A stretch of DNA of 57,230 bases from Candidatus Nanohalarchaeota archaeon (GTDB lineage: Archaea; EX4484-52; B79-G9), in the NCBI GenBank assembly GCA_030634545.1, contig DAOWAN010000002.1, positions 1 to 57,230 of the forward strand, in the 5' to 3' direction. Made by a program: the position numbers and the translations under genes. This document shows, piece after piece, positions 1 to 57,230 of this stretch. The notes under the pieces are model-generated. The model ran no database searches. It saw only the letters and a list, made by a program, of their open reading frames with translations, and was not told the origin of the DNA. How positions within the stretch are numbered: position 1 is the stretch's first letter; each line of letters starts with the position of its first letter.

Positions 1-2
1 AG

Positions 3-194
3 TTTGAATTAATCCAATTAGATTCTGATGATTTAAGTTTTGATTTTGATATTGGAAGTAGTAAAGGATTCAAGATAAACAGGAAAGGGAAACAACCGCC
101 AGAAAAGATTAATAGAAATAAAATTAATCAAGCAAAGCAAAAACACAATCATCCTAATTACAAAGCAGGAAGCTTTGGACATAATAAATTTTAA
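3..194 (+). CDS. C-terminal end of an ORF that starts upstream of the window (partial)
   Basis: Frame 3 is open from the window edge for 63 codons (...KGFKINRKGKQPPEKINRNK...GHNKF). It stops at TAA 192-194, 3 nt before the next ATG. Third positions are A/T-rich. Confidence 0.4.
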   Translation, partial: FELIQLDSDDLSFDFDIGSSKGFKINRKGKQPPEKINRNKINQAKQKHNHPNYKAGSFGHNKF

Positions 195-197
195 AGA

Positions 198-263
198 ATG
201 GTTAAAAGATTTTATTTCCAGATTAAAAGAAACGTGCCAATGAGCAAAGCTGGTATGAAGTTA
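198..263 (+). repeat. direct repeat copy 1 (partner at 57165-57230)
   Basis: 65/66 identity beginning exactly at the ATG. The upstream sequences are unrelated. Confidence 0.9.
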
Positions 264-620
264 TGGAAACAGGACAAGCGTGTTTTCAAGACAGTTTTCA
301 AGCCTGAACCTATTGAAGAGATTTCTAAGAAACTTGGTGGCAAAGGTGTTGATGTCAGGAGAATCAATTCTAAGGAAAAGTTGATGCAGTACGTCTGGGA
401 TAAATGCAGTGAGGGTACTTATGACCTTTGTATTTATCTGCCTTCTAAAAGCAGTCAGGGACGTTCTCCGATGACATTTGTAAGAGTCACTTTAAAAGGT
501 ACAGATAAACATGGTTCAGAGTTCTTGGTCACGCAGTTTGACACCAAAGGAAAAAAGAACAAGTTCGGAATGCGTTTTGGCGTATTCAAAAGGATGGTAT
601 TCTGGGAAGATGATTTCTAA
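198..620 (+). CDS. hypothetical protein (140 aa); its first 66 nt are repeated at 57165-57230
   Basis: ATG-initiated ORF from the track. No motif recognised. A second copy of the 5' end lies at the window end and differs by one synonymous change. Confidence 0.7.
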   Translation: MVKRFYFQIKRNVPMSKAGMKLWKQDKRVFKTVFKPEPIEEISKKLGGKGVDVRRINSKEKLMQYVWDKCSEGTYDLCIYLPSKSSQGRSPMTFVRVTLKGTDKHGSEFLVTQFDTKGKKNKFGMRFGVFKRMVFWEDDF

Positions 621-673
621 ATCAATAGTATTTTATGTGCCTGAAAAAGGAAAAAAGAAAAGGGTAACTTTTC

Positions 674-1468
674 ATGGAAGAAGATAAAAGAATTATAACT
701 GGCTCTATCAGAGTCAGTTCTGATGAACAGAAAAAAAGAGGTCAGATGGTTGAGTATTATAAAGAAGACCTTATTAAAGCTGGTGTGCCTGAAAAAAATA
801 TCTTTGTTGAACTGGCACGTTCTGGAAGCATGAATGAAGATAAAGATATTGATTATAAATTGGAAGATGGTATTTTTTGGGTTGGTTTTAAGATAAGGAA
901 GAACAGACCTAAATTATGGGACTGGTTACAAAAAGTATCGGAAAACAAAATATCTTTGCATAAAACAACTAAATGGGACAGGTTGATAAGAGACATCCCT
1001 TTAGGCATCAGTTTGATTAGATTCTGTAAACAAAAGGGTACTGAAGTGACATCAACACAAGACACCAACGATGAACGAGTTATCCCTTATTTAATTGTCT
1101 TGGCTGAAGATGAAGCAAAAGCAACTAAAAAAAGGATTTGGAAAAGCAAAGAGTTTAAATTTGAAAAAGGTCTTTATATAGGAACTGAGAGAAAGCTTGG
1201 CTATAAAAAAACTAAAATAGAAATTGGTGATAGAAAATATCTTCACTTAGTTCCAAATAAAGAAGAAAATCTGATGATGAAAGATATTTTCTTTAATAAT
1301 AATTATAAAGAAGTATGCTCTAAACATAACATCACACCAAACACTTATTACAAAATCAGGAAAGACCGTTTCTATTGCGGATATATCAAGTACAAAGGTG
1401 TTGAGAAGAAAGGAATCCATGAACCACTTATTTCTGAAGAAGAATGGGATAAAATTCAACTAAGATAA
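674..1468 (+). CDS. serine recombinase (resolvase/invertase-type catalytic domain plus a recombinase-domain remnant), 264 aa
   Basis: N-terminal GSIRVSSDEQ matches the catalytic-serine motif YxRVSxxxQ. WDRLIRD matches the (L)DRLxR motif. C-terminal HEPLISEEEWDKIQ resembles the HEPIIxxxxFxxVQ motif of large serine recombinases. Confidence 0.8.
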   Translation: MEEDKRIITGSIRVSSDEQKKRGQMVEYYKEDLIKAGVPEKNIFVELARSGSMNEDKDIDYKLEDGIFWVGFKIRKNRPKLWDWLQKVSENKISLHKTTKWDRLIRDIPLGISLIRFCKQKGTEVTSTQDTNDERVIPYLIVLAEDEAKATKKRIWKSKEFKFEKGLYIGTERKLGYKKTKIEIGDRKYLHLVPNKEENLMMKDIFFNNNYKEVCSKHNITPNTYYKIRKDRFYCGYIKYKGVEKKGIHEPLISEEEWDKIQLR

Positions 1469-2751
1469 TCTTTATCTTTCTTAATAATTTGTTTATATTT
1501 CAGTTTGCCTTTGCCTTTGATGATGTGGTTCGGCGAATCTTCTTTCTTTCCGAAAAACAATACCTGCTGAAGCCCAGCGTATCCGCTTTTAGTGGTCTTC
1601 TTAGTTATCAGGTCTGCTTTTTCCAACTCATTAACTTTGATTAGGAATGTCTTGTATTTTATCTCTTTCCCAAGATTTCCACAATACTTCTTATAGATAG
1701 TATTCATCGGCTTGCCTGAGTATGTAGCAATCACCCCTAATAAGAAATTGTGCTTTTTCTTCAGCTTCTTTATGTCATGCTCAGTGTCATAGACCTTGTC
1801 AAAGTCAGTCCCTTTTTTTTCAGGTTCTTCATCATCCATGAAGATTGGCTTTATCTCTGGCTCTGGCTCTTTTCTTTTCTTTTTCAGCTTGTCGAGAAAG
1901 AATTCCTGCTCTTTTTCAGATTTTCTTTTTTCCTTTTCAGTTTTTTCTTCAACAATCTTCTCTTTAATTTCTTGAGCAATGAATGGTAATAGAGGTTTCC
2001 TGCTCTGTTCCTTGTACTTGTCCCAGACAGCTTTGTTGCCGACCATGTCTTTAGAATATTCTCCTATATCAAAATCTCTTCCGCTTTGCCAGAACAGAAC
2101 TGTGTAATTGTTGTCAATTTTATCCATGACCATCTTCCAAGCCTTCCTTAATTTGATGCCTTTGACAGTGACATAATAAAGGATTGCTTCAAACTTGTCA
2201 GCAGGAATGTATTCTTTTTTTCTCTCTTTCTTAACTTCTTTCTTTTTTTTATTTATATCATAATGTGTTGCAAGCTCTTTTTTTGTCATTTCATACGATT
2301 TCTTGATTGGTAATTTTACTTCGGGCTTTTCCTTATTTTCCTCAATTTTCTTGATAATTTTATAGAATATAGGGTTGATGTTATTCTCTTTACACCATGC
2401 TTTCCAGAGCCTTGAATTAGAACCGCCCCAGACCTTGCCCGTAATTTCAGTATATGCTTCTCCAGGAGTGCTTTTCGGGTTCTTCAGAAGATAATCATAG
2501 ACTTTCTTGAACCTTGAGTTCCACAATACTTTTGAAGCTGTCTGCTTTAGAATTTCTTTTTGTTCAGGTTTTTTGACAGTTTGTTCAACTTTAACAGGCT
2601 TTTGTTCAGGTTTTGCTGGTTCTTGTTCAAAAAAGCTCTCAGCAAACTTTGTCAGCTTTTTGAGAACCTTGAGATTTTTCCTTTCCTTCAGCTTAATCTT
2701 TATATGGATGTCTTCACCGTCTCTGTATTCTAAATCTAATTGCTTTGTCAT
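1456..2751 (-). CDS. hypothetical Lys/Glu-rich protein (431 aa), possibly DNA-binding
   Basis: Long ATG ORF that converges on the recombinase gene and overlaps it by 13 nt. Charged low-complexity linkers separate helical, HTH-like segments. No catalytic motif seen. Confidence 0.7.
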   Translation of the reverse strand: MTKQLDLEYRDGEDIHIKIKLKERKNLKVLKKLTKFAESFFEQEPAKPEQKPVKVEQTVKKPEQKEILKQTASKVLWNSRFKKVYDYLLKNPKSTPGEAYTEITGKVWGGSNSRLWKAWCKENNINPIFYKIIKKIEENKEKPEVKLPIKKSYEMTKKELATHYDINKKKKEVKKERKKEYIPADKFEAILYYVTVKGIKLRKAWKMVMDKIDNNYTVLFWQSGRDFDIGEYSKDMVGNKAVWDKYKEQSRKPLLPFIAQEIKEKIVEEKTEKEKRKSEKEQEFFLDKLKKKRKEPEPEIKPIFMDDEEPEKKGTDFDKVYDTEHDIKKLKKKHNFLLGVIATYSGKPMNTIYKKYCGNLGKEIKYKTFLIKVNELEKADLITKKTTKSGYAGLQQVLFFGKKEDSPNHIIKGKGKLKYKQIIKKDKDYLS

Positions 2752-3311
2752 TTCGGCTGATGTTCAATCTCTTTTTTTGTTGCAAAATCTTTTAAGTCTT
2801 CAATCATGTGTTTTGTCATTTCCAGCATAGTTGCCCCTGCCAGACTTATTGTTTCCTTTATCTTTATTGCCATATCTCTGTCTCCCCCACGCATTATATC
2901 AATTATATCTTCTTCTGCTTTACGCTTGACAACTATATATCCATAACCTTTTTTCTTTAAGCAGTCTGGCAACAAATTTATATCATTAGGGTAAATGAAA
3001 TGAAATGTCCTATAAAGTGAGAATTCTCCTTTACCAAAAGTGTCTAGAAACCCTTCAGATGCAAATAATTCATTATTCCTTGTCTTTGTGTTAAGCTCTT
3101 GAATCTGCACTTCTGCTGGCTTTGTCTGGTCATTATCTCTTGGGTACGCAGAGAATATCGTCCTCTTGTATTTAAGCTCATCCTTTATATCATCTGCATT
3201 GCAGACAAACAACTTATTTTTCAGTGTGTTCTTAAAATAAATAATAATGTCTGGGTTCACGCCCAAATCATTCTCTACTTTTTGTGCTGGTTTGAACATA
3301 TTAAATTCCAT
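2748..3311 (-). CDS. hypothetical protein (187 aa)
   Basis: ATG ORF with a 4-nt overlap onto the downstream gene, which suggests translational coupling. Confidence 0.7.
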   Translation of the reverse strand: MEFNMFKPAQKVENDLGVNPDIIIYFKNTLKNKLFVCNADDIKDELKYKRTIFSAYPRDNDQTKPAEVQIQELNTKTRNNELFASEGFLDTFGKGEFSLYRTFHFIYPNDINLLPDCLKKKGYGYIVVKRKAEEDIIDIMRGGDRDMAIKIKETISLAGATMLEMTKHMIEDLKDFATKKEIEHQPK

Positions 3312-3313
3312 TG

Positions 3314-3520
3314 TTAGTTCACCTTTAATTCTTCTTTGATTTTCTTTTTCTTGCCGACTTTATGTCTTCCAAGATATTCATATCTCCTGATTTTCGGCTC
3401 TCCTTTATCATGACCTTCTTTCTTGTCGAGCCATCTCAAGACATGCCTTTTCTTTACTAAATCCATAGCTTCCTGTGGAGTCAGCTTGTAAATCTCACCT
3501 TGCTTGAATTCTTTAGCCAT
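3314..3520 (-). CDS. hypothetical basic protein (68 aa)
   Basis: ATG ORF (MAKEFKQGEIYK...), tightly packed between its neighbours. Confidence 0.6.
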   Translation of the reverse strand: MAKEFKQGEIYKLTPQEAMDLVKKRHVLRWLDKKEGHDKGEPKIRRYEYLGRHKVGKKKKIKEELKVN

Positions 3521-3674
3521 TTTTTAATTCATTAAATTTTTTCAATAAAATCTCAAGTTTTGCCAATTCTCTATGACTTAAATATACACTTGCTTTGTTC
3601 TCTTTGAAAAATATCTCACAATCTCCATTTTCATGCAAGTATATGTAACTTCCCTGTTCAATTATTTGAGTCAT
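3513..3674 (-). CDS. hypothetical mini-protein (53 aa; not in the ORF track)
   Basis: Hand-translated as MTQIIEQGSYIYLHENGDCEIFFKENKASVYLSHRELAKLEILLKKFNELKNG. Its ATG overlaps the upstream stop (ATGA) and its stop overlaps the next start. Confidence 0.45.
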   Translation of the reverse strand: MTQIIEQGSYIYLHENGDCEIFFKENKASVYLSHRELAKLEILLKKFNELKNG

Positions 3675-4021
3675 TTTCTTATATATTTGATTTTTTTATT
3701 TGGAACATTGTAAATGCCTTGTCTTCCTATCACATTGAACTTCTTGATTCTTCTGGGGTTCTTTAACACCCATGAATACCTGTTTGGAAAATAACTGCAT
3801 AACGCCCCAGCCATATCTTCAGGCTTCATTTTTCTTATATGAACCAAGTCAACAACGCACAATGCCAATCCTGAATTGTCTGTCTTTGGATGTTTTGAAG
3901 CAACTATCAATAATTTGCCCCTGTACTTAGTCTTCCATGTCCTTGTCTCTATGTCCTTCAAACCCTGCATTATCCATGTTGCATACGGCTCTTTGATTGA
4001 TATACTTTTAATTTTTAACAC
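3671..4021 (-). CDS. ASCH (PUA-like) domain protein
   Basis: ISIKEPYATWIMQGLKDIETRTWKTKYRGKLLIVASKH matches the ASCH N-terminal pattern (sI.qPwa..I..G.K.iE.R.w...yrG.llIha). The only start ahead of the domain is GTG at 4021. Confidence 0.7.
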   Translation of the reverse strand: MLKIKSISIKEPYATWIMQGLKDIETRTWKTKYRGKLLIVASKHPKTDNSGLALCVVDLVHIRKMKPEDMAGALCSYFPNRYSWVLKNPRRIKKFNVIGRQGIYNVPNKKIKYIRK

Positions 4022-4191
4022 CTGTCATAAGCTTTTCTATTAGATTTTGCTTTCCGCATACTCATTGTTGTCGGTTTTCCTTTGTTGATATTATGTTTTT
4101 TTTCAGTTGTTTTTTTTTCAATGTAATAAGGTACTTTTAATGACCCATCTTCATTAAATTCTATGTTGTGATTTACTTTTTCTTTAGTCAT
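4015..4191 (-). CDS. hypothetical mini-protein (58 aa; not in the ORF track)
   Basis: Hand-translated as MTKEKVNHNIEFNEDGSLKVPYYIEKKTTEKKHNINKGKPTTMSMRKAKSNRKAYDRC. It fills an otherwise empty gap. Confidence 0.4.
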   Translation of the reverse strand: MTKEKVNHNIEFNEDGSLKVPYYIEKKTTEKKHNINKGKPTTMSMRKAKSNRKAYDRC

Positions 4192-4243
4192 TTTGCACAG
4201 TCAAAGCAGATGCCGACACCTTCTATCTGGGGTCTGATGTCAT

Positions 4244-4477
4244 TTACTTGTCTCTTACATTTGGCACACTTGAATTTTTTTCCTTTTTTTGCCATTTTTC
4301 TTTTAAAACCTTGTTTATTATCGGTGCAATCTTTTTCATAGATTTCCTGCTTATCTCTTTCTGCACCTTGCAGTTTTTGTTATGCTTCCTGAAATTCTCC
4401 CTCTTCTGCTGTCTTCTTGAAAACTCTGAGCCTTGTCCAGCCTTGACAAATTCACCGCAGTACTTACATCTAGGCAT
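4244..4477 (-). CDS. basic Zn-ribbon-like protein (77 aa)
   Basis: MPRCKYCGEF... is preceded by GGAGATAAG-ATG. The track ORF extends to a TTG at 4561, which I consider less likely. Confidence 0.55.
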   Translation of the reverse strand: MPRCKYCGEFVKAGQGSEFSRRQQKRENFRKHNKNCKVQKEISRKSMKKIAPIINKVLKEKWQKKEKNSSVPNVRDK

Positions 4478-4596
4478 CTTATCTCCATGATTTTCTGTGT
4501 GTGCAGTGCGGACAACTACCGCCTTGACCATAGATGCAGTTATGCTTCTCACAATATTCAAGATTGTCTCTTGCTTTTGGCTCTAATAATCCCATT

Positions 4597-5214
4597 TTAT
4601 TCTCTAATCCTTTCTTCGTCAGGCTTCACAACAGGTTTTGGTATTCTTGGCAGTTTGTACGATGTCTCAGTCCTGCCGTCTGGGTGCTGTGTGATTATAG
4701 GGAACATCTCCCTTGTTGATTCTGATGCGTTCTTCAGGTTCTCAACAACAGTCTTGCCTGTCGGCTTTGCCATGAACTTCTTCAAATTGATGATGCCTGT
4801 CTTCCTGTTCACAAAATGCAGAAACCAGTACGGCAGTTCAGTCTCCCTGAACATCCTTATGAAAAAATATGTCGGTGACTTGTCAGGGTCTTCTGGCTGG
4901 ATGTTATGCTCTAACAGACCTTCATGCTCTTCCATACGCAGACCTTCATCCTCTAAATGCAGATTTAATATGTTTTTGGCTTGCTTGTCGTCCAATAACA
5001 TTATCTTTTCTGGCTTCTCAATAATCTCCTTGTATTCCTTGACTTCCTGTCTTTTTGACATCAAAGACCATAGCAATACAACAATGACCCACAGACTGAC
5101 AAATATCCCGATAGTTATGTAAGAAGCATCGAATGTCCATAATATAAAAATCAATGCTATCAATGATAAAGCTAGTATTAAGTTTACAATCCTGTTGTCT
5201 TTCTTCTCTGGCAT
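4597..5214 (-). CDS. membrane protein (205 aa, two N-terminal TM helices)
   Basis: The N-terminus IVNLILALSLIALIFILWTF...ITIGIFVSLWVIVVLLWSLM is followed by a soluble domain. Confidence 0.7.
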   Translation of the reverse strand: MPEKKDNRIVNLILALSLIALIFILWTFDASYITIGIFVSLWVIVVLLWSLMSKRQEVKEYKEIIEKPEKIMLLDDKQAKNILNLHLEDEGLRMEEHEGLLEHNIQPEDPDKSPTYFFIRMFRETELPYWFLHFVNRKTGIINLKKFMAKPTGKTVVENLKNASESTREMFPIITQHPDGRTETSYKLPRIPKPVVKPDEERIRE

Positions 5215-5222
5215 TCTTTTAA

Positions 5223-5477
5223 TTATACTGGACTTCTACTCACACAAAAATCTTGACCATCTAATTTATATCTTATTTCTTCACCTTGTTTTTTGTGAAT
5301 TAATTCAACTAATACCCATGCAGGTATTTCAACTTCAACTGGTGTTTCTTTTACAAGTTCTTCTACGTTTATGCCAAATTCAGTAACATCAAAATCATCT
5401 GACACTGTTGAATGTTGTGTGCTTTGTAATTTTCCATCCACATTTATATCAATTTTTAGTTCCTTCAATTTTATCAC
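5223..5477 (-). CDS. hypothetical acidic protein (about 81-84 aa; start uncertain)
   Basis: The track start is a GTG lying inside an AAGGTGA SD motif. A TTG 5 nt after that SD (5468) is the more likely start. Confidence 0.55.
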   Translation of the reverse strand: MIKLKELKIDINVDGKLQSTQHSTVSDDFDVTEFGINVEELVKETPVEVEIPAWVLVELIHKKQGEEIRYKLDGQDFCVSRSPV

Positions 5478-5483
5478 CTTTCT

Positions 5484-6977
5484 TCAAATCCTAGAAGATT
5501 CTTCGAGTGCAGATTCCTGCTCTGCCGTGTTCCTCTTATTCTTCACAAAAAATGCAACTAAAATTATTACCAACAGACCTAAACCAATACCGCCCAGATT
5601 CCAGTCTCTTCTAACAGATGTGACAAACCAATGCGTCTCATCTTGCTTATCTAAGTTCTGGTTGACCTTGTCAGTCAGGTTGCCTAGTTGACCGCCGAAC
5701 AGACCTAACGTATCTTTTATTAATTTTTCCATGTTCTCAACCTTTGTCTTTAAAGTTGCGATTGCATCCTGTTCATCTTCATCTGCATCTGTCAGGTCAT
5801 CAAGCTCTGCTTCTGTATAGTTCTTTGTATAGATTTTGTCCCTGTACTGGATTACAGTCTGGTTCTTCTCCTCAACATGGCAGAAAGGGTCATCCCAATC
5901 CCTGTCTTCACAGTATTCAGCCTGCTCTTCAGGTGTCATCAGTCTGACAAAAATCTGTGGCTTGTCATCATCTGGCTGTGAAAAGTTACGGGAGTTGATA
6001 TGTATCGTGAAAGTCTTTTCCATGTCATCAAGATTGTCTGCTGTGAACTTGATAACTTTTTCATAATCCATGCCCGTCTGGTTAGTTCTTGTGATGTCTT
6101 GCGGATTTACAGTGAACACGACTATCTTTTCAGAAACCAAATCAAAGTTGTTCTCAGAAAAAGTTGTCCATGAATCTGATTCCATCTTCAGATTATAAAT
6201 AGTCTCATTCGGTCTTAGTATCAGCACGCCAGAACTCTTGTCATTGTAATTGATAGGGGAGAACGGCGGTGTCAACACTATCTCTAAATTTGTGGGGAGA
6301 TGCCTTGACTCAACAGAGAAAGTGTATGGGATATAATAGCTCGGGTTGACAGTCGGCTGTAAATACTTATTGTCCTTGACCTCAACCTCAAATCCTATCA
6401 GCGTCTCTTCATCAACAAAAGAATAGTTCTTCAGTTCATCTATCAAAAAAGTGTGGGTCATGTTGACATCCACATCAAACTCTTCTAAATTATCAATGTC
6501 TGTTATGGTGTGGTTTATTGTATCATTATTATAGAATAAAAGCGTGTCATTCAGGAAAGCATCCAATTCAATAGGAAGGAATCCTGTGCCTGTTATTGTT
6601 ATTGTTCGGTTGGCTGGAATCTTAGTCTCATTTGTCAGGTAAAAGAATTTGAGCCTTGTGAGATAGTCCTGTTCAAGAGTCTCATTGGTCTTGACGGAGA
6701 AATCAAGTGTCTTGGTCTCATTCAGAGAAAGATTATTGATAACACCAAACTTAAAATGCTCAACTGGTTCAAACGTGACATTATATATTGTGAAATTGTG
6801 CGGAGTTACATTCTGCTGGTAATAGACTGTCAATGAGTAGTTCTGCCTTATGTCTTCAATGACATCTATGTTGAATGTGTCTGGGTTGAGTTCCAGCCCG
6901 AATACCCCTGTGGCACTTAACGTAAATATTACAATTAAAATCATGATGAACTTGTGAAATTTGTCCCAGAATGCCAT
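5484..6977 (-). CDS. type-I-like membrane glycoprotein candidate (497 aa)
   Basis: N-terminal hydrophobic signal (FIMILIVIFTLSATGVFG). C-terminal TM (GGIGLGLLVIILVAFFV) followed by KNKR. I count about 20 N-x-S/T sequons. A TATA box lies 27 nt upstream. Confidence 0.8.
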   Translation of the reverse strand: MAFWDKFHKFIMILIVIFTLSATGVFGLELNPDTFNIDVIEDIRQNYSLTVYYQQNVTPHNFTIYNVTFEPVEHFKFGVINNLSLNETKTLDFSVKTNETLEQDYLTRLKFFYLTNETKIPANRTITITGTGFLPIELDAFLNDTLLFYNNDTINHTITDIDNLEEFDVDVNMTHTFLIDELKNYSFVDEETLIGFEVEVKDNKYLQPTVNPSYYIPYTFSVESRHLPTNLEIVLTPPFSPINYNDKSSGVLILRPNETIYNLKMESDSWTTFSENNFDLVSEKIVVFTVNPQDITRTNQTGMDYEKVIKFTADNLDDMEKTFTIHINSRNFSQPDDDKPQIFVRLMTPEEQAEYCEDRDWDDPFCHVEEKNQTVIQYRDKIYTKNYTEAELDDLTDADEDEQDAIATLKTKVENMEKLIKDTLGLFGGQLGNLTDKVNQNLDKQDETHWFVTSVRRDWNLGGIGLGLLVIILVAFFVKNKRNTAEQESALEESSRI

Positions 6978-7004
6978 TTCTAATTAAAATTAATTGCAGA
7001 AGTA

Positions 7005-7020
7005 GTTTATATATTTTCTT
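7005..7020 (-). promoter_or_regulatory. archaeal TATA-box/BRE-like promoter for the 5484-6977 gene run
   Basis: The coding strand reads AAGAAAATATATAAAC. Its 3' end is 27 nt from the ATG at 6977, with no SD in between (leaderless-type). Confidence 0.6.
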
Positions 7021-7453
7021 TATTTAAAGGGGCAGTTGGTCAGGTGTAATGAATGCAGATTGCCTTCATTAGAATTCTTGTGTTTTTACTTCTACTGTAA
7101 TGGAGTGATTAACATGGAAAAGAAAAACAAAGAGTCAAACTTACTCGAAGGCAACGAACATCAACTAAAGTTGCCAGTAGCCGTTACCTGACCTATGCCT
7201 AACCGTGAAGAAAACTCAGGGTTTCTCCATGATAGTAAGTTTCACAGGCAGAAAATATGGAAGCTATACATCAACACGATTTACCGTTATAATATATTTC
7301 TTTTTTTCCTGCCTACTCTTCTTTTAATCAACAGATTATTTTTTCTGCTCTGATGACAATGATTTATTTCTCATATTCTTGAAATAGTGATGATAAGCGT
7401 ATATGACAAAGATAATCAAAAGCATATAAATAATTTTCGATACTTTAATAAAG

Positions 7454-7660
7454 CTATCCCATGCCCTGCTTAGGTTCATTCTCAATCTTTTCTCCCTTGC
7501 ATAAAATCTTGTCAATCCTGCCGTAAAAACCTTTCTTTCCGAAAAAGTTCGGACAGCCTTTGCATTCCTCTGCTTTTATCTTCTTCATAGGACATTTGTT
7601 TCTTGGATTCAAATTTCCTTTCTCAGATACTCTGAAGATTATTGACTTTACTTCTGTCAT
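7454..7660 (-). CDS. Cys-rich small protein (68 aa)
   Basis: ATG ORF with CPMKKIKAEECKGCP...ILC, overlapping the upstream gene by 4 nt. Confidence 0.55.
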   Translation of the reverse strand: MTEVKSIIFRVSEKGNLNPRNKCPMKKIKAEECKGCPNFFGKKGFYGRIDKILCKGEKIENEPKQGMG

Positions 7661-8016
7661 GCCACTACTTCGTGATTGTAGCCCCAGTACTTGTTCTTCC
7701 AGTGGCAGTTATCTTTTATTGTGGCTGTTGACAATACAATCTTTTTCTCTTTCCTCAGCTTGTTCAGAGCATACCTGACAACCTGTTTCGGCAAGTTCAA
7801 GTTATTCTCTATCAAAGAGTCTTTGCTGAAGACGTTCTTCTCCCTCAGATAATCTAATATTATCACCTGCGGTCTGTACTTTCCCTGCCAGAACATCATC
7901 TCGTCTTTTTTCAATGACTCGTTATGATGCTTCTTCTTGTAGCTTGTCCTGTGATGCTGTGACAAGTTATGTTCTGTCTTCAGTCCTCTATGCTTGTGCT
8001 TTTCCAATTTATTCAC
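7657..8016 (-). CDS. winged-helix DNA-binding protein candidate (about 116-119 aa)
   Basis: VIILDYLREKNVFSKDSLIENNLNLPKQVVRYALNKLRKEKKIV has a wHTH-like pattern. The track start (GTG) lies inside an AGGTGA SD, so a TTG 5 nt downstream is likelier. Confidence 0.6.
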   Translation of the reverse strand: MNKLEKHKHRGLKTEHNLSQHHRTSYKKKHHNESLKKDEMMFWQGKYRPQVIILDYLREKNVFSKDSLIENNLNLPKQVVRYALNKLRKEKKIVLSTATIKDNCHWKNKYWGYNHEVVA

Positions 8017-8180
8017 CTTTTATATTCTTATTACTTTTATTTTTCCTTTTTTCACACCCTTACCTTGTTCATAATTACAGCCAAAACATTTATGTTTTCC
8101 TCTTTCTTTTCCTTTTTGAATCAAGACCAATTCATGACCGCAATCTTCTTCTGGACAGTTCATTTTCTCTAAACACGGGC

Positions 8181-8480
8181 TTATTTATGCTCTTTTGTTT
8201 TCAAACATTTTTCACATTTGAATATATGGTCGAAAAACTTTCTTAATTGTTTACTTGTTTTTTCTGGACAAGTTAATATATAATATCCTTTTGTAGGACT
8301 AAATGTACTTAAAAAATAGTTTGGTATAACTAAATCAAATACATCATTAAATATACTATTTTGGCTTATTCCCCAATAAAACTTCTTTGATTTTTTACAC
8401 ATCTTTTTTACAACATGAAGATGACTTTCAATTCTTCTTTTAAAATCATCAACATTCATAACTGGCATTTCATATTTCAT
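8181..8480 (-). CDS. hypothetical protein (99 aa)
   Basis: ATG ORF. No motif recognised apart from a C-terminal CxxC (CEKC). Confidence 0.55.
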   Translation of the reverse strand: MKYEMPVMNVDDFKRRIESHLHVVKKMCKKSKKFYWGISQNSIFNDVFDLVIPNYFLSTFSPTKGYYILTCPEKTSKQLRKFFDHIFKCEKCLKTKEHK

Positions 8481-8762
8481 TTGTTCTCAACTCCTTATTA
8501 ACGAGCTTATTTATGCTCATTATTTTATAATCCAAATTGTTTTAACTTTGTAAGTAATTCTTTACAAAATTTACAATGACCTACTCCACGTTCTTCCATA
8601 ATCTGAATTATATGCCATCTTTCTGTTTTATTTAGTTTCATCTAAATCAGCTCCTTTGTCTTCACCAAAAATTTATTTCTTTTAAAATAATATAAATAAT
8701 CATTATCCACATAATTGAAGCTAAAATAAACCCCTGTGTAAAATCTATCCAATCTCGTTCCA

Positions 8763-9005
8763 TTAAATCAGCTCATTTCTTAATGATTTTAATTTCTGTT
8801 TATTTGTTATCATATCTATATTAACAAAATGTTTTGATATTATTTTATTATTCCAAAGTTTTCTTGGTGGATATACTTCCAATAATTCTATATGTTTATT
8901 TCCTGTTACTCCATTAAACGATGTTCTCCAATAATATCCAATAACATTTTCTTTTGTTCCGTCATTAAATGTTATCTCAAATTCCCAAAGTTCTCCTTTC
9001 TTCAT
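8763..9005 (-). CDS. hypothetical protein (80 aa)
   Basis: ATG ORF preceded by AGGTGATATGA-ATG (strong SD). Confidence 0.6.
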   Translation of the reverse strand: MKKGELWEFEITFNDGTKENVIGYYWRTSFNGVTGNKHIELLEVYPPRKLWNNKIISKHFVNIDMITNKQKLKSLRNELI

Positions 9006-9017
9006 TCATATCACCTT

Positions 9018-9119
9018 TCAATATTCTATTTGTGGACTTGGACAATGACACTCTAAACATCTACAACAATACTTGCAAACTTCACAATCTTTTCCACAAC
9101 CTTCACAATGTCCTTTCAT
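9018..9119 (-). CDS. Cys-rich mini-protein (33 aa, 10 Cys; not in the ORF track)
   Basis: Hand-translated as MKGHCEGCGKDCEVCKYCCRCLECHCPSPQIEY. It starts 2 nt after the upstream stop. Confidence 0.4.
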   Translation of the reverse strand: MKGHCEGCGKDCEVCKYCCRCLECHCPSPQIEY

Positions 9120-9121
9120 TT

Positions 9122-10318
9122 TCAATAAGCGTCTTCAAAGCTCTTTAGCCACCAGTCTGTCAGCAGATACTTGTCTTCTGTTGTCAAAGCATTGACCATG
9201 TCTGGATATTTTAACAGGTCTTTCCCTGTCTTGACCAGAGATTTTATCTTGGACAGCAGTTCCCTGCTCTTCTTCAGACGATTCTCTGGCATAGCACCAG
9301 ATATGTCCTTCATTATCTCTGTCAGTTCTGCGTTAATCTTGGTGTTCTCTGCAATGTTTTTCGCAATACTTTTCATTGTTTTCTTGTTCTCGACCAAAAC
9401 TGGGATGTGTACGTTCAAATCCCTTGCTAGTGTTCCTGAGTATTGAGTTAGTTGTGTCATGTTTATCGTTTGCATTTGTAATAGTTGAAACATATCTTTT
9501 ATTGTTAGTGGTTGCCTTAAAAAAGCGTCCCACCATTCAGGGTCATCTGTGCCGAGACTAGGCTCTGGTGACGTATCTGCCCATGCGTGGGCTTCCTTGT
9601 CAGGGTCTTTTGGCGTTATCTTTTCCCTTAATTTATTTAATTTTACAGTAATCTGGTCTCCTTTTTGTAATTTCTTTTCTACGACTTCGTCGGTAACTTC
9701 AATGTGGATGTCTTCACAATATGCGTTTTCCCTGTCAACAGTCAAGCCGTGCCTTTTGAAAAAAGCATAAGTGTATTGGATGACCAAATCTGCAATCTCT
9801 TTAATCTTTTTTGCATCTGTTATCTTTCGGCTCTTCACAAAAGCTGTTATGCTCTTATTGTTATTGTTCCTGAATTTTATCCTGAATGGTTTGTCTTTGT
9901 CAAGATACTGGGGCTTCCATCCCTTCAATCCTTTTTTTGGTTCGTAACCACCAAGTTCTGTAAAATCTATAAATCCATCAATGATTGGGAAGTAAAAATT
10001 ATACTTGTGCAAATCTGCTTGTTTTCTCTTTAATTTGAAAATCCTCTCGTCTTGGTCAACGTTATCAACATCTCTATCGTCAATTTTTTTACTTCTTAAC
10101 TTTATCAAGCCTTTTTCTGTAATCTGCCATGTTCCGTATCCAAGCTTTTTGATTAAACTTTCTTCTTTAAGCTGTCGTGCATAATAATTGAGTTTCTGTT
10201 TGCTGATATTGTGTTTTTTAGCTATATTATTTAATGTTTGTTTGTAGTTAAGTTTTAACTCTAATAATATAGTAAAGTAAAAATTATTTTTATTGTATTT
10301 TATCGTCAATAACCCCAC
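9122..10318 (-). CDS. wHTH-domain protein (398 aa); candidate regulator or replication initiator
   Basis: N-terminal LNNIAKKHNISKQKLNYYARQLKEESLIKKLGYGTWQITEKG is MarR/ArsR-like wHTH. The C-terminal two-thirds is unassigned. The start may be the TTG after the AGGTGG SD. Confidence 0.7.
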   Translation of the reverse strand: MGLLTIKYNKNNFYFTILLELKLNYKQTLNNIAKKHNISKQKLNYYARQLKEESLIKKLGYGTWQITEKGLIKLRSKKIDDRDVDNVDQDERIFKLKRKQADLHKYNFYFPIIDGFIDFTELGGYEPKKGLKGWKPQYLDKDKPFRIKFRNNNNKSITAFVKSRKITDAKKIKEIADLVIQYTYAFFKRHGLTVDRENAYCEDIHIEVTDEVVEKKLQKGDQITVKLNKLREKITPKDPDKEAHAWADTSPEPSLGTDDPEWWDAFLRQPLTIKDMFQLLQMQTINMTQLTQYSGTLARDLNVHIPVLVENKKTMKSIAKNIAENTKINAELTEIMKDISGAMPENRLKKSRELLSKIKSLVKTGKDLLKYPDMVNALTTEDKYLLTDWWLKSFEDAY

Positions 10319-10326
10319 CTAATTTT

Positions 10327-10710
10327 TTACTTCTTAACGTTGTTTGTTAACTTTTTACTTCTTTTTAACTTTTTCAACATTGGTTCTATTATTTCAACAT
10401 GAAGTTTTTTATGACATAAATAACATAAACTTATTATGTTGTTTTTAACTTTTCCACCTGATGATTTTGGCAATATATGGTGTTTTTCTATATGTTCATA
10501 ACTACTACAAAAAAGATATGTGTCAAGTTTGTAAATTTTATTATATTTCTTTAAAACTTTTTTTTGCCCAAGCTTTCTTAAAACACGGTATATATAAGAT
10601 TTGGAACAATTTTTTATTTGACTTATTTTTTTTACTTCTTTTATTACTTTATATAAATCTAAAATTTCTTTTTCTCCTTTTGTTAAATCATATTCTGTAT
10701 ATTCTATCAT
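10327..10710 (-). CDS. HNH endonuclease with N-terminal HTH
   Basis: EKHHILPKSSGGKVKNNIISLCYLCHKKLH matches the HNH motif (HH..P...GG...N...LC..CH..H). N-terminal SKSYIYRVLRKL looks like an HTH. Confidence 0.8.
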   Translation of the reverse strand: MIEYTEYDLTKGEKEILDLYKVIKEVKKISQIKNCSKSYIYRVLRKLGQKKVLKKYNKIYKLDTYLFCSSYEHIEKHHILPKSSGGKVKNNIISLCYLCHKKLHVEIIEPMLKKLKRSKKLTNNVKK

Positions 10711-10904
10711 TTTGAACCTTCTCTCAATACCTGCAACAGCTTCAGATTATACGCTTTTGTGTAATATTCTTTTAATTTCTTGTCTTCAAATATGAACTGC
10801 AAGTTGCTAAACGAGTCTATCAAGACCTCTATCTTAAAATACATGCTTTCTATTAACAACAGTTGTATCTCGATATACGGTGTCATTCTTTGCGGTTCAA
10901 ACAT
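10707..10904 (-). CDS. hypothetical protein (65 aa)
   Basis: ATG ORF with a 4-nt overlap onto the HNH gene. Confidence 0.5.
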   Translation of the reverse strand: MFEPQRMTPYIEIQLLLIESMYFKIEVLIDSFSNLQFIFEDKKLKEYYTKAYNLKLLQVLREGSK

Positions 10905-11254
10905 GGCTCACATTTCCCACATGGAAATATGTCATCTTCTACGCATTCTTGTTTTCCCATTTTTTCATCCATCCTTTGAATTTGTTATAAACGTTTTCTA
11001 AAAAATCAATCCACTTGCCTGTCCAACACATTGAAAAATCAATAATCTTTTCCTCTATCTTCATTTTCTAATACTTTTTTTCTTCTTGTTCTTGCAATCT
11101 GGACAATATAATGTCCGTGAGTATTTTGCCGTGAATCTTTTCTTGCACAGCACACATACAGGTCTTACTTTGTATAATTTTGCCATTATTGTTATTTTCT
11201 CACTCTTAATAAATGAAGTATCAATTCTTCTGCTTTCTTTAGTATTTTCATCAT

Positions 11255-12142
11255 TTACTCTGTTTTTTCAAAAAAACATATCACAGTTTTGTTATCATAA
11301 TAAATATCCTTCATCAAACTTTGCCTATCATCATAGACAGCAATAACTCGTTCATTGATGAAAAAACCTGATGTCCTCTGGTATATCGCCTTCTTCATTA
11401 TGTATCCATAACTTGATAAATAATTTAAGAAACCATCCATAGTGATGCCAAACTTTTTCAATGCTTTCGGATGTATTTCAATAAACAATTTTCTTGGTGC
11501 ATATCTGCCTTTCAATAGTTTCTTCGCACCCTGCAATATATGATATTCATATCCTTCCGTGTCCATACGCAGATAGTCAACCTTCTCTTTTATTACATCA
11601 TCCAACTTAATAGTATCAACCTCTATCTCCTCAACATAATTTTCTTGTCTAACAAAACTTCCTGCATTACAATGTTCAGTTATGTAGAATGTTGATTTTC
11701 CTTTACTATCTGAGATTGCCTTGTTGTATAGTTTAACTCTATGTTGGACTTTATTCACCACTAAATTCTTTTCCAGAACCTCGAAATTGTCTGGATTAGG
11801 TTCAAATGCTATTACTTTACTATTTTTGCAGTTGATTAGTTCCATGATTGCGTAATAACCAAGATTAGCACCAACCTCCAAAAAAGTCATGCCGTCTTCC
11901 ATATCACTTAAAAAATATTCTGTTGCTAAAGTTTCCCTTTTGCCACGCAATAATAACTGTCTTGACAACCCTAAATCCTTTTTCATCACATACATCTTGT
12001 AGTTGTTTACAGGAATTAATAATGAATCTCCGTTAAACTTATCCATCATTGTCTTGTATCTTCTTTTTGCTTTGATTAAATCAAAAGGATTGTATAAATA
12101 ACCATACCTAATATTTCTGGAAATCAGCTTGACTTTTTTCAT
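11255..12142 (-). CDS. FkbM-family SAM-dependent methyltransferase
   Basis: FLEVGANLGYYAI (SAM motif I), AFEPNPDNFEVLEKNL and VDYLRMDTEGYEYHILQGAKKLL match the FkbM-family signature (DvGAN.G / EP.p..f..L / lKiDvEG.E..vL.G). Confidence 0.8.
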   Translation of the reverse strand: MKKVKLISRNIRYGYLYNPFDLIKAKRRYKTMMDKFNGDSLLIPVNNYKMYVMKKDLGLSRQLLLRGKRETLATEYFLSDMEDGMTFLEVGANLGYYAIMELINCKNSKVIAFEPNPDNFEVLEKNLVVNKVQHRVKLYNKAISDSKGKSTFYITEHCNAGSFVRQENYVEEIEVDTIKLDDVIKEKVDYLRMDTEGYEYHILQGAKKLLKGRYAPRKLFIEIHPKALKKFGITMDGFLNYLSSYGYIMKKAIYQRTSGFFINERVIAVYDDRQSLMKDIYYDNKTVICFFEKTE

Positions 12143-12585
12143 TTTCTCTAAAACTACTCCTTTATCTACATAAACAATAACCTATTGCTACTGCAATTAA
12201 TACATATAATATCATCAATAAAACTGATTTTAATTCATCGTTCATTATTATGCTCGTTTTTCTTTATTGTCATTTGTTTGGAGTTATTGACACTTTGTTT
12301 TCAATCAGTATAAATTCTTCTCATATAATCACAATCAAGACAAACTTTATACATCATTCCTTTAACCTCTTTTCCATAATTATCCTTATGTTTACAAATA
12401 TTCATCTAATGCTCATTATTTACCAAAATCTTTAACACCTTTCTTTATCCAACTTCTTGATTATTTCCTGTTGATTACTTATTATTGTAATTATACCTAT
12501 TGGAAATACTATACCACAAAAAACTGTATAAAAAATCTCTAACAATTCTCCTTTTTTAAATCCTTTCAACTTCATCACCTTTTAA

Positions 12586-12822
12586 TTAAGACCCTTTGTT
12601 TTCACATTGACAATAATCATTTATTTTAAGTTTTTTGGCATAAACCTTAATTGATTTTTTACATCTACTACATCTTTGTACCATTATTGACCCTTTGTTT
12701 TCACATTGACAATAATAATTTATTTTAAGTTTTTTGGCATAAACCTTAATTGATTTTTTACATCTACTACATCTTTGTACCATTATTGACCTTTTTTTAA
12801 GTAAACACATAATCAGATACAT
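12586..12822 (-). CDS. tandemly duplicated Zn-ribbon mini-domain protein
   Basis: Two in-frame 33-aa units (I)MVQRCSRCKKSIKVYAKKLKIN(Y/D)YCQCENKGS. The likely start is the first MVQR at 12783. Confidence 0.5.
   Translation of the reverse strand: MYLIMCLLKKRSIMVQRCSRCKKSIKVYAKKLKINYYCQCENKGSIMVQRCSRCKKSIKVYAKKLKINDYCQCENKGS
12590..12787. repeat. 2 x 99-bp perfect-phase tandem duplication (one mismatch)
   Basis: Unit 12590-12688 is repeated at 12689-12787 and differs at one base (aataatc vs aataata). The next 4 nt (gacc) start a third unit and then diverge. Confidence 0.9.
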
Positions 12823-13159
12823 CTCTGATTTGTTTAATTGTCATTGTAATTAACTTTCTTGAGATTTCCTCAATTAATTCGCATTTCTCTTGTGGCTTTG
12901 AACCGTTCTTATGATACTTTCCACAAGTTCCACACATATATCTTGACTTGTATGCTATTGACATTTTATTTACAATCCAAATTCTTTCTTGAAACCTTTT
13001 AATTCAGCAAGTCTGTCATTTCTTCTAAGTTTTTCATAACTACCGCCCTTTTTATTTTTAAGCACGCTTCAGATAAGGTGATTCTTTTTGACCTAAGCCA
13101 GCAAGCTTATCTTCGGCGTGTCTCTTAAATTCTCATCAAGTCCCACAGACTTGTTTCTT

Positions 13160-13381
13160 TCAATACGGATTCCCAGTAGCCCATGAGTCGCACCTGCATA
13201 CATATTCATAATGAAAATCATCATCAACAAAACGGTACAGATGCCTTTCTCTTTCTATCTCAACATTAACATCCATGTTCAATAGATAAACATATCTTAC
13301 CTTGTTATCATCTTCCATCAAACATATATCATCTATTGAAAGTTCTCTCGGGATTCCGCTTTGCTGATTATTTTCTGTCAT
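13160..13381 (-). CDS. hypothetical acidic protein (73 aa)
   Basis: ATG ORF from the track. Confidence 0.55.
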   Translation of the reverse strand: MTENNQQSGIPRELSIDDICLMEDDNKVRYVYLLNMDVNVEIERERHLYRFVDDDFHYEYVCRCDSWATGNPY

Positions 13382-13386
13382 TATTC

Positions 13387-13593
13387 TTATAGTTTTTTCT
13401 GGGTGTTCTTTACTTCAACACTTACACCTTTTGCACCCTGTTTTAAGTCAAATTCAGTCTCTTCCCTAGTCAAAGTTACCTTTAAGTCGTCTTTAACCAG
13501 TTGTACTGTGTGTGTTGTTGTCTCGCCTTTATCTGTCTCTGTTATTTTTTCCTCTACCTTATTTACAGTTAGGTCATCTAATTTCATGTTCAT
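13387..13593 (-). CDS. hypothetical protein (66-68 aa)
   Basis: ORF preceded by AGGTGAT. The second ATG (13587) has the better SD spacing. Confidence 0.55.
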   Translation of the reverse strand: MNMKLDDLTVNKVEEKITETDKGETTTHTVQLVKDDLKVTLTREETEFDLKQGAKGVSVEVKNTQKKL

Positions 13594-13601
13594 ATCACCT
13601 T

Positions 13602-14018
13602 TTATTTTATTTCACAAACTTCTTTTTTTGTTTTGACAATACATGTTTTTCCTACTTCATTACTATACCCATAAATTACTTTTTTTCCTAGTGCATCATA
13701 TTCAACTACTCTAACTCCATCTTCACAAAGAATCTCTGTATTAAAAGGAAAAGTTCTTATTGGGTCAAAAACACTTTTTATTGTAAACGCCTCTGTTTTT
13801 GTTTCTGTATGGCAGACCCTTTTCGGCATGCCTGCTAATTGTTCTTTTAGTTCAGCTATGTCACTGCTAAGTACCTGTGTAAAAGCAACTGTTACTACAA
13901 CCAAAACAACAGCTACTAATAGAACAGTCAGATGACTCGTTTTAGTTTCTTCTAAGTTTTTAATCCTGTCCCTCAAATAATCAATTCTTTTATCCTGTTC
14001 GTTTCTTTTTTTTACCAT
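13602..14018 (-). CDS. single-pass membrane protein with Cys-containing ectodomain (138 aa)
   Basis: MVKKRNEQDKRIDYLRDRIKNLEE, then a TM (LTVLLVAVVLVVVTVAF), then a 4-Cys domain. SD GGTGATTTAATC-ATG. The track start at 14036 overlaps the upstream gene. Confidence 0.65.
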   Translation of the reverse strand: MVKKRNEQDKRIDYLRDRIKNLEETKTSHLTVLLVAVVLVVVTVAFTQVLSSDIAELKEQLAGMPKRVCHTETKTEAFTIKSVFDPIRTFPFNTEILCEDGVRVVEYDALGKKVIYGYSNEVGKTCIVKTKKEVCEIK

Positions 14019-14020
14019 GA

Positions 14021-14467
14021 TTAAATCACCTTCCACATATTATTTTCATTAAATAATTCTTTTACCAATATTTTTTTAATGCAAGTAGTCTCATTGTAAA
14101 ATTCAAGAACTGGTTGTGCTGTCTCGTCTTCATAACATATAGTTTCATTATAAGCACACCCACCTGTTATATAATAATACCAACATTCCTCTTTACAAAC
14201 TATTGGCTGTACTATATTGTACTTTTCAACAGTTTCGTATTCATAGCATTCTTCTTCCCATAATTCCATTTGTTTTTGCCAATCAAATACTTCACCTAAC
14301 TTTCCTTTTATGAACTCTGCTGTGTCTTCAACATCTTCTATCATACCATGTTGTGCAACAATACCAGAAATATTTATTATAATGAGAAGTATTGTAAAGA
14401 CAACCAATAGACCAATAGATGCTTTTTCTCTTTCTAATTTATCTACTCTTTTCATAATTTTTTTCAT
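14021..14467 (-). CDS. single-pass membrane protein with Cys-rich ectodomain (148 aa)
   Basis: MKKIMKRVDKLEREK, then a TM (IGLLVVFTILLIIINISGIV), then a Cys/Tyr/Glu-rich domain. Same architecture as the downstream gene. Confidence 0.65.
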   Translation of the reverse strand: MKKIMKRVDKLEREKASIGLLVVFTILLIIINISGIVAQHGMIEDVEDTAEFIKGKLGEVFDWQKQMELWEEECYEYETVEKYNIVQPIVCKEECWYYYITGGCAYNETICYEDETAQPVLEFYNETTCIKKILVKELFNENNMWKVI

Positions 14468-15072
14468 GCTACCACCTTTGTTAATTTAGTCTGAACATCA
14501 TCATATCTCATGAGTAATTTATCAGGGAAGCTGTACGTCTCTTCATTGACCAAGATTGTTGCGTCTGTGTAATCATTTGTCTTGTACTCATTAGTCTTAT
14601 CCTGAACCCTGATTAAACCATTGTCTTCGCAAAAATCTTTCAATATATTTACAGTGAGGACACCAGTATAGATGGCTTTAGGATGCCTTATGTTCTGCAA
14701 CGTCTTCAGCATGTTCCTGTCTGGCGTGTAGATTGCTCTCGGCTCATCCCTCTTGCAGAACAACAGCTTACATTTTTTCTTCATGGCAAACGCCAGATAC
14801 TCTTTATTGATAGATTCACCAGTGCCTAGTATTGCGTTCTTCTGCTTGGAATAGTGCTTAAAAACGTTGTTGAATGCCCTGAATTCGTACTTCTTGAACA
14901 AGTAATAGAAGTTCTGCTCTTTGTTGACATCTGGAATCATAGTCCGTATCAAAGTGTGACCAAAGCGGTTGGTGTGTGCGTTCCTTACCTCTTTGTAGCC
15001 ACGTTCCCGTAATAAATTCATTACAAAAGCTCTTGCAGAGTCCTTGTTCCAGTACGTCTGTTTAATTTTCAT
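14464..15072 (-). CDS. hypothetical protein (202 aa)
   Basis: ATG ORF coupled to both neighbours by 4-nt overlaps. No reliable motif. Confidence 0.7.
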   Translation of the reverse strand: MKIKQTYWNKDSARAFVMNLLRERGYKEVRNAHTNRFGHTLIRTMIPDVNKEQNFYYLFKKYEFRAFNNVFKHYSKQKNAILGTGESINKEYLAFAMKKKCKLLFCKRDEPRAIYTPDRNMLKTLQNIRHPKAIYTGVLTVNILKDFCEDNGLIRVQDKTNEYKTNDYTDATILVNEETYSFPDKLLMRYDDVQTKLTKVVA

Positions 15073-15263
15073 TCTATTGGCACATATTTATGAATAAGAT
15101 AGGTCACGATGACCCCTAATATCATTGACACAGGTATCAAGCCTAGCATGTAAAGACTGTAATAGTAAATGTTTATCTTGATAATCTCTAATAATATGAA
15201 AAATATACTTATTGACAGTATAATCCAGACACCCAGATATGATATTTTTTCTTTAATTTTCAT
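15069..15263 (-). CDS. small membrane protein (64 aa, 2 TM)
   Basis: YLGVWIILSISIFFILLEII and LYMLGLIPVSMILGVIVTYLI are hydrophobic helices. Confidence 0.6.
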   Translation of the reverse strand: MKIKEKISYLGVWIILSISIFFILLEIIKINIYYYSLYMLGLIPVSMILGVIVTYLIHKYVPIE

Positions 15264-15538
15264 TTCAGCCCCAGCTTTTTGTATATATTAGGGTGATGTT
15301 CTTTCATATTGTAAGCATCAAGAATGTCTTTCACTTCTTTCTTTGACAGATATTCTTTTTTCCTTCCAATGAACATCCCTTTAGTTGATATTGAATTCAA
15401 TCTAACAAAGTGCTTGTCGAGAACTTCTTTAATTTGTGTTTTACAAATAGTGCTTTTATCACAGTCAGCACATTTATCTTGAGGGATAATCCTCTTAAAC
15501 TCAGGATATTCTTCATCTAATGTTTTTTCTTTGCTCAT
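15260..15538 (-). CDS. hypothetical protein with CxxC...C motif (92 aa)
   Basis: ATG ORF with KCADCDKSTIC. Confidence 0.6.
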   Translation of the reverse strand: MSKEKTLDEEYPEFKRIIPQDKCADCDKSTICKTQIKEVLDKHFVRLNSISTKGMFIGRKKEYLSKKEVKDILDAYNMKEHHPNIYKKLGLK

Positions 15539-15548
15539 TTTTCTTCAA

Positions 15549-15716
15549 TTAAATTTTTTTAGATAATCTTGTTGTATTGTCAGTGTCAAATCCTTCAAAT
15601 TCTTTTAATAACTGATTAATCTCTTGATGTGGAATATTATACCTTTTCTTGAGTTCAAAGATTACTTTCTTTAAAACATCTCTTTGTGCGTATCTTATCC
15701 CTCTAATTCGTCCCAT
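15549..15716 (-). CDS. hypothetical small protein (55 aa)
   Basis: First ATG (MGRIRGIRYAQ...). The track ORF starts at a TTG (15758) that overlaps the upstream gene by 26 nt. Confidence 0.45.
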   Translation of the reverse strand: MGRIRGIRYAQRDVLKKVIFELKKRYNIPHQEINQLLKEFEGFDTDNTTRLSKKI

Positions 15717-15732
15717 TTTTTCTTTCTCTTTT

Positions 15733-16287
15733 TCAACAATCAAACAGATTTTGGTCAACTACACAATATATAATGTCATTCCTGCTATAATCATAGATTA
15801 TGTTGAACACATGGTCATTTGTGAATGCGTAATTTGTATCATAGCCCAGATTCGTGAATATGCTGTCATACATCACTGCGTAATCCCTGCATATCCCACC
15901 GCTTTCCTTAATCATCTCAGCAGATTTGACAACATATCCACCACGTTCATCTTTGCTGTAATTAAAGAAACTGTTGACCTGCGAAACAACGCACTCAACC
16001 TGTTCTTTGCTAGTCATGTTAAAATTGCAGAAATTGGTTATGTCAACAACAACAGAATCGTTCCTGCCGTACATCGCATATAAATCGAAGATTGGTGTGC
16101 CGAGCATATTATTCATTGTTATCGGGTAAAATTTGCTGACAATCACAATAAAAGATGTCATTGTAAGTGCAACAAAAATGAAAATTATTGCAAAAACCTG
16201 AAAAATCGTGTTTTTCCTTCTCTTTTTTTCCTCAGTCAGTCTTTCTTTAAGATAATTTTTGGCTTGTTGTTTGTTCATTTTTACCAT
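15733..16287 (-). CDS. membrane-anchored transglutaminase-like cysteine peptidase candidate
   Basis: Basic N-terminus, then a TM (IFQVFAIIFIFVALTMTSFIVIV). GGICRDYAVMYDSIFTNLGYDTNYAF.NDHVFNII fits the transglutaminase-core pattern G.C.dfA..f..l.r.lG...r.v....HaW. Confidence 0.6.
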   Translation of the reverse strand: MVKMNKQQAKNYLKERLTEEKKRRKNTIFQVFAIIFIFVALTMTSFIVIVSKFYPITMNNMLGTPIFDLYAMYGRNDSVVVDITNFCNFNMTSKEQVECVVSQVNSFFNYSKDERGGYVVKSAEMIKESGGICRDYAVMYDSIFTNLGYDTNYAFTNDHVFNIIYDYSRNDIIYCVVDQNLFDC

Positions 16288-16910
16288 TTATATTTTGTGT
16301 CTTTTTTCAATTTCTTTAGTTCAGGGATGCCTGCAATCTTTTCAAGTTCTTCAACTCTTTCATCAACAGCTTCCTGCCATTTTTTGTCTGCTTCTTTTCT
16401 GCCTTGATTAAAAGCACTTTTTTGAAGTTCTATGCTTCTTTTTTTCTCAACTTCTTTTCCTTTCTCAAAAGCTTTTTTGCAATGCCTGTGTAACTTTTTT
16501 CTATATGAAACCATACCAACACCACAATGTTCGCATTTTTTATTTCCCATTATATCTGACCTCTTGAATAAATATAAGTCACGATGTTCTTCTCTGGTGC
16601 TACATGATAGAAGGGTGTCAGTGACCGCCTGTTCTTCAGCTTCTTCTTCGTCATCATGACCCTGTTCCCTTTCCTGGTCGGCTTCTTGAGTTGCTTCAGT
16701 GAACGTTGCACGCTTATCAAGTTCAATTTTGTTATGTGTGCCAGCATCTTTGAAGTGTATGCCTTTGTCTTCTTCTTTTTCAATAAGTTGTAAATCTTGT
16801 TCTCGTTCATAATAACTGGTTGTGTTCTGAACAGCTTTGAGATATGCCCCATAGTGAGCCGTTGTACTGTTGTGACAGCACTTCTTTGAGCCATCTATCG
16901 AACTGGTCAA
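16281..16910 (-). CDS. hypothetical protein with acidic central region and C-terminal Zn-ribbon/coiled coil (209 aa; 5' end problematic)
   Basis: This frame has A/T-rich third positions, unlike the competing 16550-16894 frame. It contains CEHCG...HRHC. There is no ATG before codon 121, the track start is a TTG without an SD, and a well-placed SD+ATG at 16926 is in another frame. Confidence 0.55.
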   Translation of the reverse strand: MTSSIDGSKKCCHNSTTAHYGAYLKAVQNTTSYYEREQDLQLIEKEEDKGIHFKDAGTHNKIELDKRATFTEATQEADQEREQGHDDEEEAEEQAVTDTLLSCSTREEHRDLYLFKRSDIMGNKKCEHCGVGMVSYRKKLHRHCKKAFEKGKEVEKKRSIELQKSAFNQGRKEADKKWQEAVDERVEELEKIAGIPELKKLKKDTKYKW

Positions 16911-17090
16911 AAGTTAATTGTATCATTTTTTCATCACCTTTTTTTAAGTTAAATCTGGAATATCATCAAACTTTATATCAAATAAATTACATTCATTAGG
17001 ACACTTTATAATAAATTCTTCCTGTGTTGTGTCAAGTTCAAAATCTTCTATATTAAATTCCTCTCCACACAATTCACATGTTTTTTTCAT

Positions 17091-17327
17091 TCACTCACCA
17101 ATCCATTCATAAACTGTTCTTTTGTTAAGTTTATACTCTTTCAGATAACCTTTTTCAAGCATATATTCAATTACTTGAGTTATGACTTGATAATTGAGTG
17201 TTTTGTCAGCTTCCTGTTCAATAGTCCTTTTGTCAACAATCTTTTTCTCTTTACAGATGTTCTTGATTGTCTCAAAAGTGTCCATTGTAAACTTGTACTT
17301 CTTTTCGTTTGTTTTTTTTTCTGTCAT
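17091..17327 (-). CDS. winged-helix DNA-binding protein candidate (78 aa)
   Basis: KRTIEQEADKTLNYQVITQVIEYMLEKGYLKEYKLNKRTVYEW has a wHTH pattern. Confidence 0.6.
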   Translation of the reverse strand: MTEKKTNEKKYKFTMDTFETIKNICKEKKIVDKRTIEQEADKTLNYQVITQVIEYMLEKGYLKEYKLNKRTVYEWIGE

Positions 17328-17357
17328 TTTTAATCTTATGAATTTATCAGATATTTA

Positions 17358-17372
17358 TTATTTATATATATT
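17358..17372 (-). promoter_or_regulatory. possible TATA-box promoter for 17091-17327
   Basis: The coding strand reads AATATATATAAATAA about 30-35 nt upstream of the ATG at 17327, inside a 56-bp gap. Confidence 0.35.
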
Positions 17373-17383
17373 GTTATTCTTGA

Positions 17384-17566
17384 TTATATATTTTGTTTCA
17401 TAATGGTTGTCTGACCGTTTTCAATGAAGACTGCTTTGTTGATTTGTTGCTGAACATAACTTTCATTTACCATTATCTTCACTTCAACAGCTTCTAATTG
17501 TAACGGGGCAATGACAATACTAAACATTAATAGTATCATCAGCGTGTACGTGATTAGCTTTTTCAT
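17384..17566 (-). CDS. small secreted or membrane protein (60 aa)
   Basis: N-terminal signal-like MKKLITYTLMILLMFSIVIAPLQLEA. Confidence 0.5.
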   Translation of the reverse strand: MKKLITYTLMILLMFSIVIAPLQLEAVEVKIMVNESYVQQQINKAVFIENGQTTIMKQNI

Positions 17567-18381
17567 TTCTTTTCCTCTGGTGCAGGCAGGAAGAATCCTT
17601 TCCTGTACGTCTGCATAATCTCCTTTACTTTTTTTTCAGTGATATTTCCTAAAAATTCTTCTAACTGTCTGTTCAGCTTGATGAACTGTTTCTCTATGTA
17701 TATGAAAAAAGCTTCCCTCTCTTCAGTCCATTTGATGACACTGAAATCCTTCTCGACAACACCACCCCATATCTGTTTGAAGCCGTAGCCTTTACGCTGT
17801 CCTTGAAGACCGTGTGTGTCCTGCTCTAAGCCTTCATAGATTATTTTTTTACCCCAATATTCTATCTCTCTTTTGTATGCTACAAACCACTGGAATGAGA
17901 AATCAATCTTCAGACCCATCTTCGCATGATGCCAGCTATCCCTCTGCTTTGATTCTGATTTAGTGAATTTTACGCAGATGACTTTTATTTTCTCTGAATC
18001 TTGGACTAGCTGGACTTGTATTGCATCTTTTGTAATCTTGTTCAGTTCCCTCACTATATCAAGAAATTGGGATGATTTCACTATGTTCTTGAACCTGACA
18101 AACTTCGGCTTGTTGAAGCTGTCTTTTTCTCTGGCAAAGGAATCTTCTGACCTCGTTACAAGATACTGCTCTTCGGTGTCAACAACCTTCTCATATAAAT
18201 ATTTAGGGATTGTCACCCAGAAGTTTATGTGTTCAAAACCGTACTCATCTCTTTCTTGTAAATCCTGATGTACTGTAAGCTCGACATCTTCCACATCAGA
18301 GAAATCTCTCTTCGGCAGTCGAAATACGTGCTTGAACTCGTGCATCTTTCTTGTCTTTTTCATTTTCTTTGCCTTATACAT
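17563..18381 (-). CDS. hypothetical protein (272 aa)
   Basis: Long ATG ORF with A/T-rich third positions. No motif recognised. Confidence 0.7.
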   Translation of the reverse strand: MYKAKKMKKTRKMHEFKHVFRLPKRDFSDVEDVELTVHQDLQERDEYGFEHINFWVTIPKYLYEKVVDTEEQYLVTRSEDSFAREKDSFNKPKFVRFKNIVKSSQFLDIVRELNKITKDAIQVQLVQDSEKIKVICVKFTKSESKQRDSWHHAKMGLKIDFSFQWFVAYKREIEYWGKKIIYEGLEQDTHGLQGQRKGYGFKQIWGGVVEKDFSVIKWTEEREAFFIYIEKQFIKLNRQLEEFLGNITEKKVKEIMQTYRKGFFLPAPEEKK

Positions 18382-18463
18382 TCATCTAATAAAATACTGA
18401 ATTTACTGCTACTAAATTTGCTTGGACTTTTTCCAGCTTCCCTTAACATTTTTTGAACTATTT

Positions 18464-18955
18464 TCATTTTTTCTCCTTCCAATCTTCTATGTCTTCCCAA
18501 TCAATTTCCCATTCATCATTAAATAATAGTTTAGCAACTTTCTTGGCTTCAATAATAACTTCATCTACTGTGTCAAAACATTCTGTTGGAAATCCTTTTC
18601 TTACTCTTGGTCTGGCATCTTCATCATAAAGATTCCTAATTGTTTTTTCAGATATTTTCTCAACACTTATCCTTTCTGATTTTGCTTCTTCTGGATAATT
18701 TCTACACGAAAGTCCTGTTATTTTTCCTGTTTTCAGGTTTTTAACATTTAAATCCCAATATCGAAAATATCCGTAATAATGGATTGCACCGATGCTTATT
18801 CCTCTCCAACTAGATATTGTGAAGATGACTCTTCTTTTTCCTTTTAATATTGTGATATAATCTTCATCATGAGATGAAAATTTTATGCCAACACCTTTCT
18901 TTGCATCTCTTGGCTTAAATTCTAATGATGGCTGTGGATTCAGTGGGCGTTTCAT
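18464..18955 (-). CDS. hypothetical protein (163 aa)
   Basis: ATG ORF coupled (ATGA) to the upstream mini-ORF. Confidence 0.7.
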   Translation of the reverse strand: MKRPLNPQPSLEFKPRDAKKGVGIKFSSHDEDYITILKGKRRVIFTISSWRGISIGAIHYYGYFRYWDLNVKNLKTGKITGLSCRNYPEEAKSERISVEKISEKTIRNLYDEDARPRVRKGFPTECFDTVDEVIIEAKKVAKLLFNDEWEIDWEDIEDWKEKK

Positions 18956-19119
18956 TTGTTTACCTCTTCATATTCCTCAGACCAAAGTTTTACTTTTTCT
19001 CCTGTGTCTCCTTTTACCCAAAGACCTGTTTTGTCATCTACTGCAACATCCAAAACTTTTCCTTCAGTTAGACCATGCTCTTTAGCAACAGGGATGTTTC
19101 TTAACAGTTTTACTTTCAT
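18952..19119 (-). CDS. hypothetical mini-protein (55 aa; not in the ORF track)
   Basis: Hand-translated as MKVKLLRNIPVAKEHGLTEGKVLDVAVDDKTGLWVKGDTGEKVKLWSEEYEEVNK. ATGA overlaps at both ends. Confidence 0.45.
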   Translation of the reverse strand: MKVKLLRNIPVAKEHGLTEGKVLDVAVDDKTGLWVKGDTGEKVKLWSEEYEEVNK

Positions 19120-19391
19120 TTTTTCTTTATTCTTTTAATACTATATTTCTTTTCAAATAGATTTAAAATATCATCAATCAAGTCTTCAAGCACATTTGGA
19201 TTTTCTTGCCAAATATGTTCTCCTTGACCGCATTGTTCTTTTACACCACACGTGTTGCATTTCCACTGTTGTTTGTTATCTTTCACACATAACTCAAAAT
19301 TTGGATTCTCAACAAAATCTTGTCTGTGTGCATCATAATATGCTCTTGCATATTTCTTGATTTTATCCCTTCGTGTTTTTGAAAACTTCAT
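19116..19391 (-). CDS. hypothetical Cys-containing protein (91 aa)
   Basis: ATG ORF with CVKDNKQQWKCNTCGVKEQC. Confidence 0.6.
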   Translation of the reverse strand: MKFSKTRRDKIKKYARAYYDAHRQDFVENPNFELCVKDNKQQWKCNTCGVKEQCGQGEHIWQENPNVLEDLIDDILNLFEKKYSIKRIKKK

Positions 19392-19469
19392 TGTAATTCC
19401 CCCATGTGAAATTCACATCCGTAAGGATAATCTTGGTGGCATGCTATACAATCATTTATGTCTCTCATA

Positions 19470-19718
19470 TCATCCACCACCTAACCCTTTAATTAATTTT
19501 TTATCATATTCCTCAATCTTCTTGAGAATGTTGTTGACTACACCTTCTTCAGTAAAAGAATTGTCTATTGCAATGAATTCTTTATATAATTCCTGAACAT
19601 TTTCAAAGGATTTGTCTATAATGGTTTTTGCTCTATTTTCCCACATTTCTTTCCTGTGTTTTTTAACAGCTTCTTCAATAGTCCTGATTTCAACATGTGT
19701 TAGTTCTAATTGCATCAT
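19470..19718 (-). CDS. hypothetical helical protein (82 aa)
   Basis: ATG ORF with a 4-nt overlap onto the upstream gene. Confidence 0.6.
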   Translation of the reverse strand: MMQLELTHVEIRTIEEAVKKHRKEMWENRAKTIIDKSFENVQELYKEFIAIDNSFTEEGVVNNILKKIEEYDKKLIKGLGGG

Positions 19719-20218
19719 TTATCGCCTTTTTCTTCCTTTTCATACATTTCTTTTATCAAATGTCTTTTTTTAGCATCAAAATTCAACCCTGATTGAGATA
19801 GAGAATAATTAAATCCATCACTCCAAGAATTGTATGTTACTCTTAATTTCCCTTGTGCAAGATTATAGATTCTACTTGAAATATTTTTTAAGATTTCTCT
19901 CATTTGAGTAAGTTCAACCTTCTCATTATAATATTTTAAAGTGTACTTATATCCAATTTTTTTGTCAAGAACATCATGAGAATAACTCTTTAAATTCTCA
20001 ACTCTTAACAATAATTCTTTATAGTCTTTTTCTAAGTCTTTTGTAATATCTAGTTTCTTATCACAGTGTGGACAATGTTTGTATTCGCTTCTTTTTCTTT
20101 GTTCTTTTTCTTTTAGTCCTTTGACTTCTTCTTCAGCACCTTCTTTTGAACTAAAAGAAGGATAACCATCTCCAACACCGTATAATGTATGTTTTTTTAT
20201 TTCATATTTTTCTTCCAT
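19715..20218 (-). CDS. hypothetical protein with CPHC motif (167 aa)
   Basis: ATG ORF with HCPHCDKKL. Confidence 0.65.
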   Translation of the reverse strand: MEEKYEIKKHTLYGVGDGYPSFSSKEGAEEEVKGLKEKEQRKRSEYKHCPHCDKKLDITKDLEKDYKELLLRVENLKSYSHDVLDKKIGYKYTLKYYNEKVELTQMREILKNISSRIYNLAQGKLRVTYNSWSDGFNYSLSQSGLNFDAKKRHLIKEMYEKEEKGDK

Positions 20219-20220
20219 GT

Positions 20221-20562
20221 TTATTCACCTTTTTCAATTTCCAGAAAATTATTTAATTCAGTCACTTGACCAATATCATATTCTGGAAGATTTGGAGTTT
20301 CATAATGTTCTTCTATCCTGATGACAAAACTGCCTTCTATGAATTCAACAACACCTTTAAACCACTTTCCTTTCATGTATGTTGCGATTATTTTGTCTCC
20401 TTCATAGATTTCTTCGCCATTTTTGTATTTTAGACCTGCGTACTGTGTTATTTTTGCTTCATGTTGACAATCAATTAATCTTAGAATATTTCTTCTATTT
20501 TTAAAATCTAAACGTACTATTTCTCCATCGTCAAACAAAGCTTTATATTTGATTTCTCTCAT
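20221..20562 (-). CDS. YopX-like phage protein
   Basis: MREIKYKA...QYAGLKYKNGEEIYEGDKI matches the YopX pattern MreIKFRaW...qfTGLkDknGkeIYEGDiv. Confidence 0.75.
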   Translation of the reverse strand: MREIKYKALFDDGEIVRLDFKNRRNILRLIDCQHEAKITQYAGLKYKNGEEIYEGDKIIATYMKGKWFKGVVEFIEGSFVIRIEEHYETPNLPEYDIGQVTELNNFLEIEKGE

Positions 20563-21644
20563 TATTCTTCACCCTCTTCTTGTTCTTTATTTATCATGTC
20601 AAGTGCTTTCTGCAAAGCTTCATTCAGTCCTGTCTTTTCCCTGAACTCATCCAGAATGTCACGTATCTCCTGCCTTTTCTCTTCAAACCTGTCTTCTGCT
20701 TCTTCACCAACATAATTGACAATGGCTTGCCTGACAAATTCTCTTGACTTTTTTGGAATGACTATCAATGCGTTTGCTTCACATTTCCTCACACCATATT
20801 TGCTGAGATATTCTTGTGCATAGGGAAGATTGAAATTTGGATGCAGTTTGCCTGATTTGGTTCTTCCTTGCACTATCTTTCCATTTTGCAATTCTGCAAT
20901 AGCCCCTTTGCTTCCTGTAATCAGATTGTCAATCCATGTTAATTTATTTTCTTCAATGAAATCATAGTCAAGACCGAACCTTTTGATTATCAAGTCTTCT
21001 GGATTGTAGCCTGTCTCACCATCTGCCCATTCAATGAACATCAAATCTCTTATGTTTTTCCTTAAAAAATCTGAAATCCTTAACCCATCTGGGTCATGGT
21101 CTCCGCAGTATAATAATACGCATTTAAGACCTTTTTGTTCAGCTTCCTTGAACCTTCTTGAATAGATTGCTCTCTGGTGCATCGAAGACCAGCCCTTTGA
21201 TGTTGCGATTGGTATATGGAATTTCTGGCATACTGGTCTGAACAATGTCTTCAGGTCAACTTTCTCGACAATCATCTGGATATAATACTCTTCACCATCC
21301 CACCAGTCAGGCGTGTACCATTCTTCACAATCCAGAGAAGCTTGAACATACTCTTTCATGTACTGCACTGGTGTTTGTTCAGTTGGCACTTCAACACCTT
21401 CAAATGCCCTGCCGACATCTTCTTCTGTGAAATCTATTGGCAGGATGCCTTTCTTCCTGCATTTGTTCATTAGATTTTCGACCTTATCAAAATCTGCCTT
21501 TGTGATAAGATTTGCCGTTTCTAATTGATATGCCCAGCCCCTCGCTGATACTTTAAAGCCGATTTGTCTTGATATTTTCTTTATCTCTACTGCGAATTTC
21601 CGAAGGTTCTCTTCAGTTGCTTTTTTCGTTAAGTCATATTCCAT
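20562..21644 (-). CDS. Topo VIA/Spo11-like protein (putative 5Y-CAP plus Toprim), 360 aa
   Basis: MIVEKVDLKTLF (Toprim Glu), SKGWSS and YCGDHDPDGLRI (DxDxxG) match the Topo VI-A pattern vEK...kG.p...D.DP.G..I. Glu-to-DxD spacing is 55 aa. SARGWAYQL lies 88 aa upstream of the Glu as a candidate catalytic-Tyr segment. Start taken at the ATG after GAGGTAAAA. Confidence 0.6.
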   Translation of the reverse strand: MEYDLTKKATEENLRKFAVEIKKISRQIGFKVSARGWAYQLETANLITKADFDKVENLMNKCRKKGILPIDFTEEDVGRAFEGVEVPTEQTPVQYMKEYVQASLDCEEWYTPDWWDGEEYYIQMIVEKVDLKTLFRPVCQKFHIPIATSKGWSSMHQRAIYSRRFKEAEQKGLKCVLLYCGDHDPDGLRISDFLRKNIRDLMFIEWADGETGYNPEDLIIKRFGLDYDFIEENKLTWIDNLITGSKGAIAELQNGKIVQGRTKSGKLHPNFNLPYAQEYLSKYGVRKCEANALIVIPKKSREFVRQAIVNYVGEEAEDRFEEKRQEIRDILDEFREKTGLNEALQKALDMINKEQEEGEE

Positions 21645-21646
21645 TT

Positions 21647-21892
21647 TTACCTCAGTTTTTTTATGTCTTTTAGACCCATTGCACTTGCAACTCTCCAAAC
21701 AGTGTAATTTCTATGTGTTCTTTTGTCTGCTATTTTTATGATTACTTTATTAAAATCTCTATATTCTTTATTAACAGATTTTTCATAATTTTCTTCTGCT
21801 TTTTTAATTCTGGCATTAAAGAATTTAACAACGATTTCTAAGTCTTTCTCCAATATCTTTCTTTTCTTAGCACTGATATTTGCTTTTAACAT
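21647..21892 (-). CDS. hypothetical basic protein (81 aa)
   Basis: ATG ORF. Possible C-terminal HTH (YTVWRVASAMGLKDIKKL). Confidence 0.55.
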   Translation of the reverse strand: MLKANISAKKRKILEKDLEIVVKFFNARIKKAEENYEKSVNKEYRDFNKVIIKIADKRTHRNYTVWRVASAMGLKDIKKLR

Positions 21893-21895
21893 TTT

Positions 21896-22135
21896 CTAGT
21901 TCACCTTTTCCAGTTCTGCTATCTTAACATCTCTTTTATTGAGGGCATCAACTATCTTGTAAATCTCATGTAATTTAGTTCCTTTATGTAATGACATGCC
22001 TTCTCCTCTTCCATTTGTCAAATAACCTATATTAGCGTCATAATACCATTGCTGACCTATTGGTTTTTTTCTGTATCTCCAACCTGTTTCTTGGACTATT
22101 TCTTTAAACGGTTTAAATTCAATAGATTTTGTCAT
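21896..22135 (-). CDS. hypothetical protein (79 aa)
   Basis: ATG ORF with a 4-nt overlap onto the upstream gene. Confidence 0.55.
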   Translation of the reverse strand: MTKSIEFKPFKEIVQETGWRYRKKPIGQQWYYDANIGYLTNGRGEGMSLHKGTKLHEIYKIVDALNKRDVKIAELEKVN

Positions 22136-22344
22136 TTTATCTCCGTGTCTCTTACCACAGTTTCAGGCATTAAGTCCATGTGACCTGTTCCGTTGTCAAC
22201 TCGGCATTTCATTAATCTATGTCCATCACCAAACGGTGCTTTGTCTCCAATCCAAACTATATATAATTTAGTTCCTTTTGGAATGCCGACCCCTTTAATA
22301 TCTTTACAATCTTCAGTTAATTCAATAGTTTTTAGTATTTTCAT
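22132..22344 (-). CDS. hypothetical protein (70 aa)
   Basis: ATG ORF preceded by AGGTGATATGA-ATG. Confidence 0.55.
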   Translation of the reverse strand: MKILKTIELTEDCKDIKGVGIPKGTKLYIVWIGDKAPFGDGHRLMKCRVDNGTGHMDLMPETVVRDTEIK

Positions 22345-22363
22345 TCATATCACCTTTTGTTCT

Positions 22364-22561
22364 TCATAATTTTGTTTCTTCAAATTTCCTATTTTCTTTT
22401 TTTACCCTATCATGAGTGTATTTGACACAGTACCGCACCATGTCCGTGTCAGTGTTAATCCCTGTGATATTTTTTAACTCTTCCAGCCTATTGAGAAGCT
22501 TTTCATCCCTTCTTCTCGCATTCTTGACTGAAAGTGCAATCTTTTTAGTTGGCGTTAACAT
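22364..22561 (-). CDS. possible ribbon-helix-helix protein (65 aa)
   Basis: KIALSV (beta strand), then LLNRLEELK and DMVRYCVKY (helices), which resembles the CopG/RHH layout. Weak call. Confidence 0.4.
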   Translation of the reverse strand: MLTPTKKIALSVKNARRRDEKLLNRLEELKNITGINTDTDMVRYCVKYTHDRVKKENRKFEETKL

Positions 22562-22832
22562 TTTCTAGTTCACCTTTTTCAAGTTTTTTTAGACAGTTTT
22601 TGCAGTCAACTATTTTCTTGACTTCTTCCAGTGTAAAATCTTTTTTTCTGACTTCTGTTTTATTAAGCCTGTTGATTATGTAACCGCAGACAGTCATCTT
22701 TCCTTTTGCTAAGTCACCACCACATAAAGTATATTTATTAAACTTAGTCTCGCTGATAGCGTGTGTCTTCACGATGCCTGCACCGTAAAACACGTCCTCT
22801 AATTTATCGACTACTTTCATTTTTTTAACCAT
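22545..22832 (-). CDS. hypothetical Cys-containing protein (95 aa)
   Basis: ATG ORF (MVKKMKVVDK...) with 4 Cys, including CKNC. Confidence 0.55.
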   Translation of the reverse strand: MVKKMKVVDKLEDVFYGAGIVKTHAISETKFNKYTLCGGDLAKGKMTVCGYIINRLNKTEVRKKDFTLEEVKKIVDCKNCLKKLEKGELENVNAN

Positions 22833-23094
22833 TCCTTATTCAACATAGATGCTATCCAGTTTAGGAAATTTTCACATGATTTTTCCTTGCCAAAAATTTC
22901 TCTATACTCTTCTGTCAATTTTTGAAATCTAATTATATTATCTCTTGCTGTTGTCATTCATATCACCTGTTTGATTAATATTATTATGATAACTAAACAC
23001 TCGCAGAAAATATCTGTCTTATTCCATTGATTCAATGACAGTCTCAACGAGTGCCTAAAATCACTTAAAAACTGTTGCGGATTGTGAAATTTAA

Positions 23095-23316
23095 TCATTT
23101 CCATTCTATTACTTCACCATTAACTGTCATTCCTTCTATTGTTTCATTTAATTCATCAATAGCATTTGCAATACCATCTACTTGACTCTCTAAATCATTG
23201 TCATTCTCATAGCTTTTTGTGTTTACCCATCTGTTCCATTCTTCATCCTTCAAGTCAGCTAACCAAGTTAATATTACTTTAAGTTGTACTCGTGTTGTTT
23301 TCAATAGTTTTACCAT
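23095..23316 (-). CDS. hypothetical acidic protein (73 aa)
   Basis: Start taken at MVKLLKT after GGTGGATTAAG, 1 nt past the upstream stop. The track start at 23355 overlaps the GHKL gene. Confidence 0.5.
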   Translation of the reverse strand: MVKLLKTTRVQLKVILTWLADLKDEEWNRWVNTKSYENDNDLESQVDGIANAIDELNETIEGMTVNGEVIEWK

Positions 23317-23317
23317 C

Positions 23318-24724
23318 TTAATCCACCCCGAAGAACTCTGGCTCTTCCAGTGCAATCATGACTAATTTGCCAGCCATCTTTGTGATGCACTCATGATATG
23401 AATGCTCTGTGTGATGCCCTTTCTCATGACCTAATTCATGTAATATCAGTGATGTTGTCATTGGACAGACTGTGATGTCAAAGAAGCCCTTTAATCTGCT
23501 TACGTTGAATGTCATGACTCTGTGACCATACTGTGCCACAACCATGTTAAAACCGCCTTTAACGAACTCTACACCGATGTCTATACCCAGCAATCTCTTA
23601 GCTATCTTCTGTGCATATTTGCCGACCCTGTCCATACTCACAGTCGGTCTGACGCTTTGTGCATTTGTGAAATTAGTCCCGAACCTGTCGCTTGTGCTTT
23701 CTATCGCACCGAACCTCTTGATGTTTTCCCATTCAGCAGAACCCATCTCTGAGCCATGAACAACATTGTAGCCGTGACTGATTGCTTCATCTATTGAGTT
23801 TGGGTCAAAATTGTTTGCCACTGCGACCTTATCTCCGAATCTTTTCTTTACGATACTTTCAACAGCTTCCTTCTCAATCCTGTCATCACTCATCGCTGAC
23901 CTAACCCATAAGTCAGAACTGTTCTCTTTCTCAATATCTTCATAAGTGTTGTTCAGAACCTCTGCATATAAATCCTGTAAGAAGCTAGGCAGTACAGTTT
24001 CCCTATCTAAGCTCAAAGGTATCTTCTGCTGTACGTCAATGTCATATCCACATTCGATGTCTGTTATCGGGATGCCCATCTCAAAGATATACTTAGTGTC
24101 TCTCCGTGTCTTGTGAAGATGAACTTTTGTCATCCTTTTTGTCCTTGACATCGTGCCTTCTTTCTCTATCTCAGTCTGTAAGGTTGTCTTGAATATTTTG
24201 TCAGGCTCTACATAATCAACTTTGACACCGTTCACATAATAATTGATGCCTTTTGGGACTAGGTACATCATAGCATCTTCCAGCATCTCACCAGCATCCT
24301 GTTTGTTGGCTCTTAATTTTATTGTTATCATTGAGCCAGAATCCCTTTTAAAGCGTCTGTTGTGCCTTCCTTTGCTGTCAAATACAATAGTGCCTGTGGT
24401 TGTCTCAACCTTTGCTTCGGTGCAGACAGCGAACACCAGCTTCTCTCCTATGTTGAACCGTCCACGCTTCTCTGAATCTCTTCGTTTATATGTGTCTGCA
24501 AACAGTGTGTAAGCATGTGTCAAATTCCTGAAACCTATCGGGCTGTCATCTTCGATGCTCAAAGTCATCATGCCTTTTGACTGCACCATGTTGACTCTGC
24601 ATTGTGTGATAGGCTCATCCAAAGCGTTCTGTACCAGTTCTCTTAATATGAACTTTTTACCTTTCTTGCCTATCAGATTCTTCAGACCTTCTCGGTCAAC
24701 TGCAAACCAGTTTTTGTCTTTCAT
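23318..24724 (-). CDS. GHKL-superfamily ATPase with C-terminal HExxH (zincin-like) motif, 468 aa
   Basis: ELVQNALDE (N-box, aa 29-37), IEDDSPIG (G1-like) and RGRFNIGEK (G2 box) follow the Bergerat-fold order seen in Hsp90, MutL, Topo VIB and MORC. HELGH is at aa 429-433 (nt 23426-23440), followed by GHH..H..HE. Confidence 0.75.
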   Translation of the reverse strand: MKDKNWFAVDREGLKNLIGKKGKKFILRELVQNALDEPITQCRVNMVQSKGMMTLSIEDDSPIGFRNLTHAYTLFADTYKRRDSEKRGRFNIGEKLVFAVCTEAKVETTTGTIVFDSKGRHNRRFKRDSGSMITIKLRANKQDAGEMLEDAMMYLVPKGINYYVNGVKVDYVEPDKIFKTTLQTEIEKEGTMSRTKRMTKVHLHKTRRDTKYIFEMGIPITDIECGYDIDVQQKIPLSLDRETVLPSFLQDLYAEVLNNTYEDIEKENSSDLWVRSAMSDDRIEKEAVESIVKKRFGDKVAVANNFDPNSIDEAISHGYNVVHGSEMGSAEWENIKRFGAIESTSDRFGTNFTNAQSVRPTVSMDRVGKYAQKIAKRLLGIDIGVEFVKGGFNMVVAQYGHRVMTFNVSRLKGFFDITVCPMTTSLILHELGHEKGHHTEHSYHECITKMAGKLVMIALEEPEFFGVD

Positions 24725-24787
24725 TTTTTCACCTTTACTTCACTTTTCTTGTCTTTAAGACATTTCATATTTATTAGTATGACATAT

Positions 24788-24807
24788 CATATATATAAAC
24801 CTTTCGT
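24788..24807 (-). promoter_or_regulatory. BRE/TATA promoter for the GHKL-led gene run
   Basis: The coding strand reads CGAAAGGTTTATATATATG (a BRE-like CGAAA next to TTTATATA), about 65 nt upstream of the ATG at 24724. That ATG has its own GGTGA SD. Confidence 0.5.
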
Positions 24808-24920
24808 TTTTTAACCTATTTAAGAGTAAATCAACTAAGAATTAGCTACTTTTAGTTACATTTTCATATAATGAATATCTTATATAGAAATAAGAAAAAG
24901 AAATAAATTATATGTGCCTG

Positions 24921-26912
24921 TTATTTTTTCTTTTTCTTGAAATTCTTCTTGTATTTTACCAATATCAACAGTAAGAAAAATATGATTGCAACTGCACCCA
25001 CAATTATCATCGTGTTCTTGTTTCTTTCCTTGCTGATTATATCTTCCAATTCCTTTATGAGTCTCTGTTGCTCTTCATTGTTCAGTCTCAGCTTCTCTAC
25101 CAGTTCCGCCTGCTCTTCAGAATTAAGCTCAAGCTCAGATATTATTATTACCTGTTCATCAAGATTAAGTTGCATGTTGATTATAATCTCTGCCTGCTCT
25201 TCTGTTGTCAGTTCCAGATTAGATATAATCTCTGCCTGCTCTCCAGTGCTTAGCTGAAGCTCTGTTATCAGCCTTGCCTGTTCTTCTATGTTCAACTGAA
25301 GCTCTGTTATCAGCCTTGCCTGTTCTTCTGTTGACAGTTCCATCGCCAATATGATTAATGCCTGCTCTTCAACCTTCCCAGTTATCTCCTGTATGAATAT
25401 GACATCTTCTGCAATGGTGTTCTGCAATGCAGATATGATTTCACCCTGTTCTGCAAAGCTCAGTTCCATCTCTGCAATCAATCTTGCCTGCTCTTCTGTC
25501 TGAATCTCTAACAGACCTATAAGTATAGCCTTTTCCAGAAGATTTATGTTCAGGTTATCTATTATTATTGCCTGTTCCTGCACATTCAGGCTCAACTGCT
25601 GTATCATGATTGCCTGTTCCTGTACTGAAAGCTCTAATTGGGCAATGATGATAGCTTTTTCATCCACTGTCAACTGAAGCTGGTCAATTATATCCGTCTG
25701 TTCCAATATTGTCCTGTCAAGCTCTGCTATCAAAAGACCTTTCTCTTCAATAGTCATCTCAAATTGTGAAATAAGCTCTGTCATCTGGTTGACTGTAATT
25801 TCAAGCTGGTTAATCAATAAGGCTTTTTCCTCTATTGTCAATTTCAGCCTGTCTATAATCTCTGCCTGTTCCTGTATCGTCAAATCAAGATGTGATATTA
25901 ACCTTGCCTGCTCATCAAGAGTAAGCTGTAATTCTTCAAGCAACCTTATCTTGTCTTCCCTTAAATCTATCAGATTATCAATCAATATCAGAATCTCGTC
26001 AATCTCTAAATTAGCAGAATTTATGATGTCAATTAGATTAGACCTGCACTCGGAAAAAGTTGAATATCCATAAGCAAGACATATATCAGGAACTTGTTTT
26101 TGAACACATACACATTGGTCTTGGTCAACAACATAATCACCAGAGCATGTCAAAGGACAGATTTTAGTTATGCTCTCCACACAATGCGGTTGGGCTGGGT
26201 CATTCCAATCAGTGCCTTTGCAGAAATTCTGTTGCCAGATGCCGTCATAGACCTGACCACGAACCCAGAGACAGTCGCTTCCATCATAATATTTGTTATT
26301 ACTGCCGTAAGGTATATCTAAAAATAAATTATCATATTGTATGTTCAATATCTTTGTTGTGAACGGTCTGTCTCCACTCCAGCCTTCAATCTCTTCAATC
26401 TTACTCCATCTTTGCATAATATTATTGTTTTGGTCAAGCAGTTCAACATACCAAGAGCATCCATTTTCAGAATCATAATCAATGCCACCATAATCTCCAA
26501 GATAATATCTATCATACCAAGTACAATGGCTGTTGCAATAAAGAGTTTTATCACATACATCACCATACGCACAACTACTTCTATCACAATCCCTGTAACC
26601 AGCAACATAAACATCGTAAATAGGGCAGACACCTGAAATTCCAATATCTTCAATATACACACTGCATGCACCAAAATTATCAGAACTAAATTCTTTGCAT
26701 CCTTGGAAACTGTAATAATTTTCACCTGTATGAACCCTGAATTTCCATGTCTCACCTGATTGATGCGTCACAAGAATATCAAGCGGTATTCCAATCCCGA
26801 TTAAAGCTGTCTGCCTGCTTGGACTTATGAATACAGTAATTGCCAAAAGAAATAAAATAACCACTACTATTATCGTACCCCGTACTTTACTCTTTGTTTT
26901 CTTCTTTACCAT
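24921..26912 (-). CDS. membrane-anchored spike or tether candidate: Cys-rich head, about 320-aa 14-residue-repeat coiled coil, C-terminal TM (663 aa)
   Basis: MVKKKTKSKVRG plus a TM. A Cys-rich domain at aa 35-290 is paralogous to 30417-31478. About 23 repeats of LxLT.EEQA.II.. span aa 300-622. TM (MIIVGAVAIIFFLLLILV) and a KKNFKKKKK tail. Confidence 0.85.
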   Translation of the reverse strand: MVKKKTKSKVRGTIIVVVILFLLAITVFISPSRQTALIGIGIPLDILVTHQSGETWKFRVHTGENYYSFQGCKEFSSDNFGACSVYIEDIGISGVCPIYDVYVAGYRDCDRSSCAYGDVCDKTLYCNSHCTWYDRYYLGDYGGIDYDSENGCSWYVELLDQNNNIMQRWSKIEEIEGWSGDRPFTTKILNIQYDNLFLDIPYGSNNKYYDGSDCLWVRGQVYDGIWQQNFCKGTDWNDPAQPHCVESITKICPLTCSGDYVVDQDQCVCVQKQVPDICLAYGYSTFSECRSNLIDIINSANLEIDEILILIDNLIDLREDKIRLLEELQLTLDEQARLISHLDLTIQEQAEIIDRLKLTIEEKALLINQLEITVNQMTELISQFEMTIEEKGLLIAELDRTILEQTDIIDQLQLTVDEKAIIIAQLELSVQEQAIMIQQLSLNVQEQAIIIDNLNINLLEKAILIGLLEIQTEEQARLIAEMELSFAEQGEIISALQNTIAEDVIFIQEITGKVEEQALIILAMELSTEEQARLITELQLNIEEQARLITELQLSTGEQAEIISNLELTTEEQAEIIINMQLNLDEQVIIISELELNSEEQAELVEKLRLNNEEQQRLIKELEDIISKERNKNTMIIVGAVAIIFFLLLILVKYKKNFKKKKK
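25047..26015. repeat. about 23 tandem 42-bp (14-codon) coding repeats
   Basis: In-frame periodicity of 42 bp. Adjacent units can be near-identical: gctctgttatcagccttgcctgttcttct occurs at 25259 and again at 25301. Confidence 0.85.
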
Positions 26913-26924
26913 CTATTTTAAGAT

Positions 26925-27182
26925 TTATTCCCATTCAAACCATTTGTTTGCTAAGAATCCCCAGAACCATAGATTAAAGATTCCGTAACATAATATCAAA
27001 AAGCCTGCCAGCATCATCAGGTTTGTCCTGGTCGGGTCAATAAGACCTCTCAGATAAACCATCAATACCAAAGGCAGTCCTGATACTAAGCCTGCAACAT
27101 AGCTTTTCAGTGTTGTCAAAACATTCTTAATGTCCCAAAATTTTCTTGCTTTAACTCTTGCTTTTCTTCTTTTTTTTGCCAT
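26925..27182 (-). CDS. small membrane protein (85 aa, 2-3 TM) with polybasic N-terminus
   Basis: MAKKRRKARVKARKFW..., then hydrophobic helices (GLVSGLPLVLMVYL, LMMLAGFLILCYGIFNLWFWGFL). Confidence 0.7.
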   Translation of the reverse strand: MAKKRRKARVKARKFWDIKNVLTTLKSYVAGLVSGLPLVLMVYLRGLIDPTRTNLMMLAGFLILCYGIFNLWFWGFLANKWFEWE

Positions 27183-27188
27183 GATTTA

Positions 27189-27455
27189 TCACCTTTTCTT
27201 AACACCTTTTGGGTGTTTTTCCATCCAAGATTTAATAAATTTCAATGCTTTTGATTTTTTCTTAAATGTTTTTCTCTTAGTCCAACTCACTTTAGTTCTT
27301 GAATAAATATTAGATGTTACAACATCCCATCTTTCTTTTCCTTTTATTTCAGCCCAAAAGCCAAAAATTCTATATGTTGCATTTGGTTGTTTATTATGAA
27401 ACCTTATACCATATTTATTATTTTCAATCTGTTTCCAGTTCCCTATTTTTGCCAT
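27189..27455 (-). CDS. small highly basic Trp/Lys-rich protein (88 aa)
   Basis: ATG ORF preceded by AGGTGATATGTT-ATG. K/R-rich C-terminus (KRKTFKKKSKALKFIKSWMEKHPKGVKKR). No TM. Confidence 0.65.
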   Translation of the reverse strand: MAKIGNWKQIENNKYGIRFHNKQPNATYRIFGFWAEIKGKERWDVVTSNIYSRTKVSWTKRKTFKKKSKALKFIKSWMEKHPKGVKKR

Positions 27456-27472
27456 AACATATCACCTTTTTC

Positions 27473-27667
27473 TTATTCTTCATAAAGAGATAATGTTTCT
27501 ACTGAATTTTTAAGATTTGATTTATCCAATTCTGCTAACACTCTCACTTTAATATTTTTTCTTTTGAATCTTTTTTTATAAAAGATTGTTAAATGTAATG
27601 TTTTTGGAAGATATACTGCTTTTCTAACTCCTTTAATTTTTTCAAATCTTTTTACAAATTTTACCAT
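27473..27667 (-). CDS. small basic protein (64 aa)
   Basis: ATG ORF (MVKFVKRFEKIKGVRK...). Confidence 0.55.
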   Translation of the reverse strand: MVKFVKRFEKIKGVRKAVYLPKTLHLTIFYKKRFKRKNIKVRVLAELDKSNLKNSVETLSLYEE

Positions 27668-27676
27668 CTTTTTCTT

Positions 27677-28276
27677 TTAAGTCGGATTAGGGAAGCACCA
27701 CATGTAATGTATCTCTTCATCAGCAAGCCATACAAACCTTGTTGCTGAACCGTCTGGACATCTGCAACAGAAGTCTATATAGTTCGGATGATTTGACATG
27801 CACTGTTCCATCTCGTAAGCATAATCTATATCTTCTTCATTACCTGCATTAAGGTAATCATAGAAGTCGATTGACCTTTCAGCCATACTCAATATATTCT
27901 TATAATTTTCATAAGTGAACTCATCTCCAAGTTCCCAGTTATGTTCTAGGACGTTCTCACAGACAGGATATAAATATTTGCATTCCCATTTAATGAGTGT
28001 CCTTGCACATGCAGTGCCTTCTTCACAGCAACCAGGGTCTTCATTGCAATACTGACCTAATGAGAATATCTTTTCACATTCTGGGTCTGGCTCTGCATCA
28101 TCATCATCTTCACCTTCATCAACAGAATTGAAGTCCTGCCACCAAGCCCTTACCTTACCATATACTTCAAATTTGACAGACACAAAACCTAGAATCAGTA
28201 TCAAAATCAGTGCTAAAATTACCCATTTCAGCTTTTTGTTTTTATTTTTCTTAGTATATTTTCTCTTCTTTACCAT
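27677..28276 (-). CDS. single-pass membrane protein with Cys-rich acidic ectodomain (199 aa)
   Basis: MVKKRKYTKKNKNKKLKW plus a TM (VILALILILILGFVSV), then about 14 Cys. Confidence 0.75.
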   Translation of the reverse strand: MVKKRKYTKKNKNKKLKWVILALILILILGFVSVKFEVYGKVRAWWQDFNSVDEGEDDDDAEPDPECEKIFSLGQYCNEDPGCCEEGTACARTLIKWECKYLYPVCENVLEHNWELGDEFTYENYKNILSMAERSIDFYDYLNAGNEEDIDYAYEMEQCMSNHPNYIDFCCRCPDGSATRFVWLADEEIHYMWCFPNPT

Positions 28277-28292
28277 CTTAAATCACTTTAAT

Positions 28293-28646
28293 TTAAGTAT
28301 AGATGCCGATACACTTGCATTCGTAAAGACCTTGTGTAGTGTAGATGCCTTCACATCTCTTGCCGTCTTCATAACAGTACTTGTCCAGACAATCTGTCGG
28401 ATTGCTTACAATACCACTGCAAACCCTTATCTCAGTACAGCATTCATCCTCAATCTCATCAGTGCATATACCATCCCATGCTGGGGCTTCACAAGAATGC
28501 TTGTTATAAGTACAGCTAACGAAGTCATAGACTGGCTCTCCATTGAAGTTGTTCACTACAAACAGGAAAACAATTCCAAGTATGAAGAACACTAATGCAG
28601 TCAATAATATCGGTGTAATGTTTCTTTTCTTTTTTTTGTTTGCCAT
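28293..28646 (-). CDS. single-pass membrane protein with Cys-rich ectodomain (117 aa)
   Basis: MANKKKKRNITP plus a TM (ILLTALVFFILGIVFLFVV), then about 12 Cys. Confidence 0.7.
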   Translation of the reverse strand: MANKKKKRNITPILLTALVFFILGIVFLFVVNNFNGEPVYDFVSCTYNKHSCEAPAWDGICTDEIEDECCTEIRVCSGIVSNPTDCLDKYCYEDGKRCEGIYTTQGLYECKCIGIYT

Positions 28647-28649
28647 CTT

Positions 28650-28889
28650 TTATCTTTTTAATATAGTTTTTGCATTGAAGATATTTGTAACAATGAAATA
28701 TACTAATGGAATAAATAAGAATGAGATTGCAGTCTGAATCATGTCAGCTACCCATAATAAATTTTGTGACAGATAATTAGGCAAGACAGTCCTCAAAACG
28801 CCTAAAACAAACATCACAAAAACAGTTATCATAAGCCCTTTCCATTCTCTCTTGGACATCTTCTTCTTTTGCTTCTTTTTCTTTACCAT
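28650..28889 (-). CDS. small membrane protein (79 aa, 2 TM) with polybasic N-terminus
   Basis: MVKKKKQKKKMSKREWKG, then LMITVFVMFVLGVL and AISFLFIPLVYFIVTNI. Confidence 0.7.
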   Translation of the reverse strand: MVKKKKQKKKMSKREWKGLMITVFVMFVLGVLRTVLPNYLSQNLLWVADMIQTAISFLFIPLVYFIVTNIFNAKTILKR

Positions 28890-28891
28890 AT

Positions 28892-29425
28892 TTATTCCTC
28901 AAGCTCATTAATGGCATCATTGATTTTTCTTATACGTTCAGTCGCTTTTTCCCTTGCCTGCTCTGATTTCTGGATTGCGTTCTGGATGCCGTTTCTTGCC
29001 TGCACTGGCACTTTTTCCAAGACATCTTCCAAAACATCTAGATGGTGCTGTGTCGCAAGTTCCAGCTTCTCCTGAAACATCTTTCTTCTTGCCAAATCTG
29101 AAACTAAATAGCCAAGATTCTCTGCTTCAGTCAATTCTTCTTCATACTCTTCCATAAGCTCTTCTGCGTAATCTTCTTTTAAATCATCTGGCATGTCCCT
29201 TAACTCAGCTAAACGCCGTTCTGCCTTGATAAGATGATGCTCTGCCTGTCTGTTCCTTATCCTGTAAACAAGCCCTTCTGCGAACTCGTAGCCTGTCTTC
29301 AAAGCATATCTGAACTTCATGTCAGGTGTTATACCCTGTCTAGGCACTTCTTCAGTTGACTGTGCTGTAACCAAACTAGATAACATCAATGTTATCAAAA
29401 GTATTGAAAATAGTTTTTGTTTCAT
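28892..29425 (-). CDS. secreted helical protein (177 aa)
   Basis: Signal peptide MKQKLFSILLITLMLSSLVTAQS. GITPDMKFRYALKTGYE resembles the GxTPDSxxYxLK start of a family of secreted helical proteins (I recall it as DUF5667-like; unverified). Confidence 0.7.
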   Translation of the reverse strand: MKQKLFSILLITLMLSSLVTAQSTEEVPRQGITPDMKFRYALKTGYEFAEGLVYRIRNRQAEHHLIKAERRLAELRDMPDDLKEDYAEELMEEYEEELTEAENLGYLVSDLARRKMFQEKLELATQHHLDVLEDVLEKVPVQARNGIQNAIQKSEQAREKATERIRKINDAINELEE

Positions 29426-29426
29426 T

Positions 29427-29804
29427 TTAGATACTCCTCTCGTAGATTATTACGACCAGTGCTATGATATAGACAGTCCCCATGATGCCCTTCAACTGCT
29501 CTGGGATTGAGCCTGTGGATAATCCTATACTGGCTGATATGATTACAATAATACCTATTATTATCGTGAAAATGTGTGCCAATTCCTTTGATGTCAGACC
29601 ATCTTTCCACATCTTCAATGCTGTCCTGATACCGCCTTCTGCTGTCAGACCAATACCTAACACCATTGTCTGAACCATCAATATCTGGAAGTTCGTAAAA
29701 GTCCAAAGCTCAAAGAACTGACCTATCAGTGTCACAAATCCGATGAAACCTATCAAGAATATTGCGTTCTTGAATCCTTTTGTTATCTTTATTTTCTTTG
29801 CCAT
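29427..29804 (-). CDS. polytopic small membrane protein (125 aa, 3-4 TM)
   Basis: MAKKIKITKGFK, then several hydrophobic helices. The competing 29422-29706 frame is His/Arg-rich and unlikely. Confidence 0.7.
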   Translation of the reverse strand: MAKKIKITKGFKNAIFLIGFIGFVTLIGQFFELWTFTNFQILMVQTMVLGIGLTAEGGIRTALKMWKDGLTSKELAHIFTIIIGIIVIISASIGLSTGSIPEQLKGIMGTVYIIALVVIIYERSI

Positions 29805-29805
29805 T

Positions 29806-30081
29806 TTATTTTAAACATACACAACTCAAACGCATTGTGTCTCTATCAATTATAATTATTTCTTTTGCATAACAGTTGTTATTTTCTGGATTATTAGGAT
29901 TTAAACAATTTGGCTTGACATCAATCTCATTACCAGTCCAGAAATTAAAACTATCACTATCATGTGGTGCTGTAATTTTTGGTTTAGTAACTATATAAAA
30001 CATTATTATAGTAAACAAGACTAGTAGAATAAAGAATGAAATCTTCCACATATTGCGTTTTTTCTTTCTTTTCTTTGCCAT
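29806..30081 (-). CDS. single-pass membrane protein with small Cys ectodomain (91 aa)
   Basis: Start taken at the ATG giving MAKKRKKKRNMWK plus a TM (ISFFILLVLFTIIMFYIV). The track start at 30090 is a TTG. Confidence 0.65.
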   Translation of the reverse strand: MAKKRKKKRNMWKISFFILLVLFTIIMFYIVTKPKITAPHDSDSFNFWTGNEIDVKPNCLNPNNPENNNCYAKEIIIIDRDTMRLSCVCLK

Positions 30082-30165
30082 CTTCTTCAAATTAAAATAA
30101 TAGAAGCGTCATCATCCCCTCACGTTAGACTCTGCTTCCAATGAACTTTTGTGGATTATAAAAAA

Positions 30166-30408
30166 TTAATCAAAAAACTGGTTCTTGACTGCCCAGCCGA
30201 TTTTCCACAGACCTGATGCTGTTATCAGACCAATAGTCACAGTGCCGACTGTCGGGTGTATCTTGCCTAATATGTCCGAGACCATATTGAAGTCTAGGAA
30301 CTCAAGAATACCTATGTTCAGACCGCCGAATACCAACAGACCGTCAGCTACTTTGTCAACAAACTCAACTACTTTATTTTTCTTCTTATATTTTTTCTTT
30401 TTTGCCAT
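30166..30408 (-). CDS. small membrane protein (80 aa, 2 TM)
   Basis: AGGTGA, an 8-nt spacer, then ATG giving MAKKKKYKKKNK... The track start is a GTG inside the SD. Confidence 0.65.
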   Translation of the reverse strand: MAKKKKYKKKNKVVEFVDKVADGLLVFGGLNIGILEFLDFNMVSDILGKIHPTVGTVTIGLITASGLWKIGWAVKNQFFD

Positions 30409-30416
30409 AGCATTAC

Positions 30417-31478
30417 TCACCTTTTCTTCTTTGTTTTCCTGTTCCTGTTGAACAAGATGCTGAATGTGATAAGCATTAATATAAATAATATTATTATGAT
30501 GATGGTGTTCGTCAGTTTAAATTCAAAAGGCTCTTCTGGTTCTTGTTCTGGTGGCTCTTCCTCTGGTGGCTCTTCCTCAAGTGTGCATTCGTCATTCACA
30601 CAGAAAAAGCCTTCTGAACAGTCTGAATCTGAAATACATTCTGGCTGTGGTTCAACACAAGTGCATGAGTCATAATCAAGCTCTTTGTCTTCTGGACATC
30701 CTAATTTACATAATAAAGTCACTGGCTCTATACAGTCTGGCTCATCAAGACCGTCATTACCAAGACAGACATTATATCTGTATCTGTCATCTTCAACCTG
30801 AAATTTCACACTTATACATGATTTTATACTAGAGCCGTCTGCACGTCTCTGGACAATTCCGTAATGGTCAGATATAGTTTTTATAGAAGTCCCTTCATAC
30901 TTGAAATCAATGGCTTCCCTGTAATATTTGTCTTTTTCCCAGTCTTCACCATATTTATCCTGTGCAGATAATTCCTTTATCAGGTTGCCTTCCTTGTCTT
31001 TAACTAAAATATACCATGCACAATTATCATAACTGTCATAGATTGCACCGCCGTATGTACCTAAATCATAGCCGTCAATCCAACTGCAATGACTTTCACA
31101 ATAATCTCCTCTGCTTGTTGAAGTTCTTTCATCACAATTCTCACCGTACATGCAGTTGCTTCTGCTTGCGATACTGTCACAGTCACGCCAGCCTTCACCA
31201 TAGCATTGTTCAATAGTGCAGTCAAATTCATAGTCAATCACTTCACCCCAGACACGGCACGCACTTTTTCCAGAACATCCAGTCGGCTTGCAACCAGTCT
31301 TCTTCCAATACTTGTCAAAAGCATTGAATGTTATCTTCAAATCTTCTGTCTCAAGAACGAAGTCAGTTCCCATGCCGATTAGTGCAGTCTGACGTACAAA
31401 AAATATTGCCATAAGAAAAATTATCAGAATGGTTGAAACTATCAAAATCTTTGTCTTTCTCTTAATTTTATCTGCCAT
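30417..31478 (-). CDS. membrane-anchored Cys-rich ectodomain protein, paralog of the head of 24921-26912 (353 aa)
   Basis: MADKIKRKTK plus a TM, then VRQTALIGMG. Shared blocks with 24921-26912: GWRDCD/GYRDCD, CMYGENCDE/CAYGDVCDK, SHCSWIDGYDLGTYGGAIYDSYDNCAWYILV/SHCTWYDRYYLGDYGGIDYDSENGCSWYVEL. Acidic EEPPEEEPPEQEPEEP linker, then a C-terminal TM and NRNRKTKKKR. Confidence 0.85.
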   Translation of the reverse strand: MADKIKRKTKILIVSTILIIFLMAIFFVRQTALIGMGTDFVLETEDLKITFNAFDKYWKKTGCKPTGCSGKSACRVWGEVIDYEFDCTIEQCYGEGWRDCDSIASRSNCMYGENCDERTSTSRGDYCESHCSWIDGYDLGTYGGAIYDSYDNCAWYILVKDKEGNLIKELSAQDKYGEDWEKDKYYREAIDFKYEGTSIKTISDHYGIVQRRADGSSIKSCISVKFQVEDDRYRYNVCLGNDGLDEPDCIEPVTLLCKLGCPEDKELDYDSCTCVEPQPECISDSDCSEGFFCVNDECTLEEEPPEEEPPEQEPEEPFEFKLTNTIIIIILFILMLITFSILFNRNRKTKKKR

Positions 31479-31502
31479 CTTCAAAAAAAAGATTCTCTGC
31501 CT

Positions 31503-31898
31503 TTACATGTATCTCTTGACAATGATTTCTGAAAGCCAGACAATCGATAATACAGTGAAAAAACCAAACACATTAGTAGATACAACATATCCTATATATG
31601 GTATTGTGAATGCTTTGTCCAATGCAGTTATCAAAATTGTCATTGAAATGACTTTCACACCTGACTCTGCACTGATAATCTCTTTCCCTTTCCTGACCCT
31701 TATCACATACACCATGAAGCATACTATCAAGATACCTTCTACAAACCAAATCAAGTCTGCTATATAGTTTCTTAGTGTAGTGAAAAGAAGCCCAAAAAGA
31801 AATAAGATGACCAATGACAACACTGCGGTTGCAGTCAGTTTCATCAACATCTTAGGCATATCTTCTTTTTTCTTTGCTTTTTTTCTCTTTTTAGCCAT
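31503..31898 (-). CDS. polytopic membrane protein (131 aa, 3-4 TM) with polybasic N-terminus
   Basis: MAKKRKKAKKKEDMPK..., then hydrophobic helices. Alternative starts at 31904 (ATG) and 31907 (TTG). Confidence 0.7.
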   Translation of the reverse strand: MAKKRKKAKKKEDMPKMLMKLTATAVLSLVILFLFGLLFTTLRNYIADLIWFVEGILIVCFMVYVIRVRKGKEIISAESGVKVISMTILITALDKAFTIPYIGYVVSTNVFGFFTVLSIVWLSEIIVKRYM

Positions 31899-31922
31899 GA
31901 GCATCAACTTTGTTAATTAATC

Positions 31923-32102
31923 CTAATCCATATATTTAGGAATGAATTTTAGATATTTTTTTAGTTCTTTAACTGCTTTTTCAGTATATAAAGAACCACC
32001 ACCATATCTTTTTTTCTTGGGTAATTGTTCAACATTTTTAATTAATTTTTTAATTCTTGATATGTGTCTTGTTTTGGAATCATATTTTTTTATCTTTACC
32101 AT
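31923..32102 (-). CDS. small highly basic protein (59 aa; not in the ORF track)
   Basis: AAGGTGAATTAATC-ATG, then MVKIKKYDSKTRHISRIKKLIKNVEQLPKKKRYGGGSLYTEKAVKELKKYLKFIPKYMD. Confidence 0.5.
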   Translation of the reverse strand: MVKIKKYDSKTRHISRIKKLIKNVEQLPKKKRYGGGSLYTEKAVKELKKYLKFIPKYMD

Positions 32103-32109
32103 GATTAAT

Positions 32110-32442
32110 TCACCTTTTTACAATCTTATAGATTTGAAAATCATAACCCCAGAAGAAGGTTTTTTTATCTTTTTTATTATGACCATATCCTGCAAATCCG
32201 CCACCCCTATTTTTAACATTTTTATGCTTTTCTGTGACTTTAACAGTTCTCGGTTTTCCTTCTTTATGAGTTTTGTAACGAATTACACTTCCGATTTTGT
32301 AATTTTTGATTTTTTTCTTTTTTAGTAGTTTTCTTTCAACAGCTTTTTTTCTTTTTCCTTTTAAAACTTTTTTACCAAAACACACTCTACAAATTGAATA
32401 TTCAGGCATTGATTCTCTTTTACGACATTTTTTACATAACAT
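32110..32442 (-). CDS. highly basic protein with N-terminal Zn-ribbon (110 aa)
   Basis: AGGTGAAAAATC-ATG. CKKC...CRVC, then a Lys-rich region (KGKRKKAVERKLLKKKKIKNYK). Confidence 0.7.
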   Translation of the reverse strand: MLCKKCRKRESMPEYSICRVCFGKKVLKGKRKKAVERKLLKKKKIKNYKIGSVIRYKTHKEGKPRTVKVTEKHKNVKNRGGGFAGYGHNKKDKKTFFWGYDFQIYKIVKR

Positions 32443-32448
32443 GATTTT

Positions 32449-32802
32449 TCACCTTTTTCTTGATATTGGAATTTTAAATGGTTTCATATATTTTTTTAAA
32501 TAATTATAAAAAGTATCAGTCATTGTAAATGGTTTGAAATATCCTTTTTCTTTTGTTTCATAATAAGTTCGTCCTTTACCTAATCCCCAGCCTTTCCATT
32601 TATAGACTTTTTTACCGCCATAATACAAAAATCTTCTTTTTACTTCGTATGGTTTTCCACCTGAAGCAGAGTTCCAATATATGATATTTTTCTTATTTTC
32701 TTCTTGTTTTTGTTTTAAAGCATTCCATTCTTTACCTTGATATTTTCCTTTGACCTTTGAAAAATCAATTCTGACTCCTTTTTTTCTCTTCTTTCTTGGC
32801 AT
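32449..32802 (-). CDS. highly basic, Tyr/Trp/Gly-rich protein (117 aa); candidate nucleic-acid-binding protein
   Basis: MPRKKRKKG... About one third of residues are K/R, with many Y/W/G. No TM. Confidence 0.7.
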   Translation of the reverse strand: MPRKKRKKGVRIDFSKVKGKYQGKEWNALKQKQEENKKNIIYWNSASGGKPYEVKRRFLYYGGKKVYKWKGWGLGKGRTYYETKEKGYFKPFTMTDTFYNYLKKYMKPFKIPISRKR

Positions 32803-32803
32803 T

Positions 32804-33103
32804 TTACTTTAAACTATTTATTATATCTTTAATGAACTGGAAGTCTGCTGATAGTATGATTAAGTATGATAACAGTGAGAATATCTGCGTCAACAAGAAC
32901 ATCAGGAACAGTTCTGCCTTGACTTCTTTGACTGTCAGTTTTGAGTTAATCCTTCTCCTGAAAAAGAACAATACTATCAATGGAAAAACTATGAAGACAA
33001 TCGGCAGTAATATATATTGTGTCTTCAGCAAGACCATTATATTGTCTAGCAAAGGCTTTGGCTCTGTCACCAGTTTACATGTAGCTAATAGTGTTGAGTT
33101 CAT
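32804..33103 (-). CDS. membrane protein (99 aa, 2-3 TM)
   Basis: Hydrophobic helices ILLPIVFIVFPLIVLFFF and LFLMFLLTQIFSLLSYLIIL. Confidence 0.6.
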   Translation of the reverse strand: MNSTLLATCKLVTEPKPLLDNIMVLLKTQYILLPIVFIVFPLIVLFFFRRRINSKLTVKEVKAELFLMFLLTQIFSLLSYLIILSADFQFIKDIINSLK

Positions 33104-33111
33104 TTATTTTT

Positions 33112-33363
33112 TTATTTAACAGTTCTTCTTAATCCTTTATCATACTTCATCGTTCTTAAAACATTAGTTAAAGCATATAGAACTTCATACAGTTCAGGTT
33201 TGCTCAATCTTCTGCTTAAGTCTGCTTGTGTATATCTTTTCTTATTTTCTAAAACTAATCTAACACCACCATAAGCCCAGTCTAAACTTAGTTCGTGAGT
33301 TCTTGTGGCAATTTGTTTGTTAAGAAATTTTATTTGATTTTCTAATGTTGATTTTGTTGTCAT
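33112..33363 (-). CDS. hypothetical protein (83 aa)
   Basis: AGGTGATTGTC-ATG gives MTTKSTLENQ... The track start is a GTG within the SD. Confidence 0.6.
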   Translation of the reverse strand: MTTKSTLENQIKFLNKQIATRTHELSLDWAYGGVRLVLENKKRYTQADLSRRLSKPELYEVLYALTNVLRTMKYDKGLRRTVK

Positions 33364-33368
33364 GACAA

Positions 33369-33830
33369 TCACCTGAATAGTTTTTTAATATCTGATTTAA
33401 CTTTGCTTGGCAATGGTCTTACTAACCATGCACTGCCGTACTTGTAACCTTTATCATTGTAAAGTCTTTTTTTCTTTAAGAATTGAACGTCTTCATCATA
33501 AGACCAGCCTTTAGGTCTTCCACGCCATTTGTTTAAAGCATCTTCCTGTCTTTTTGAGCCTGCTGTCAAATCATTCAGATGCCATTTTTTCCAAATCGTG
33601 ATAATTTTCTTCAAATTAGGTGTTGGCATTTCAATAGAATCATAAATCTGTCCAGCAGAATCCCATCTTGGTCTTCCTTTAGTTCTTTGTGCTGAATCTC
33701 CACTTATAGATAAAACATCAAAAGTGCCTGTTTTCATTGTCTTGTAATCTTTGCCCGACTTTTTCTTGATTGTTAATTCAAGCTTGACTATTTGTGTTGG
33801 TAATTTGAATGTTTTTACAAATTTTTCCAT
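33369..33830 (-). CDS. hypothetical basic protein (153 aa)
   Basis: Start taken at MEKFVKTFKL, 2 nt after the upstream stop. The track start at 33926 overlaps the upstream gene by 94 nt. Contains WKKWHLNDLTAGSKRQ; family not recognised. Confidence 0.65.
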   Translation of the reverse strand: MEKFVKTFKLPTQIVKLELTIKKKSGKDYKTMKTGTFDVLSISGDSAQRTKGRPRWDSAGQIYDSIEMPTPNLKKIITIWKKWHLNDLTAGSKRQEDALNKWRGRPKGWSYDEDVQFLKKKRLYNDKGYKYGSAWLVRPLPSKVKSDIKKLFR

Positions 33831-33832
33831 CT

Positions 33833-35347
33833 TTACTTCAACCCCAGAAAGTTTAGTTTGCTCATTAAATTCTTTATTGCGAACAGGACAACACCTACTG
33901 CGATGATTATTAAGATGCCCTGCCATGTGAATATGAAGTCTATGAAAGTCTTGAATAAGAAGTAAACAAGACCGCCTGCTGACAATGAGCCGATTACGAA
34001 CATGACTATATTGACATTATCCTTCTTTTTCTTCTTTGCTTCATACGTGTTGTAAAGGTAGCCGAAAACTCCTAATGATGTCAATACGCTTAGAATTATC
34101 GATACAATCAATATGTTCTCTTTAAGCATTTCCAAAAAGCCTTTTTTTGTCTGGCAGTCTGGGTCTTCCATATCTATCTTCCCGTCAGCATCATTGTCAA
34201 CACCGTCATCACATATCTCATCTGTGCTTTCATAACATCTTGTGTTCCTTGCATCGCAACCATACTGGCATTCCTTAATCAGATAAATTCCATTTACACA
34301 ATCCCATAAGTCTGAACCTACACATACATTTTTTGTGCAGTCTTCAGTGACCTCTTCTGCCTTGAACGAATAAGAACAAGTATCTTTTTCATCAGAGATT
34401 ATGTCTCTTGCTGTGATTGTGCATGAGAATGATTTTGTACCGCTTGTTGAAATTGCACTCACTGTTGCCTTGACTGTCCTGCTCTCTCCACCCAATAAGT
34501 CAACACCGTAAGTGCTTAATTGTGATGATGCACCTGTACCGCAGTCAACACCTAGATTGAAGCTTGCCCTTTCAGTCTGGCTCGTCCCAATGTTCGTTAT
34601 AACAAAAGATTGCGTCTCTGTATCGCCTGATTCAACCGTGAATCCGCCAAGATTACTGCAATCCAAGTCTGGCTCTCCTGTGACCTGCCTTATGCCGACC
34701 CAGTCAGCGTCAATCTCAATCGTGAACAATCCTGTTGTCATCGGTGTCTCCAATTCAACTTCCAACAGATTACCTGTATCAACATTTATCCTTCTTATAA
34801 TTGGGTTTTGTGAAAGGAATTCTGCTTTCTTGTTCTGGATGATATTGCTTGTTTCTGAATTATATCTCTGGACTTTGGCAAGAGCCTTGTCATAATCCCA
34901 AATCGCAAAATAACACCAGTCATCATTCGGGTCTGAACATTCATCACCGATAAAATTCTCCCTTACAGGTTTATAATCACCGTATGCACCATCATCAACA
35001 AATTGCCAGTTCTGTGTGTTTACAAAAAACATTGCGTCATAATTTGGTGTTGACAGCCATTGGTTTCTCAGCAAATCTCCTTCCCATCTTACAAAGACTT
35101 TGTCATTTCTTCCAGTTGTGGTATCTTGCGTCAATGTTATTGGGTCTAGTCCGTCAACAGAGAATTCTATCTCGAAATCCCTGTCTCTTGTCTCGCCGAA
35201 TCTTGCATCCTGACCTATTGAATATGTTTGGATACAATAGCATTCCGCACCGAAAAGACCGCCTTTCCTGAAAGCATGACCGCCTATCGTACCGCTTGGA
35301 CATACACCGATGCAAGTTCCTAATGCAGTGTTAGTTGTCTTGACCAT
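33833..35347 (-). CDS. Cys-rich ectodomain protein with three C-terminal TM helices (504 aa as called). It lacks its own signal peptide and is probably the distal part of a longer product (see 35462-35464).
   Basis: CDDGVDNDADGKIDMEDPDC matches the widespread CxDGxDNDxDGxxD Cys-rich repeat. The 38 codons upstream are open and coding-like, in frame with 35462-35740 across a single TAA. Confidence 0.8.
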   Translation of the reverse strand: MVKTTNTALGTCIGVCPSGTIGGHAFRKGGLFGAECYCIQTYSIGQDARFGETRDRDFEIEFSVDGLDPITLTQDTTTGRNDKVFVRWEGDLLRNQWLSTPNYDAMFFVNTQNWQFVDDGAYGDYKPVRENFIGDECSDPNDDWCYFAIWDYDKALAKVQRYNSETSNIIQNKKAEFLSQNPIIRRINVDTGNLLEVELETPMTTGLFTIEIDADWVGIRQVTGEPDLDCSNLGGFTVESGDTETQSFVITNIGTSQTERASFNLGVDCGTGASSQLSTYGVDLLGGESRTVKATVSAISTSGTKSFSCTITARDIISDEKDTCSYSFKAEEVTEDCTKNVCVGSDLWDCVNGIYLIKECQYGCDARNTRCYESTDEICDDGVDNDADGKIDMEDPDCQTKKGFLEMLKENILIVSIILSVLTSLGVFGYLYNTYEAKKKKKDNVNIVMFVIGSLSAGGLVYFLFKTFIDFIFTWQGILIIIAVGVVLFAIKNLMSKLNFLGLK

Positions 35348-35461
35348 CTGTGCTATTGAATAAATCTTAGAAGTGTCTTTGAAAACAGGAAATTGCTCGC
35401 TTTGTGATATTTTTGTAAAAGAACCAGAAACAGAATTTGTAACTTCCCAATCACCGCCCTC

Positions 35462-35464
35462 TTA
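35462..35464 (-). other. single in-frame TAA separating a leader-bearing ORF (35465-35740) from its apparent continuation (33833-35461)
   Basis: 35740, 35464 and 35347 are all in the same reading frame. The 114 nt at 35348-35461 have no stop, no ATG/GTG/TTG and no SD, and 29 of 38 third positions are A/T. Confidence 0.8.
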
Positions 35465-35740
35465 TTGTTCAAGTTTTTTTTCGATGTCATCTTTATTCCA
35501 ACTTATTGCGAGACATTCACCGCTTCCTGTACCTGCTCTTGCAAGAACTCTTATCTTGCTTCCGCCATCAATCAAAGATACTGTATCAATAGATAGAACT
35601 GAAGTCGAGCCACAAGCTATTGTAGTCTCCCTGACAAAGAAAATGCCACTAACAATCAGTATGAAAAGAATTATAATAACAGGCACAATCACCTTTTTTT
35701 TAGCAGGTTTTTTAGACCTTCTTTTTGGTTTTTTTGCCAT
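35462..35740 (-). CDS. polybasic-leader/TM protein (92 aa as called)
   Basis: MAKKPKRRSKKPAKKK plus a TM (VIVPVIIILFILIVSGIFF), then VRETTIACG, the same layout as the N-termini of 24921-26912 and 30417-31478. It has its own TATA promoter. Confidence 0.75.
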   Translation of the reverse strand: MAKKPKRRSKKPAKKKVIVPVIIILFILIVSGIFFVRETTIACGSTSVLSIDTVSLIDGGSKIRVLARAGTGSGECLAISWNKDDIEKKLEQ

Positions 35741-35748
35741 TGATAGTG

Positions 35749-35782
35749 TTTTAAATTTGTTTTTGAGTATTTATATTTTTCT
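35749..35782 (-). promoter_or_regulatory. TATA promoter plus 5' region, identical 34-mer to 48627-48660
   Basis: ttttaaatttgtttttgagtatttatatttttct begins 8 nt from the ATG in both places. The coding strand reads AGAAAAATATAAATACTCAAAAACAAATTTAAAA. Confidence 0.65.
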
Positions 35783-35790
35783 ATTAAAAA

Positions 35791-35898
35791 TTAGTAATTA
35801 GAATTAAGCTTGTTTTTACAATCTTCACATGTGTCAGAGCCAACTTCAATCTCTTTCAGCTTTCCGCACTTTGAACATTTTTCAACTTCGACATCCAT
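35791..35898 (-). CDS. Zn-ribbon mini-protein (35 aa; not in the ORF track)
   Basis: Hand-translated as MDVEVEKCSKCGKLKEIEVGSDTCEDCKNKLNSNY. It has its own TATA box 22 nt upstream. Confidence 0.45.
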   Translation of the reverse strand: MDVEVEKCSKCGKLKEIEVGSDTCEDCKNKLNSNY

Positions 35899-35920
35899 TA
35901 AACAATATTATTATATATGT

Positions 35921-35937
35921 GATTTATATATTTTTCT
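35921..35937 (-). promoter_or_regulatory. TATA-box promoter
   Basis: The coding strand reads AGAAAAATATATAAATC, ending 22 nt from the ATG at 35898. Confidence 0.5.
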
Positions 35938-36323
35938 CAGAATAATGGGTTATAGCCGAAGAATGCCTGTATCATGTACCATATCTTTTTCAAGAAAGAA
36001 ATTTCTTTGATTGTGACAGGATGTATCTTTTTAATATCGTTGACCGTTACATTGATGAAATACATATTCTCTTTCTCATTTGTCGGGACTATCACTTCGT
36101 ATGAATAGATGTTTTCCTTTATCTTTCTCGGAATCTTCCTTGATAAGATTGTCTGGTTGTTCATATCTATTATTTCAAAAGAAACATTGTTAGAAGGTTC
36201 TGACAACACTATCTCAAAACTGTATATCTTTCCTGCCAGCCATGTCTTTTCAGCCACTATATCAAAGTCTAGTGCATTAACTGTTGAAATTAATAATAAG
36301 AACAAAACTATCTTTTTAATCAT
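35937..36323 (-). CDS. secreted or membrane protein (128 aa)
   Basis: Signal peptide MIKKIVLFLLLISTVNA. N-x-S/T sites. Hydrophobic C-terminus. Confidence 0.7.
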   Translation of the reverse strand: MIKKIVLFLLLISTVNALDFDIVAEKTWLAGKIYSFEIVLSEPSNNVSFEIIDMNNQTILSRKIPRKIKENIYSYEVIVPTNEKENMYFINVTVNDIKKIHPVTIKEISFLKKIWYMIQAFFGYNPLF

Positions 36324-37290
36324 CTGATTTCTTTTTAAAGAATCTCTTTCTTATATATGTTCTTTTTTTGATTATGATTACCAATATAAGTAAAATTAAG
36401 ATTATCAGGAACACCAGAACATAATAGATGACTGGCTTTAATCTGCCATCTTCATCCCTTAAACTATCAAAGAAATCTTTAAAAAATGCAACAATGAATA
36501 AGTCTCCTGAAGGCGTTATCAATATGTTATAAAAATCTGTGCTGTCTGTTATCTTCACAGGCTTTGTCTGGTTTATCAAGATACTGCCTTTCCTTGCTGA
36601 AAACATGAAATCATAATTGCCTTTTTCCAGATTGTTGACATAATCCAACGGATAGATGCCTGTTGAACTTTCTTCTAATGTTAAAAAATCAACTGAAGTG
36701 TCCTTTCTCATTACCTCAAGAAAGACCAAATCCATATTTACCAAAGTATTATAGTAGTATGTCTTTACAGTCATTTCAATCGGCTCAGATAAATTATAAG
36801 CGTACCTCGTGGTCTCAATTATGAAATAATATCCCAGAATTTCCTCGCTGACTATCTCATCTGGCTCTTCAACATCTTCTGGCGGTTCATCATAATAAGT
36901 CTCGTTGATACACCAGCCAGAATTGTATTCCTCACCACCACATTCACATAACCTGACTATCTGACCTTCATCACAATCTGTTATTGTGTATGGACTACTC
37001 CCACCGCCACCAGTCGGGGGTGTGCATGCCTGACCTGTCGCTGGCATACTATCAGTTGTGCCACAGACATTAACATCAGTGCAAGTCCTGTTCTGGATAT
37101 TGCCAACACAAGTTGTCCATGAACTGCATGACCAAGATTCCGTACAGCTTGCTTCAAATATAATCATTGGCAGATATGTATCTCCGCCACCGACTATCGC
37201 TTGAAAACCCTGTACGGAACTAATCAATAATATAGAATAAAGTATTGAAAAGACAATTACAAATCCAATAAAAATTCTTTTCTTCATCAT
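36316..37290 (-). CDS. membrane-anchored protein with TSP1-like Cys/Trp motif (324 aa)
   Basis: Start MMKKRIFIGFVIVFSILYSILLISS (TGATG overlap with the upstream stop). CTESWSCSSWTTCVGNIQNRTCTDVNVCGT motif. C-terminal TM and a KKRTYIRKRFFKKK tail. Confidence 0.8.
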   Translation of the reverse strand: MMKKRIFIGFVIVFSILYSILLISSVQGFQAIVGGGDTYLPMIIFEASCTESWSCSSWTTCVGNIQNRTCTDVNVCGTTDSMPATGQACTPPTGGGGSSPYTITDCDEGQIVRLCECGGEEYNSGWCINETYYDEPPEDVEEPDEIVSEEILGYYFIIETTRYAYNLSEPIEMTVKTYYYNTLVNMDLVFLEVMRKDTSVDFLTLEESSTGIYPLDYVNNLEKGNYDFMFSARKGSILINQTKPVKITDSTDFYNILITPSGDLFIVAFFKDFFDSLRDEDGRLKPVIYYVLVFLIILILLILVIIIKKRTYIRKRFFKKKSDD

Positions 37291-39668
37291 CAACAAATGT
37301 ATAATGTTGCAGTTGCACCCGTTCCTATTAAACAACCAGATGAATTTGAACTCCACCCTACTGATGTATTCTGCTCAAATTTCACGTTTTCAACAGTTAT
37401 GTTCTTGCTGAATACAACATTTTCGTCAAATGTCTCAACACTTCCTGTTAATGCGTAAGTATCATCATCTGTTAAAATACTACAAGTCAATGTGTCTGAA
37501 ACTTCATTATCTGCCCACGGATTAGCAGTATTAACTAAGTTTTCATTAATAGTTCCGTCTGCAATGTCTGTTAATGTTGATTCTAATGGTTGAAAACTAT
37601 CATCAAGACTACAAGTATTTCCATCACAAGTAAAGTCACCAAAATCAGATGAAGCCAAATCATCAGGTTCAATCTCACCCATTGTTATTTGTTGTGTTGA
37701 TAATGTTAAATAATCTTGACCTGTCAAAGTCACTAATGCTTGGTGAGAATCATCATCTCCTGCATGTGTTGAAATAGCAGAATCAATTTCAGTTGTTGCA
37801 TCAGTGCAACTTTCAACTGCACCACTTGTATCAACACCAAGAGGATATTCCCCTGCACCACAATTTCCACCATTTGCAACTAATGATGTTGCTGTTGCTG
37901 AATTGTTTGCATTCAGATTTAAATAGCTATAAGTTTTATTTAATGAAAACACATCAGAGCTTTCTGAAATAAAAGTATTATCAGAATCATAAGTTGTGTC
38001 AGTATCTTCTAATATGGTGTCATTAACTTTTATTTGAGTGACATTAATATCTCTCATATTTAAATCCCCTATGAAATCTCTAGTTCCATATATATCCATA
38101 GCCCACGGATGGTTTGTTTGATTGTTTCTTCCTGTTGTCGCATCATGTTCTCCACCAAAATTAACCCCCACAGATTGCAATATCGCAGTATAATCTAGAT
38201 AATAATTATGTGAAGTAATTCCGCTATCATCATGTATAATTCTCATCTGAACAGTCCCACTGTTAATTGTTGTATTTATAAAAAGTTCTGGATTAAATAC
38301 TGAAGCAGATGTTGTACCAAAATCCGTTTGGTCAGTAATAATACCAAAATCTATCCATGAATTAGTAGTTATTTGATATAATTCGATGTGAACTGTATGA
38401 CCAGCACCGCCGTCATATCTTCCTCGCAAGCCGAATGTATTGAATGTAGACACGCCAGTAAAATTTATTCTTATTTCAAAACCAGGCGTACCAGAAACTT
38501 CACTAATATTTAATGTATCACCATCATTAAAATCTAATATTGAAGTTAAGTTCCCAGAATCTAAAGTGCCAGTTAAAACTTGTACTGAAGTTGCATTAAT
38601 AGTTGTTTGAACACCGCCTGATATTGCAAGAATAGTATCATTTAATTCAGTTTCATCAACACTGAAATCTTCTGCTACTAATGTTAGATATTTACTGCTT
38701 TCTGTATAAATTGTATCTGTCAAAGTGCAGAGATTACTACTTGAACCATTAAGCCTGGCACAACTCACATTTCCAGGTATTAAGTATGTGTTAAAGCTTG
38801 AATTAGTGTATGTTGTATCTGTAACTGTCTCTGTTCCAGTAACAATGCTTGTTAAATGACCAAAACCATCTAATAAGATGTCTTGGATATATGTTCTTCC
38901 AGAATTATCAGAACTTGCCTGAGCCGATGTGTCAGAATGGTTTACCTGTGTTCCAACCAAGCTTATTCCTGACCCATTAGTAGTTACTGTATCACTATCA
39001 ACAACCTCTGAATTGATTGTTACGTTGTTTCCTGAGATTGATGTGTTGATGTCATTACCGCCTATAACTCTAAAAATCTCATTGTCTAAAATATCACCAG
39101 AACCACTATCAGAACTAATATTCAAACCAAAACTGCTTGTCAAATCTGTGTAAGTACAGTTTAATGTGCTTGCTGTATTGTCCCAAGTGCATATCTTTGC
39201 GTCTGTCTTTGCACCTGTAAAATCATTAATTGTATCAAACCAGTACTCGTTCAGGACACCGCTTGCATTCATATAATTTGATTTGTTTACGTTAAGGTCA
39301 GCTTCTACCTTGCCACCTAATGTAAGAGAATCATTTGAACCAAAACTTTGTGCCACATACAATAATTTTTTCCTATCAAGTGTTGTTCCATTGATGATTA
39401 TGTGCATCCATAATGGAACGCTGAAATCAACACCAGTCAGGTTTTCCACAACTATCGGTGCGATGTTATTCGTGACATTCACACCAGTTATCAAGTCATG
39501 GTTGAATACAAATGTACCACCGCTTTCAGCAGTCACTAGACTGAAATTAACAACATAGATGCCGTCTGCTTTCGGCACTTGTGTCAACAAGATACCAACA
39601 TCATCATCTAGTGCTAAAACTAAACTTATTGTAATCAAAAACATAGTCACATAGATTATTTTTTTCAT
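37290..39668 (-). CDS. large secreted fibre or adhesin-like protein (792 aa), N-x-S/T-rich
   Basis: Signal peptide MKKIIYVTMFLITISLVLA. Thr/Ser/Asn-rich and beta-rich sequence. ANGGNCGAGEYPLGVDTSGAVESC motif. Dozens of sequons. Confidence 0.85.
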   Translation of the reverse strand: MKKIIYVTMFLITISLVLALDDDVGILLTQVPKADGIYVVNFSLVTAESGGTFVFNHDLITGVNVTNNIAPIVVENLTGVDFSVPLWMHIIINGTTLDRKKLLYVAQSFGSNDSLTLGGKVEADLNVNKSNYMNASGVLNEYWFDTINDFTGAKTDAKICTWDNTASTLNCTYTDLTSSFGLNISSDSGSGDILDNEIFRVIGGNDINTSISGNNVTINSEVVDSDTVTTNGSGISLVGTQVNHSDTSAQASSDNSGRTYIQDILLDGFGHLTSIVTGTETVTDTTYTNSSFNTYLIPGNVSCARLNGSSSNLCTLTDTIYTESSKYLTLVAEDFSVDETELNDTILAISGGVQTTINATSVQVLTGTLDSGNLTSILDFNDGDTLNISEVSGTPGFEIRINFTGVSTFNTFGLRGRYDGGAGHTVHIELYQITTNSWIDFGIITDQTDFGTTSASVFNPELFINTTINSGTVQMRIIHDDSGITSHNYYLDYTAILQSVGVNFGGEHDATTGRNNQTNHPWAMDIYGTRDFIGDLNMRDINVTQIKVNDTILEDTDTTYDSDNTFISESSDVFSLNKTYSYLNLNANNSATATSLVANGGNCGAGEYPLGVDTSGAVESCTDATTEIDSAISTHAGDDDSHQALVTLTGQDYLTLSTQQITMGEIEPDDLASSDFGDFTCDGNTCSLDDSFQPLESTLTDIADGTINENLVNTANPWADNEVSDTLTCSILTDDDTYALTGSVETFDENVVFSKNITVENVKFEQNTSVGWSSNSSGCLIGTGATATLYIC

Positions 39669-39669
39669 C

Positions 39670-42600
39670 TTATACACCACCACAAAATTGAGCATTAACT
39701 ATTACATTGCAACGGTTTGTTGCATCATTACCCGTTATTGTGACATCACCGCAATTAGTTACGGCACTTGATATAATAATAGTATGAGGATTTGAGTCTG
39801 TATGTGAAATTATTACATCGTTACCACCAACATCTGTTGCTGAATCAACAGTGCAATCTTCACTGCAATCTATAACAAAATTGCCACTTGAATAATCACA
39901 TGAATCACCTACACCATAATCAATTACTGTTGCTGTGCTTATAGTATAATAATCTGAACATGTATTACTACCATCTATATCTATTGCACAACATCTCATA
40001 GATTCATAAGTTTCATCTGGCTCTGATGTGATGTTCCAAGTATATGTGTTTCCTTCAGTATGATTGCCAACATCTGTATATATTGTGTTGTACGAAATCT
40101 CTAAACTAGAATAATCATAAACTCCAATAACATCAAAATCTCCGCCCTGTGTATCACCAGTTACATTATATCTTATTTTTATCAGTTTAGATTCATCAAC
40201 ATAATCTGGTGGTGAACCCAATAATTTGTAAAATGAATACTTTTGATAATCTGCACCTGCACCTGCACCTGAAAAACCACCAGGCGTTATATTATATCCA
40301 TCCCCTATACAGCCATGAGTTCCGCCATCACAAGCCAACACTTCCCATCCATCTGTATCCCAATTATAAACATAAGCATAGAACTGCGGTGAAGTGCCTG
40401 GATTAAATTCAGCATCATCACTACCATCACAATCAAGTCCTGTCACTCCACCAGCCCAACAACCACCACCTGATAAATTTAAACTTAATATACTAGATAA
40501 ATCAAGTGTACTAACATTAAAAACCCACTCTATTTTTGTCTTTGCAACAGCACTATCATTAAATCCAGCTTGCCAACTATTTGTATTTGTGCATGTACCT
40601 TGACCACAATCTTCAGTGTTGGTTTTTGAAACTGCATATCCCCCATCTGTTTTGTCACCAGTTGTAACAAAAGATGCGGTATAAGAGACATAATTTCCTA
40701 AAACTTGGTCACTTTCATTGCCTTTCTGGAGTACATAAGTGATAGTATTACTCTCTACATCAGTACTTCCAGTACAATTTAAACATATAGGAGACTCTGT
40801 AAAAGTATCATTTAAATCTCCCTCTGTGCCATTACATAATTGCAAACTTGTCGGTGTTGTTGGCACTGCATTAGTAATGCTAAAATTATAAATCCCTGAT
40901 GTTGTTATATTTTTAGTATCAGTCACATTGACATACCAATTATGGTCAACACTATCCATCAGACCAGCCCAATTACATCTGACTGTTGTTCCTGGTGAGA
41001 TACTTGCATTAGTACAGATAACAACATCATTGCTTGAATTTACAAAAGAGACTTCCACTGTGTCTCCCCCGTCATCATCATTAGCAGTTACATTTAAGTC
41101 AACCAAAGTTATACCTGCTGTTAATAAAGTATTGTTGGCTGGCACTAAATTAGCAAGTGTTGGTAGATTGTTCGGCAGTGGTGTATTCTGTAAAGTATAA
41201 GTGCATATAGTATTAGAGAAATTAGACTCAGAGATGTCATAAGTATCATTGTAAGCTGTAATATTGTAACAGTGTTCTGTGTTGTTGATTAAATTAGTAT
41301 TATTATAATAATTATTAGTTGTATTTACGAAATTAATTGAGAAATTATGCAGTAAGAATTTTTCTGCTGTATCCTGTGCATCCCATGTTAAATAAATACT
41401 CTCATTGTTCTGGCTGTCATTCAATAAAGTAGTTGGAGTTGGTGTCTGTGTTATGATAAAAGGATATTGCCACCCATCACCATCATTATACAAGTCAGAA
41501 ATTTCAGTCCTGTTCAATTCTCGTGTAAAATAATTAAATTCATCTATCTCTCCTGTAAACCACCATTGAGCATCATTAGGTTTACCGATGTTAAGAGTGT
41601 TCATATTATCTATATCTAGATTTTCTCCACTTTCAGCGTTTAAAACTGTGGTCTGTAAAACATTATCAATATACAAAATCAAATCAGTACATAAAGTTCC
41701 ATTCCTAATCATAGTAAACATGTGCCAATCACCATCATCAGTTGTAGATTCAACCTTTCTTTGACAATATCCTACATCTCCTGTTGTTGTTCTTGTGAAT
41801 ATAAGGATACGGTCTGTTCCCGACTGGTCTGCCCATCTTGATTTAATATGGTCATTTGGCACAGCAGAATTCCATATCTGGAAGAATTGTTCATCACTTG
41901 ACACCTCTTGTGTATTATACCAAAGATTAACAGTGAAGTCACCTTGATTTACATCATACTCTGTTCCGACAGCAGTTCTGCTAAGATGGTCATTACCATC
42001 ATAAGAATAACTTTCGTCAATAATACCACCAACACCTGTTGTCGCCCCTGTAATAGTCATGTTATAACTATTATGTAAGTCTTCACTATTAGCACCAACT
42101 GTTTCTGTATCGTCAAAAGTTAAATATTTAACCAAGCCAGTAGTCATACCTGTGCTTGTCGGGTCGTAATCTTCTTCTGGAAAAGTAATCATATAAAAAT
42201 AATCATTAATCTTTGTGATGTTACGCACATTGACCAGTGTAGTATTATGCTCTATTCCATCTACATCTATGAACAATTCTTCTAATGACACATTAATATA
42301 TTGTGGTGGATATTCAACACAATTATGATAAATAGTTGTTTGTGCTATTCCAATACCAAATATAGATTTATCTTCTTCAATACATAAATAATTACCATCC
42401 TGTATGATTTTTTTATCTGATGTAAGATATTCATATCCAGAGTCCCTATGACCCCATTCTTTGGTCTGAGTTATATCACCGACTTCATATATCGGGACAG
42501 AACTTGTTATTGTGAAGAAACTTGACCCGTCTGGTGTTTCTAATTCAAATTCACTGTCAGATTTGATTTTTAGCTTGAAACCATCATCAGTTTCCAGTTC

Positions 42601-42714
42601 ATATTCTTCATCATCAAACTTGACCCATTCATCAGGCGGTATTTCCTGAGAATAGCTTAAAGTAAGTAAAAGAAGTAATGTAATCATCAATAATAATGAT
42701 GTTTTTTTCCCCAT
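39670..42714 (-). CDS. giant secreted protein with LamG (concanavalin-A-like lectin) domain (1014 aa)
   Basis: Signal peptide MGKKTSLLLMITLLLLLTLSYS. Aa 194-415 match the Laminin_G_3 pattern (LTFDD...DLHNSYNMTITGA...DESYSYDGNDHL...DFTVNLW...GDWHMFTMIRNGT...LYIDN...LNIGK...FTGEIDEFNYFTRELNRTEISDLY). Confidence 0.85.
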   Translation of the reverse strand: MGKKTSLLLMITLLLLLTLSYSQEIPPDEWVKFDDEEYELETDDGFKLKIKSDSEFELETPDGSSFFTITSSVPIYEVGDITQTKEWGHRDSGYEYLTSDKKIIQDGNYLCIEEDKSIFGIGIAQTTIYHNCVEYPPQYINVSLEELFIDVDGIEHNTTLVNVRNITKINDYFYMITFPEEDYDPTSTGMTTGLVKYLTFDDTETVGANSEDLHNSYNMTITGATTGVGGIIDESYSYDGNDHLSRTAVGTEYDVNQGDFTVNLWYNTQEVSSDEQFFQIWNSAVPNDHIKSRWADQSGTDRILIFTRTTTGDVGYCQRKVESTTDDGDWHMFTMIRNGTLCTDLILYIDNVLQTTVLNAESGENLDIDNMNTLNIGKPNDAQWWFTGEIDEFNYFTRELNRTEISDLYNDGDGWQYPFIITQTPTPTTLLNDSQNNESIYLTWDAQDTAEKFLLHNFSINFVNTTNNYYNNTNLINNTEHCYNITAYNDTYDISESNFSNTICTYTLQNTPLPNNLPTLANLVPANNTLLTAGITLVDLNVTANDDDGGDTVEVSFVNSSNDVVICTNASISPGTTVRCNWAGLMDSVDHNWYVNVTDTKNITTSGIYNFSITNAVPTTPTSLQLCNGTEGDLNDTFTESPICLNCTGSTDVESNTITYVLQKGNESDQVLGNYVSYTASFVTTGDKTDGGYAVSKTNTEDCGQGTCTNTNSWQAGFNDSAVAKTKIEWVFNVSTLDLSSILSLNLSGGGCWAGGVTGLDCDGSDDAEFNPGTSPQFYAYVYNWDTDGWEVLACDGGTHGCIGDGYNITPGGFSGAGAGADYQKYSFYKLLGSPPDYVDESKLIKIRYNVTGDTQGGDFDVIGVYDYSSLEISYNTIYTDVGNHTEGNTYTWNITSEPDETYESMRCCAIDIDGSNTCSDYYTISTATVIDYGVGDSCDYSSGNFVIDCSEDCTVDSATDVGGNDVIISHTDSNPHTIIISSAVTNCGDVTITGNDATNRCNVIVNAQFCGGV

Positions 42715-42739
42715 CCTTAATCAGTTGAATTTGTTTTGT

Positions 42740-42756
42740 GACTTATATATTTTTCT
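42740..42756 (-). promoter_or_regulatory. internal TATA-box promoter overlapping the stop codon of 42743-46942
   Basis: The coding strand reads AGAAAAATATATAAGTC, ending 25 nt from the ATG at 42714. Confidence 0.5.
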
Positions 42757-45700
42757 TTCTCTTTCTTTTTGGTTTGACAACCTTAATTATTATCAAAGTC
42801 CAGCCTATCAAAAAGATTAAAACAATGTATGTCCAAAATAATAATATATTGTAAAATAAAGAGATTATCGTGAAGACGAACATTATAATTTGTGATATTA
42901 AGTGTGTTGAGAACTTTGCTTTCTTGAATAATAATATCACCCAGAATAACATCAGTGCGTGAGTAAGCCATAAAACAGGATTGAATGCGTTCACCAACTC
43001 TATCTCATTGATGTCTTCTTTAATATATTGTTTCATATAATCATAAATAAGAACACCTATTGAATTGTCTTTGAACTTATCTAATATTTCACCAAACAAT
43101 AAAGAAGGGTCTGTGACATACTTCGTGATTGGATGGGTGTCTTTTGCACCTTTTAATGATGCTGGGCTTGTTACCTCACCAATGATGTTGACAACATATC
43201 TCTCCCCGATGATTATGTCTATCGGTGTCTCGATGTCCATGCAGAACGTCTCCCTTGTCTCTGATGACGGCAGGACTGTCATATATAATAAATTGTCAGT
43301 TTTTTCACAGTTCACTTCATTCTGGCATTTGAAAGTGTACCATAAACAGGCATTTCTCAGTGTTGCTTCAGGGTCTTCACATGTTATCTTGATTACCTGC
43401 GTGACTGTTGCAGTATTGATTATGTCAAGACAGTATTCCCTTGTTGAAGATGGTCTTATCCCAAGTTGTGCTGTCTCTTCGCTGAATGCGTTTACCGTGA
43501 CGATGTTGAACTTGACTTGTGGTTGTTCATCTCCGCCACCCCCACCACCAGACGGCGGTGCTGGTGCTGAGATTATATTCATGTCAAAAGAAGATGAATT
43601 TGTGATTGAGTTTCCTGAAGTGTCTGCACAAATCCATTCTGTAAAAGTGTAGTTACCTGTCTTGGTCGGTGTGAATAAGATTATCTGTGTGTTTCCTGAG
43701 CTTGATGATGCTGTGTACGTTGTCTTTACTGTGTCTGGGTCTGTGACATTCACTTTTAGATAATTTATTGAGCTTCCTGCATCGTAGCAGTCTGCCGTGA
43801 CATTGACCTGTACTTGCACTGTGCCTGAACTTGATACTGAATAGTTCTGCATAATCGGTGCTGTCGAGTCTCCAATAGTCAGTTCGCTTGAATTGTACCA
43901 AGAAGACCATTCTTCACTATCATTTACCCTGATAGAACAGAGCCATTTTTCACTACCAGATGTGTTGCCTGAACCTAAAATTTGATTGGTCATCCCATAC
44001 AAGATAGAATCATTGTACCATCTGAATTCCTGGCTAGATTCTGTGTCCAAATCAATATCTGAAAAAATATAACTACAATTCAAGTCATCAGAATTATCTG
44101 CTGGGCTTGGAGAAATAACTATTGAAGATATTGTTGGTATTGAATTTAATATAGTTATGTTTGAGATTTCATTTATGCTGTTCCTATATGCGTCATAAAC
44201 AGTTATACTACAATTCACTTCATCTGTTTTGTTAGTTAAGTTTGTAAAATTTGGACTTTTAATATTAGTGTTATTTGTGATTGATGTCTCTGTCCCATTT
44301 AGAACCAAACTATTGTTTATATACCAGTCCACGTCAGCATACAAACCCAATAATATATTATCTGTGATGGTGTAATTACAATACATTGTCTGGTTTTTGT
44401 AAGAAGACAAAGGATAAATAATAGGGCTTGTCTTAAAGACAGGTGATGTTGTATCTGTTACATTACTTAAAGGCAAGTAATCAATATTATTAGATTGTAA
44501 TGTGTGATTAATATCACATATACCATCTGTGTTAGAATCTGTGCAATTTTCACTAAAACCTGCACCTGTATATGTCGCCCAGTAATTACCACCTATCAAT
44601 CCTTTTATTTTATTTAATATTCTAGTTCCTGCTTGCTTTGTTGTGTTCCAGTATCTAAAAAATCCTGAATTACAATCAAAAGAAACACCATTAGACGTTC
44701 CTGTATGGTTTATTATACTGTTATAAATTGTTGAGTAGCCATTACATGTATACAAAGCAACTGTTGAACTAGACTGGAATATTGAATTAAAAAGTGTTAT
44801 TGTTGAATAATCATTATAAAAAGCATTACTGGTAGAATTATACACAGATAAATTTTCAACAGTACTATCATCACAATCTAAACAAAATAAACCATAATAT
44901 GTCTGTATTAAATCTACATTTGTTATATTAATTTCACTGCCGATTACAAAGATGCCGTTGTTATCATATCCTGTCTGGTCAATAGTAACATTACTAATAT
45001 GTACTGTTCCGCCCTCACAAGTTATTATTTCACTGACATTATTGGTGTCAGAAATAGAAGAACCTGCACTTAACACTGATATTGGCTTATTTCCAGTTCC
45101 AATAATATTTGTTGAAGAAGAAAAAGCACCACAATGCACATCTGAAGATGTTGGTGTTATATACACATCTACTTTTCCACTATTCAATATAATCACGTCT
45201 GTTAATTTTCCAGAAGCATCATTAGACTGATAATATCCATAAGATGAACTGTTAGTTATATTAACATTTTCTACATGAACATTATGGTAGTCAATAGTCC
45301 CATAAACATGAATACCGTTACCTGATAAATCAATCGTAGAATTTTCTATATATACATCTAGTTCACCAGCAGATTGTCCAACAACATAAATACCGTCATC
45401 TGGTGATGAAGTGATATGAATATTATGTATTTTATGGTCAACATCTGGTATTTTAATTGCTGAAGTATCCCAGTCTGATAAATAACAATTTTTAATGTAA
45501 ATCCCATCCCAGCTAGTAGTAATGATTCCATAATCAGCAGTATCATCTCCATCAATAGTGTTGCCCTGACAATCAAGAGTTACATTATTTCCTGTTATAT
45601 ACATGCAGTTTGAAGTTGTAGAGTTAGCGATAGATTGATTTAAAAAATAATGACTATTATCTTCACTTAATTCTGTGCAATCAGAAATTGTGATATTATT

Positions 45701-46942
45701 CAAATCTATATAAGTTATGTTTAAAAAAGGTCTTGTAGATACACCTAGACATCCAGCAGGGTCTCCAGATGTAGATTCTTTTGAACAAGCATCAAACTTA
45801 TCGTTTTGTCCCTGTAATGTTGCATTCCAAAGAAAACTTACATTATCATAACTATCATCATATTGATTATCAACCCAAGAAGTAACATTAAAAAACAACC
45901 AAAAATCATCAGCATCATAAGGGATTGTCGTATTTTCATCTATCTGATTACCGTGTTCTGGAAAATGGTCATAAGTTATTCCACTACTAATAGTTCCGTT
46001 ACCTTCCCACCACGTCTGATTGCTTACTTCATAAACATAAGTTTCTATTGTATCACCGTTATCATAATCGTTTGATTTTATAAAAATACCTAACATAGCA
46101 TCATTTACAGATGAAAAGTCAGGTATACTTGATATATTGAATTTAATAAAACTAAAAATTGATAAAACACTAACATCAGTTCCAGCCGATAACCTAGTAG
46201 CATCACCATAATTTGTATCAGCAATTATATTATATTGCACATAAGCGTCTTCTAAATTCTCTGTGTCTGCATCCTGCAAAGTTATTGTGGTTGAATTACC
46301 ACCAAACTTGAATTGCCTGCCTAAAGGACTGCTTGTGTATTGGAACTTATAATCATTAGCAACTATAATCCCGTCTTTCATCTCCCATTTATAATCATAT
46401 TTAATCTCGTACTTTATGCCGTCAACTTCCCATTTGTCAGAAATCTTGAACTGGCACTTGGCTTCAATATCGCTTTTTACAGTGCATTCCTCTGGATAAT
46501 CACTTGGATTCCCTGTGAAGTTTGTATGTATCAAGATGCCAGAGTTGTTGAAGTCAATGACATCCATATCAAAATCTGGGTCTGTCTCAAGATATTTGAC
46601 TTTATAATAATCTTTCAGGCTTTTCACAGAATCTTCAATATTTTTCCAGACACCATCTTCATAAACATATCTTGTTCCAGAATAGAGTGTTTTAGTGCAT
46701 TCTTCTTCAAAAAAAATGCTATCTCTACAATAATTATCCCTTAAATCAAGACAATAAACAGTTCCATTTTCATAAGTGTCGTAATCAACACAATAATCTG
46801 CATAACAGATTTCTTTTATTTTTTCTATTGGCGTACAAACAGTTTTTGTTGTCGGCGTGTAAGTTGTATCCTGTGCAGTAACTATACTTAATAGTAATAT
46901 ACAGAAGAGTAAATATATTAACCTTTTTGATAGATTTCCCAT
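42743..46942 (-). CDS. giant surface protein with right-handed parallel beta-helix (PbH1/NosD-like) region and C-terminal multi-TM anchor (1399 aa)
   Basis: Signal peptide MGNLSKRLIYLLFCILLLSIVTAQ. EDAYV...NYGD...FIKFNISSIP...YEVSNQTWWEG is a DNRLRE-like pattern. NVTLDCQGNTIDG...YGI...IKNC...GIYV...GNGIHV repeats and GGNYW...CTDSNTDGICD are beta-helix signatures. GGGGGG linker. 3-4 TM helices and a KPKRKRKK tail. Confidence 0.85.
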   Translation of the reverse strand: MGNLSKRLIYLLFCILLLSIVTAQDTTYTPTTKTVCTPIEKIKEICYADYCVDYDTYENGTVYCLDLRDNYCRDSIFFEEECTKTLYSGTRYVYEDGVWKNIEDSVKSLKDYYKVKYLETDPDFDMDVIDFNNSGILIHTNFTGNPSDYPEECTVKSDIEAKCQFKISDKWEVDGIKYEIKYDYKWEMKDGIIVANDYKFQYTSSPLGRQFKFGGNSTTITLQDADTENLEDAYVQYNIIADTNYGDATRLSAGTDVSVLSIFSFIKFNISSIPDFSSVNDAMLGIFIKSNDYDNGDTIETYVYEVSNQTWWEGNGTISSGITYDHFPEHGNQIDENTTIPYDADDFWLFFNVTSWVDNQYDDSYDNVSFLWNATLQGQNDKFDACSKESTSGDPAGCLGVSTRPFLNITYIDLNNITISDCTELSEDNSHYFLNQSIANSTTSNCMYITGNNVTLDCQGNTIDGDDTADYGIITTSWDGIYIKNCYLSDWDTSAIKIPDVDHKIHNIHITSSPDDGIYVVGQSAGELDVYIENSTIDLSGNGIHVYGTIDYHNVHVENVNITNSSSYGYYQSNDASGKLTDVIILNSGKVDVYITPTSSDVHCGAFSSSTNIIGTGNKPISVLSAGSSISDTNNVSEIITCEGGTVHISNVTIDQTGYDNNGIFVIGSEINITNVDLIQTYYGLFCLDCDDSTVENLSVYNSTSNAFYNDYSTITLFNSIFQSSSTVALYTCNGYSTIYNSIINHTGTSNGVSFDCNSGFFRYWNTTKQAGTRILNKIKGLIGGNYWATYTGAGFSENCTDSNTDGICDINHTLQSNNIDYLPLSNVTDTTSPVFKTSPIIYPLSSYKNQTMYCNYTITDNILLGLYADVDWYINNSLVLNGTETSITNNTNIKSPNFTNLTNKTDEVNCSITVYDAYRNSINEISNITILNSIPTISSIVISPSPADNSDDLNCSYIFSDIDLDTESSQEFRWYNDSILYGMTNQILGSGNTSGSEKWLCSIRVNDSEEWSSWYNSSELTIGDSTAPIMQNYSVSSSGTVQVQVNVTADCYDAGSSINYLKVNVTDPDTVKTTYTASSSSGNTQIILFTPTKTGNYTFTEWICADTSGNSITNSSSFDMNIISAPAPPSGGGGGGDEQPQVKFNIVTVNAFSEETAQLGIRPSSTREYCLDIINTATVTQVIKITCEDPEATLRNACLWYTFKCQNEVNCEKTDNLLYMTVLPSSETRETFCMDIETPIDIIIGERYVVNIIGEVTSPASLKGAKDTHPITKYVTDPSLLFGEILDKFKDNSIGVLIYDYMKQYIKEDINEIELVNAFNPVLWLTHALMLFWVILLFKKAKFSTHLISQIIMFVFTIISLFYNILLFWTYIVLIFLIGWTLIIIKVVKPKRKRKKNI

Positions 46943-47451
46943 TTTAGTTTTGTGTCATACTGCTTGTACCTGAAGAATGCAAACTGGTTCTGACCGCATT
47001 GCACACCCATGATGATGTCCTTGTCATAATCTTTATTGTCAACCCATGATTCAAGTGCTTCTATATCCTGCTCTGATAAAACACATATACCGTCTTTGTG
47101 GTTGTGCATATCTATCAACACATTACCTTTGCATGCGTACCTTAATGCGTATGATTCATCCGCTTCAGTCACAAAAGCATCGTCAAGAGAATAGATATAT
47201 ATCTTTCCTTCACGTTCACCGCCGTAAAGACAGATTGCATATTCTGAGTCAAAAATATAATAGAGCCAGTTCAACTGGTCAACAACTTCAGGCTTGAAAT
47301 AAATCTCTGTATCACTTGTCTCTGCTTGGATTTCTTTTGGAACAAAACCAGAGATGATTGGGACTCTGTAATTATAAATGCTTACTGCTGTTATCAGACC
47401 CATTAAAAATGATATTATTATTAATAGAATTATCAGTAATGTGTTATTCAA
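46918..47451 (-). CDS. membrane-anchored JAMM/MPN+ (JAB) metalloprotease candidate (177 aa as called)
   Basis: EYAICLYGG plus HNHKDGICVLSEQD equals E...HxH-x7-S-xx-D, the JAMM motif (nt 47065-47106). N-terminal TM. The track start is a TTG with no SD, and the ORF is in frame with the upstream ORF across one TGA. Confidence 0.65.
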   Translation of the reverse strand: MNNTLLIILLIIISFLMGLITAVSIYNYRVPIISGFVPKEIQAETSDTEIYFKPEVVDQLNWLYYIFDSEYAICLYGGEREGKIYIYSLDDAFVTEADESYALRYACKGNVLIDMHNHKDGICVLSEQDIEALESWVDNKDYDKDIIMGVQCGQNQFAFFRYKQYDTKLKWEIYQKG

Positions 47452-47499
47452 TTTGTTGCTTATTATTGATTTCTTTTTTGGTCTTGGAACTATTTTTAA

Positions 47500-47502
47500 T
47501 CA
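47500..47502 (-). other. in-frame TGA between 47503-48618 and the JAMM ORF
   Basis: 48618 and 47451 are in the same frame. The 16 intervening codons (LKIVPRPKKKSIISNK) are open. Confidence 0.6.
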
Positions 47503-48618
47503 CCTTTTTTTAATTATCTTGTAGATTGCGTAAAGACCGAACAACAGCCCTGAAATAAAGATAATTATCCCAGTAGTTGCATTGCTCTGGTATATGAAGA
47601 AGCCCGTCCCCATCAGTACAGGCATCAATATCAAAGAATAATTTTTTATCTCGAACTTCATCGGCTTCAGCTTTTTTTCTGTTATTGACTTCTTTCTCCT
47701 CTTAGTCTTCTTGAGCCTGTTGTTGTATAACCATGTCCCAAGTATCAAGCCAGAAGAAACTATCAATAAAAGCCAAAACATTGCTTGCCTTAGAAATTCG
47801 TTGGCAGACAAATAATCTCTTAAATACCAGAAGAATAGATTGTTTAGATGAAGTGCGAGTGCAGGTGTCCACTGTCCTGTTATGATTGTGAATACACCTG
47901 ATTCAATGCCAAATAATGTATGACCTATGATGTCCCTTTCTCTGCCACCAGATACAATAGTGTGGATTATTCTCCAAATGAAGCCAGATGCACCTATACC
48001 CACCACTATAAGAGAGATTAATAATGCAACCATCATTGAACTGACGACTGCCATGACAATAAGTACAACAAGAGAACTCAATGCACTTATCACCACGACC
48101 AAAGAGCCTGTCTCTGATGGTGCTGGAAATAATGTAAAAAATAAGTCTGCACTGATTATATCAAATATTGCCTGCGGTCTGACAGGAAATATATAATTTG
48201 AAAAGAAATTTCCGACTGCTGACTGCGGTGCAAACATCGAGCCTATGAACATCGGTATTGAAAAAAGGCTTGTCCATGTCACAAAAGACAAAAGATAACT
48301 GTTATTGATGCGTTCAAGAAGATATGCAAAATCATCTTTTGGGTTTCTGATATACCATTGGTGGATAAGAGAAATCTTTGGCTTGAACAAAAATGATTTG
48401 AACCATCTGACACCTGTATTTATGTCTATCAATGTTACAACTGGCAGTGTAAATATCAAGAAAGAATATATAAAGAAGATTTTAGTGACTGAATCATTAG
48501 AACTCAGACCTTCTGTGAAAATTATGTAACCGCCCAGAATAACTATTAAAACAAGAATTATAGCAGTTGTGCCTGTGTTTCTCTTTTCTTCAGGCGTATT
48601 ATCAGTCCTTTCAACCAT
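47500..48618 (-). CDS. polytopic integral membrane protein (372 aa, about 8-9 TM)
   Basis: Multiple long hydrophobic segments. Preceded by the duplicated 34-nt promoter. Confidence 0.8.
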   Translation of the reverse strand: MVERTDNTPEEKRNTGTTAIILVLIVILGGYIIFTEGLSSNDSVTKIFFIYSFLIFTLPVVTLIDINTGVRWFKSFLFKPKISLIHQWYIRNPKDDFAYLLERINNSYLLSFVTWTSLFSIPMFIGSMFAPQSAVGNFFSNYIFPVRPQAIFDIISADLFFTLFPAPSETGSLVVVISALSSLVVLIVMAVVSSMMVALLISLIVVGIGASGFIWRIIHTIVSGGRERDIIGHTLFGIESGVFTIITGQWTPALALHLNNLFFWYLRDYLSANEFLRQAMFWLLLIVSSGLILGTWLYNNRLKKTKRRKKSITEKKLKPMKFEIKNYSLILMPVLMGTGFFIYQSNATTGIIIFISGLLFGLYAIYKIIKKR

Positions 48619-48626
48619 GATTATTA

Positions 48627-48660
48627 TTTTAAATTTGTTTTTGAGTATTTATATTTTTCT
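48627..48660 (-). promoter_or_regulatory. TATA promoter plus 5' region, identical 34-mer to 35749-35782
   Basis: Same 34 nt at the same 8-nt distance from the ATG at 48618. Confidence 0.65.
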
Positions 48661-48662
48661 TT

Positions 48663-49586
48663 CTAACCAGTGATGTTGATTCTCAGTTTTATTGCATCAT
48701 CAAATTCACGCCTGCCTGTGAACTCATCCATCAAAAGAAGATTTATCCTGTCACGTTCCCTATGTTCATAATCATAGTCAAAACCCATATAAATCTCGAA
48801 CTCTGTGAAGCCTTCCTCAAGTGTGTTCATCTTCAAGTTGATTAAATCTTCCTGCGTAACTGGAATATCATCCCAGACAATATATTCTGTATCGTGCTTC
48901 TCATTGTAATCAGCCAAGTCATCATAATCATCCATCAGCGTTTCCAGAAACAGTTTCTCAAGCTCTTCCTTTATGCCGAACTTGAAGCATGAGTCATATT
49001 TGTTCTTCAATCTTATCGGCAGTTCAACATAGAGAAAATATTCATCATCAAGTTTTGGGACAAGACCGACAACCTTATTAGAATTTTCCTGAATGCAGAA
49101 CGCTGGGTCTTTAAAGATGCCTTTCTTTATGTAAATGATTATCCTGTAAAATCTGCCATAGTCAATGTACGTCACTTCTGGCTGTGCCTTGTAATTGATA
49201 TACATCTTACAGTCCTTTTCTTCGATGTTGCAGACTGCTGGCTCAAAATAATATTCATCTGTCAGCAAAGTCAGAGTATAGTTTGTGTTGTTGAGGACAT
49301 CATCATATATCATCTTGTAATTTTTTTCAAGCAATCCAGACTGGACAACTTTATTGCCAAGCCGAAGCTCATAATCCAAACCATAGATGCGTTCAGTCCC
49401 TTCAAAGACTTTTATCTCGAAATGATGCTGTTGTTCTGGAAGCTCTGGCTCTGGCTCTTTTTCCCTTATCTTCTTAGTCACCGTGATTCCAATAATAATT
49501 ATAAAGATGATTCCGATAATCAACAGTCCGCCGATGATGAGATTAGAAAGGTCTCTCTCTTCCTTCACTTCTTCATACTCTTGCAT
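48663..49586 (-). CDS. single-pass membrane protein (307 aa)
   Basis: Acidic N-terminus, a TM (LIIGGLLIIGIIFIIIIGITV), then a soluble domain. TATA box 22 nt upstream. Confidence 0.8.
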   Translation of the reverse strand: MQEYEEVKEERDLSNLIIGGLLIIGIIFIIIIGITVTKKIREKEPEPELPEQQHHFEIKVFEGTERIYGLDYELRLGNKVVQSGLLEKNYKMIYDDVLNNTNYTLTLLTDEYYFEPAVCNIEEKDCKMYINYKAQPEVTYIDYGRFYRIIIYIKKGIFKDPAFCIQENSNKVVGLVPKLDDEYFLYVELPIRLKNKYDSCFKFGIKEELEKLFLETLMDDYDDLADYNEKHDTEYIVWDDIPVTQEDLINLKMNTLEEGFTEFEIYMGFDYDYEHRERDRINLLLMDEFTGRREFDDAIKLRINITG

Positions 49587-49608
49587 TAATGATTATTATT
49601 TCAGAACT

Positions 49609-49625
49609 GGTTTATATATTTTATT
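49609..49625 (-). promoter_or_regulatory. TATA-box promoter
   Basis: The coding strand reads AATAAAATATATAAACC, ending 22 nt from the ATG at 49586. Confidence 0.55.
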
Positions 49626-49660
49626 AAAATAAAAAAAAAGAAAAAATAATATTTTTTCAG

Positions 49661-51070
49661 CTAAGGACTTAATGTCTGTGCTATCCTATCTGTTGCACTT
49701 GCTAGACCGATTAAGTCAATGTCAGCCAAGTCTTCACCTGAACTTCCGCTAGCACCATTAACTTCTTCATCGTTTGCTGTTGCTGAGTCATCGTAATCGA
49801 CTAATATTTCGTCAAAAAAGATGTGCCATTCAACAACTGCATTTTTACCTTTAGCAACTTGTCCTTCAGTACACTCGTATAGTTTCTCATTACCGTCAAC
49901 AACTGAGTCTTCACCGCTTGAACTAACGATTGTATTGTCACACTCTTCCTGCATCTCTGCTTGGAATAATATCTGTTTGGTGTTCACATTAGCTGTGCTA
50001 AATGGAACATCTCCTGTTATTCCTGAAGTGCCGTATTCTAACCACACACCATCTGCTGTACCGTTTTCACCGTAAGGTGTCACAGTAAGATAAGCCCTTT
50101 CAGTATTACCTGAAGCAAGTGGGTTATCAAGAACAATGGCGTATCCATCTTCAGAGACTTTCAATTCTATTACTGCTGTCAAGTCTATGCTTGTTGATGT
50201 GGTCAAGTCTGAGTGCATCCAACCATTCAAAGAAGCATCTAAGTCTTTTTCATGGTCTTCATCATCCATTGCGACACCACCTAACTGATATTCACCAGAT
50301 TCAAGTGCGTCTGATAGATAATTGTATTCAAGCCTGACGTTGGTTGTTCCGATGTTGAAATCATCAAAAGCGGATTGACCTATCAAGTCTTTGTCTACTT
50401 TTTCTGCCAGTTGGACAACAAATGCAAATGGGATTACGTCTCCAACTTCAGTACCTATGACTGCTCTAACCATGACTAGGTATTTACCGCCTGCTTTTGA
50501 CATTGTTGCTTCTTCAGTTGCACCTGCATCTGAGTCAACATCTCCTAAGTCTTTAGCAATCAATTCAATACCGTCTCCTTCTAAGTCATCTTGCCAGTCT
50601 GCTGTTTGGTATCCTCTGTAAAGATTCACTCTACAAAATGGATTATCGCCTGTCGGCATACCTTCAATCCATTGCATACCTTCTTCCGCAACTGTTACTG
50701 TTGGCTTTGAAAAGTCAATAACCACTGGGTTAGCGAATGCGTTGTCACAATCAAGATGATTCTCATCCTTCAAAATATCCAAATCATCTGATGTTATCTC
50801 AAAAATGTGCCACTCTACGTCATCAGGGTCGTCTTGCTCTGCACTGTCACTTGAGTCAAATTCAAGCTCAATGTCTCCACGTGCTATCCTGTGGAAATCT
50901 GCACCAGAAGGGGCTACTGTTTCTTTAGTGAAAAAAAACACTAAACCAACAAGAGCAAGTAAGAAGCAACCGCCAATGATTAAGTTTCTTGTACTATGGT
51001 CGTCTTTTTTTTGTACTATTTTAATCACCGTTTTTGGTTTTTTAAGTCTCACTGCCATACAACGGCACAT
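49661..51070 (-). CDS. membrane-anchored acidic protein (465-469 aa)
   Basis: MAVRLKKPKTVIKIVQKK... plus a TM (LIIGGCFLLALVGLVFFF), then TKETVAPSG. Asp/Glu-rich and beta-rich ectodomain. The second ATG (51058) gives the family-typical MA start. Confidence 0.8.
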   Translation of the reverse strand: MCRCMAVRLKKPKTVIKIVQKKDDHSTRNLIIGGCFLLALVGLVFFFTKETVAPSGADFHRIARGDIELEFDSSDSAEQDDPDDVEWHIFEITSDDLDILKDENHLDCDNAFANPVVIDFSKPTVTVAEEGMQWIEGMPTGDNPFCRVNLYRGYQTADWQDDLEGDGIELIAKDLGDVDSDAGATEEATMSKAGGKYLVMVRAVIGTEVGDVIPFAFVVQLAEKVDKDLIGQSAFDDFNIGTTNVRLEYNYLSDALESGEYQLGGVAMDDEDHEKDLDASLNGWMHSDLTTSTSIDLTAVIELKVSEDGYAIVLDNPLASGNTERAYLTVTPYGENGTADGVWLEYGTSGITGDVPFSTANVNTKQILFQAEMQEECDNTIVSSSGEDSVVDGNEKLYECTEGQVAKGKNAVVEWHIFFDEILVDYDDSATANDEEVNGASGSSGEDLADIDLIGLASATDRIAQTLSP

Positions 51071-51106
51071 GAAACTGCGTTGTAATAGATTTACAATTTG
51101 CTTTCT

Positions 51107-51119
51107 AGTTTATATATGT
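51107..51119 (-). promoter_or_regulatory. TATA-box promoter
   Basis: The coding strand reads ACATATATAAACT, 37-49 nt upstream of the candidate ATGs. Confidence 0.45.
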
Positions 51120-51137
51120 TGGTTTTTAAGAAAAAAA

Positions 51138-51545
51138 TCAATATGTTATACTGTAACCACAAGTGTCTTCCAAGAATATGATGAACGGGTGCGGATGTAT
51201 TATATTTTCCCTTACTTTATCAGCCCAGTCTTTAGATAATTTGTATGTAGTGCAATCGATACCGCCTTTCATGACCCTGTTGTTCTCAACCAAGACTTTA
51301 ATCTCTATGAGCATGTCAATAAAGTTAGTTGGGAATGAAGATTTATAATCGTTGTAAAGATACAGCTTCCAGTCTTTTTTTGTACCCCATTTATGCTCTG
51401 CCTTGAACTTATAATGTTGTTTGTTTTGATTAAACTTGAACAGTTTGGCTAGGACAATGCACTCTGGGGGCATCTGGTTCAGGAAACTAATGCTTCTCTT
51501 TTGGTTGTTCATCTTCAAGCTCTTCTGGTGTCTTGTATTCAACAT
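51138..51545 (-). CDS. hypothetical protein (up to 135 aa; start uncertain)
   Basis: The ORF overlaps the upstream gene by 59 nt. Internal ATGs at 51512 or 51473 are possible starts. Confidence 0.55.
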   Translation of the reverse strand: MLNTRHQKSLKMNNQKRSISFLNQMPPECIVLAKLFKFNQNKQHYKFKAEHKWGTKKDWKLYLYNDYKSSFPTNFIDMLIEIKVLVENNRVMKGGIDCTTYKLSKDWADKVRENIIHPHPFIIFLEDTCGYSITY

Positions 51546-51747
51546 CTATTATATTTATCAACAACATCCTTTTCGGCATGTCTAGATAATACTTCATCTT
51601 CTTTTTGTTAGTGACCCAGAACTTCTGCGTACCTCTGGCAACCTTGATTCTCTTGATTTCTTTTCTTCTTTTATGAATATTTTTGAGCCTTTTGGCTTTC
51701 TCTTTCTGCACAGTTTTCATGTGCTTCTTCTGTTGCTCTGGTGTCAC
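51487..51747 (-). CDS. small highly basic protein (86 aa)
   Basis: MTPEQQKKHMKTVQKEKAKRLKNIHKRRKEIKRIKVARG... Confidence 0.6.
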   Translation of the reverse strand: MTPEQQKKHMKTVQKEKAKRLKNIHKRRKEIKRIKVARGTQKFWVTNKKKMKYYLDMPKRMLLINIIDVEYKTPEELEDEQPKEKH

Positions 51748-52031
51748 TTTTTCGGCACTAAGACTTCTAATGATTTTATGTCTATAAAAGACATTTTTTG
51801 TGTTTTAAAAACAGCTACCTTTACATCACTTGTATTGTTTTTATAATGACAAATTTCAAGTTTTCTTCTTTTATCTAACTGTGTTTTAGTAAAAAGCCAT
51901 GTCAACATTGGATAATGAAAACTCAAAAATCTTCCAATATATATTTCCTTATGTCTTGTTTCTATTTTTAATATGTCTCCTTCCTCAAAAGTTGTGTTGC
52001 CATATCTTCCCATCTGTATTAATTTTTCCAT
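51744..52031 (-). CDS. hypothetical protein (95 aa)
   Basis: AGGTGATTAAACA-ATG with a 4-nt overlap onto the downstream gene. Confidence 0.6.
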   Translation of the reverse strand: MEKLIQMGRYGNTTFEEGDILKIETRHKEIYIGRFLSFHYPMLTWLFTKTQLDKRRKLEICHYKNNTSDVKVAVFKTQKMSFIDIKSLEVLVPKK

Positions 52032-52133
52032 TGTTTAATCACCTAATTTTACATTTACAATCTTTTTCATTCCAACTTGTATGATTGCCCCAAGTTATTA
52101 ACCACCAAAATATTTCTGATAATTTCATTTATA

Positions 52134-52943
52134 TCACCCTGTTGTATTTGTTAGATTCTGTGTTATGTTCCACGCAAAATCAAAATTAATCTTTGTTCCT
52201 AAAAACAAGCCGATTGTCTTGAACAATGCACCAGTAAGAAGATAATGCCCGATGCCTTTGAACGCAATAATCCAGTGCCACCATTGGTTAATCAGCAACC
52301 TGTCTATAAAGTGGAAAAGGTTTGTTGCTATGGCTTTGACAAGTCCAAAACCTACCAGATTTGTTATAGGAACAAAGTTGAACGTGATGACCTTTGAAAT
52401 GAAAATCATGTTTCCGATATTTGAAAATATCAGGAATATGTATAGCATCAGGAAAGCGTACCAGCTTATCTCAGATTTTGGTGTGGACTCATTGATTGGT
52501 AATTTGTCAATGTCCCTGCCTAATTTTTTTACGATGAGATTCATTGGAAACGTCCATGAATACTGCCTTACTAGATAACAGAATGCCCTGTGCCACCAGA
52601 TGTAAAAGAAACTTTCCTTGATGACCAATGCTAGAGTTATTATTGCCTGCCATAATGTCGGGCTTGCTATCCTGCTGAAATCAACTGACATATCATAAAT
52701 CTTCTGGTCAACTGTGATGACTGTCTTGACCATCTGCATGACACCAGCCAATACACTGTGCTGTTGGATTCCGACAGAAATTGCTATGCCGATTGTTGTG
52801 ATGAAGGCAATCAGACCGTACCATCTCAACAGTTTAGCACCAATGGTGAGACCTGCACCGAGCAGAAAATCTTTTGAAAAGATGAAACTCAGTATCTTGA
52901 CAAATTTTCCACCTAGAGAAGCAATTATGTTTTTAATAGCCAT
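52134..52943 (-). CDS. polytopic integral membrane protein (269 aa, about 6-7 TM)
   Basis: Many hydrophobic helices. First gene of the minus-strand block, with a TATA box 22 nt upstream. Confidence 0.8.
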   Translation of the reverse strand: MAIKNIIASLGGKFVKILSFIFSKDFLLGAGLTIGAKLLRWYGLIAFITTIGIAISVGIQQHSVLAGVMQMVKTVITVDQKIYDMSVDFSRIASPTLWQAIITLALVIKESFFYIWWHRAFCYLVRQYSWTFPMNLIVKKLGRDIDKLPINESTPKSEISWYAFLMLYIFLIFSNIGNMIFISKVITFNFVPITNLVGFGLVKAIATNLFHFIDRLLINQWWHWIIAFKGIGHYLLTGALFKTIGLFLGTKINFDFAWNITQNLTNTTG

Positions 52944-52965
52944 TAAATAAAATAATTATTAAAGG

Positions 52966-52982
52966 GATTTATATATTTTCTT
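52966..52982 (-). promoter_or_regulatory. TATA-box promoter of the minus-strand block
   Basis: The coding strand reads AAGAAAATATATAAATC, ending 22 nt from the ATG at 52943. Confidence 0.6.
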
Positions 52983-52999
52983 TATTTTTGCCAGTGTGC

Positions 53000-53029
53000 G
53001 TCATATCATGTCATAACTGCGTCATAACT
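53000..53029. repeat. three phased GTCATA(ACT) direct repeats (period 10-11 bp)
   Basis: GTCATA at 53000, 53010 and 53021. The last two extend to GTCATAACT. Confidence 0.7.
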
Positions 53030-53066
53030 TTCAAGAATTGACAATATTTCCTACTTGTTATATATA

Positions 53067-53084
53067 TTTCCAAATTTTTGGAAA
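53067..53084. repeat. 18-bp perfect palindrome
   Basis: tttccaaa-tt-tttggaaa, with 8-bp arms. Confidence 0.85.
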
Positions 53085-53094
53085 CATTTCAAAT

Positions 53095-53124
53095 TAGCTT
53101 ACTTTTAGCTTATCTTTGGCTTAC
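53095..53124. repeat. three phased T(A/G)GCTTA(C/T) direct repeats (period 11-12 bp)
   Basis: tagcttac at 53095, tagcttat at 53106 and ggcttac at 53118. A related attagctacttttagttaca lies at 24841-24860. Confidence 0.65.
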
Positions 53125-53243
53125 AGAATTAGTGTTTTAAAAAGTGGCAATTATTAAATAACTACTTATATAAGTAAGAAAACGTTAATATAACTGTGAA
53201 GTTATTAATAATTATTAATGATTGTTAACCAGAACTAGATTAA

Positions 53244-53259
53244 AAGAAAATATATAAAC
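53244..53259 (+). promoter_or_regulatory. TATA-box promoter of the plus-strand block
   Basis: AAGAAAATATATAAAC, ending 22 nt from the ATG at 53282, with no SD. Confidence 0.6.
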
Positions 53260-53281
53260 AAGCTTTCTAATTAAAAAGTGT

Positions 53282-53635
53282 ATGGGTATTGAACAAACAA
53301 TAAATGACTTCTTTATGTGTGCTGATAAAGTAATCGAAAAACAGGATTCTGACCTGATAAATAGCCTGCTTGACATAGTCGGGTACATGGACAATTACAA
53401 TGATAATTTAAGGGTCTTATACCAGTTCTTCAAGAAAGACGGCTCTGTGAAGTACCCTGCACGATGCCAGTTGGAAGCGTTCATCGATGCTAGGATAATG
53501 GATGTCAATTCTTTTGTCAGCAAAGTCAAAGAAAAATATAAGCTTGGAATTGCGGTCAAGACTGAATCTGGTGAAAAAATAGATTTCTGGGTGAAGAGAG
53601 TCGAAAAGCGTGAAAAAGAGCTTAATCTGAAATAA
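53282..53635 (+). CDS. hypothetical protein (117 aa)
   Basis: ATG ORF, first gene after the divergent promoter. Confidence 0.7.
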   Translation: MGIEQTINDFFMCADKVIEKQDSDLINSLLDIVGYMDNYNDNLRVLYQFFKKDGSVKYPARCQLEAFIDARIMDVNSFVSKVKEKYKLGIAVKTESGEKIDFWVKRVEKREKELNLK

Positions 53636-53636
53636 A

Positions 53637-54071
53637 ATGCAACTTATCAAACAGATTGTCATGAAAGACTATCAGAAATATATAGAGAATAATCTCAACA
53701 ACAGGTTCTTCCCTTTTGAGATTGGACAGGCTATCAGCCTTGCTATGGTCGTGCTTGAAGAAGATAAAGGTGCTGAGTTCGATGATACTTTGATTAAAGA
53801 TGTAAATAAATTATATAAGCAGTACCACACACTGCCTTTTGAGAAGACACGGCACATAATGGATGAGGAACTGCGTGAGAAAGAATATCACAGGCTGAAG
53901 AGCAATATCGCATTCTCCTTGAAGGAAAAGATTGACCAGTTGATGAGAGTCATATATGAATTCTTTAAAAAATATAAAGAAGTTGAAGTTGTTGAAAAAG
54001 ATGAACGGAAATTTGAAGGGAAAGGCGTTGTAGCTGTGATATATCCGCATCATACTTATGAAGTACATTGA
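53637..54071 (+). CDS. hypothetical protein (144 aa)
   Basis: ATG ORF starting 1 nt after the upstream stop. Confidence 0.7.
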   Translation: MQLIKQIVMKDYQKYIENNLNNRFFPFEIGQAISLAMVVLEEDKGAEFDDTLIKDVNKLYKQYHTLPFEKTRHIMDEELREKEYHRLKSNIAFSLKEKIDQLMRVIYEFFKKYKEVEVVEKDERKFEGKGVVAVIYPHHTYEVH

Positions 54072-54167
54072 AAATGAATTTAATAAAGATTGTGGCTCAA
54101 CAAAGAATGGGAATGACAGTTCGAGCTAAATCAGTTTATTTTTATCACTTAAAAAATAATTATTAAA

Positions 54168-54464
54168 ATGTGTAACAAAAGAAATTCAACAGAGATTCCG
54201 TATGGAAATCAAGCTAATCAATTTGCCAAAGTTGATGACTGTGTTGCAAAAGAAACAATAAAACTTAATAAGAAAGGAATCCCCACGTTATCTTCTTGTT
54301 GTGGACATGGCATCTATAAAAAAACTATTGTTGTTCTGCATAAAGATAAAAAGACAAGAGTTGAATATTTCAGCAAAAAAGTTATCCCAAGAATAAGAAG
54401 ATTCTATAAAAAAGATGATGAGGGTTATTATTACATCCCAGAGGTTGAAGATGGTAAAAATTGA
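54168..54464 (+). CDS. hypothetical Cys-motif protein (98 aa)
   Basis: VDDCVAKETIKLNKKGIPTLSSCCGHG looks like a conserved metal- or active-site-type motif. I cannot place the family. Confidence 0.65.
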   Translation: MCNKRNSTEIPYGNQANQFAKVDDCVAKETIKLNKKGIPTLSSCCGHGIYKKTIVVLHKDKKTRVEYFSKKVIPRIRRFYKKDDEGYYYIPEVEDGKN

Positions 54465-54645
54465 AGTTGGATTGAACTTTACTGCTGATGAAAGAAGAGA
54501 AGTAGTTTTCAATAAAAAAGATTACCCGACCCTGTTTGATATTAACGAGAAGCAGAAATCATATAAAAAAGAGCAGAGAAAACTTGAAAAAGAAAGAGAG
54601 TTAAGAAAGCTTGAAAATGGTGAAAATGGTAAAGATTTACACTAA
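54451..54645 (+). CDS. hypothetical protein (64 aa)
   Basis: GAGGTTGAAG-ATG gives MVKIEVGLNF..., overlapping the upstream stop by 14 nt. The track start at 54415 is less likely. Confidence 0.5.
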   Translation: MVKIEVGLNFTADERREVVFNKKDYPTLFDINEKQKSYKKEQRKLEKERELRKLENGENGKDLH

Positions 54646-54716
54646 TTGGGATGGTGCAAAAGACGAGCACATTATAGATATGGAAAATTATTTATTTTAT
54701 TTAATCTCAAAAGAAA

Positions 54717-55247
54717 ATGGCAAAGAAAAAATTAATAAAAAAACAGGTAAAGAAACAAAAAGTGTATGAACCTCTGCCGATGACAACGCAGTTGGTCTTC
54801 AATGATTTGGCACTGTCACGTGTCGGTTACTATTGTGATAAGATTTATTACATGATTGAAGGCATGAATTTCCTGATGGCTGACCTGCCAGAGCTAGAGA
54901 AAGAACTGAAGAAGAAGTTCCCCAAACATTACCATTTATTGAAGATTAGCCAAATCATTGCAACTGAGATAAAAGTTTATTATGACGGTCTTGACGGGCA
55001 TCAGATAGCAAAAGATGACCTTACTTCTGAACGGTTCATTTCTTTTAAAAAAGCCTTACCAGATTTGCCATTCATCAACAAGCCTTTATACAAGATGTTC
55101 TATTTCCTTATCAAAAGAACCAAGCTGAAGAACTATTCAATACCTTCTATTTATTTCAGGATGGCGGAACGGAAGTATAAATCATTCGAGCCTAAAGATG
55201 AGCAGGCTCACCGTGACACGCATGATGAGGATGAGGATGAGGTTTGA
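54717..55247 (+). CDS. hypothetical protein (176 aa) with basic N-terminus and acidic C-terminus
   Basis: MAKKKLIKKQVKKQK...HDEDEDEV. Directly upstream of the ATPase gene and overlapping it. Confidence 0.7.
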   Translation: MAKKKLIKKQVKKQKVYEPLPMTTQLVFNDLALSRVGYYCDKIYYMIEGMNFLMADLPELEKELKKKFPKHYHLLKISQIIATEIKVYYDGLDGHQIAKDDLTSERFISFKKALPDLPFINKPLYKMFYFLIKRTKLKNYSIPSIYFRMAERKYKSFEPKDEQAHRDTHDEDEDEV

Positions 55248-56814
55248 AGAGAAAAAGCGTGTTGAATATCTGACTATCTTTGACCCGAATAAGAAATATA
55301 CTCAGGCAGTCAACAACGTGCAGGCATTGTTCTACGCACTTTCTGGTCAGGGTAAGACATTGGCTGTCGAGAAGTTTGTCGAGAAATTCAAGAAAGACGG
55401 CAGTTACATCCCGATAGTGATTACTGAAAAATTTATACACAGGCTTGAATTTGGTTTTGCTGGATTCAAGCCGAGACATAAGTATCACCTTGATTATCTG
55501 AAAGAGCAGGGCATAACGCCAGATAGGAAAGAGATTAAGATTCATGCACCATTCTCCTTCAATGACAATAGATACTGGCAGAAGAAGTTGTTCCCTGTCA
55601 ATCTTATAACGTTTCCTGTCAAAGAAATACCGCCTGAGATATGGGCAATCATCTTTGAAACATCAACAAAAGCACAATCCATTAATGCAGTTGTATCCGC
55701 ACAGAAAGATTTGCTTCCGCATGAAGGAGTTACTGATTTGATAAGGATTGCCAGCGAAAAGATTAGGAAGAATCAAGTCTCTGGCTCTGAAAAGACAATA
55801 AGTGACATCAAGACTTTCCTTGAACCGTTCCAGACAACTTATTTTTTAACTTCAGAGAATTGTGAATATAATTTCAATCCTGATGACATACTTTTGAACC
55901 CGATACCTTATCATATCTTTCATTACGGCTTCTTTCCAAGAGGTTATATCAAGCAGGAATACGTTGCGGTGAATCTTGTGCTTTATAATCTGATAAAAAG
56001 GTATGAAGAGCTTAGAAAAGACAGAAGGATGACGAGAAAACTGAATCCTTTGCTGTTGGTTATCCAAGAAGTGTTGGCATTCCTTCCGCAGAACTTTGAT
56101 GAGATATATATTGAGAAATCCGCACAGATATTTGAGAAGAATCTTCTTCAAATAAGGGGTTTGGGCATCTCAACTGTTGGGGACAGCCAAAAAGTGTTCC
56201 AGACAAATGAAAGGTACAGGGATTCAATGACAGTTGAGTATTATGGTAAGTTACCAACGCCAGATGTTGAAAGGCTTGGTAAAATACGAAGATATAATGT
56301 TGACCAGCGTACCAGGTTGGAAAGCATGCCGAAGAACCATTATTTTATGAAAGGAAGCTATAAAGAGTCTGTTTTTCTATTCCCTAGTCATGCACATTGC
56401 GAAGAAGGTGAAGATTTCTATGTCAGATATGCCGAAGAGTTCCCTGACAAGTTAAAAGATAATAAAACAGTGCATGATTACATGAAACAGCAGTTTAAGG
56501 ATGAACGTGACAGGCAGAAGGTGTTTTTAAAAGAAAAATTGAGGAAAAAGCGTGAAAAGAGGGTTGAGAAGGACTTGAAGAAGATTGAGAAGCTAGAAAA
56601 AAGTGAAGTTGAAAAAGAAAAAATGAGGTCTGAGATTAAAGTTAAGGATACAGAGCTTCAGAACCAGCTTTACATCAACATGTTCCGTGATTCTAAACTC
56701 AACGGGAAGAAGCTGTCATGGGTCAGGCTTGGCAAAAAGTATGATATGAATGATAAGACAGCCAAGAGCCATGCTGAAAAGGGCAAAGAACTCGTTAAGG
56801 AAGCCCCTGTATAA
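55198..56814 (+). CDS. P-loop NTPase, FtsK/HerA/VirB4-superfamily-like; candidate DNA translocation or packaging ATPase (538 aa)
   Basis: Walker A ALSGQGKT (aa 47-54, nt 55336-55359). Walker-B-like LLLVIQE (aa 285-291) is followed by IRGLGISTVGDSQ, resembling DEAH...gRk.Gi....tQ of HerA/VirB4-type ATPases. Lys/Glu coiled-coil tail. Start uncertain (ATGs at 55198-55237). Confidence 0.6.
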   Translation: MSRLTVTRMMRMRMRFEEKKRVEYLTIFDPNKKYTQAVNNVQALFYALSGQGKTLAVEKFVEKFKKDGSYIPIVITEKFIHRLEFGFAGFKPRHKYHLDYLKEQGITPDRKEIKIHAPFSFNDNRYWQKKLFPVNLITFPVKEIPPEIWAIIFETSTKAQSINAVVSAQKDLLPHEGVTDLIRIASEKIRKNQVSGSEKTISDIKTFLEPFQTTYFLTSENCEYNFNPDDILLNPIPYHIFHYGFFPRGYIKQEYVAVNLVLYNLIKRYEELRKDRRMTRKLNPLLLVIQEVLAFLPQNFDEIYIEKSAQIFEKNLLQIRGLGISTVGDSQKVFQTNERYRDSMTVEYYGKLPTPDVERLGKIRRYNVDQRTRLESMPKNHYFMKGSYKESVFLFPSHAHCEEGEDFYVRYAEEFPDKLKDNKTVHDYMKQQFKDERDRQKVFLKEKLRKKREKRVEKDLKKIEKLEKSEVEKEKMRSEIKVKDTELQNQLYINMFRDSKLNGKKLSWVRLGKKYDMNDKTAKSHAEKGKELVKEAPV

Positions 56815-57124
56815 GCATCACCTATGCGAAAAATCAGTTCGGATTCTATGAAAATTGATTTTTAAGAAAAAATTGGGATTGCTCTTATTAACACTGGTGA
56901 ATTCTTTTTTAGAATTTTTTGAAAGTTTTCCGAAACTCGTAATATAATTTTTGGGAAGCTGTGGGAGATTTTCCTTATATATTGTTTTAATAGAATACCC
57001 TCTATAAAACTTATTCATTTCCAAGCCCTCAGAGTGCCTTCGGAATTTACGAGCTAAGTACTTTAACACTTGCGAGAAAGGTTTTTGACTGATTGCCGTC
57101 ATTAACAATTTCACTTCTAAAATA

Positions 57125-57140
57125 AAAAAAATATATAAAC
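57125..57140 (+). promoter_or_regulatory. TATA-box promoter for the second copy of the 140-aa ORF
   Basis: AAAAAAATATATAAAC, ending 24 nt from the ATG at 57165. Confidence 0.55.
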
Positions 57141-57164
57141 TCGTAGTAACATTACATTTCTCGG

Positions 57165-57230
57165 ATGGTTAAAAGATTCTATTTCCAGATTAAAAGAAAC
57201 GTGCCAATGAGCAAAGCTGGTATGAAGTTA
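57165..57230 (+). CDS. 5' end (22 codons) of a second copy of the 198-620 ORF, truncated by the window edge
   Basis: 65 of 66 nt are identical to 198-263. The one difference (TTT at 210-212 vs TTC at 57177-57179) is synonymous (Phe5). Confidence 0.7.
   Translation, partial: MVKRFYFQIKRNVPMSKAGMKL

Follow-up and report, generated by a model that had tools for sequence, protein, structure and literature searches.

Does this stretch of archaeal contig DNA (57,230 nucleotides, referred to here as the window) encode a divergent type IIB topoisomerase, built from a Topo VI-A/Spo11-like Toprim subunit and a separately encoded GHKL ATPase, as a sequence-only reading had suggested? The two open reading frames in question, 20562-21644 (360 aa) and 23318-24724 (468 aa), are genuine; both are located on the minus strand exactly where they had been placed, they lie 1.7 kb apart, and their assignment to a virus or other mobile element is supported as well (Table 1). 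Support for a type IIB-like A/B pair, in contrast, is not found: the ATPase is Hsp90-like and ends in a predicted zincin-like domain, and it rarely co-occurs with the A-subunit homologue. We consider it probable (roughly 70%) that the two serve independently as accessory genes in a virus or integrative element that is divergent and probably archaeal, and that they do not form a type IIB topoisomerase.

Table 1. Features of the two genes and of the DNA around them (positions in the window).
Feature	Position	Strand	Basis
Topo mini-A protein, 360 aa, 5Y-CAP + Toprim	20562..21644	-	phrog_6247, phmmer, alignments A2/A3
T2BI-box-like KCEANAL, aa 287-293, variant of Mini-A signature xWELDAL	20766..20786	-	alignment A2
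Toprim DxDxxG motif, D182-H-D184-P-D-G187	21084..21101	-	at least 90% conserved in A2, invariant in A3
Glu127 codon, Toprim metal-binding glutamate (IVEK)	21264..21266	-	invariant in A2 and A3
Tyr39 codon, predicted catalytic tyrosine (RGWAY; Arg35 four residues upstream)	21528..21530	-	invariant in A2 and A3
Small ORFs between the two genes, eight, 46-95 aa, tightly packed	21647..23355	-	ORF list
Hsp90/sacsin-like GHKL ATPase with zincin-like domain, 468 aa	23318..24724	-	1077 homologues, A1, AF2, Foldseek
Zincin-like domain, about aa 351-468: three strands, HExxH helix, next helix	23321..23674	-	AF2 secondary structure
Predicted metal site HELGHEKGHHTE (H429, E430, H433, G436, H438, E440)	23405..23440	-	six residues invariant, A1
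Catalytic loop of the middle domain, QKIPLSLDRE, aa 233-242; R241 is the counterpart of the catalytic arginine of Hsp90	23999..24028	-	A1, HtpG comparison
Bergerat (GHKL) ATP-binding domain, aa 1-155	24260..24724	-	Pfam, NCBIfam, hhalign
Intergenic region upstream of the GHKL gene	24725..24920	-	read directly from the sequence

Judged by its sequence, the 360-aa protein falls, as a divergent member, into Topo mini-A, a published family of stand-alone A-subunit homologues (Takahashi et al., 2019; PMC7671362). Its match to phrog_6247 ("DNA topoisomerase") has an E-value of 8.9e-73, phmmer relates it to WELDAL-bearing Mini-A proteins with E-values of 1e-10 to 3e-14, and tblastn retrieved 81 phage records, many of them annotated as DNA topoisomerase and NP1-like Pseudomonas phages included. 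A total of 2421 homologues were found, and the start that homologues support is the ATG at 21644, as opposed to the TTG lying upstream at 21698. SARGWAYQL (aa 33-41, with Y39), IVEK (aa 125-128, with E127) and CGDHDPDGLRI (aa 180-190) have the spacing originally described (88 aa from Tyr to Glu and 55 aa from Glu to Asp), and the proposed Topo VI-A/Spo11-type 5Y-CAP and Toprim assignment is borne out by the conservation of Tyr39, Glu127 and DxDxxG and by the homology to Mini-A. In alignment A2, which takes in canonical Mini-A proteins, R35, Y39, E127 and G181 are invariant, while D182, D184 and G187 are at least 90% conserved; all seven residues are invariant among the 28 window-type sequences of alignment A3. 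The RxxxY arrangement has been described for both Mini-A and Topo VI, and DxDxxG is a defining motif of Mini-A and Topo VI/VIII (PMC7671362). When the AF2 model (pLDDT 84) was compared with the PDB by Foldseek, the sole full-length match was Topo VI-A (1d3y; TM 0.40/0.48), with an E-value of 0.11 that is not significant alone.

Like the published Mini-A proteins, to which it is related by direct sequence homology, the window protein stands alone as an A-subunit homologue encoded by a virus or mobile element and combines the catalytic RxxxY, the Toprim Glu, DxDxxG and a C-terminal T2BI-type box with the lack of a canonical B subunit. It differs from them in its length (360 aa versus about 300 aa), in its box (KCEANAL versus xWELDAL) and in belonging to a divergent subclade, shared with the Cellulophaga phages phi38:2 and phiSM and Chryseobacterium phage MA9V-3 (about 50% identity), that has an insertion of about 50 aa after the Toprim core (about aa 233-283) and a helical C-terminus. 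KCEANAL aligns column for column with SWELDAL of canonical Mini-A proteins from loci L032, L037 and L076 (A2), and the window-type clade (A3) shows no variation at K287, C288, E289, A290 and A292. Topo mini-A has also been reported in Asgard archaeal viruses (bioRxiv 10.1101/2021.07.29.453957).

The 468-aa protein belongs to a large uncharacterised family of Hsp90/sacsin-like GHKL proteins of bacterial and archaeal viruses, more than 1000 clusters in size. Its homologues, 1077 in number and constant in length, come from viruses and prophages whose hosts span many bacterial phyla as well as archaea, and with more than 1000 of them the reading frame must represent a real gene; its PHROG match, phrog_6077, is listed as function unknown. 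The Bergerat motifs had been recognised correctly and in order: ELVQNALDE (aa 29-37), DDSPIG (aa 59-64) and GRFNIGEK (aa 88-95) provide the N box (E29/N33/D36), the G1 box (D59..G64) and the G2 box (G88-R-F-N-x-G93), and E29, N33, D36, D59, G64, G88 and G93 are invariant across 26 homologues (alignment A1). The type of ATPase, however, is that of Hsp90 and sacsin and not, as had been proposed, that of Topo VI-B. With the AF2 model (pLDDT 86) as the query, the top 50 Foldseek matches in the PDB are all Hsp90, TRAP1, Hsc82 or GRP94 proteins (E 2.9e-13 to 2.5e-10), and hhalign gives 82% for E. coli HtpG over 125 columns, versus 3.9% for MutL and 8.1% for GyrB. The counterpart of the catalytic loop IPLSLDRE in E. 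coli HtpG is DLPLNVSRE at R336; in A1 there is no variation at Q233, P236, D240 and R241, K234 is conserved in at least 90%, and the loop pattern is present in 188 of the 241 family ORFs. Structure, profile and catalytic loop thus place the GHKL protein with the Hsp90-like ATPases, an outcome that the sequence-only reading itself, in combination with a lack of co-occurrence, had named as counting against a topoisomerase pair.

The cellular Hsp90 proteins (HtpG, TRAP1, Hsp82, GRP94) share with the window protein the Bergerat N-domain and a middle domain with a PL(N/S)x(S/D)RE loop, and they are its best structural and profile matches. Nevertheless, the window protein is virus-encoded, is shorter (about 470 aa versus 620-700 aa), is only 10-14% identical to them, and has an HExxH zincin-like domain in place of the Hsp90 C-terminal region. 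Sacsin and prokaryotic sacsin-like GHKL proteins provide the most consistent weak model matches of the ATP-binding domain: NCBIfam P_loop_sacsin (the sacsin N-terminal domain) gives an E-value of 2.8e-6, and the Pfam models HATPase_c_3, HATPase_c and SACS, slightly under cut-off in the window protein, match 24, 17 and 18 of the 26 homologues, respectively. However, every sacsin match stays under the curated cut-offs, and the downstream architecture is without a HEPN or J domain.

Overlooked in the sequence-only reading was the motif HELGHxxGxHxE (aa 429-440) at the C-terminus of the GHKL protein, which is invariant in A1; all 235 full-length family ORFs contain HExxH. From this motif and the modelled secondary structure, the C-terminal domain is predicted to be protease-like and of the zincin type. 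An HExxH followed by a downstream His after a Gly recalls Wss1/WLM, SprT/Spartan and ArdC, but the spacing in the window protein is one residue shorter (HExxHxxGxH), and no Pfam peptidase model reaches threshold for the family. Distant family members, whose motif reads HELGHxxxGDH..Y, give faint sub-threshold Pfam matches to WLM (E 0.025), SprT-like (E 0.041) and M48; the WLM and SprT matches are absent for the window protein.

Could the GHKL protein nonetheless be a non-canonical Mini-B subunit that forms, as A2B2 with Mini-A, an ATP-dependent type IIB-like topoisomerase or DNA-cleavage machine? The 5Y-CAP/Toprim catalytic residues of Mini-A and their spacing are those of Top6A and Topo VIII, the Bergerat ATPase gene lies nearby on the same strand in a tight gene array, its Bergerat motifs are intact, its middle domain has a gamma-phosphate-sensing loop, and the two genes are found close together more often than the base rate would give. 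The Mini-A family was defined without a B subunit nearby, and its discoverers explicitly kept the possibility of a non-canonical Mini-B still to be discovered (PMC7671362). We regard this reading as very improbable. The Hsp90-like ATPase gives no Top6B signal, its C-terminus is zincin-like instead of a transducer helix that extends to an A subunit, and the N-terminal 5Y-CAP stretch to which Top6B binds is missing from Mini-A (PMC7671362). Moreover, the Top6A and Top6B genes are invariably tandem (PMC7671362), whereas the genes considered here are neither tandem nor fused, no domain fusions occur among the GHKL-family members, and co-occurrence is rare in both directions.

The check on co-occurrence that had been proposed with the pair showed that the two genes are mostly apart. 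Mini-A lies within 10 kb of a GHKL gene in 9 of 240 loci (IMG/VR 7/80, genomes 1/80, metagenomes 1/80), and a GHKL gene was found near Mini-A in 2 of 160 Mini-A loci (0/80 and 2/80 in two sets). The nearest GHKL contigs (59% and 53% identity) are without Mini-A, the nearest Mini-A contig (65%) is without the GHKL gene, and INPHARED contains 81 Mini-A records versus one GHKL record. Where both genes occur, they are separated by one to eight small ORFs in variable gene order, and neither adjacency nor translational coupling was ever seen in these loci. The neighbourhoods of Mini-A genes are heterogeneous. Mini-A is present in about 0.16% of phage records, so that its frequency near GHKL genes (9/240, about 4%) is roughly 20-fold higher, and chance alone is an improbable explanation for the proximity. 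Among the recognisable gene families neighbouring the GHKL gene in the IMG/VR loci, Mini-A ranks first in frequency, and six backgrounds that are otherwise unrelated (the window, L020, L037, the L032 group, L179 and L254) have the two genes at most 3 kb apart. This proximity, enriched though rare, makes it possible that a minority of viruses link the two genes functionally, if only loosely.

WLM and SprT-like proteins are DNA-protein-crosslink protease families, and Wss1/Spartan remove topoisomerase-DNA crosslinks. By analogy, the Hsp90-like ATPase-zincin might act on Mini-A or its DNA adduct in a subset of viruses; it could, for example, remodel Mini-A or proteolytically free it from covalently bound 5' ends, each protein being independent in most other viruses. 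The enrichment across unrelated backgrounds with variable gene order, the retention in Mini-A of the tyrosine that would make a covalent adduct, the faint WLM and SprT-like matches and, in L254, a gene for an ArdC-like ssDNA-binding protease directly upstream of the GHKL gene are consistent with this idea, which we nevertheless judge to be unlikely. Over 90% of GHKL loci show no Mini-A inside a 10-kb range, some 99% of Mini-A loci are without GHKL, in no locus with both are the genes next to each other or translationally coupled, the peptidase matches fall far under the curated cut-offs, and variable islands of replication modules often gather accessory genes without a joint function.

Alternatively, the GHKL-zincin may be a counter-defence or host-takeover factor that degrades or inactivates a host protein at an early stage of infection and is unrelated to DNA topology, in analogy to T4 rIIA-type GHKL proteins or ArdC-type proteases. 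In the viral structure library BFVD, two family-like matches are followed by many RIIA proteins (E 1e-8 to 1e-6); rIIA proteins, too, are GHKL ATPases encoded by viruses, and their C-terminal part varies. The regions that carry the GHKL gene are early or accessory ones in which the neighbours vary greatly, its family is widespread among viruses and prophages, and for zincin peptidases of jumbo phages (SprT-like, ArdC-like) host proteins have been suggested as targets (PMC7824862). We treat this as a tentative possibility with the odds somewhat against it: the RIIA likeness (TM about 0.3) is confined to the common GHKL fold with no relationship at the sequence level, rIIA proteins are longer (600-900 aa) and without the HExxH domain, PADLOC and anti-defence models gave no match, and no contextual link to any defence system was seen.

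If the genes are indeed two independent accessory functions, they would share one long co-oriented early/DNA-metabolism gene array. Given its invariant Arg/Tyr, Glu and DxDxxG residues, Mini-A would cut DNA through a Mg2+-dependent 5'-phosphotyrosyl intermediate, probably as a homodimer without a dedicated ATPase subunit, and, following proposals in the literature, it might for instance help to initiate replication or to process DNA. The N-terminal and middle domains of the GHKL protein, catalytic-loop Arg241 included, are predicted to bind and hydrolyse ATP; hydrolysis would drive or gate the C-terminal HExxH zinc metallopeptidase-like domain, and the protein would in effect be an ATP-regulated chaperone-protease acting on some host or viral protein.

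The sequence-only reading had placed both genes in one operon with six small ORFs between them. Tight packing and shared orientation make an operon plausible, yet the genes lie within a run of about 50 kb of minus-strand genes. The count of six holds for ORFs of at least 65 aa; at 46 aa or more there are eight. Six of these eight were scanned with Pfam and PHROG without a credible match, so that the RHH identity suggested for 22364-22561 stays conjectural, and a BLASTP search with all eight against the ORFs of the fetched loci L001-L169 found no relatives. A promoter and terminator scan gave the same result as for shuffled sequence. Read directly, the region upstream of the GHKL gene contains an archaeal-looking putative BRE/TATA element (cgaaag-gTTTATATA, 24806-24792) and a GGTGA ribosome-binding site (24733-24729), from which we infer that it may act as the promoter region of this gene.

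In the 57,230-base window, the minus strand carries almost every long ORF from about 1.5 to 53 kb, and the sequence-only reading had singled out two of them, encoding a GHKL ATPase and a Toprim protein, as a divergent type IIB topoisomerase-like A/B pair on a mobile element. Both ORFs and their motifs are present in the window where that reading had placed them, and its spacings, 88 amino acids from the candidate catalytic Tyr to the Toprim Glu and 55 from this Glu to the DxD motif, are correct. Database searches give 1077 homologues for the GHKL protein, nearly constant in length, and 2421 for the Toprim protein; both ORFs are real genes. Small ORFs do separate them, yet these number eight rather than six; they encode 46-95 amino acids and are tightly packed. 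Scans of six of them against Pfam and PHROG gave no credible match, including for the one guessed to encode a ribbon-helix-helix protein, and none has relatives among the fetched homologue loci L001-L169. Upstream of the GHKL gene, a stretch of 197 bp holds an archaeal-style BRE/TATA-like element and a GGTGA ribosome-binding site, which suggests that this gene may head its own transcription unit; a promoter and terminator scan with a bacterial-type model gave a result no different from shuffled sequence.

Features of the window discussed in the text, in order of position (aa, amino acids)
Feature	Position	Strand	Details
Serine recombinase	674-1468	+	Resolvase and Recombinase domains
FkbM-type methyltransferase	11255-12142	-	E 2e-25; phrog_8156
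YopX-domain gene	20221-20562	-	directly downstream of Mini-A; Pfam E 7e-9
Mini-A (Toprim protein) ORF	20562-21644	-	360 aa; SARGWAYQL aa 33-41, IVEK aa 125-128, CGDHDPDGLRI aa 180-190
GHKL ORF	23318-24724	-	468 aa; ELVQNALDE aa 29-37, DDSPIG aa 59-64, GRFNIGEK aa 88-95
GGTGA ribosome-binding site	24729-24733		5-9 nt upstream of the GHKL start
BRE/TATA-like element, cgaaag-gTTTATATA	24792-24806		about 70 nt upstream of the GHKL start
Cys-rich membrane-anchored protein, longer paralogue	24921-26912	-	36% identity to the shorter paralogue over 289 aa, E 3e-41
Tandem array within the longer paralogue	25233-25326		42 nt (TRF)
Cys-rich membrane-anchored protein, shorter paralogue	30417-31484	-	
Three consecutive proteins	37290-46942	-	801, 1014 and 1399 aa; signal/anchor segments, many N-x-S/T sequons

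Judged by its sequence, the Toprim protein adds a divergent new member to the known Mini-A family. Proteins of this family are defined by a conserved Arg at the fourth position ahead of the catalytic Tyr, by the Toprim Glu, by a DxDxxG motif and by a C-terminal 'xWELDAL' T2BI box (Takahashi et al., PMC7671362). The window protein matches phrog_6247 ('DNA topoisomerase') over almost its full length (E 8.9e-73), finds WELDAL-bearing proteins in phmmer searches (E 2.6e-14 to 4e-10), and can be aligned with IMG/VR-locus proteins bearing the exact 'SWELDAL' signature. In tblastn searches, it matched 81 phage records, many of them labelled DNA topoisomerase and NP1-like Pseudomonas phages among them; its nearest cultured relatives, at about 50% identity, are found in the Cellulophaga phages phi38:2/phiSM and the Chryseobacterium phage MA9V-3. 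R35 and Y39, the latter being the 5Y-CAP Tyr with the Arg four residues upstream, are invariant both in a mixed alignment that includes canonical WELDAL proteins and in an alignment of 28 window-type sequences. The Toprim residues E127, G181, D182, D184 and G187 are invariant in the window-type alignment; in the mixed one E127 and G181 are invariant and the other three at least 90% conserved. The Topo VI-A/Spo11-like Toprim protein that the sequence-only reading had called is thus identified as Mini-A by the phrog_6247 match and by the conservation of R35/Y39, E127 and DxDxxG.

What sets the window protein apart within this family is the T2BI-box-like segment, which reads KCEANAL in the SWELDAL columns of the mixed alignment; Glu, Ala and Leu are retained, while Trp is replaced by Cys and Asp by Asn. 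This variant is specific to the window-type subclade, whose members also share an inserted segment behind the Toprim core and a C-terminal end that is helical, so that the protein has 360 amino acids instead of about 300. A divergent Mini-A subclade, marked by the KCEANAL box and inserted hairpins, is thereby delineated; it is common to Cellulophaga and Chryseobacterium phages and to many uncultured viruses.

Pfam gave only faint matches to TP6A_N and the JetD-type Toprim (DUF2399), NCBIfam gave none, and PADLOC returned only meaningless weak matches (TmtA; JetD at E 0.005 across 26 residues); PDB sequence and profile searches yielded nothing relevant for either Mini-A or the GHKL protein. An AlphaFold2 model of Mini-A built from the window-type alignment (pLDDT 84) found nothing in the PDB at E<=1e-3 with Foldseek. 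Its sole full-length PDB match, and the one of highest Foldseek probability (0.75), was the Topo VI A subunit 1d3y (1d3y_B; TM 0.40/0.48, E 0.11), a match that is consistent with a Top6A-like fold (second half of 5Y-CAP plus Toprim) but is neither proof of it nor an independent indication. Since Foldseek gave no significant PDB match, the protein is filed as a divergent Mini-A on the sequence evidence, and its relationship to Top6A is taken from the literature.

The discoverers of Mini-A asked explicitly whether a hidden B subunit exists (Takahashi et al., PMC7671362). With regard to the GHKL protein of the window, the Bergerat-fold ATPase call stands: E29, N33, D36, D59, G64, G88 and G93 of the N, G1 and G2 boxes are invariant in an alignment of 26 homologues with 47-59% identity to the window protein. 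The Topo VI-B-like reading of this ATPase, in contrast, was not upheld. On the window protein, the Pfam models HATPase_c_3 (22.6 bits), HATPase_c and SACS (17.8 bits) scored just under their cut-offs, and there was no Pfam HSP90 match; HATPase_c_3 recurred in 24, HATPase_c in 17 and the sacsin domain in 18 of the 26 homologues, and the NCBIfam sacsin N-terminal model matched at E 2.8e-6. When the AlphaFold2 model (pLDDT 86) was searched with Foldseek, the top 50 PDB matches came exclusively from the Hsp90 family (TRAP1, Hsc82, GRP94, Hsp90-beta and HtpG; E 2.9e-13, for TRAP1, to 2.5e-10). The alignments span the N-terminal and middle domains, with N-M fragments covering about 470 columns at TM 0.40-0.43. 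Profile comparison of the family alignment with three E. coli proteins gave an hhalign probability of 82% for the Hsp90 protein HtpG over 125 columns, the whole Bergerat domain, versus 8.1% for GyrB over 43 columns and 3.9% for MutL over 50 columns. In a viral structure library (BFVD), two family-like proteins came first, followed by many rIIA proteins at E 1e-8 to 1e-6 and by the ATPases of phage topoisomerase II (about 1e-7 to 1e-6), in both cases with low TM scores.

The middle domain points in the same direction as the PDB matches. It carries the segment QQKIPLSLDRE, in which Q233, P236, D240 and R241 do not vary among the 26 homologues and the conservation of K234 is at least 90%; the catalytic loop of Hsp90 (DLPLNVSRE with R336 in HtpG) is reproduced as IPLSLDRE. 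C-terminal to the GHKL domain, the model shows a beta-rich middle domain with this Hsp90-type Arg loop, then helices and a zincin-like domain. Whereas Hsp90 proper ends in a C-terminal dimerisation domain, the GHKL protein has the zincin-like domain in this position and does not pass the curated family models. In the model, the last 115 or so residues fold into three strands plus two long helices; they bear the motif HELGHxxGxHxE, of which H429, E430, H433, G436, H438 and E440 (HExxH plus the predicted third zinc ligand) are invariant in the 26 homologues; HExxH is present in all 235 full-length ORFs of the family that we collected. Distant members have the motif HE(L/F)(G/A)HxxxGDH..Y and give faint matches, all under cut-off, to WLM (E 0.025), SprT-like (0.041) and M48 (0.048) models, while no curated peptidase model matched the window protein. 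From sequence and model, we conclude that the protein probably functions in the manner of an Hsp90-type ATPase, with a zincin-like domain attached, and falls outside Hsp90 proper.

The B subunit of Topo VI and the B moiety of Topo VIII share the Bergerat N, G1 and G2 boxes with the GHKL protein, but they have in addition an H2TH domain and a transducer, which bears a switch lysine and extends to the A subunit through a long helix, features not seen in the GHKL model; the protein has no Top6B-distinguishing features. The GHKL-zincin family, for which a literature search on GHKL-zincin or Hsp90-like proteases in phages found no describing paper, has a constant architecture and comprises over 1000 clusters from viruses of bacteria and archaea; it is described here and merits study by itself.

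The B moieties of Topo VI and Topo VIII also occur invariably in tandem with, fused to, or together with their A subunit, whereas the GHKL gene does not. Among 240 GHKL-seeded loci, Mini-A lay within 10 kb in nine: in 7 of 80 IMG/VR loci, belonging to three unrelated lineages (L020; L037; the related L032, L033, L044, L074 and L076), in 1 of 80 loci from species-representative genomes (L179) and in 1 of the 80 metagenome loci nearest to the window protein (L254, with the gene order of the window and the genes about 2 kb apart). In the reverse direction, GHKL lay within 10 kb of Mini-A in 2 of 160 loci: in none of 80 IMG/VR loci seeded on window-type and canonical Mini-A, and in two of 80 seeded on one GHKL-linked canonical Mini-A, both on contigs known from the GHKL-side search. 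Relatives at 58-61% identity have full flanks without GHKL. Mini-A is missing from the contigs on which the closest GHKL homologues lie (59 and 53% identity), as is GHKL from that of the closest Mini-A homologue (65%). Mini-A was found in 81 INPHARED records and GHKL in a single one, a 485-kb uncultured phage, with no Mini-A within 12 kb. In loci with both genes, 1-8 small ORFs lie in between and the gene order varies. Neighbour clustering of 80 GHKL and 80 Mini-A loci revealed no conserved partner, as no family exceeded 7 of 80; GHKL neighbours include DNA polymerase A, serine recombinase, head-morphogenesis-like, PI3/4-kinase-domain and DUF932 proteins, and those of Mini-A DNA methyltransferases, helicases and GTP cyclohydrolase I.

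Because co-occurrence is rare and the layout variable, the pair is not a conserved module, and Mini-A clearly has no need of the GHKL ATPase. The window thus agrees with the description of Mini-A as a protein of viruses and mobile elements normally lacking a Bergerat partner: it has a serine recombinase and a YopX gene, the relatives are viral contigs, and 158 of 160 Mini-A loci are without the GHKL family. The mobile-element setting proposed for the two proteins is accordingly supported, whereas a type IIB pair is most likely not what they form. The co-occurrence expected of such a pair is seldom seen, and the ATPase is Hsp90-like with a protease-like domain. That the two nevertheless assemble into a true A2B2 topoisomerase is very improbable, given the lack of Top6B-distinguishing features, the two locus counts, and the finding that none of 251 GHKL-family ORFs checked for domain fusions as Rosetta-stone evidence had one or any extension above 50 amino acids. 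For the one Bergerat ATPase near Mini-A here, the answer to the question of a hidden B subunit is therefore mostly negative: this ATPase resembles Hsp90 and has a protease-like domain, and nearly all Mini-A genes do without it.

A weak but recurrent proximity signal is left. Among the recognisable families flanking the GHKL gene in the IMG/VR loci, Mini-A is the commonest, and the two genes lie less than 3 kb apart in six backgrounds: the window, L020, L037, the L032 group, L179 and L254. L020, L037 and the L032 group have nothing else in common with one another, and only the GHKL match between L254 and the window is strong (52% identity). Set against the approximately 0.16% of phage records that match Mini-A, 9 of 240 is a roughly twenty-fold excess, a crude figure since search sensitivities differ and records are redundant; moreover, rare accessory genes tend to accumulate in shared variable islands within replication modules. 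This signal is a lead rather than a finding, albeit a cheap and concrete one for Mini-A biochemistry. A non-canonical ATPase, 'Mini-B', has been postulated (Takahashi et al., PMC7671362), and in a minority of viruses, bacterial as well as archaeal and that of the window included, the GHKL-zincin protein might be a dedicated Mini-A partner, acting either as such a 'Mini-B' or as an ATP-driven protease that frees Mini-A from covalently joined DNA 5' ends; we put the probability of this reading at roughly 0.12. Adduct removal, if true, would be a viral counterpart of Spo11/topoisomerase adduct processing. A loose functional link between the two proteins in some viruses we consider unlikely.

Several observations concern the relatives of the pair. 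The GHKL-adjoining Mini-A genes of L020 (11896-12510) and L074 (7988-8997) are broken by a stop or frameshift and are either pseudogenes or assembly errors. On the archaeal-type contig L254, an ArdC-like protein (8752-9654) with an N-terminal ssDNA-binding-like region and a C-terminal HEFAHEILH is encoded directly upstream of the GHKL-zincin gene, and a tyrosine recombinase directly downstream. Two genes downstream of the GHKL-zincin gene, L032 (7232-8677), L033 and L044 encode a conserved 482-amino-acid protein; its segments REFVSNAIDR and GQFGSGNK made it a candidate second GHKL protein, which we rejected (hhalign 1%, no Pfam match). Near Mini-A in phi38:2 (L001, 7118-15704), MA9V-3 (L002, 7995-12217) and the homologue locus L099 (8618-9367) lie 7-deazaguanine (queuosine-type) DNA-modification genes; those beside the nearest cultured relatives comprise folE, queC/D/E, queF and a tRNA-ribosyltransferase-like gene. 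GTP cyclohydrolase I is found near Mini-A in 4 of 80 IMG/VR loci, and a link of Mini-A with DNA hypermodification is possible.

The element that carries the two genes is probably an archaeal virus or integrative element, as judged from the gene content of the contig, the genes of the L164 contig, the bins of the homologues, and the BRE/TATA-like element with GGTGA. No terminal repeats and no tRNA were found in the contig, and PHROG and Pfam gave hardly any match for its large proteins. L164, the 41-kb contig of the closest GHKL homologue, carries two MCM genes, Cdc6/Orc1, RusA and a TRASH protein, and the bins of the nearest GHKL homologues are labelled Woesearchaeota and Pacearchaeota (DPANN), Bathyarchaeia and Methanomicrobia. 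The window encodes very large secreted or membrane proteins rich in Cys or in Asn-x-Ser/Thr. Two of these are paralogous; the longer continues as about 350 amino acids of degenerate coiled-coil repeats (L-x-IEEQA-x-LI-like units), in which TRF detected only one short array. The three consecutive proteins may belong to the envelope of the element or serve in adhesion, and a LamG/concanavalin-like domain (E 3e-10) is present in the second of them.

Follow-up and report, generated by a model that had tools for sequence, protein, structure and literature searches.

The 57,230-nt stretch analysed here (the window) is an entire contig, and is probably the near-complete, circular genome, of about 57.0 kb, of an uncultivated archaeal mobile element belonging to a widespread and apparently undescribed family (we found no description of it). 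At the core of the family stands a dsDNA translocase of the HerA clade, with an HTH at its C-terminus. Two to three small helical proteins are encoded upstream of it and a small basic protein plus a serine recombinase downstream, and a set of membrane proteins completes the core. We hold the balance to be about even that these elements are non-tailed, lipid-containing viruses of archaea, forming a new family, in which the HerA-like ATPase would pump the DNA into the particle. The initial annotation of this DNA had proposed a lipid-containing, non-tailed virus; the archaeal mobile element, the capsid-less membrane block and the host-recognition cassette of that proposal are borne out, and the particle and its envelope are what we infer.

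Circularity of the genome is suggested by the extent of the contig, by the gene order in the related loci L009 and L012, which continues across the contig ends in synteny with the window, and by a relative, IMGVR_UViG_3300045006_000421, that is demonstrably circular: its termini overlap exactly over 127 bp and an independent contig runs through the end junction. The terminal repeat of the window is a 66-nt copy (57165-57230; one mismatch) of the 5' end of the gene for the 140-aa basic protein, and nt 1-197 are incompatible with a simple circle, which counts against our main reading. The initial annotation overlooked that the window holds a whole, probably circular genome. It had nevertheless favoured a virus or mobile element over a chromosomal island, and this is upheld. 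An island would be a cell-envelope or adhesion region of a small-genome archaeon (e.g. DPANN), on a contig with prophage remnants; large Cys-rich adhesin-like, DUF5667 and DUF378 proteins are known in cellular genomes too, and the relatives were sampled where ultra-small cells abound (e.g. the Hainich 0.1 um fraction). However, synteny wraps the contig ends, and pattern scans of 185,579 GTDB species genomes gave no relative except one marginal match. Because the window is a whole contig, because neither it nor about 20 related loci carry housekeeping genes, and because one relative is circular, a mobile element is supported and the island is disfavoured as very improbable.

Table 1. Position of the features discussed in the text (nucleotides of the window).
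Feature	Position	Strand	Basis
140-aa basic protein, then serine recombinase	198..1468	+	
Serine recombinase	674-1468	+	Pfam
Conserved trio outside the block	2748..6977	-	Homologs in L009, L012, L027
ASCH	3671-4021		Pfam
HNH	10327-10710		Pfam
YopX	20221-20562		Pfam
Type IIB topoisomerase-like pair	20562..24724	-	
Topo-mini-A-like protein, 378 aa	20562-21698	-	
GHKL ATPase, 468 aa	23318-24724	-	
663-aa protein	24921..26912	-	
Cluster of small membrane proteins	26925..31907	-	
85-aa hairpin, in this cluster	26925-27182	-	
Very basic soluble small proteins and one 99-aa 2-TM protein	31923..33926	-	
92-aa N-anchored ORF and 504-aa Cys-rich ORF	33833..35740	-	
Three-gene receptor-binding cassette, 1014 + 801 + 346 aa	36316..42714	-	
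1399-aa secreted, C-terminally anchored protein	42743..46942	-	CBM96, Pfam 1.5e-16
372-aa polytopic (5-7 TM) membrane protein	47500..48618	-	
307-aa N-anchored, beta-rich acidic protein	48663..49586	-	
469-aa acidic (pI 4.1) N-anchored protein, own promoter	49661..51070	-	
Three small soluble basic proteins, 95, 86, 135 aa	51138..52031	-	pI 9.5-10.1
269-aa polytopic membrane protein, first block gene	52134..52943	-	Hydropathy
Divergent promoter region, two inverted AAAGAAAATATATAAA BRE/TATA boxes	52953..53273	.	
Small helical partner proteins, 117, 144, 176 aa, upstream of ATPase	53282..55247	+	
HerA-clade FtsK/HerA-superfamily ATPase, 538/525 aa	55198..56814	+	Walker A, profile, AF2, Foldseek

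The block of membrane and secreted proteins (24921-52943) consists of 36 ORFs on the minus strand, each 30 aa or longer, is about 99% coding, and has 10 overlapping junctions and 16 with gaps of at most 20 nt; the packing is as tight as previously claimed, for a count of about 37. By crude hydropathy estimates (Kyte-Doolittle, 19-residue window), a signal anchor, signal peptide or TM segment is present in 24 of the 36 ORFs, against 10 of the 64 in the rest of the window (Fisher p=4.7e-7), so that the enrichment is strong and the number falls below the 'at least 28' first given. Many products begin with a polybasic stretch (MAKKKK...) and then a TM helix; a TM helix with a K/R tail also occurs at C-termini. 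All nine large proteins listed in the initial annotation exist (663, 355, 504, 346, 801, 1014, 1399, 307 and 469 aa; the 801-aa protein has 784 aa from its likely start). Most are Cys-rich, as described, but richness in N-x-S/T is limited to the 1399-, 1014- and 801-aa proteins (50, 33 and 30 sequons, respectively). The conservation of core membrane proteins and of a 2-TM hairpin across distant relatives argues for a virus.

The 269-aa protein, whose gene lies downstream of the divergent BRE/TATA promoter, has a homolog in L012, a relative from Hainich groundwater (43% identity, 1e-49), and no Pfam, PHROG or NCBIfam match; the 95-aa basic protein is also kept in L012. The 469-aa protein, a candidate major surface or structural protein (single-sequence AF2, pLDDT 31), is the positional analogue of fam1, the conserved N-anchored proteins of about 300-390 aa of L012, L016, L023, L025, L027 and L030, with no detectable sequence homology to them. 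It has an 'NLIIGG' motif before the TM in common with the 307-aa protein, itself with a homolog in L012 (38% identity, 4e-48). Of the membrane proteins in the block, that of 372 aa is conserved most widely; its family occurs in L012, in L027 and in L006, an element of the integrase type, with no family match in Pfam, PHROGs or NCBIfam and no tblastn match in phages. The 1399-aa protein, with a carbohydrate-binding module (CBM96) and 35 Cys, has identical copies on two short metagenome contigs. The 92- and 504-aa ORFs, the latter with 4-5 TM helices at its C-terminus, lie in one frame with a single TAA between them and may encode one 635-aa protein.

The very basic soluble proteins (185, 86, 117, 110 and 59 aa, that of 110 aa being Zn-ribbon-like; pI 10.1-10.5; K+R up to 35%) are, from their composition, candidate DNA-condensing proteins. 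The adjoining cluster encodes 2-4-TM proteins of 134, 84 (DUF378), 125, 79 and 85 aa, N-anchored Cys-rich proteins of 355, 94, 117 and 199 aa, a helical protein of 177 aa that is secreted and has a DUF5667 domain, and basic proteins of 64 and 88 aa, the 88-aa family being found also in L023-L026 and L031. Homologs of the 85-aa hairpin (2e-5) sit within a cluster of five 2-TM genes in the distant L023 and L025, a conservation that fits a core structural role; a capsid function of the short 2-4-TM proteins, as first suggested, is an analogy. The 663-aa protein is anchored at its N-terminus and has a TM at its C-terminus; its other parts are a Cys-rich domain of 280 aa, a paralogue of the 355-aa protein, and a coiled-coil stalk built from about 24 copies of a 14-residue repeat.

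The block demonstrably includes a cassette for host recognition, with tail-fibre-type repeats and a ConA-like lectin that recur in tailed viruses and in a giant ORF of a thaspivirus. The 1014-aa protein has a signal peptide and a Laminin_G_3/ConA-like lectin domain (Laminin_G_3, Pfam 3e-10) that resembles ORF12, a giant ORF of a Nitrosopumilaceae spindle-shaped virus (thaspivirus); the 801-aa protein has a signal peptide and repeats common to Peptidase_S74, gp36 and Mtd_N tail-fibre proteins; and the 346-aa protein is Cys-rich, with a TM at its C-terminus. The three genes occur in the same order in L006, L007 and L008 (44-55% identity), and an 801-like/Laminin_G_3 pair is also found in L004 and L036, tailed viruses with portal and MCP, and in L035. 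By these comparisons the cassette is shown to be mobile and horizontally exchanged, a property overlooked in the initial annotation. The repeats, the lectin pair in tailed viruses and the thaspivirus match all speak for a virus.

Just outside the block, and likewise overlooked before, is the gene for the only Walker-A (P-loop) protein of the genome, an ATPase with a coiled coil and an HTH at its C-terminus. It is confidently modelled as a HerA-clade dsDNA translocase (AF2, pLDDT 89): its profile matches HerA in the PDB at 2e-11, and all top 50 Foldseek matches are HerA. Its family comprises 314 cluster representatives, and a serine recombinase and small partner proteins always accompany the ATPase; the 176-aa partner family is found in 13 loci, and the small partners have no homolog in the PDB. 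In the window the 140-aa protein and the serine recombinase extend the ATPase operon over the contig ends. The ATPase is nearer to HerA proteins of cells and of defence systems than to any known packaging ATPase, but its model also resembles packaging ATPases of membrane viruses (BFVD: Corticoviridae, 2.5e-5; Haloarcula virus PH1, HHV PH1, 5e-5, TMt 0.67; A32-like ATPases), and STIV B204 matches its profile at 5e-4. This likeness favours a virus, a reading weakened in turn because conjugation, too, is driven by motors of the HerA/VirB4 type.

The initial annotation saw neither an HK97 or DJR capsid nor a portal or TerL, and none is detectable: with Pfam, PHROGs and NCBIfam, no family of capsids, portals or terminases was matched by the window or its relatives, and no library gave an MCP, portal, TerL, tail or tape-measure family in either. 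Combined with the membrane/secreted block this absence suggests a non-tailed virus, but no structural protein was identified by homology or fold, the one block protein modelled (469 aa, from its single sequence) reaching pLDDT 31, which counts against that reading. Canonical capsid genes might also lie beyond the reach of profile HMMs, in a conventional virus either tailed (HK97) or tailless and icosahedral with an inner membrane; the latter would combine a jelly-roll MCP with an FtsK/HerA packaging ATPase, and its small membrane proteins would reside in the internal membrane, as in PRD1-, STIV- and SH1-like viruses. The ATPase is of the superfamily of Varidnaviria packaging motors, with the viral matches given above, internal-membrane viruses encode many small membrane proteins, and the beta-rich acidic 307- and 469-aa proteins match no known class. 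However, the expected families are missing; these two proteins have N-terminal membrane anchors, which would be unusual in a jelly-roll MCP; the ATPase is nearer HerA and roughly double the size of the packaging ATPases known from Varidnaviria; and the approximately 31.5 kb read of the circular relative, of about 34.5 kb, hold no large soluble candidate. We regard a conventional virus as quite unlikely.

The archaeal promoter and SD grammar claimed earlier is real: the BRE/TATA-like AAAATATATAAA is present in 15 copies (2.8 expected), about 25-35 nt upstream of operon-head ATGs, and internal genes are preceded by GGTGA SD sites; a leaderless and GGTGA grammar stands alongside BRE/TATA. The two AAAGAAAATATATAAA boxes drive the minus-strand block and the plus-strand ATPase operon. 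Pfam confirmed the YopX, HNH, ASCH and serine recombinase genes; an MTase and a phage-like Topo mini-A are further accessory genes. The GHKL ATPase and Topo-mini-A-like pair, overlooked in the initial annotation, matches Pfam HATPase_c (weakly), phrog_6077 and phrog_6247 ('DNA topoisomerase', 7e-73), with 50% identity to Cellulophaga and Chryseobacterium phage proteins. YopX, HNH, ASCH, the MTase and Topo mini-A, with tRNA-Met in relatives and two relatives listed as UViGs in IMG/VR (a label assigned automatically), point to a virus; no relatives were found in INPHARED, which counts against it. The conserved trio comprises a soluble 187-aa protein, an N-anchored 205-aa protein and a 497-aa protein with a signal peptide, many N-x-S/T sequons and a C-terminal TM.

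In a non-tailed, lipid-containing virus, the block would be the module for morphogenesis and host attachment. The type-II-anchored or polytopic 269-, 372-, 469- and 307-aa proteins and the small 2-4-TM proteins would enter the cytoplasmic membrane of the presumed host and become the protein component of the particle membrane, while small basic proteins would condense the DNA. The HerA-like hexamer would recognise the genome via its HTH and the small basic partner, and would then pump dsDNA into the membrane-bounded particle. The large ectodomain proteins, Cys-rich and glycosylated, among them those of the exchanged lectin and fibre cassette, would project outward and bind the next host, and the serine recombinase would resolve multimers or integrate the genome.

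The main rival to a virus, and a serious one, was already raised in the initial annotation as a plasmid-vesicle element: an archaeal plasmid, or an integrative element, that is self-transmissible and whose membrane block and HerA/VirB4-superfamily ATPase would form a DNA-transfer apparatus, conjugation-like (Ced/Ted, Sulfolobales plasmids), vesicle-mediated (pR1SE) or of the proposed pT26-2 type. The channel would then be made of the 269- and 372-aa polytopic proteins, the 2-TM proteins would be pilin-like or subunits of a channel, and the large ectodomain proteins would act as mating adhesins. We consider this possible, if on the whole rather unlikely. It agrees with the lack of capsid genes, with a 'conjugal transfer protein' among the BFVD structural matches of the ATPase (2e-6) and with TraG P-loop Pfam matches in 4 of 45 members of the ATPase family; the C-terminal HTH is also reminiscent of the sequence-directed dsDNA pumps FtsK-gamma and Streptomyces TraB. 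Against it, the window proteins have no VirB4, VirB6, VirB2 or TraG family match (Pfam, NCBIfam), the Foldseek matches are HerA rather than VirB4, the ATPase has no tblastn match in 72,556 plasmids, and the cassette is common to tailed viruses; accessory genes of phage type, the tRNA genes of relatives, the tightly packed unidirectional micro-ORFs and the basic DNA-condensing-like proteins are also more virus-like. The rival is serious because the sole motor is a HerA/VirB4-superfamily translocase and because the membrane set has the architecture of the pT26-2 and Ced/Ted systems. The conserved region of pT26-2, whose architecture the element has, comprises 12 genes, of which nine encode TM helices; it includes a carbohydrate-binding domain and an ATPase that resembles HerA, VirB4 and B204 (PMC6972569). 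The Ced/Ted systems, of similar make-up, combine a VirB4/HerA-like ATPase with a 6-7-TM protein and with 2-TM pilins, the sequences being dissimilar between systems (PMC9905601).

That the window is the whole contig follows from the record of its 801-aa protein, which lies on one contig of 57,230 nt. The GC fraction is about 0.35, and the genes form one minus-strand array, running from 52943 to 1456, with plus-strand genes flanking both ends; tRNA and Rfam scans found no tRNA gene and no Rfam family. The terminal 66 nt (57165-57230) are a copy, with one mismatch, of nt 198-263; the repeat begins exactly at the ATG of a 140-aa gene, and the sequences upstream of its two copies differ. Among the related metagenome and virus loci (given here as L004 to L039), three independent relatives, L009, L010 and L012 (Hainich groundwater, contig of 45.9 kb, with the related L013 and L014), have an ATPase gene followed by a homolog of the 140-aa gene, a serine recombinase gene and homologs of the minus-strand genes at 2748-6977, which is the order obtained when the end of the window is joined to position 198. 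This end-spanning synteny, together with the circularity of a distant relative, leads us to interpret the window as a genome that closes into a circle of about 56,967 nt. In the distant relative, IMGVR_UViG_3300045006_000421 (34,656 nt), the two ends overlap exactly by 127 nt within the ATPase gene, and an independently assembled JGI contig (Ga0233423_10000216) spans the end junction; it is thus circular, with about 34.5 kb. L038, L039 and L027 are one 34,656-nt relative assembled twice, with differing break points. Nucleotides 1-197 of the window hold the 3' end of an unrelated plus-strand ORF, matched neither elsewhere in the window nor in the relatives, and may be a strain variant or an assembly artefact or join at the contig start. 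Housekeeping genes are absent from the window and from about 20 related loci, and that we are dealing with a chromosomal island is very improbable indeed. L012 has extra cargo that is absent from the window, an ART-PolyVal-like ADP-ribosyltransferase, a 340-aa P-loop NTPase and an IS200-type Y1 transposase (at 960-1373, 7330-8352 and 17377-17799); the additional NTPase stands at the head of its membrane block.

If one mismatch is allowed, the window has 15 copies of the BRE/TATA-like sequence AAAATATATAAA, where 2.8 would be expected. The sites lie on the correct strand, about 25-35 nt before the start codons of operon-head genes, which lack an SD sequence, and internal genes have GGTGA SD sites. 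The archaeal promoter and SD grammar described in the initial annotation is therefore real. Two inverted boxes are read as driving the minus-strand array at 24921-52943 (hereafter, the block) and the plus-strand operon. The window codes for a TFIIE-alpha-like wHTH protein (a weak match), and relatives encode TFIIB Zn-ribbon, TrmB and F-93 wHTH proteins. Judged by its promoters, leaderless first genes and transcription-factor domains, the element is archaeal, not bacterial; a DPANN host is a guess from the sample type. A bacterial (Bacteroidota) origin had been prompted by a Topo-mini-A-like protein with about 50% identity to proteins of Cellulophaga and Chryseobacterium phages, the former being the phages that suggested it; it is ruled out by the promoter/SD grammar, and the Topo-mini-A gene is best read as horizontally transferred. 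With a GHKL ATPase encoded nearby, the protein looks like half of a pair that resembles a type IIB topoisomerase and has its nearest relatives in phages of bacteria. A 184-aa N-anchored protein may, from its domain, be an extracellular protease or cross-linking enzyme.

The block has 36 minus-strand ORFs of at least 30 aa and is about 99% coding; at 10 junctions the neighbouring ORFs overlap, and at 16 they are no more than 20 nt apart. Of the 36 products, 24 have an anchor or signal peptide at the N-terminus, a TM segment at the C-terminus or several TM segments, as against 10 of 64 elsewhere on the strand (Fisher p=4.7e-7), the TM calls being made from hydropathy only (19-residue Kyte-Doolittle window). 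The enrichment in membrane and secreted products proposed at first sight is thus sustained, at a count of 24, somewhat lower than the "at least 28" then given. The nine large ectodomain proteins that had been listed do exist and are Cys-rich (11-35 Cys each), but the N-x-S/T richness also ascribed to them is found only in the proteins of 1399, 1014 and 801 aa. Searches of Pfam, PHROGs and NCBIfam over the block matched only CBM96, Laminin_G_3, DUF378 and DUF5667. Several block genes are conserved in relatives, as are three genes outside the block (see the table).

Features of the window, with their coordinates, content and conservation
Feature	Coordinates (strand)	Content or conservation
187-, 205- and 497-aa genes	2748-6977 (-)	outside the block; conserved
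184-aa protein, N-anchored	15733-16287 (-)	transglutaminase-like (DUF553) domain; conserved in L023, L024, L026
Topo-mini-A-like protein	20562-21698 (-)	phrog_6247, 7e-73
GHKL ATPase	23318-24724 (-)	1.6 kb upstream of the Topo-mini-A-like gene
663-aa protein	24921-26912 (-)	N-terminal anchor, Cys-rich domain, ~24 copies of a 14-residue coiled-coil repeat, C-terminal anchor
85-aa 2-TM hairpin	26925-27182 (-)	conserved in L023, L025, inside a run of five 2-TM genes
88-aa basic protein	27189-27455 (-)	conserved in L031; family also in L023-L026
355-aa protein	30417-31484 (-)	
Run of very basic soluble proteins	31923-33926 (-)	pI above 10, up to 35% K+R
92- and 504-aa ORFs	33833-35740 (-)	same frame, with a single TAA (35462-35464) between them
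1014-, 801- and 346-aa genes	36316-42714 (-)	
372-aa polytopic protein	47500-48618 (-)	conserved in L012, L027, L006
307-aa N-anchored protein	48663-49586 (-)	conserved in L012
469-aa acidic N-anchored protein	49661-51070 (-)	
95-aa protein	51744-52031 (-)	conserved in L012
269-aa polytopic protein	52134-52943 (-)	conserved in L012
Inverted promoter boxes	52953-52983 and 53243-53273	
ATPase	55198-56814 (+)	sole Walker A protein of the window

The repeats of the 663-aa protein are predicted to form a coiled-coil stalk between its two membrane anchors; its 280-aa Cys-rich N-terminal domain is paralogous to that of the 355-aa protein (36% identity, 2e-41). The very basic soluble proteins are candidate DNA-condensing proteins. 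The 92-aa ORF is polybasic and N-anchored and the 504-aa ORF is Cys-rich and signal-less; the TAA between them stands just after an A-run, and read-through would give a 635-aa N-anchored protein. This stop could serve programmed read-through, or it could have arisen by a nonsense mutation or an error in sequencing. In the distant relatives, a family of N-anchored proteins of ~300-390 aa has an invariant K-G directly before a hydrophobic helix, followed by a Ser/Thr/Gly/Asp-rich body of beta type; ~300-aa members with K-G were noted in L012, L016, L025, L027 and L030. The L012 member occupies the position of the window's 469-aa protein; hhalign and blastp detected no homology between the latter and the family, and a single-sequence AF2 model of it gave no usable fold (pLDDT 31). 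The 469- and 307-aa proteins have a common NLIIGG motif immediately before the TM helix, and K/R-G precedes the helix also in the 79-, 125- and 663-aa proteins. By analogy, the K-G motif resembles the archaeal class III (prepilin) signal, which is a lead and not a result. A prepilin peptidase was sought among the polytopic proteins and ruled out, there being no Peptidase_A24 match and no GxGD motif.

The family scans took in about 60 proteins of the window (all those above 250 aa and most block ORFs) and 10 proteins from relatives. No capsid, portal or terminase family was matched in the window or in the relatives by Pfam, PHROGs or NCBIfam, and the initial annotation's failure to see such genes is upheld at the HMM level; this includes the Caudoviricetes hallmarks (HK97-fold MCP, portal and large terminase), sought by profile HMM in the window proteins and the relatives, and the jelly-roll MCP, the Varidnaviria hallmark, for which the window had no family match. 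Profile HMMs can miss very divergent folds; a conventional virus with cryptic capsid genes we regard as quite unlikely, and in about 31.5 kb read of the ~34.5-kb circular relative no large soluble capsid candidate was found. Megablast with 25 kb of the block as query found nothing in INPHARED; tblastn against phages gave no matches for the ATPase and the 372-aa protein and one marginal match, of 31 residues, for the 801-aa protein. Scans of GTDB genomes found nothing with the ATPase and one marginal match, in a bacterial MAG, with the N-domain of the 801-aa protein. IMG/VR scans with the window's own ATPase and 801-aa protein found nothing; those with the relatives' ATPases found matches.

The ATPase (538 aa; 525 aa from the likely start) had been overlooked in the initial annotation, whose calls of YopX, HNH, ASCH and a serine recombinase were upheld by Pfam. 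Tblastn found no match to it in INPHARED or PLSDB (the latter at E<=1), nor has it any in Pfam, PHROGs or NCBIfam. A word-indexed homolog search returned only 2-3 relatives; an exhaustive HMMER search with a three-sequence profile returned 314 cluster representatives (clusters defined at 50% identity), nearly all of 520-580 aa, and several family members have C-terminal HTH matches in Pfam. Against the PDB, a 45-sequence profile matched HerA (8xau, 2.3e-11; 4d2i, 3e-6) and, more weakly, the STIV B204 packaging ATPase (5e-4) and the VirB4-like 4ag5 (2.4e-3, aligned at the P-loop only). In an AF2 model based on the 45-sequence alignment (pLDDT 89, pTM 0.81), a RecA-like core, which has a helical insertion, is followed by a long coiled coil, and a bundle of helices ends the protein. 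The best 50 Foldseek matches in the PDB were all HerA, with E down to 9e-12 and TM of about 0.5; among the viral models of BFVD, phage HerA-like proteins ranked first, followed by a 'conjugal transfer protein' (2e-6), a Corticoviridae NTPase (2.5e-5), the ATPase of Haloarcula virus PH1 (5e-5, TMt 0.67) and A32-like proteins. HerA is matched better (1e-11) than are the Corticoviridae, PH1 and A32 ATPases (2.5e-5 to 1e-3). By its modelled fold, the protein is placed in the HerA clade of the FtsK/HerA superfamily, and a hexameric state is predicted.

With HerA-NurA, HerA-Sir2 and HerA-DUF4297 the ATPase shares the fold, Walker A/B and the arginine-finger region. However, its Walker A lies at residues 37-40, preceded in the AF2 model by only three short strands, so that the N-terminal HAS-barrel is at most vestigial, and it differs further from cellular and defence HerA in having a C-terminal coiled coil and HTH and no NurA, Sir2 or DUF4297 beside it, its neighbours being small helical proteins without PDB or Pfam match. 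Unlike in the HerA systems, it is part of a mobile element and in every case linked with genes for a serine recombinase and for small helical proteins: in 13-15 loci a ~180-aa helical protein is always encoded immediately upstream, and a 140-185-aa protein always downstream. Most members of the downstream family have a basic N-terminus of the 'TKGARD..RK.R' type, which the window's 140-aa copy lacks. Comparison of profiles with the PDB gave nothing significant for the families of the 176- and 140-aa proteins or for the N-anchored family with the K-G motif. L016 has a second HerA-like ATPase (9639-11048), absent from the window.

The genes for the 1014-aa (Laminin_G_3), 801-aa and 346-aa proteins recur in the same order, with 44-55% identity, in the 18-kb elements L006-L008, which, apart from a tyrosine integrase and a partial HerA/FtsK-like ATPase, encode almost nothing but membrane proteins. 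The integrase adjoins an ORF of 406 aa whose Walker B, 'YIFIEEADRLLP', is of HerA/FtsK type (L007, 1-702). With three gene families in common with the block, these elements look like a smaller, pleolipovirus-sized cousin of the element studied here. The 801-aa protein has 60-100-residue repeats common to tail-fibre proteins (Peptidase_S74, gp36, Mtd_N), and a pair made of an 801-like and a Laminin_G_3 protein is also found in the bona fide tailed viruses L004 and L036 (the latter with portal and SU10 MCP) and, adjoining a D5 primase, in L035. A spindle-shaped virus of Nitrosopumilaceae has a 2203-aa protein, ORF12, to which the lectin domain of the 1014-aa protein is 35% identical over 88 aa. 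Recurrence in the 18-kb elements and in tailed viruses, with the tail-fibre repeats and the lectin match to ORF12, marks at least this part of the block as a horizontally exchanged host-recognition module, and means that such modules pass between tailed viruses and capsid-less elements.

What the window holds is an archaeal mobile element, and we found no description of its family in the literature. That it is a non-tailed, lipid-containing archaeal virus we hold to be about an even call. Counted in favour of a virus are the accessory genes of phage type, including the Topo-mini-A-like protein, the receptor-binding cassette of virion type, the candidate DNA-condensing proteins, the ATPase's resemblance to the packaging ATPases of membrane viruses, the inclusion of relatives in IMG/VR and a tRNA gene in relatives; the last is a tRNA-Met (CAT) gene directly 3' of the conserved N-anchored ~300-aa gene in L023 (9638-9711), L025 (8287-8360) and L030 (4708-4780). 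If these are viruses, they make up a widespread group (the 314 ATPase clusters come from groundwater and other metagenomes) largely missed by detection through capsid and terminase hallmarks, and they add a new type of virion and packaging to what is known of archaeal viruses, their hosts probably being ones from which hardly any virus has been described. A further step, which we consider improbable as it stands, is that a new archaeal virus lineage of high rank is recognised here by its first genome, its virion made of proteins inserted in the host membrane and filled by a HerA-type hexameric motor. Such a virion would contain no HK97, jelly-roll or SSV-type capsid protein; it would be built of an N-anchored, possibly prepilin-like major protein (invariant K-G and hydrophobic helix) and 2-TM hairpins, and would be loaded by a HerA-type motor with its own DNA-recognition HTH, in hosts that are possibly DPANN or other uncultivated mesophilic archaea. 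We know of no virus in which a HerA-type motor with an HTH of its own serves for packaging. If true, this reading would link viral packaging, HerA and conjugative DNA pumps. For virus and plasmid alike, the operon of HerA-HTH ATPase, serine recombinase and small partners is a usable marker for mining.

A self-transferring archaeal plasmid is the second reading that fits, though the less likely of the two; in its favour, the architecture is that of the conserved region of pT26-2 (PMC6972569) and of Ced/Ted (PMC9905601), whose components are likewise unrecognisable by sequence, and the block would then be a candidate DNA-transfer apparatus of mesophilic uncultivated archaea. The pT26-2 family (Thermococcales, Methanococcales) has seven core genes (t26-5p, 6p, 7p, 11p, 13p, 14p and 15p), the core proteins have no homologs outside the family, and a novel DNA-transfer or particle mechanism has been proposed (PMC6972569). 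Like pT26-2 and the vesicle-transferred pR1SE, the window is a mid-sized, probably circular archaeal element with a conserved, mostly TM module, some carbohydrate-binding domains, a HerA/VirB4/B204-like ATPase, a variable accessory region, a recombinase and no capsid genes. It differs from them in a genome about twice as large, a serine recombinase instead of an SSV-type tyrosine integrase, phage-type accessory genes with a receptor-binding cassette of tail-fibre type, and an origin of the family in mesophilic groundwater, lakes and sediment, not in hyperthermophiles or halophiles; no sequence similarity was found, the comparison being by the ATPase only (tblastn in PLSDB at E<=1). A Ced or Ted system is made up of an ATPase of VirB4/HerA type, a channel protein with 6-7 TM segments and pilin-like proteins with two, and the components of one system cannot be recognised from the sequences of another (PMC9905601). 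The window's ATPase is of the same superfamily as those of Ced/Ted and T4SS, and in topology its 269- and 372-aa proteins match the VirB6/CedA channel and those of 79-134 aa the VirB2/CedA1 pilin; the VirB4, VirB6/CedA and VirB2/CedA1 families had no Pfam or NCBIfam match among the window proteins. In contrast to Ced/Ted and T4SS, the ATPase lacks a VirB4-type N-domain, has a C-terminal HTH and has HerA as its structural neighbours, and the block is far richer in components, among them lectin and fibre proteins of the kind typical of virions.

Among viruses, the spindle-shaped families (Thaspiviridae, Halspiviridae, Fuselloviridae) likewise have AT-rich archaeal genomes in which small hydrophobic 2-TM proteins stand beside giant adhesin-like ORFs, and by hydropathy the window's 85-, 79-, 84- and 99-aa proteins have the two-helix architecture of MCPs like SSV1 VP1 and His1 VP21; no homology of these hairpin proteins to the thaspivirus MCP candidates ORF13 and ORF14, or to any PHROG, was detected. 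The window differs in having neither pPolB nor an SSV-type integrase, and a HerA-type ATPase with HTH is not a spindle-virus hallmark. The A32-like packaging ATPases of Varidnaviria are of the same superfamily, but the window's ATPase is about twice as large and has an HTH. Virions of Pleolipoviridae (HRPV-1-like) are capsid-less membrane vesicles, and their 7-16 kb genomes have a five-gene cluster (VP3, VP4, ORF6, ORF7 and NTPase VP8) for a spike, an internal membrane protein, small membrane ORFs and an NTPase (PMC5882103). The 18-kb, integrase-bearing L006-L008 are comparable to them in size and layout; the window's element, with 57 kb and 24 membrane or secreted proteins, stands against the one or two spikes of pleolipoviruses, whose hosts are halophiles, and no match to them was found by tblastn in 50,697 records of phages and archaeal viruses, with the ATPase and the 372-, 801- and 1014-aa proteins as queries. 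By analogy, the element would work as pleolipoviruses, pR1SE and pT26-2 do, capsid-less, based on membrane proteins and equipped with an NTPase, while differing from them in size and sequence.

What the first reader, a model, noticed from the sequence alone, without database searches (positions are those of the whole stretch)
25047..26015. About 23 consecutive 14-residue (42-bp) repeats form a roughly 320-aa predicted coiled coil between a Cys-rich head and a C-terminal membrane anchor
What the sequence shows:
- Aa 300-622 of the 663-aa protein consist of LxLT(x)EEQA(x)II(xx) units with strict 14-residue (two-heptad) periodicity.
- Some adjacent 42-bp units share identical 29-nt stretches (25259 and 25301), which implies recent expansion or ongoing unequal recombination.
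- The protein has a polybasic N-terminal TM or signal, a globular Cys-rich domain, this stalk, a TM helix and a KKNFKKKKK tail.

Inference:
- As a continuous alpha-helical coiled coil, the stalk would be tens of nanometres long (about 45-50 nm at about 0.15 nm per residue).
- If the N-terminal segment is cleaved, this is a long-stalked spike. If it is retained, the protein is anchored at both ends, like a tether.
- Repeat-number variation could tune spike length.
Basis: partly seen in the sequence, partly recalled or inferred. Interest (0 to 1): 0.65.

Follow-up and report, generated by a model that had tools for sequence, protein, structure and literature searches.

The report
Repeat-stalk surface protein of archaeal mobile element
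This gene encodes a membrane-anchored "lollipop" protein, with a variable head on a rod of 23 exact 14-residue helical repeats; it belongs to a large undescribed family on archaeal mobile elements, some of which also carry a gamete-type membrane fusogen, so it may be the part that recognises the target membrane.

Summary
ORF 24921-26912 (-) encodes 663 aa, and aa 301-622 (nt 25047-26012) are 23 uninterrupted 14-residue units (lag-14 identity 0.40, z=16.5).

- Two AlphaFold2 models (this protein and a relative) predict a 10-residue helix plus a 4-residue break in every unit, at pLDDT 83-97, not one long helix.
- A capping box (T/S/N at position 3, E/D/Q at position 6) recurs in about 75-80% of 2,428 family units.
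- Only one heptad position is consistently hydrophobic. The 45-50 nm continuous coiled coil is therefore unproven.
- Neither model matches a PDB or viral fold.
- Only one unit pair is recently duplicated; the rest of the array is old (about 50% DNA identity).

An exhaustive search finds at least 130 strong relatives. They share a signal peptide, at least 45 head types, a stalk of 3-33 units whose indels are multiples of 14, and a TM helix with a basic tail.

The window is a whole 57-kb cold-seep contig that looks like an archaeal mobile element. It carries a stalk-less paralogue of the head and an Fsx1-like fusexin gene, which is interrupted by a stop codon.

Best reading: a modular adhesin or receptor-binding protein on a spacer rod. 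This is a new variant of a known kind.

The parts
24921..26912 (-). Whole gene: 663-aa head-stalk-anchor protein
   Evidence: ORF list. No Pfam, PHROGs or NCBIfam family. Family of at least 130 strong relatives.
26823..26912 (-). aa 1-30: polybasic n-region (MVKKKTKSKVRG) plus a 17-residue hydrophobic segment. Probably a signal peptide, possibly a signal anchor.
   Evidence: Hydropathy 2.92 at aa 12-30. 148 of 157 relatives have an N-terminal hydrophobic segment. Cleavage was not testable here.
26055..26822 (-). aa 31-286: Cys-rich globular head (all 18 Cys of the protein lie before the repeat array). Unique head type.
   Evidence: Head is a singleton among 138 family heads, which fall into 45 clusters. 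Its only relative is the in-window paralogue. The AlphaFold2 head has pLDDT below 50, so its fold is unknown.
26013..26054 (-). aa 287-300: neck (SECRSNLIDIINSA) joining head to stalk
   Evidence: Aligned with 'SECESWLNNNIASL' and 'SECIDWINENIDIL' of P0006 and P0007.
25047..26012 (-). aa 301-622: 23 in-phase 14-residue (42-bp) units, the acidic helical stalk
   Evidence: AlphaFold2 gives a 10-residue helix plus a 4-residue break per unit.
25257..25340 (-). Units 17 and 18: the only recent tandem duplication (34-nt exact repeat at 25254-25287 and 25296-25329)
   Evidence: The 34-nt unitig sits at about 2.4x the flanking depth in run X1.
25383..25634 (-). Units 10-15: the best conserved landmark of the family (..NLNxNLxxKxxLIxxLxxxxEEQAxLIxxMELSFAEQxEIIxALxNTIxED..)
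   Evidence: Invariant columns and per-unit identity of 0.52-0.70 for units 10-14.
24957..25013 (-). aa 634-652: C-terminal transmembrane helix
   Evidence: Hydropathy 3.17. AlphaFold2 predicts helix 612-662. 136 of 157 relatives have a C-terminal hydrophobic segment.
24924..24956 (-). aa 653-663: polybasic cytoplasmic tail KYKKNFKKKKK
   Evidence: Translation. Basic tails occur throughout the family.
30417..31484 (-). Paralogue of the head (355 aa). Same signal segment, Cys-rich head, TM and KKKR tail, but a short acidic Pro/Glu linker in place of the 14-residue stalk.
   Evidence: BLASTP 36% identity over 289 aa, E 3e-41. An orthologue at 47% identity lies on the syntenic contig L014.
33833..35740 (-). 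Fsx1-like (archaeal fusexin-like) gene in the same gene string, split by an in-frame TAA at 35462-35464. Signal segment, ectodomain and three C-terminal TM helices.
   Evidence: hhalign of its family against a protein carrying the precomputed Pfam PF28161 Fsx1 annotation: probability 95.6%, E 1.2e-8, 227 columns. Stop codon. Three C-terminal TMs. Negative control 1%.
26925..27182 (-). 85-aa two-TM protein 13 nt upstream of the stalk gene, conserved in the syntenic contig L014
47500..48618 (-). 372-aa six-TM protein. Relatives lie near the stalk gene in L001 and directly upstream of it in L007.

Best explanation
**What it is.** The gene encodes a type I membrane-anchored surface protein built from three exchangeable modules.

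- Targeting: an N-terminal basic and hydrophobic segment sends it through the Sec pathway and is probably cleaved (inferred).
- Head: a Cys-rich globular domain is the ligand- or receptor-binding part (inferred from its hypervariability).
- Stalk: 23 x 14-residue, strongly acidic, proline-free helical units form a stiff spacer rod that holds the head away from the membrane.
- Anchor: a single TM helix and a polybasic tail hold it in the membrane.

**How the rod is probably built.** It is most likely not one unbroken coiled-coil helix. It looks like a chain of 10-residue helices, each started by its own N-cap (T/S/N at position 3, E at position 6) and joined by the short L-x-L segment. That is a one-helix-per-repeat rod or solenoid with no solved counterpart. 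Its length, and whether it oligomerises, are not established.

**What it probably does.** Reach is set by the number of whole units, which differs between relatives. The gene sits on a ~57-kb archaeal mobile element or virus whose central 25 kb encodes almost only secreted and membrane proteins, including an Fsx1-like class II fusogen. The most likely role is therefore target recognition and tethering. The variable head binds a surface structure of another cell, or of the host seen from a particle or vesicle, and this precedes close membrane apposition and fusion or DNA transfer. The in-window paralogue with the same head on a very short linker would act at close range.

**Shown:** periodicity, family, architecture, modularity, context.
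**Predicted:** the segmented helices.
**Inferred:** adhesion or tethering, and the link to fusion.
For: **Periodicity and coordinates:**

**Family**
- 568 representatives at E<=1e-3, 234 at <=1e-10 and 130 at <=1e-30.
- 151 of 157 top proteins have in-phase arrays of 3-33 units, median 15.
- 148 of 157 have an N-terminal and 136 of 157 a C-terminal hydrophobic segment.

**Modularity**
- 138 heads fall into 45 unrelated clusters on one conserved stalk.
- CBM96 carbohydrate-binding heads occur in some members.
- Stalk indels are multiples of 14.
- The stalk protein is by far the best conserved protein between otherwise dissimilar contigs.

**Segmented helices**
- Two AlphaFold2 models show H(10)-break(4) in every unit. 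Stalk pLDDT is mostly 80-97 in the window protein and 83-93 in P0013.
- In 2,428 family units, position 3 is T/S/N in 73% and position 6 is E/D/Q in 80%. There are 4 Pro in 33,992 residues.

**Mobile-element context**
- Serine recombinase, HNH nuclease, methyltransferase, YopX and a type IIB topoisomerase-like pair.
- No tRNA or housekeeping genes.
- The homologues examined lie on contigs, 30-76 kb in five cases, of co-directional genes mostly without Pfam matches, carrying integrase, Peptidase_S74 or beta-helix proteins.
- Nearly every ORF between 24.9 and 51 kb has a signal or TM segment.

**Fusogen link**
-. The Fsx1-like gene is immediately downstream of the stalk gene in L001.
- Fsx1 is a demonstrated fusogen carried by >50-kb archaeal integrated mobile elements (PMC9259645).

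**Archaeal host**
- BRE/TATA-like motif about 32 nt upstream of start codons, 7 matches against 0.62 expected, and GGTGAT ribosome-binding sites.
- Related contigs are binned with Promethearchaeia and Pacearchaeota genomes.
Against: - No experiment, no transcript data and no oligomer prediction. AlphaFold2 was run on monomers with only 18 sequences, and it can idealise repeats.
- The breaks contain no Gly or Pro, and L-E-L is helix-friendly, so a continuous helix in an oligomer remains possible.
- A few relatives shift phase by exactly 7 residues, which hints at an underlying heptad logic.
- An Fsx1-like gene was detectable near the stalk gene in only 3 of 8 independent loci within +/-10 kb. 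In the window it carries an in-frame stop.
- Its fusexin fold was not verified by structure.
- Head function is unknown (pLDDT below 50, no family match).
- Host assignment rests on binning and promoter-like motifs only.
- One replication-type gene is 50% identical to Bacteroidota phage genes.
Confidence: 0.5

Rival explanations
1. The stalk is one continuous parallel alpha-helical coiled coil (dimer, trimer or higher) about 48 nm long, giving a long spike. The conserved T/S/N and Q are polar core layers, not helix caps.
For: - The 14-residue period equals two heptads, so a continuous coiled coil would need no break.
- In the register a=I4/I11, d=Q7/L14, three of four core layers are hydrophobic.
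- There are 0 Pro and few Gly in the 372 units of 18 proteins. The larger set of 2,428 units has 4 Pro.
- Some relatives shift phase by exactly 7 residues.
- Polar core layers are known in trimeric coiled coils (PMC13580157).
- Profile hits, though insignificant, are all to coiled coils: the PKG leucine zipper and syntaxin SNARE motifs at E 0.03-0.12.
Against: - Two AlphaFold2 models place a break at the same four positions of every unit with high confidence.
- A capping box S/T/N-x-x-E recurs in about 75-80% of units.
- Only heptad class 4 is consistently hydrophobic. The conserved L2 would fall on the exposed f position, and the 3.5-residue harmonic is weaker than the period-2 and period-7 harmonics.
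- Net charge is about -51 per stalk.
Confidence: 0.27
2. It is an ordinary cell-envelope component of a small-genome archaeon (DPANN or Asgard), a SlaB- or tetrabrachion-like stalk that anchors or spaces the surface layer. On this view the contig is a chromosomal island, not a mobile element.
For: - The architecture (signal peptide, globular domains, helical stalk, C-terminal TM) is the one described for SlaB (PMC6911244).
- Related contigs are binned into Pacearchaeota and Promethearchaeia genomes.
- The neighbourhood is rich in large secreted proteins with lectin-like domains.
Against: - There are no tRNA, ribosomal or metabolic genes in 57 kb. There is a recombinase, HNH nuclease, YopX and a topoisomerase typical of mobile elements.
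- Contigs carrying relatives share almost no other genes.
- An envelope scaffold is not expected to have 45 head types.
- There is no sequence or fold match to any S-layer protein.
Confidence: 0.1
3. It protects the carrier cell instead of attacking a target. As a surface shield or exclusion protein, it keeps other particles or cells at a distance, or masks the receptor, for example to prevent self-fusion or superinfection.
For: - A long, highly acidic rod on the surface would act as a steric and electrostatic spacer.
- Variable heads are also expected in an arms race.
- It is encoded together with many other membrane proteins.
Against: - It does not explain why the stalk is the most conserved protein of these elements while the heads are swapped like receptor-binding modules.
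- CBM96 carbohydrate-binding heads in some members point to binding.
Confidence: 0.08
4. The repeats are SNARE-like zipper motifs. Stalks on two membranes, or a stalk and a partner, zipper towards their TM anchors and help to drive fusion themselves.
For: - It is anchored by a C-terminal TM helix like SNAREs.
- The conserved EEQAxLI resembles the zero-layer region of syntaxins, and the best PDB profile hits include syntaxin 7 and syntaxin 13.
- A fusogen-like gene lies in the same element.
Against: - The hits are not significant (E 0.05-0.12) and are typical of compositional similarity between helical repeats.
- The protein has 320 residues of repeats plus a large head, whereas a SNARE has one motif of about 60 residues.
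- The strongly acidic homotypic stalks would repel each other.
- AlphaFold2 predicts broken helices.
Confidence: 0.05

Closest known systems
SlaB of Sulfolobales, and tetrabrachion of Staphylothermus marinus (the latter from my own knowledge): archaeal membrane-anchored stalk proteins
   Same: Sec signal, globular extracellular domains, a long helical stalk and one C-terminal TM helix (PMC6911244). Both are archaeal, and the stalk sets a distance from the membrane.
   Different: - No sequence or fold similarity.
- The stalk here has strict 14-residue units with predicted breaks, is far more acidic and is up to 33 units long.
- Heads are hypervariable.
- The gene is carried on mobile-element-like contigs and is not paired with a lattice protein.
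Trimeric autotransporter adhesins (YadA and similar): head-stalk-anchor adhesins (own knowledge; stalk motifs in PMC4786415)
   Same: A modular head-stalk-anchor logic, a repetitive stalk whose repeat number sets reach, and exchangeable adhesive heads.
   Different: Those are bacterial outer-membrane proteins anchored by a beta-barrel. This protein has a single TM helix and a basic tail. The stalk motifs are unrelated, and the oligomeric state here is unknown.
alpha/beta coiled coils with beta-layers (Tcar0761 MATKDDIAN repeats, OMP100) (PMC4786415)
   Same: Regular alternation of short helices with a 3-4 residue non-helical element. A T/S/N/D residue caps the next helix and a D/E/Q lies three residues later, which is the same capping logic as T3...E6 here.
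   Different: Known beta-layer elements give 6- or 9-residue units (hexads, nonads), not 14. The residue two before the cap should be hydrophobic or Lys, but here it is E/N/Q/T, and a Leu occupies the middle position. No trimer evidence.
Receptor-binding or companion glycoproteins of class II fusogens, and gamete adhesion proteins acting before HAP2 (for example FUS1 in Chlamydomonas) (own knowledge; Fsx1 in PMC9259645)
   Same: A separate, variable, membrane-anchored recognition protein encoded alongside a fusexin-type fusogen.
   Different: This is a functional analogy only. There is no homology, and the pairing with an Fsx1-like gene was detected in 3 of 8 loci.
Designed and natural alpha-solenoids (DHR/THR designs, armadillo, HEAT)
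   Same: These are the best, though insignificant, Foldseek neighbours of both models. All are repeated short helices.
   Different: Those have 2-3 helices per repeat of 30-45 residues. Here there is one 10-residue helix per 14 residues. TM-scores are 0.29 or less and E is 0.004 or more.

Membership tests
Canonical heptad coiled coil | Two hydrophobic core positions (a and d) recurring every 3.5 residues | tested here: not met
   Mean hydropathy by heptad class shows that only class 4 (I4/I11) is consistently hydrophobic. The partner class alternates L14 with Q7. The harmonics at period 2 (17.9) and period 7 (13.6) exceed the one at 3.5 (11.8).
Canonical heptad coiled coil | Uninterrupted alpha-helix through the repeat region | tested here: not met
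   By prediction only. Both AlphaFold2 models break the helix for 4 residues in every unit, in the same register, at pLDDT 83-97.
Canonical heptad coiled coil | Homo-oligomerisation of parallel helices | not testable with these tools
   No multimer prediction was available. Only window or database sequences may be submitted, as monomers.
alpha/beta coiled coil (beta-layer fibres) | N-capping residue D/N/T/S (beta3) and D/E/Q three residues later (position g) | tested here: met
   Position 3 is T/S/N in 73-77% of units and position 6 is E/D/Q in 80-90%. Feature as described in PMC4786415.
alpha/beta coiled coil (beta-layer fibres) | beta1 residue hydrophobic (or Lys), two residues before the cap | tested here: not met
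   Position 1 is E/N/Q/T/K/D. The Leu is at the middle (beta2) position.
alpha/beta coiled coil (beta-layer fibres) | Repeat built from hexads or nonads inserted in heptads | tested here: not met
   The period is strictly 14, with no indels in 23 units.
SlaB/tetrabrachion-type archaeal stalk anchors | Signal peptide, extracellular globular domain(s), helical stalk and a single C-terminal TM helix | tested here: met
   Architecture as described in PMC6911244.
SlaB/tetrabrachion-type archaeal stalk anchors | Sequence or structural homology to a known member | tested here: not met
   No Pfam or NCBIfam hit. No PDB sequence hit below E 0.026. No Foldseek hit below E 0.003.
SlaB/tetrabrachion-type archaeal stalk anchors | Partner lattice protein and S-layer assembly | not testable with these tools
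   Needs imaging or proteomics of the host.
Trimeric autotransporter adhesins | C-terminal 12-stranded beta-barrel anchor formed by a trimer | tested here: not met
   The C-terminus is one hydrophobic helix plus KYKKNFKKKKK.
SNARE proteins | A single SNARE motif of about 60 residues with a zero layer, significantly similar to SNARE profiles | tested here: not met
   Syntaxin 7 and 13 hits are at E 0.05-0.12 only, over 40 residues. No Pfam SNARE hit.
Fsx1 archaeal fusexins (applies to neighbouring gene 33833-35740, not to the stalk protein) | Profile similarity of the ectodomain to Fsx1 | tested here: met
   hhalign gives 95.6% probability, E 1.2e-8, over 227 columns against a protein with the precomputed PF28161 Fsx1 annotation. 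Negative control 1%.
Fsx1 archaeal fusexins (neighbouring gene) | Signal peptide, ectodomain and three C-terminal TM helices | tested here: met
   TMs at aa 412-430, 447-465 and 471-489. The N-terminal basic and hydrophobic segment lies in the upstream fragment. Topology as in PMC9259645.
Fsx1 archaeal fusexins (neighbouring gene) | Three-domain class II fusogen fold with a fusion loop | not tested
Fsx1 archaeal fusexins (neighbouring gene) | Intact reading frame | tested here: not met
   In-frame TAA at 35462-35464, where relative P0161 has Thr.

The most novel reading that the evidence does not exclude
The 14-residue-repeat family would be the recognition and tethering subunit of a fusexin-based membrane-fusion apparatus. 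This apparatus would be carried by ~50-75-kb mobile elements or enveloped viruses of uncultured sediment archaea (Asgard and/or DPANN). A swappable head would choose the partner cell. A rod with a previously unseen one-helix-per-14-residue fold would set the working distance. The Fsx1-like protein would then merge the membranes. That is a prokaryotic counterpart of the adhesion-then-HAP2 sequence of eukaryotic gamete fusion.
Probability: 0.18. Interest if true: 0.85.

Novelty: new variant of a known kind. Interest (0 to 1): 0.62.

Why it matters
- Archaeal fusexins (Fsx1) are the only known prokaryotic relatives of the gamete fusogen HAP2. What brings membranes together before they act, and on what kind of element they travel outside haloarchaea, is unknown (PMC9259645).
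- This is a large, undescribed family of surface proteins with one conserved rod and dozens of exchangeable heads. It sits in the same membrane-protein modules as Fsx1-like genes in cold-seep archaeal elements, which makes it a concrete candidate for the specificity determinant.
- The family also gives a handle for finding such elements, because the stalk is their most conserved protein.
- Independently, the repeat may be a new kind of protein rod. It has strict 14-residue units with a capping box in each, is confidently predicted as segmented helices, and has no solved analogue.
- If the plain coiled-coil reading is right instead, the family is still a clean natural example of stalk length being adjusted in two-heptad steps.

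Tried and rejected
**Searches of the stalk protein that found nothing**
- Pfam, PHROGs and NCBIfam.
- tblastn against 50,697 phage records and 72,556 plasmids.
- Two IMG/VR scans, one with the single protein and one with the alignment.
- The word-indexed protein search found only 17-18 relatives, even with a profile. The exhaustive HMM search was needed to see the real family size.

**Structure**
- The PDB profile search gave only insignificant coiled-coil hits, plus beta-arrestin-like noise for some heads.
- Foldseek of both models against PDB, and of the window protein's model against BFVD, gave nothing below E 0.003.
- The models' coordinates are not exposed, so rod length and handedness could not be measured.

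**Hypotheses considered and set aside**
- alpha/beta coiled-coil membership: rejected on periodicity and on the beta1 residue.
- SNARE homology: rejected as not significant.
- A tailed-virus structural module: no terminase, portal or capsid is recognisable. The putative 'structural' region instead encodes signal- or TM-bearing proteins.
- A Bacteroidota phage origin, suggested by 50% identity of the topoisomerase-like protein to Cellulophaga phage gp62: rejected. It is the only shared gene, and the upstream motifs look archaeal.

**Other checks**
- The Fsx1-like family is not related to the C-terminal third of the 1399-aa protein, which also has three C-terminal TMs (1% probability).
- Repeat-number polymorphism: four cold-seep runs, held as short-read contigs only, show no indel or junction. 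No RNA runs were found.
- Exact-product look-up of the window protein found nothing.
A smaller alignment found two Pacearchaeota-binned contigs.


Full report
**1. The observation**

The minus-strand ORF 24921-26912 encodes 663 aa. Written in rows of 14, residues 301-622 form 23 units with no insertion or deletion. They correspond to nt 25047-26012, essentially the coordinates given.

- Self-identity of the protein is 0.37-0.38 at lags 14, 28, 42 and 56, against about 0.09 elsewhere.
- Against 5000 shuffles the lag-14 value is 16.5 standard deviations out.
- The reported identical stretch is real and longer than stated: 34 nt, 25254-25287 = 25296-25329, in units 17 and 18. Tandem Repeats Finder sees only this part of the array.
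- All other unit pairs average 50% DNA identity. The array as a whole is old, and only one unit was duplicated recently.
- The N-terminal polybasic and hydrophobic segment, the 18-Cys head, the TM helix (aa 634-652) and the KYKKNFKKKKK tail are all as described.

**2. The repeat**

The consensus over 372 units from 18 proteins is E-L-T-I-E-E-Q-A-E-L-I-S-Q-L. The most conserved positions are I11, L14, E6, L10, Q7 and L2. The same pattern holds over 2,428 units from 151 proteins. Four features do not fit a plain heptad coiled coil.

1. Averaged by heptad class, only one class (I4/I11) is always hydrophobic. Its natural partner alternates L14 with Q7. The conserved L2 would face outwards. The strongest hydropathy harmonics are periods 2 and 7, not 3.5.
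2. Position 3 is T, S or N in about 75% of units and position 6 is E, D or Q in 80-90%. This is the classical capping box that starts a helix. It is also the capping logic described for helices that follow beta-layers (PMC4786415).
3. The stalk is very acidic: 70 D+E against 19 K+R in this protein.
4. AlphaFold2 was run with the 18-sequence alignment on this protein, and separately on relative P0013. Both times it predicts a 10-residue helix (positions 4-13) followed by a 4-residue break (L14-x-L2-T3) in every unit. Stalk pLDDT is mostly 80-97 in the window protein and 83-93 in P0013.

On the other side, there is no proline in the 372 units of the 18 proteins and only four in the 33,992 stalk residues of the wider family. 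Gly is rare, and a few relatives shift phase by exactly seven residues. A continuous helix within an oligomer therefore cannot be excluded.

The best hits are designed helical repeats and armadillo proteins, at E of at least 0.004 and TM-score of 0.29 or less. The head is modelled poorly (pLDDT below 50). Model coordinates are not exposed, so I could not measure rod length. The figure of 48 nm (322 x 0.15 nm) applies only if the helix is continuous.

**3. The family**

Word-indexed searches found 17-18 relatives. The exhaustive profile search over 1.84 billion cluster representatives found 568 at E<=1e-3, 234 at <=1e-10 and 130 at <=1e-30.

Among the top 157 proteins:
- 148 have an N-terminal and 136 a C-terminal hydrophobic segment.
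- 151 have in-phase arrays of 3-33 units, median 15.

In the 18-protein alignment, 31 of 35 gap runs inside the stalk are 14, 28 or 42 residues. Units have positional identity across proteins: 0.43 at aligned units against 0.34 at non-aligned ones. A landmark around '..MELSFAEQxEIIxAL..' is nearly invariant.

The heads are not conserved. The heads of 138 proteins fall into 45 BLAST clusters, and the window's head is a singleton. Pfam recognises only CBM96 in a few members. Several relatives start with ordinary short signal peptides that end in A-x-A-like sites (sequences). This favours cleavage and a type I topology.

**4. Context**

The window is an entire 57,230-bp contig from a cold-seep metagenome.

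Mobile-element features:
- It has no tRNA genes and no recognisable housekeeping genes.
- It encodes a serine recombinase, an HNH nuclease, an FkbM methyltransferase, YopX, and a type IIB topoisomerase-like pair. One member of the pair is a GHKL ATPase. The other is an A-subunit-like protein about 50% identical to a protein of Cellulophaga phages. That is the only gene shared with those phages.

Signs of an archaeal host:
- Intergenic regions carry a purine-rich motif followed by a TATA-like motif about 32 nt before start codons, with 7 matches against 0.62 expected.
- Internal genes have GGTGAT ribosome-binding sites. Both features look archaeal.
- Related contigs are binned with Promethearchaeia (Asgard) and Pacearchaeota (DPANN) genomes. 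Binning of such elements is unreliable, as Moi et al. also caution (PMC9259645).

The membrane-protein module:
- Between 24.9 and 51 kb nearly every ORF starts with a signal or TM segment. These include proteins of 801, 1014 and 1399 aa with lectin-like domains.
- No capsid, portal or terminase is recognisable.
- Contigs carrying relatives are 5-76 kb. They have co-directional genes, mostly without Pfam matches, and share almost nothing with the window except the stalk protein, a large secreted protein and a six-TM protein.

**5. Two neighbours that inform function**

- Gene 30417-31484 encodes a 355-aa paralogue of the head (36% identity, E 3e-41). It has the same signal segment, TM helix and basic tail, but a short acidic Pro/Glu linker in place of the stalk. 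The element therefore displays one head type at two distances.
- The distant relative P0018 lies 5 kb from a gene annotated Pfam PF28161 Fsx1.
  - The window's gene 33833-35347 was aligned with its relatives P0161 and P0162 and with the gene immediately downstream of the stalk gene in L001. This alignment matches the Fsx1-annotated protein at 95.6% hhalign probability (E 1.2e-8, 227 ectodomain columns). A control comparison gives 1%.
  - Like Fsx1, it has a signal segment and three C-terminal TM helices (PMC9259645).
  - In the window the gene is split by one in-frame TAA at 35462-35464.
  - The 10.5-kb contig of P0162 is syntenic with the window from the Fsx1-like gene to the small membrane protein that precedes the stalk gene.
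  - Within +/-10 kb, an Fsx1-like gene was detectable by sequence in 3 of 8 independent stalk loci.

**6. Interpretation**

*Shown:* a real, strongly constrained, widespread family with a signal peptide, hypervariable head, conserved 14-residue-repeat rod, TM helix and basic tail. It is carried on mobile-element-like contigs of probable archaeal origin, some of which also carry a fusexin-like gene.

*Predicted:* the rod is a string of capped 10-residue helices, not one long helix.

*Inferred:* the head binds a target-surface structure. The rod acts as a spacer whose reach is set in whole units. The protein acts as an adhesin or tether before membrane fusion or DNA transfer, in the way that receptor-binding companions or gamete adhesion proteins precede class II fusogens.

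*Rivals:*
- A chromosomal envelope stalk like SlaB.
- A shielding or exclusion protein.
- A SNARE-like zipper.

**7. Comparison with known systems**

The overall design matches archaeal stalk anchors such as SlaB (PMC6911244) and bacterial trimeric autotransporter adhesins, but no defining sequence or structural feature of either is met. The capping pattern resembles beta-layer fibres (PMC4786415), but the 14-residue period and the residue at beta1 do not fit. I rate it a new variant of a known kind (membrane-anchored stalked adhesins), possibly with a new rod fold.

**8. Verdict**

Interest is 0.62. The family is large, undescribed and modular, and its association with Fsx1-like genes offers a testable candidate for the missing recognition step of archaeal fusexin systems. 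The function, the fold and the association remain computational inferences.

Noticed in passing
window 33833-35740 (-), stop at 35462-35464: An Fsx1-like (archaeal fusexin-like) gene is interrupted by a single in-frame TAA, where relative P0161 has Thr. The N-terminal fragment (35462-35740) still matches the family profile at E 6e-19. This could be a pseudogene, a sequencing error or read-through.
   Followed up: partly
window 30417-31484 (-): A paralogue of the stalk protein's head (36% identity) has a TM helix and basic tail but no 14-residue stalk. It has a Cys-rich repeat and an EEEPPEEEPPEQEPEEP linker instead. An orthologue (47% identity) lies on the syntenic contig L014.
   Followed up: partly
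window 20562-21698 (-) and 23318-24724 (-): A type IIB topoisomerase-like pair. The 378-aa protein matches phrog_6247 'DNA topoisomerase' (E 7e-73) and is about 50% identical to gp62 of Cellulophaga phages and a Chryseobacterium phage. The 468-aa GHKL/sacsin-like ATPase matches phrog_6077 and one uncultured 485-kb phage record.
   Followed up: partly
window 7006-7019, 49611-49624, 52968-52981 (-); 53245-53258, 57126-57139 (+); also upstream of 35740, 42714 and 48618: A recurrent purine-rich plus TATA-like motif (AGAAAAWATATAAA) lies about 32 nt upstream of start codons, with 7 matches against 0.62 expected. Two promoter regions, before the Fsx1-like gene and before the six-TM gene, are nearly identical over about 33 nt. 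Internal genes have AAAGGTGAT ribosome-binding sites.
   Followed up: partly
window 198-263 and 57165-57230: A 66-nt direct repeat (1 mismatch) covers the start of ORF 198-620 and recurs at the very end of the contig. The flanks differ. It could be an attachment-site duplication, a second gene copy or an assembly wrap-around. A serine recombinase gene (674-1468) lies next to it.
   Followed up: no
window 12590-12795: A 99-bp tandem repeat of 2.1 copies at 98% identity (the highest-scoring TRF hit in the window), largely overlapping a small Cys-rich minus-strand ORF (12586-12822).
   Followed up: no
window 24900-51100: Nearly every ORF in this 26-kb block begins with a basic and hydrophobic segment. 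The block includes 801-, 1014- (Laminin_G_3) and 1399-aa (CBM96, three C-terminal TMs) proteins, several small two-TM proteins and a six-TM protein. No capsid, portal or terminase is recognisable anywhere in the contig.
   Followed up: partly
window 5484-6977 (-): A 497-aa type I membrane protein whose ectodomain is packed with N-x-S/T sequons, at least a dozen by reading the translation. The 663-aa stalk protein has none.
   Followed up: no
family members P0003, P0004, P0016, P0026, P0030 and others (N-termini): A G-[LIVM]-F-[STA] motif sits directly after the N-terminal hydrophobic segment in 31 of 156 relatives, against 0.005 per 70 aa elsewhere. It may be a processing or sorting signal. 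The window protein and its paralogue share RQTALIG[IM]G at that place instead.
   Followed up: partly
P0039, P0044, P0059 (relatives): Some relatives carry near-perfect, evidently recent repeat expansions (for example LELTVEEQAQLISE in P0059). P0039 has a long Ser/Ala/Lys-rich variant of the unit (LSLxEKAxLIxAL). A few proteins (P0065, P0119, P0139) shift repeat phase by exactly 7 residues.
   Followed up: no
L008/L009 (gene after P0007) and L005: Genes with faint or weak Peptidase_S26 or S24 (signal-peptidase clan) annotations lie next to or near the stalk gene in two related contigs. A transglutaminase-core protein lies directly upstream in L009. The window has a DUF553 transglutaminase-like protein at 15733-16287.
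   Followed up: no
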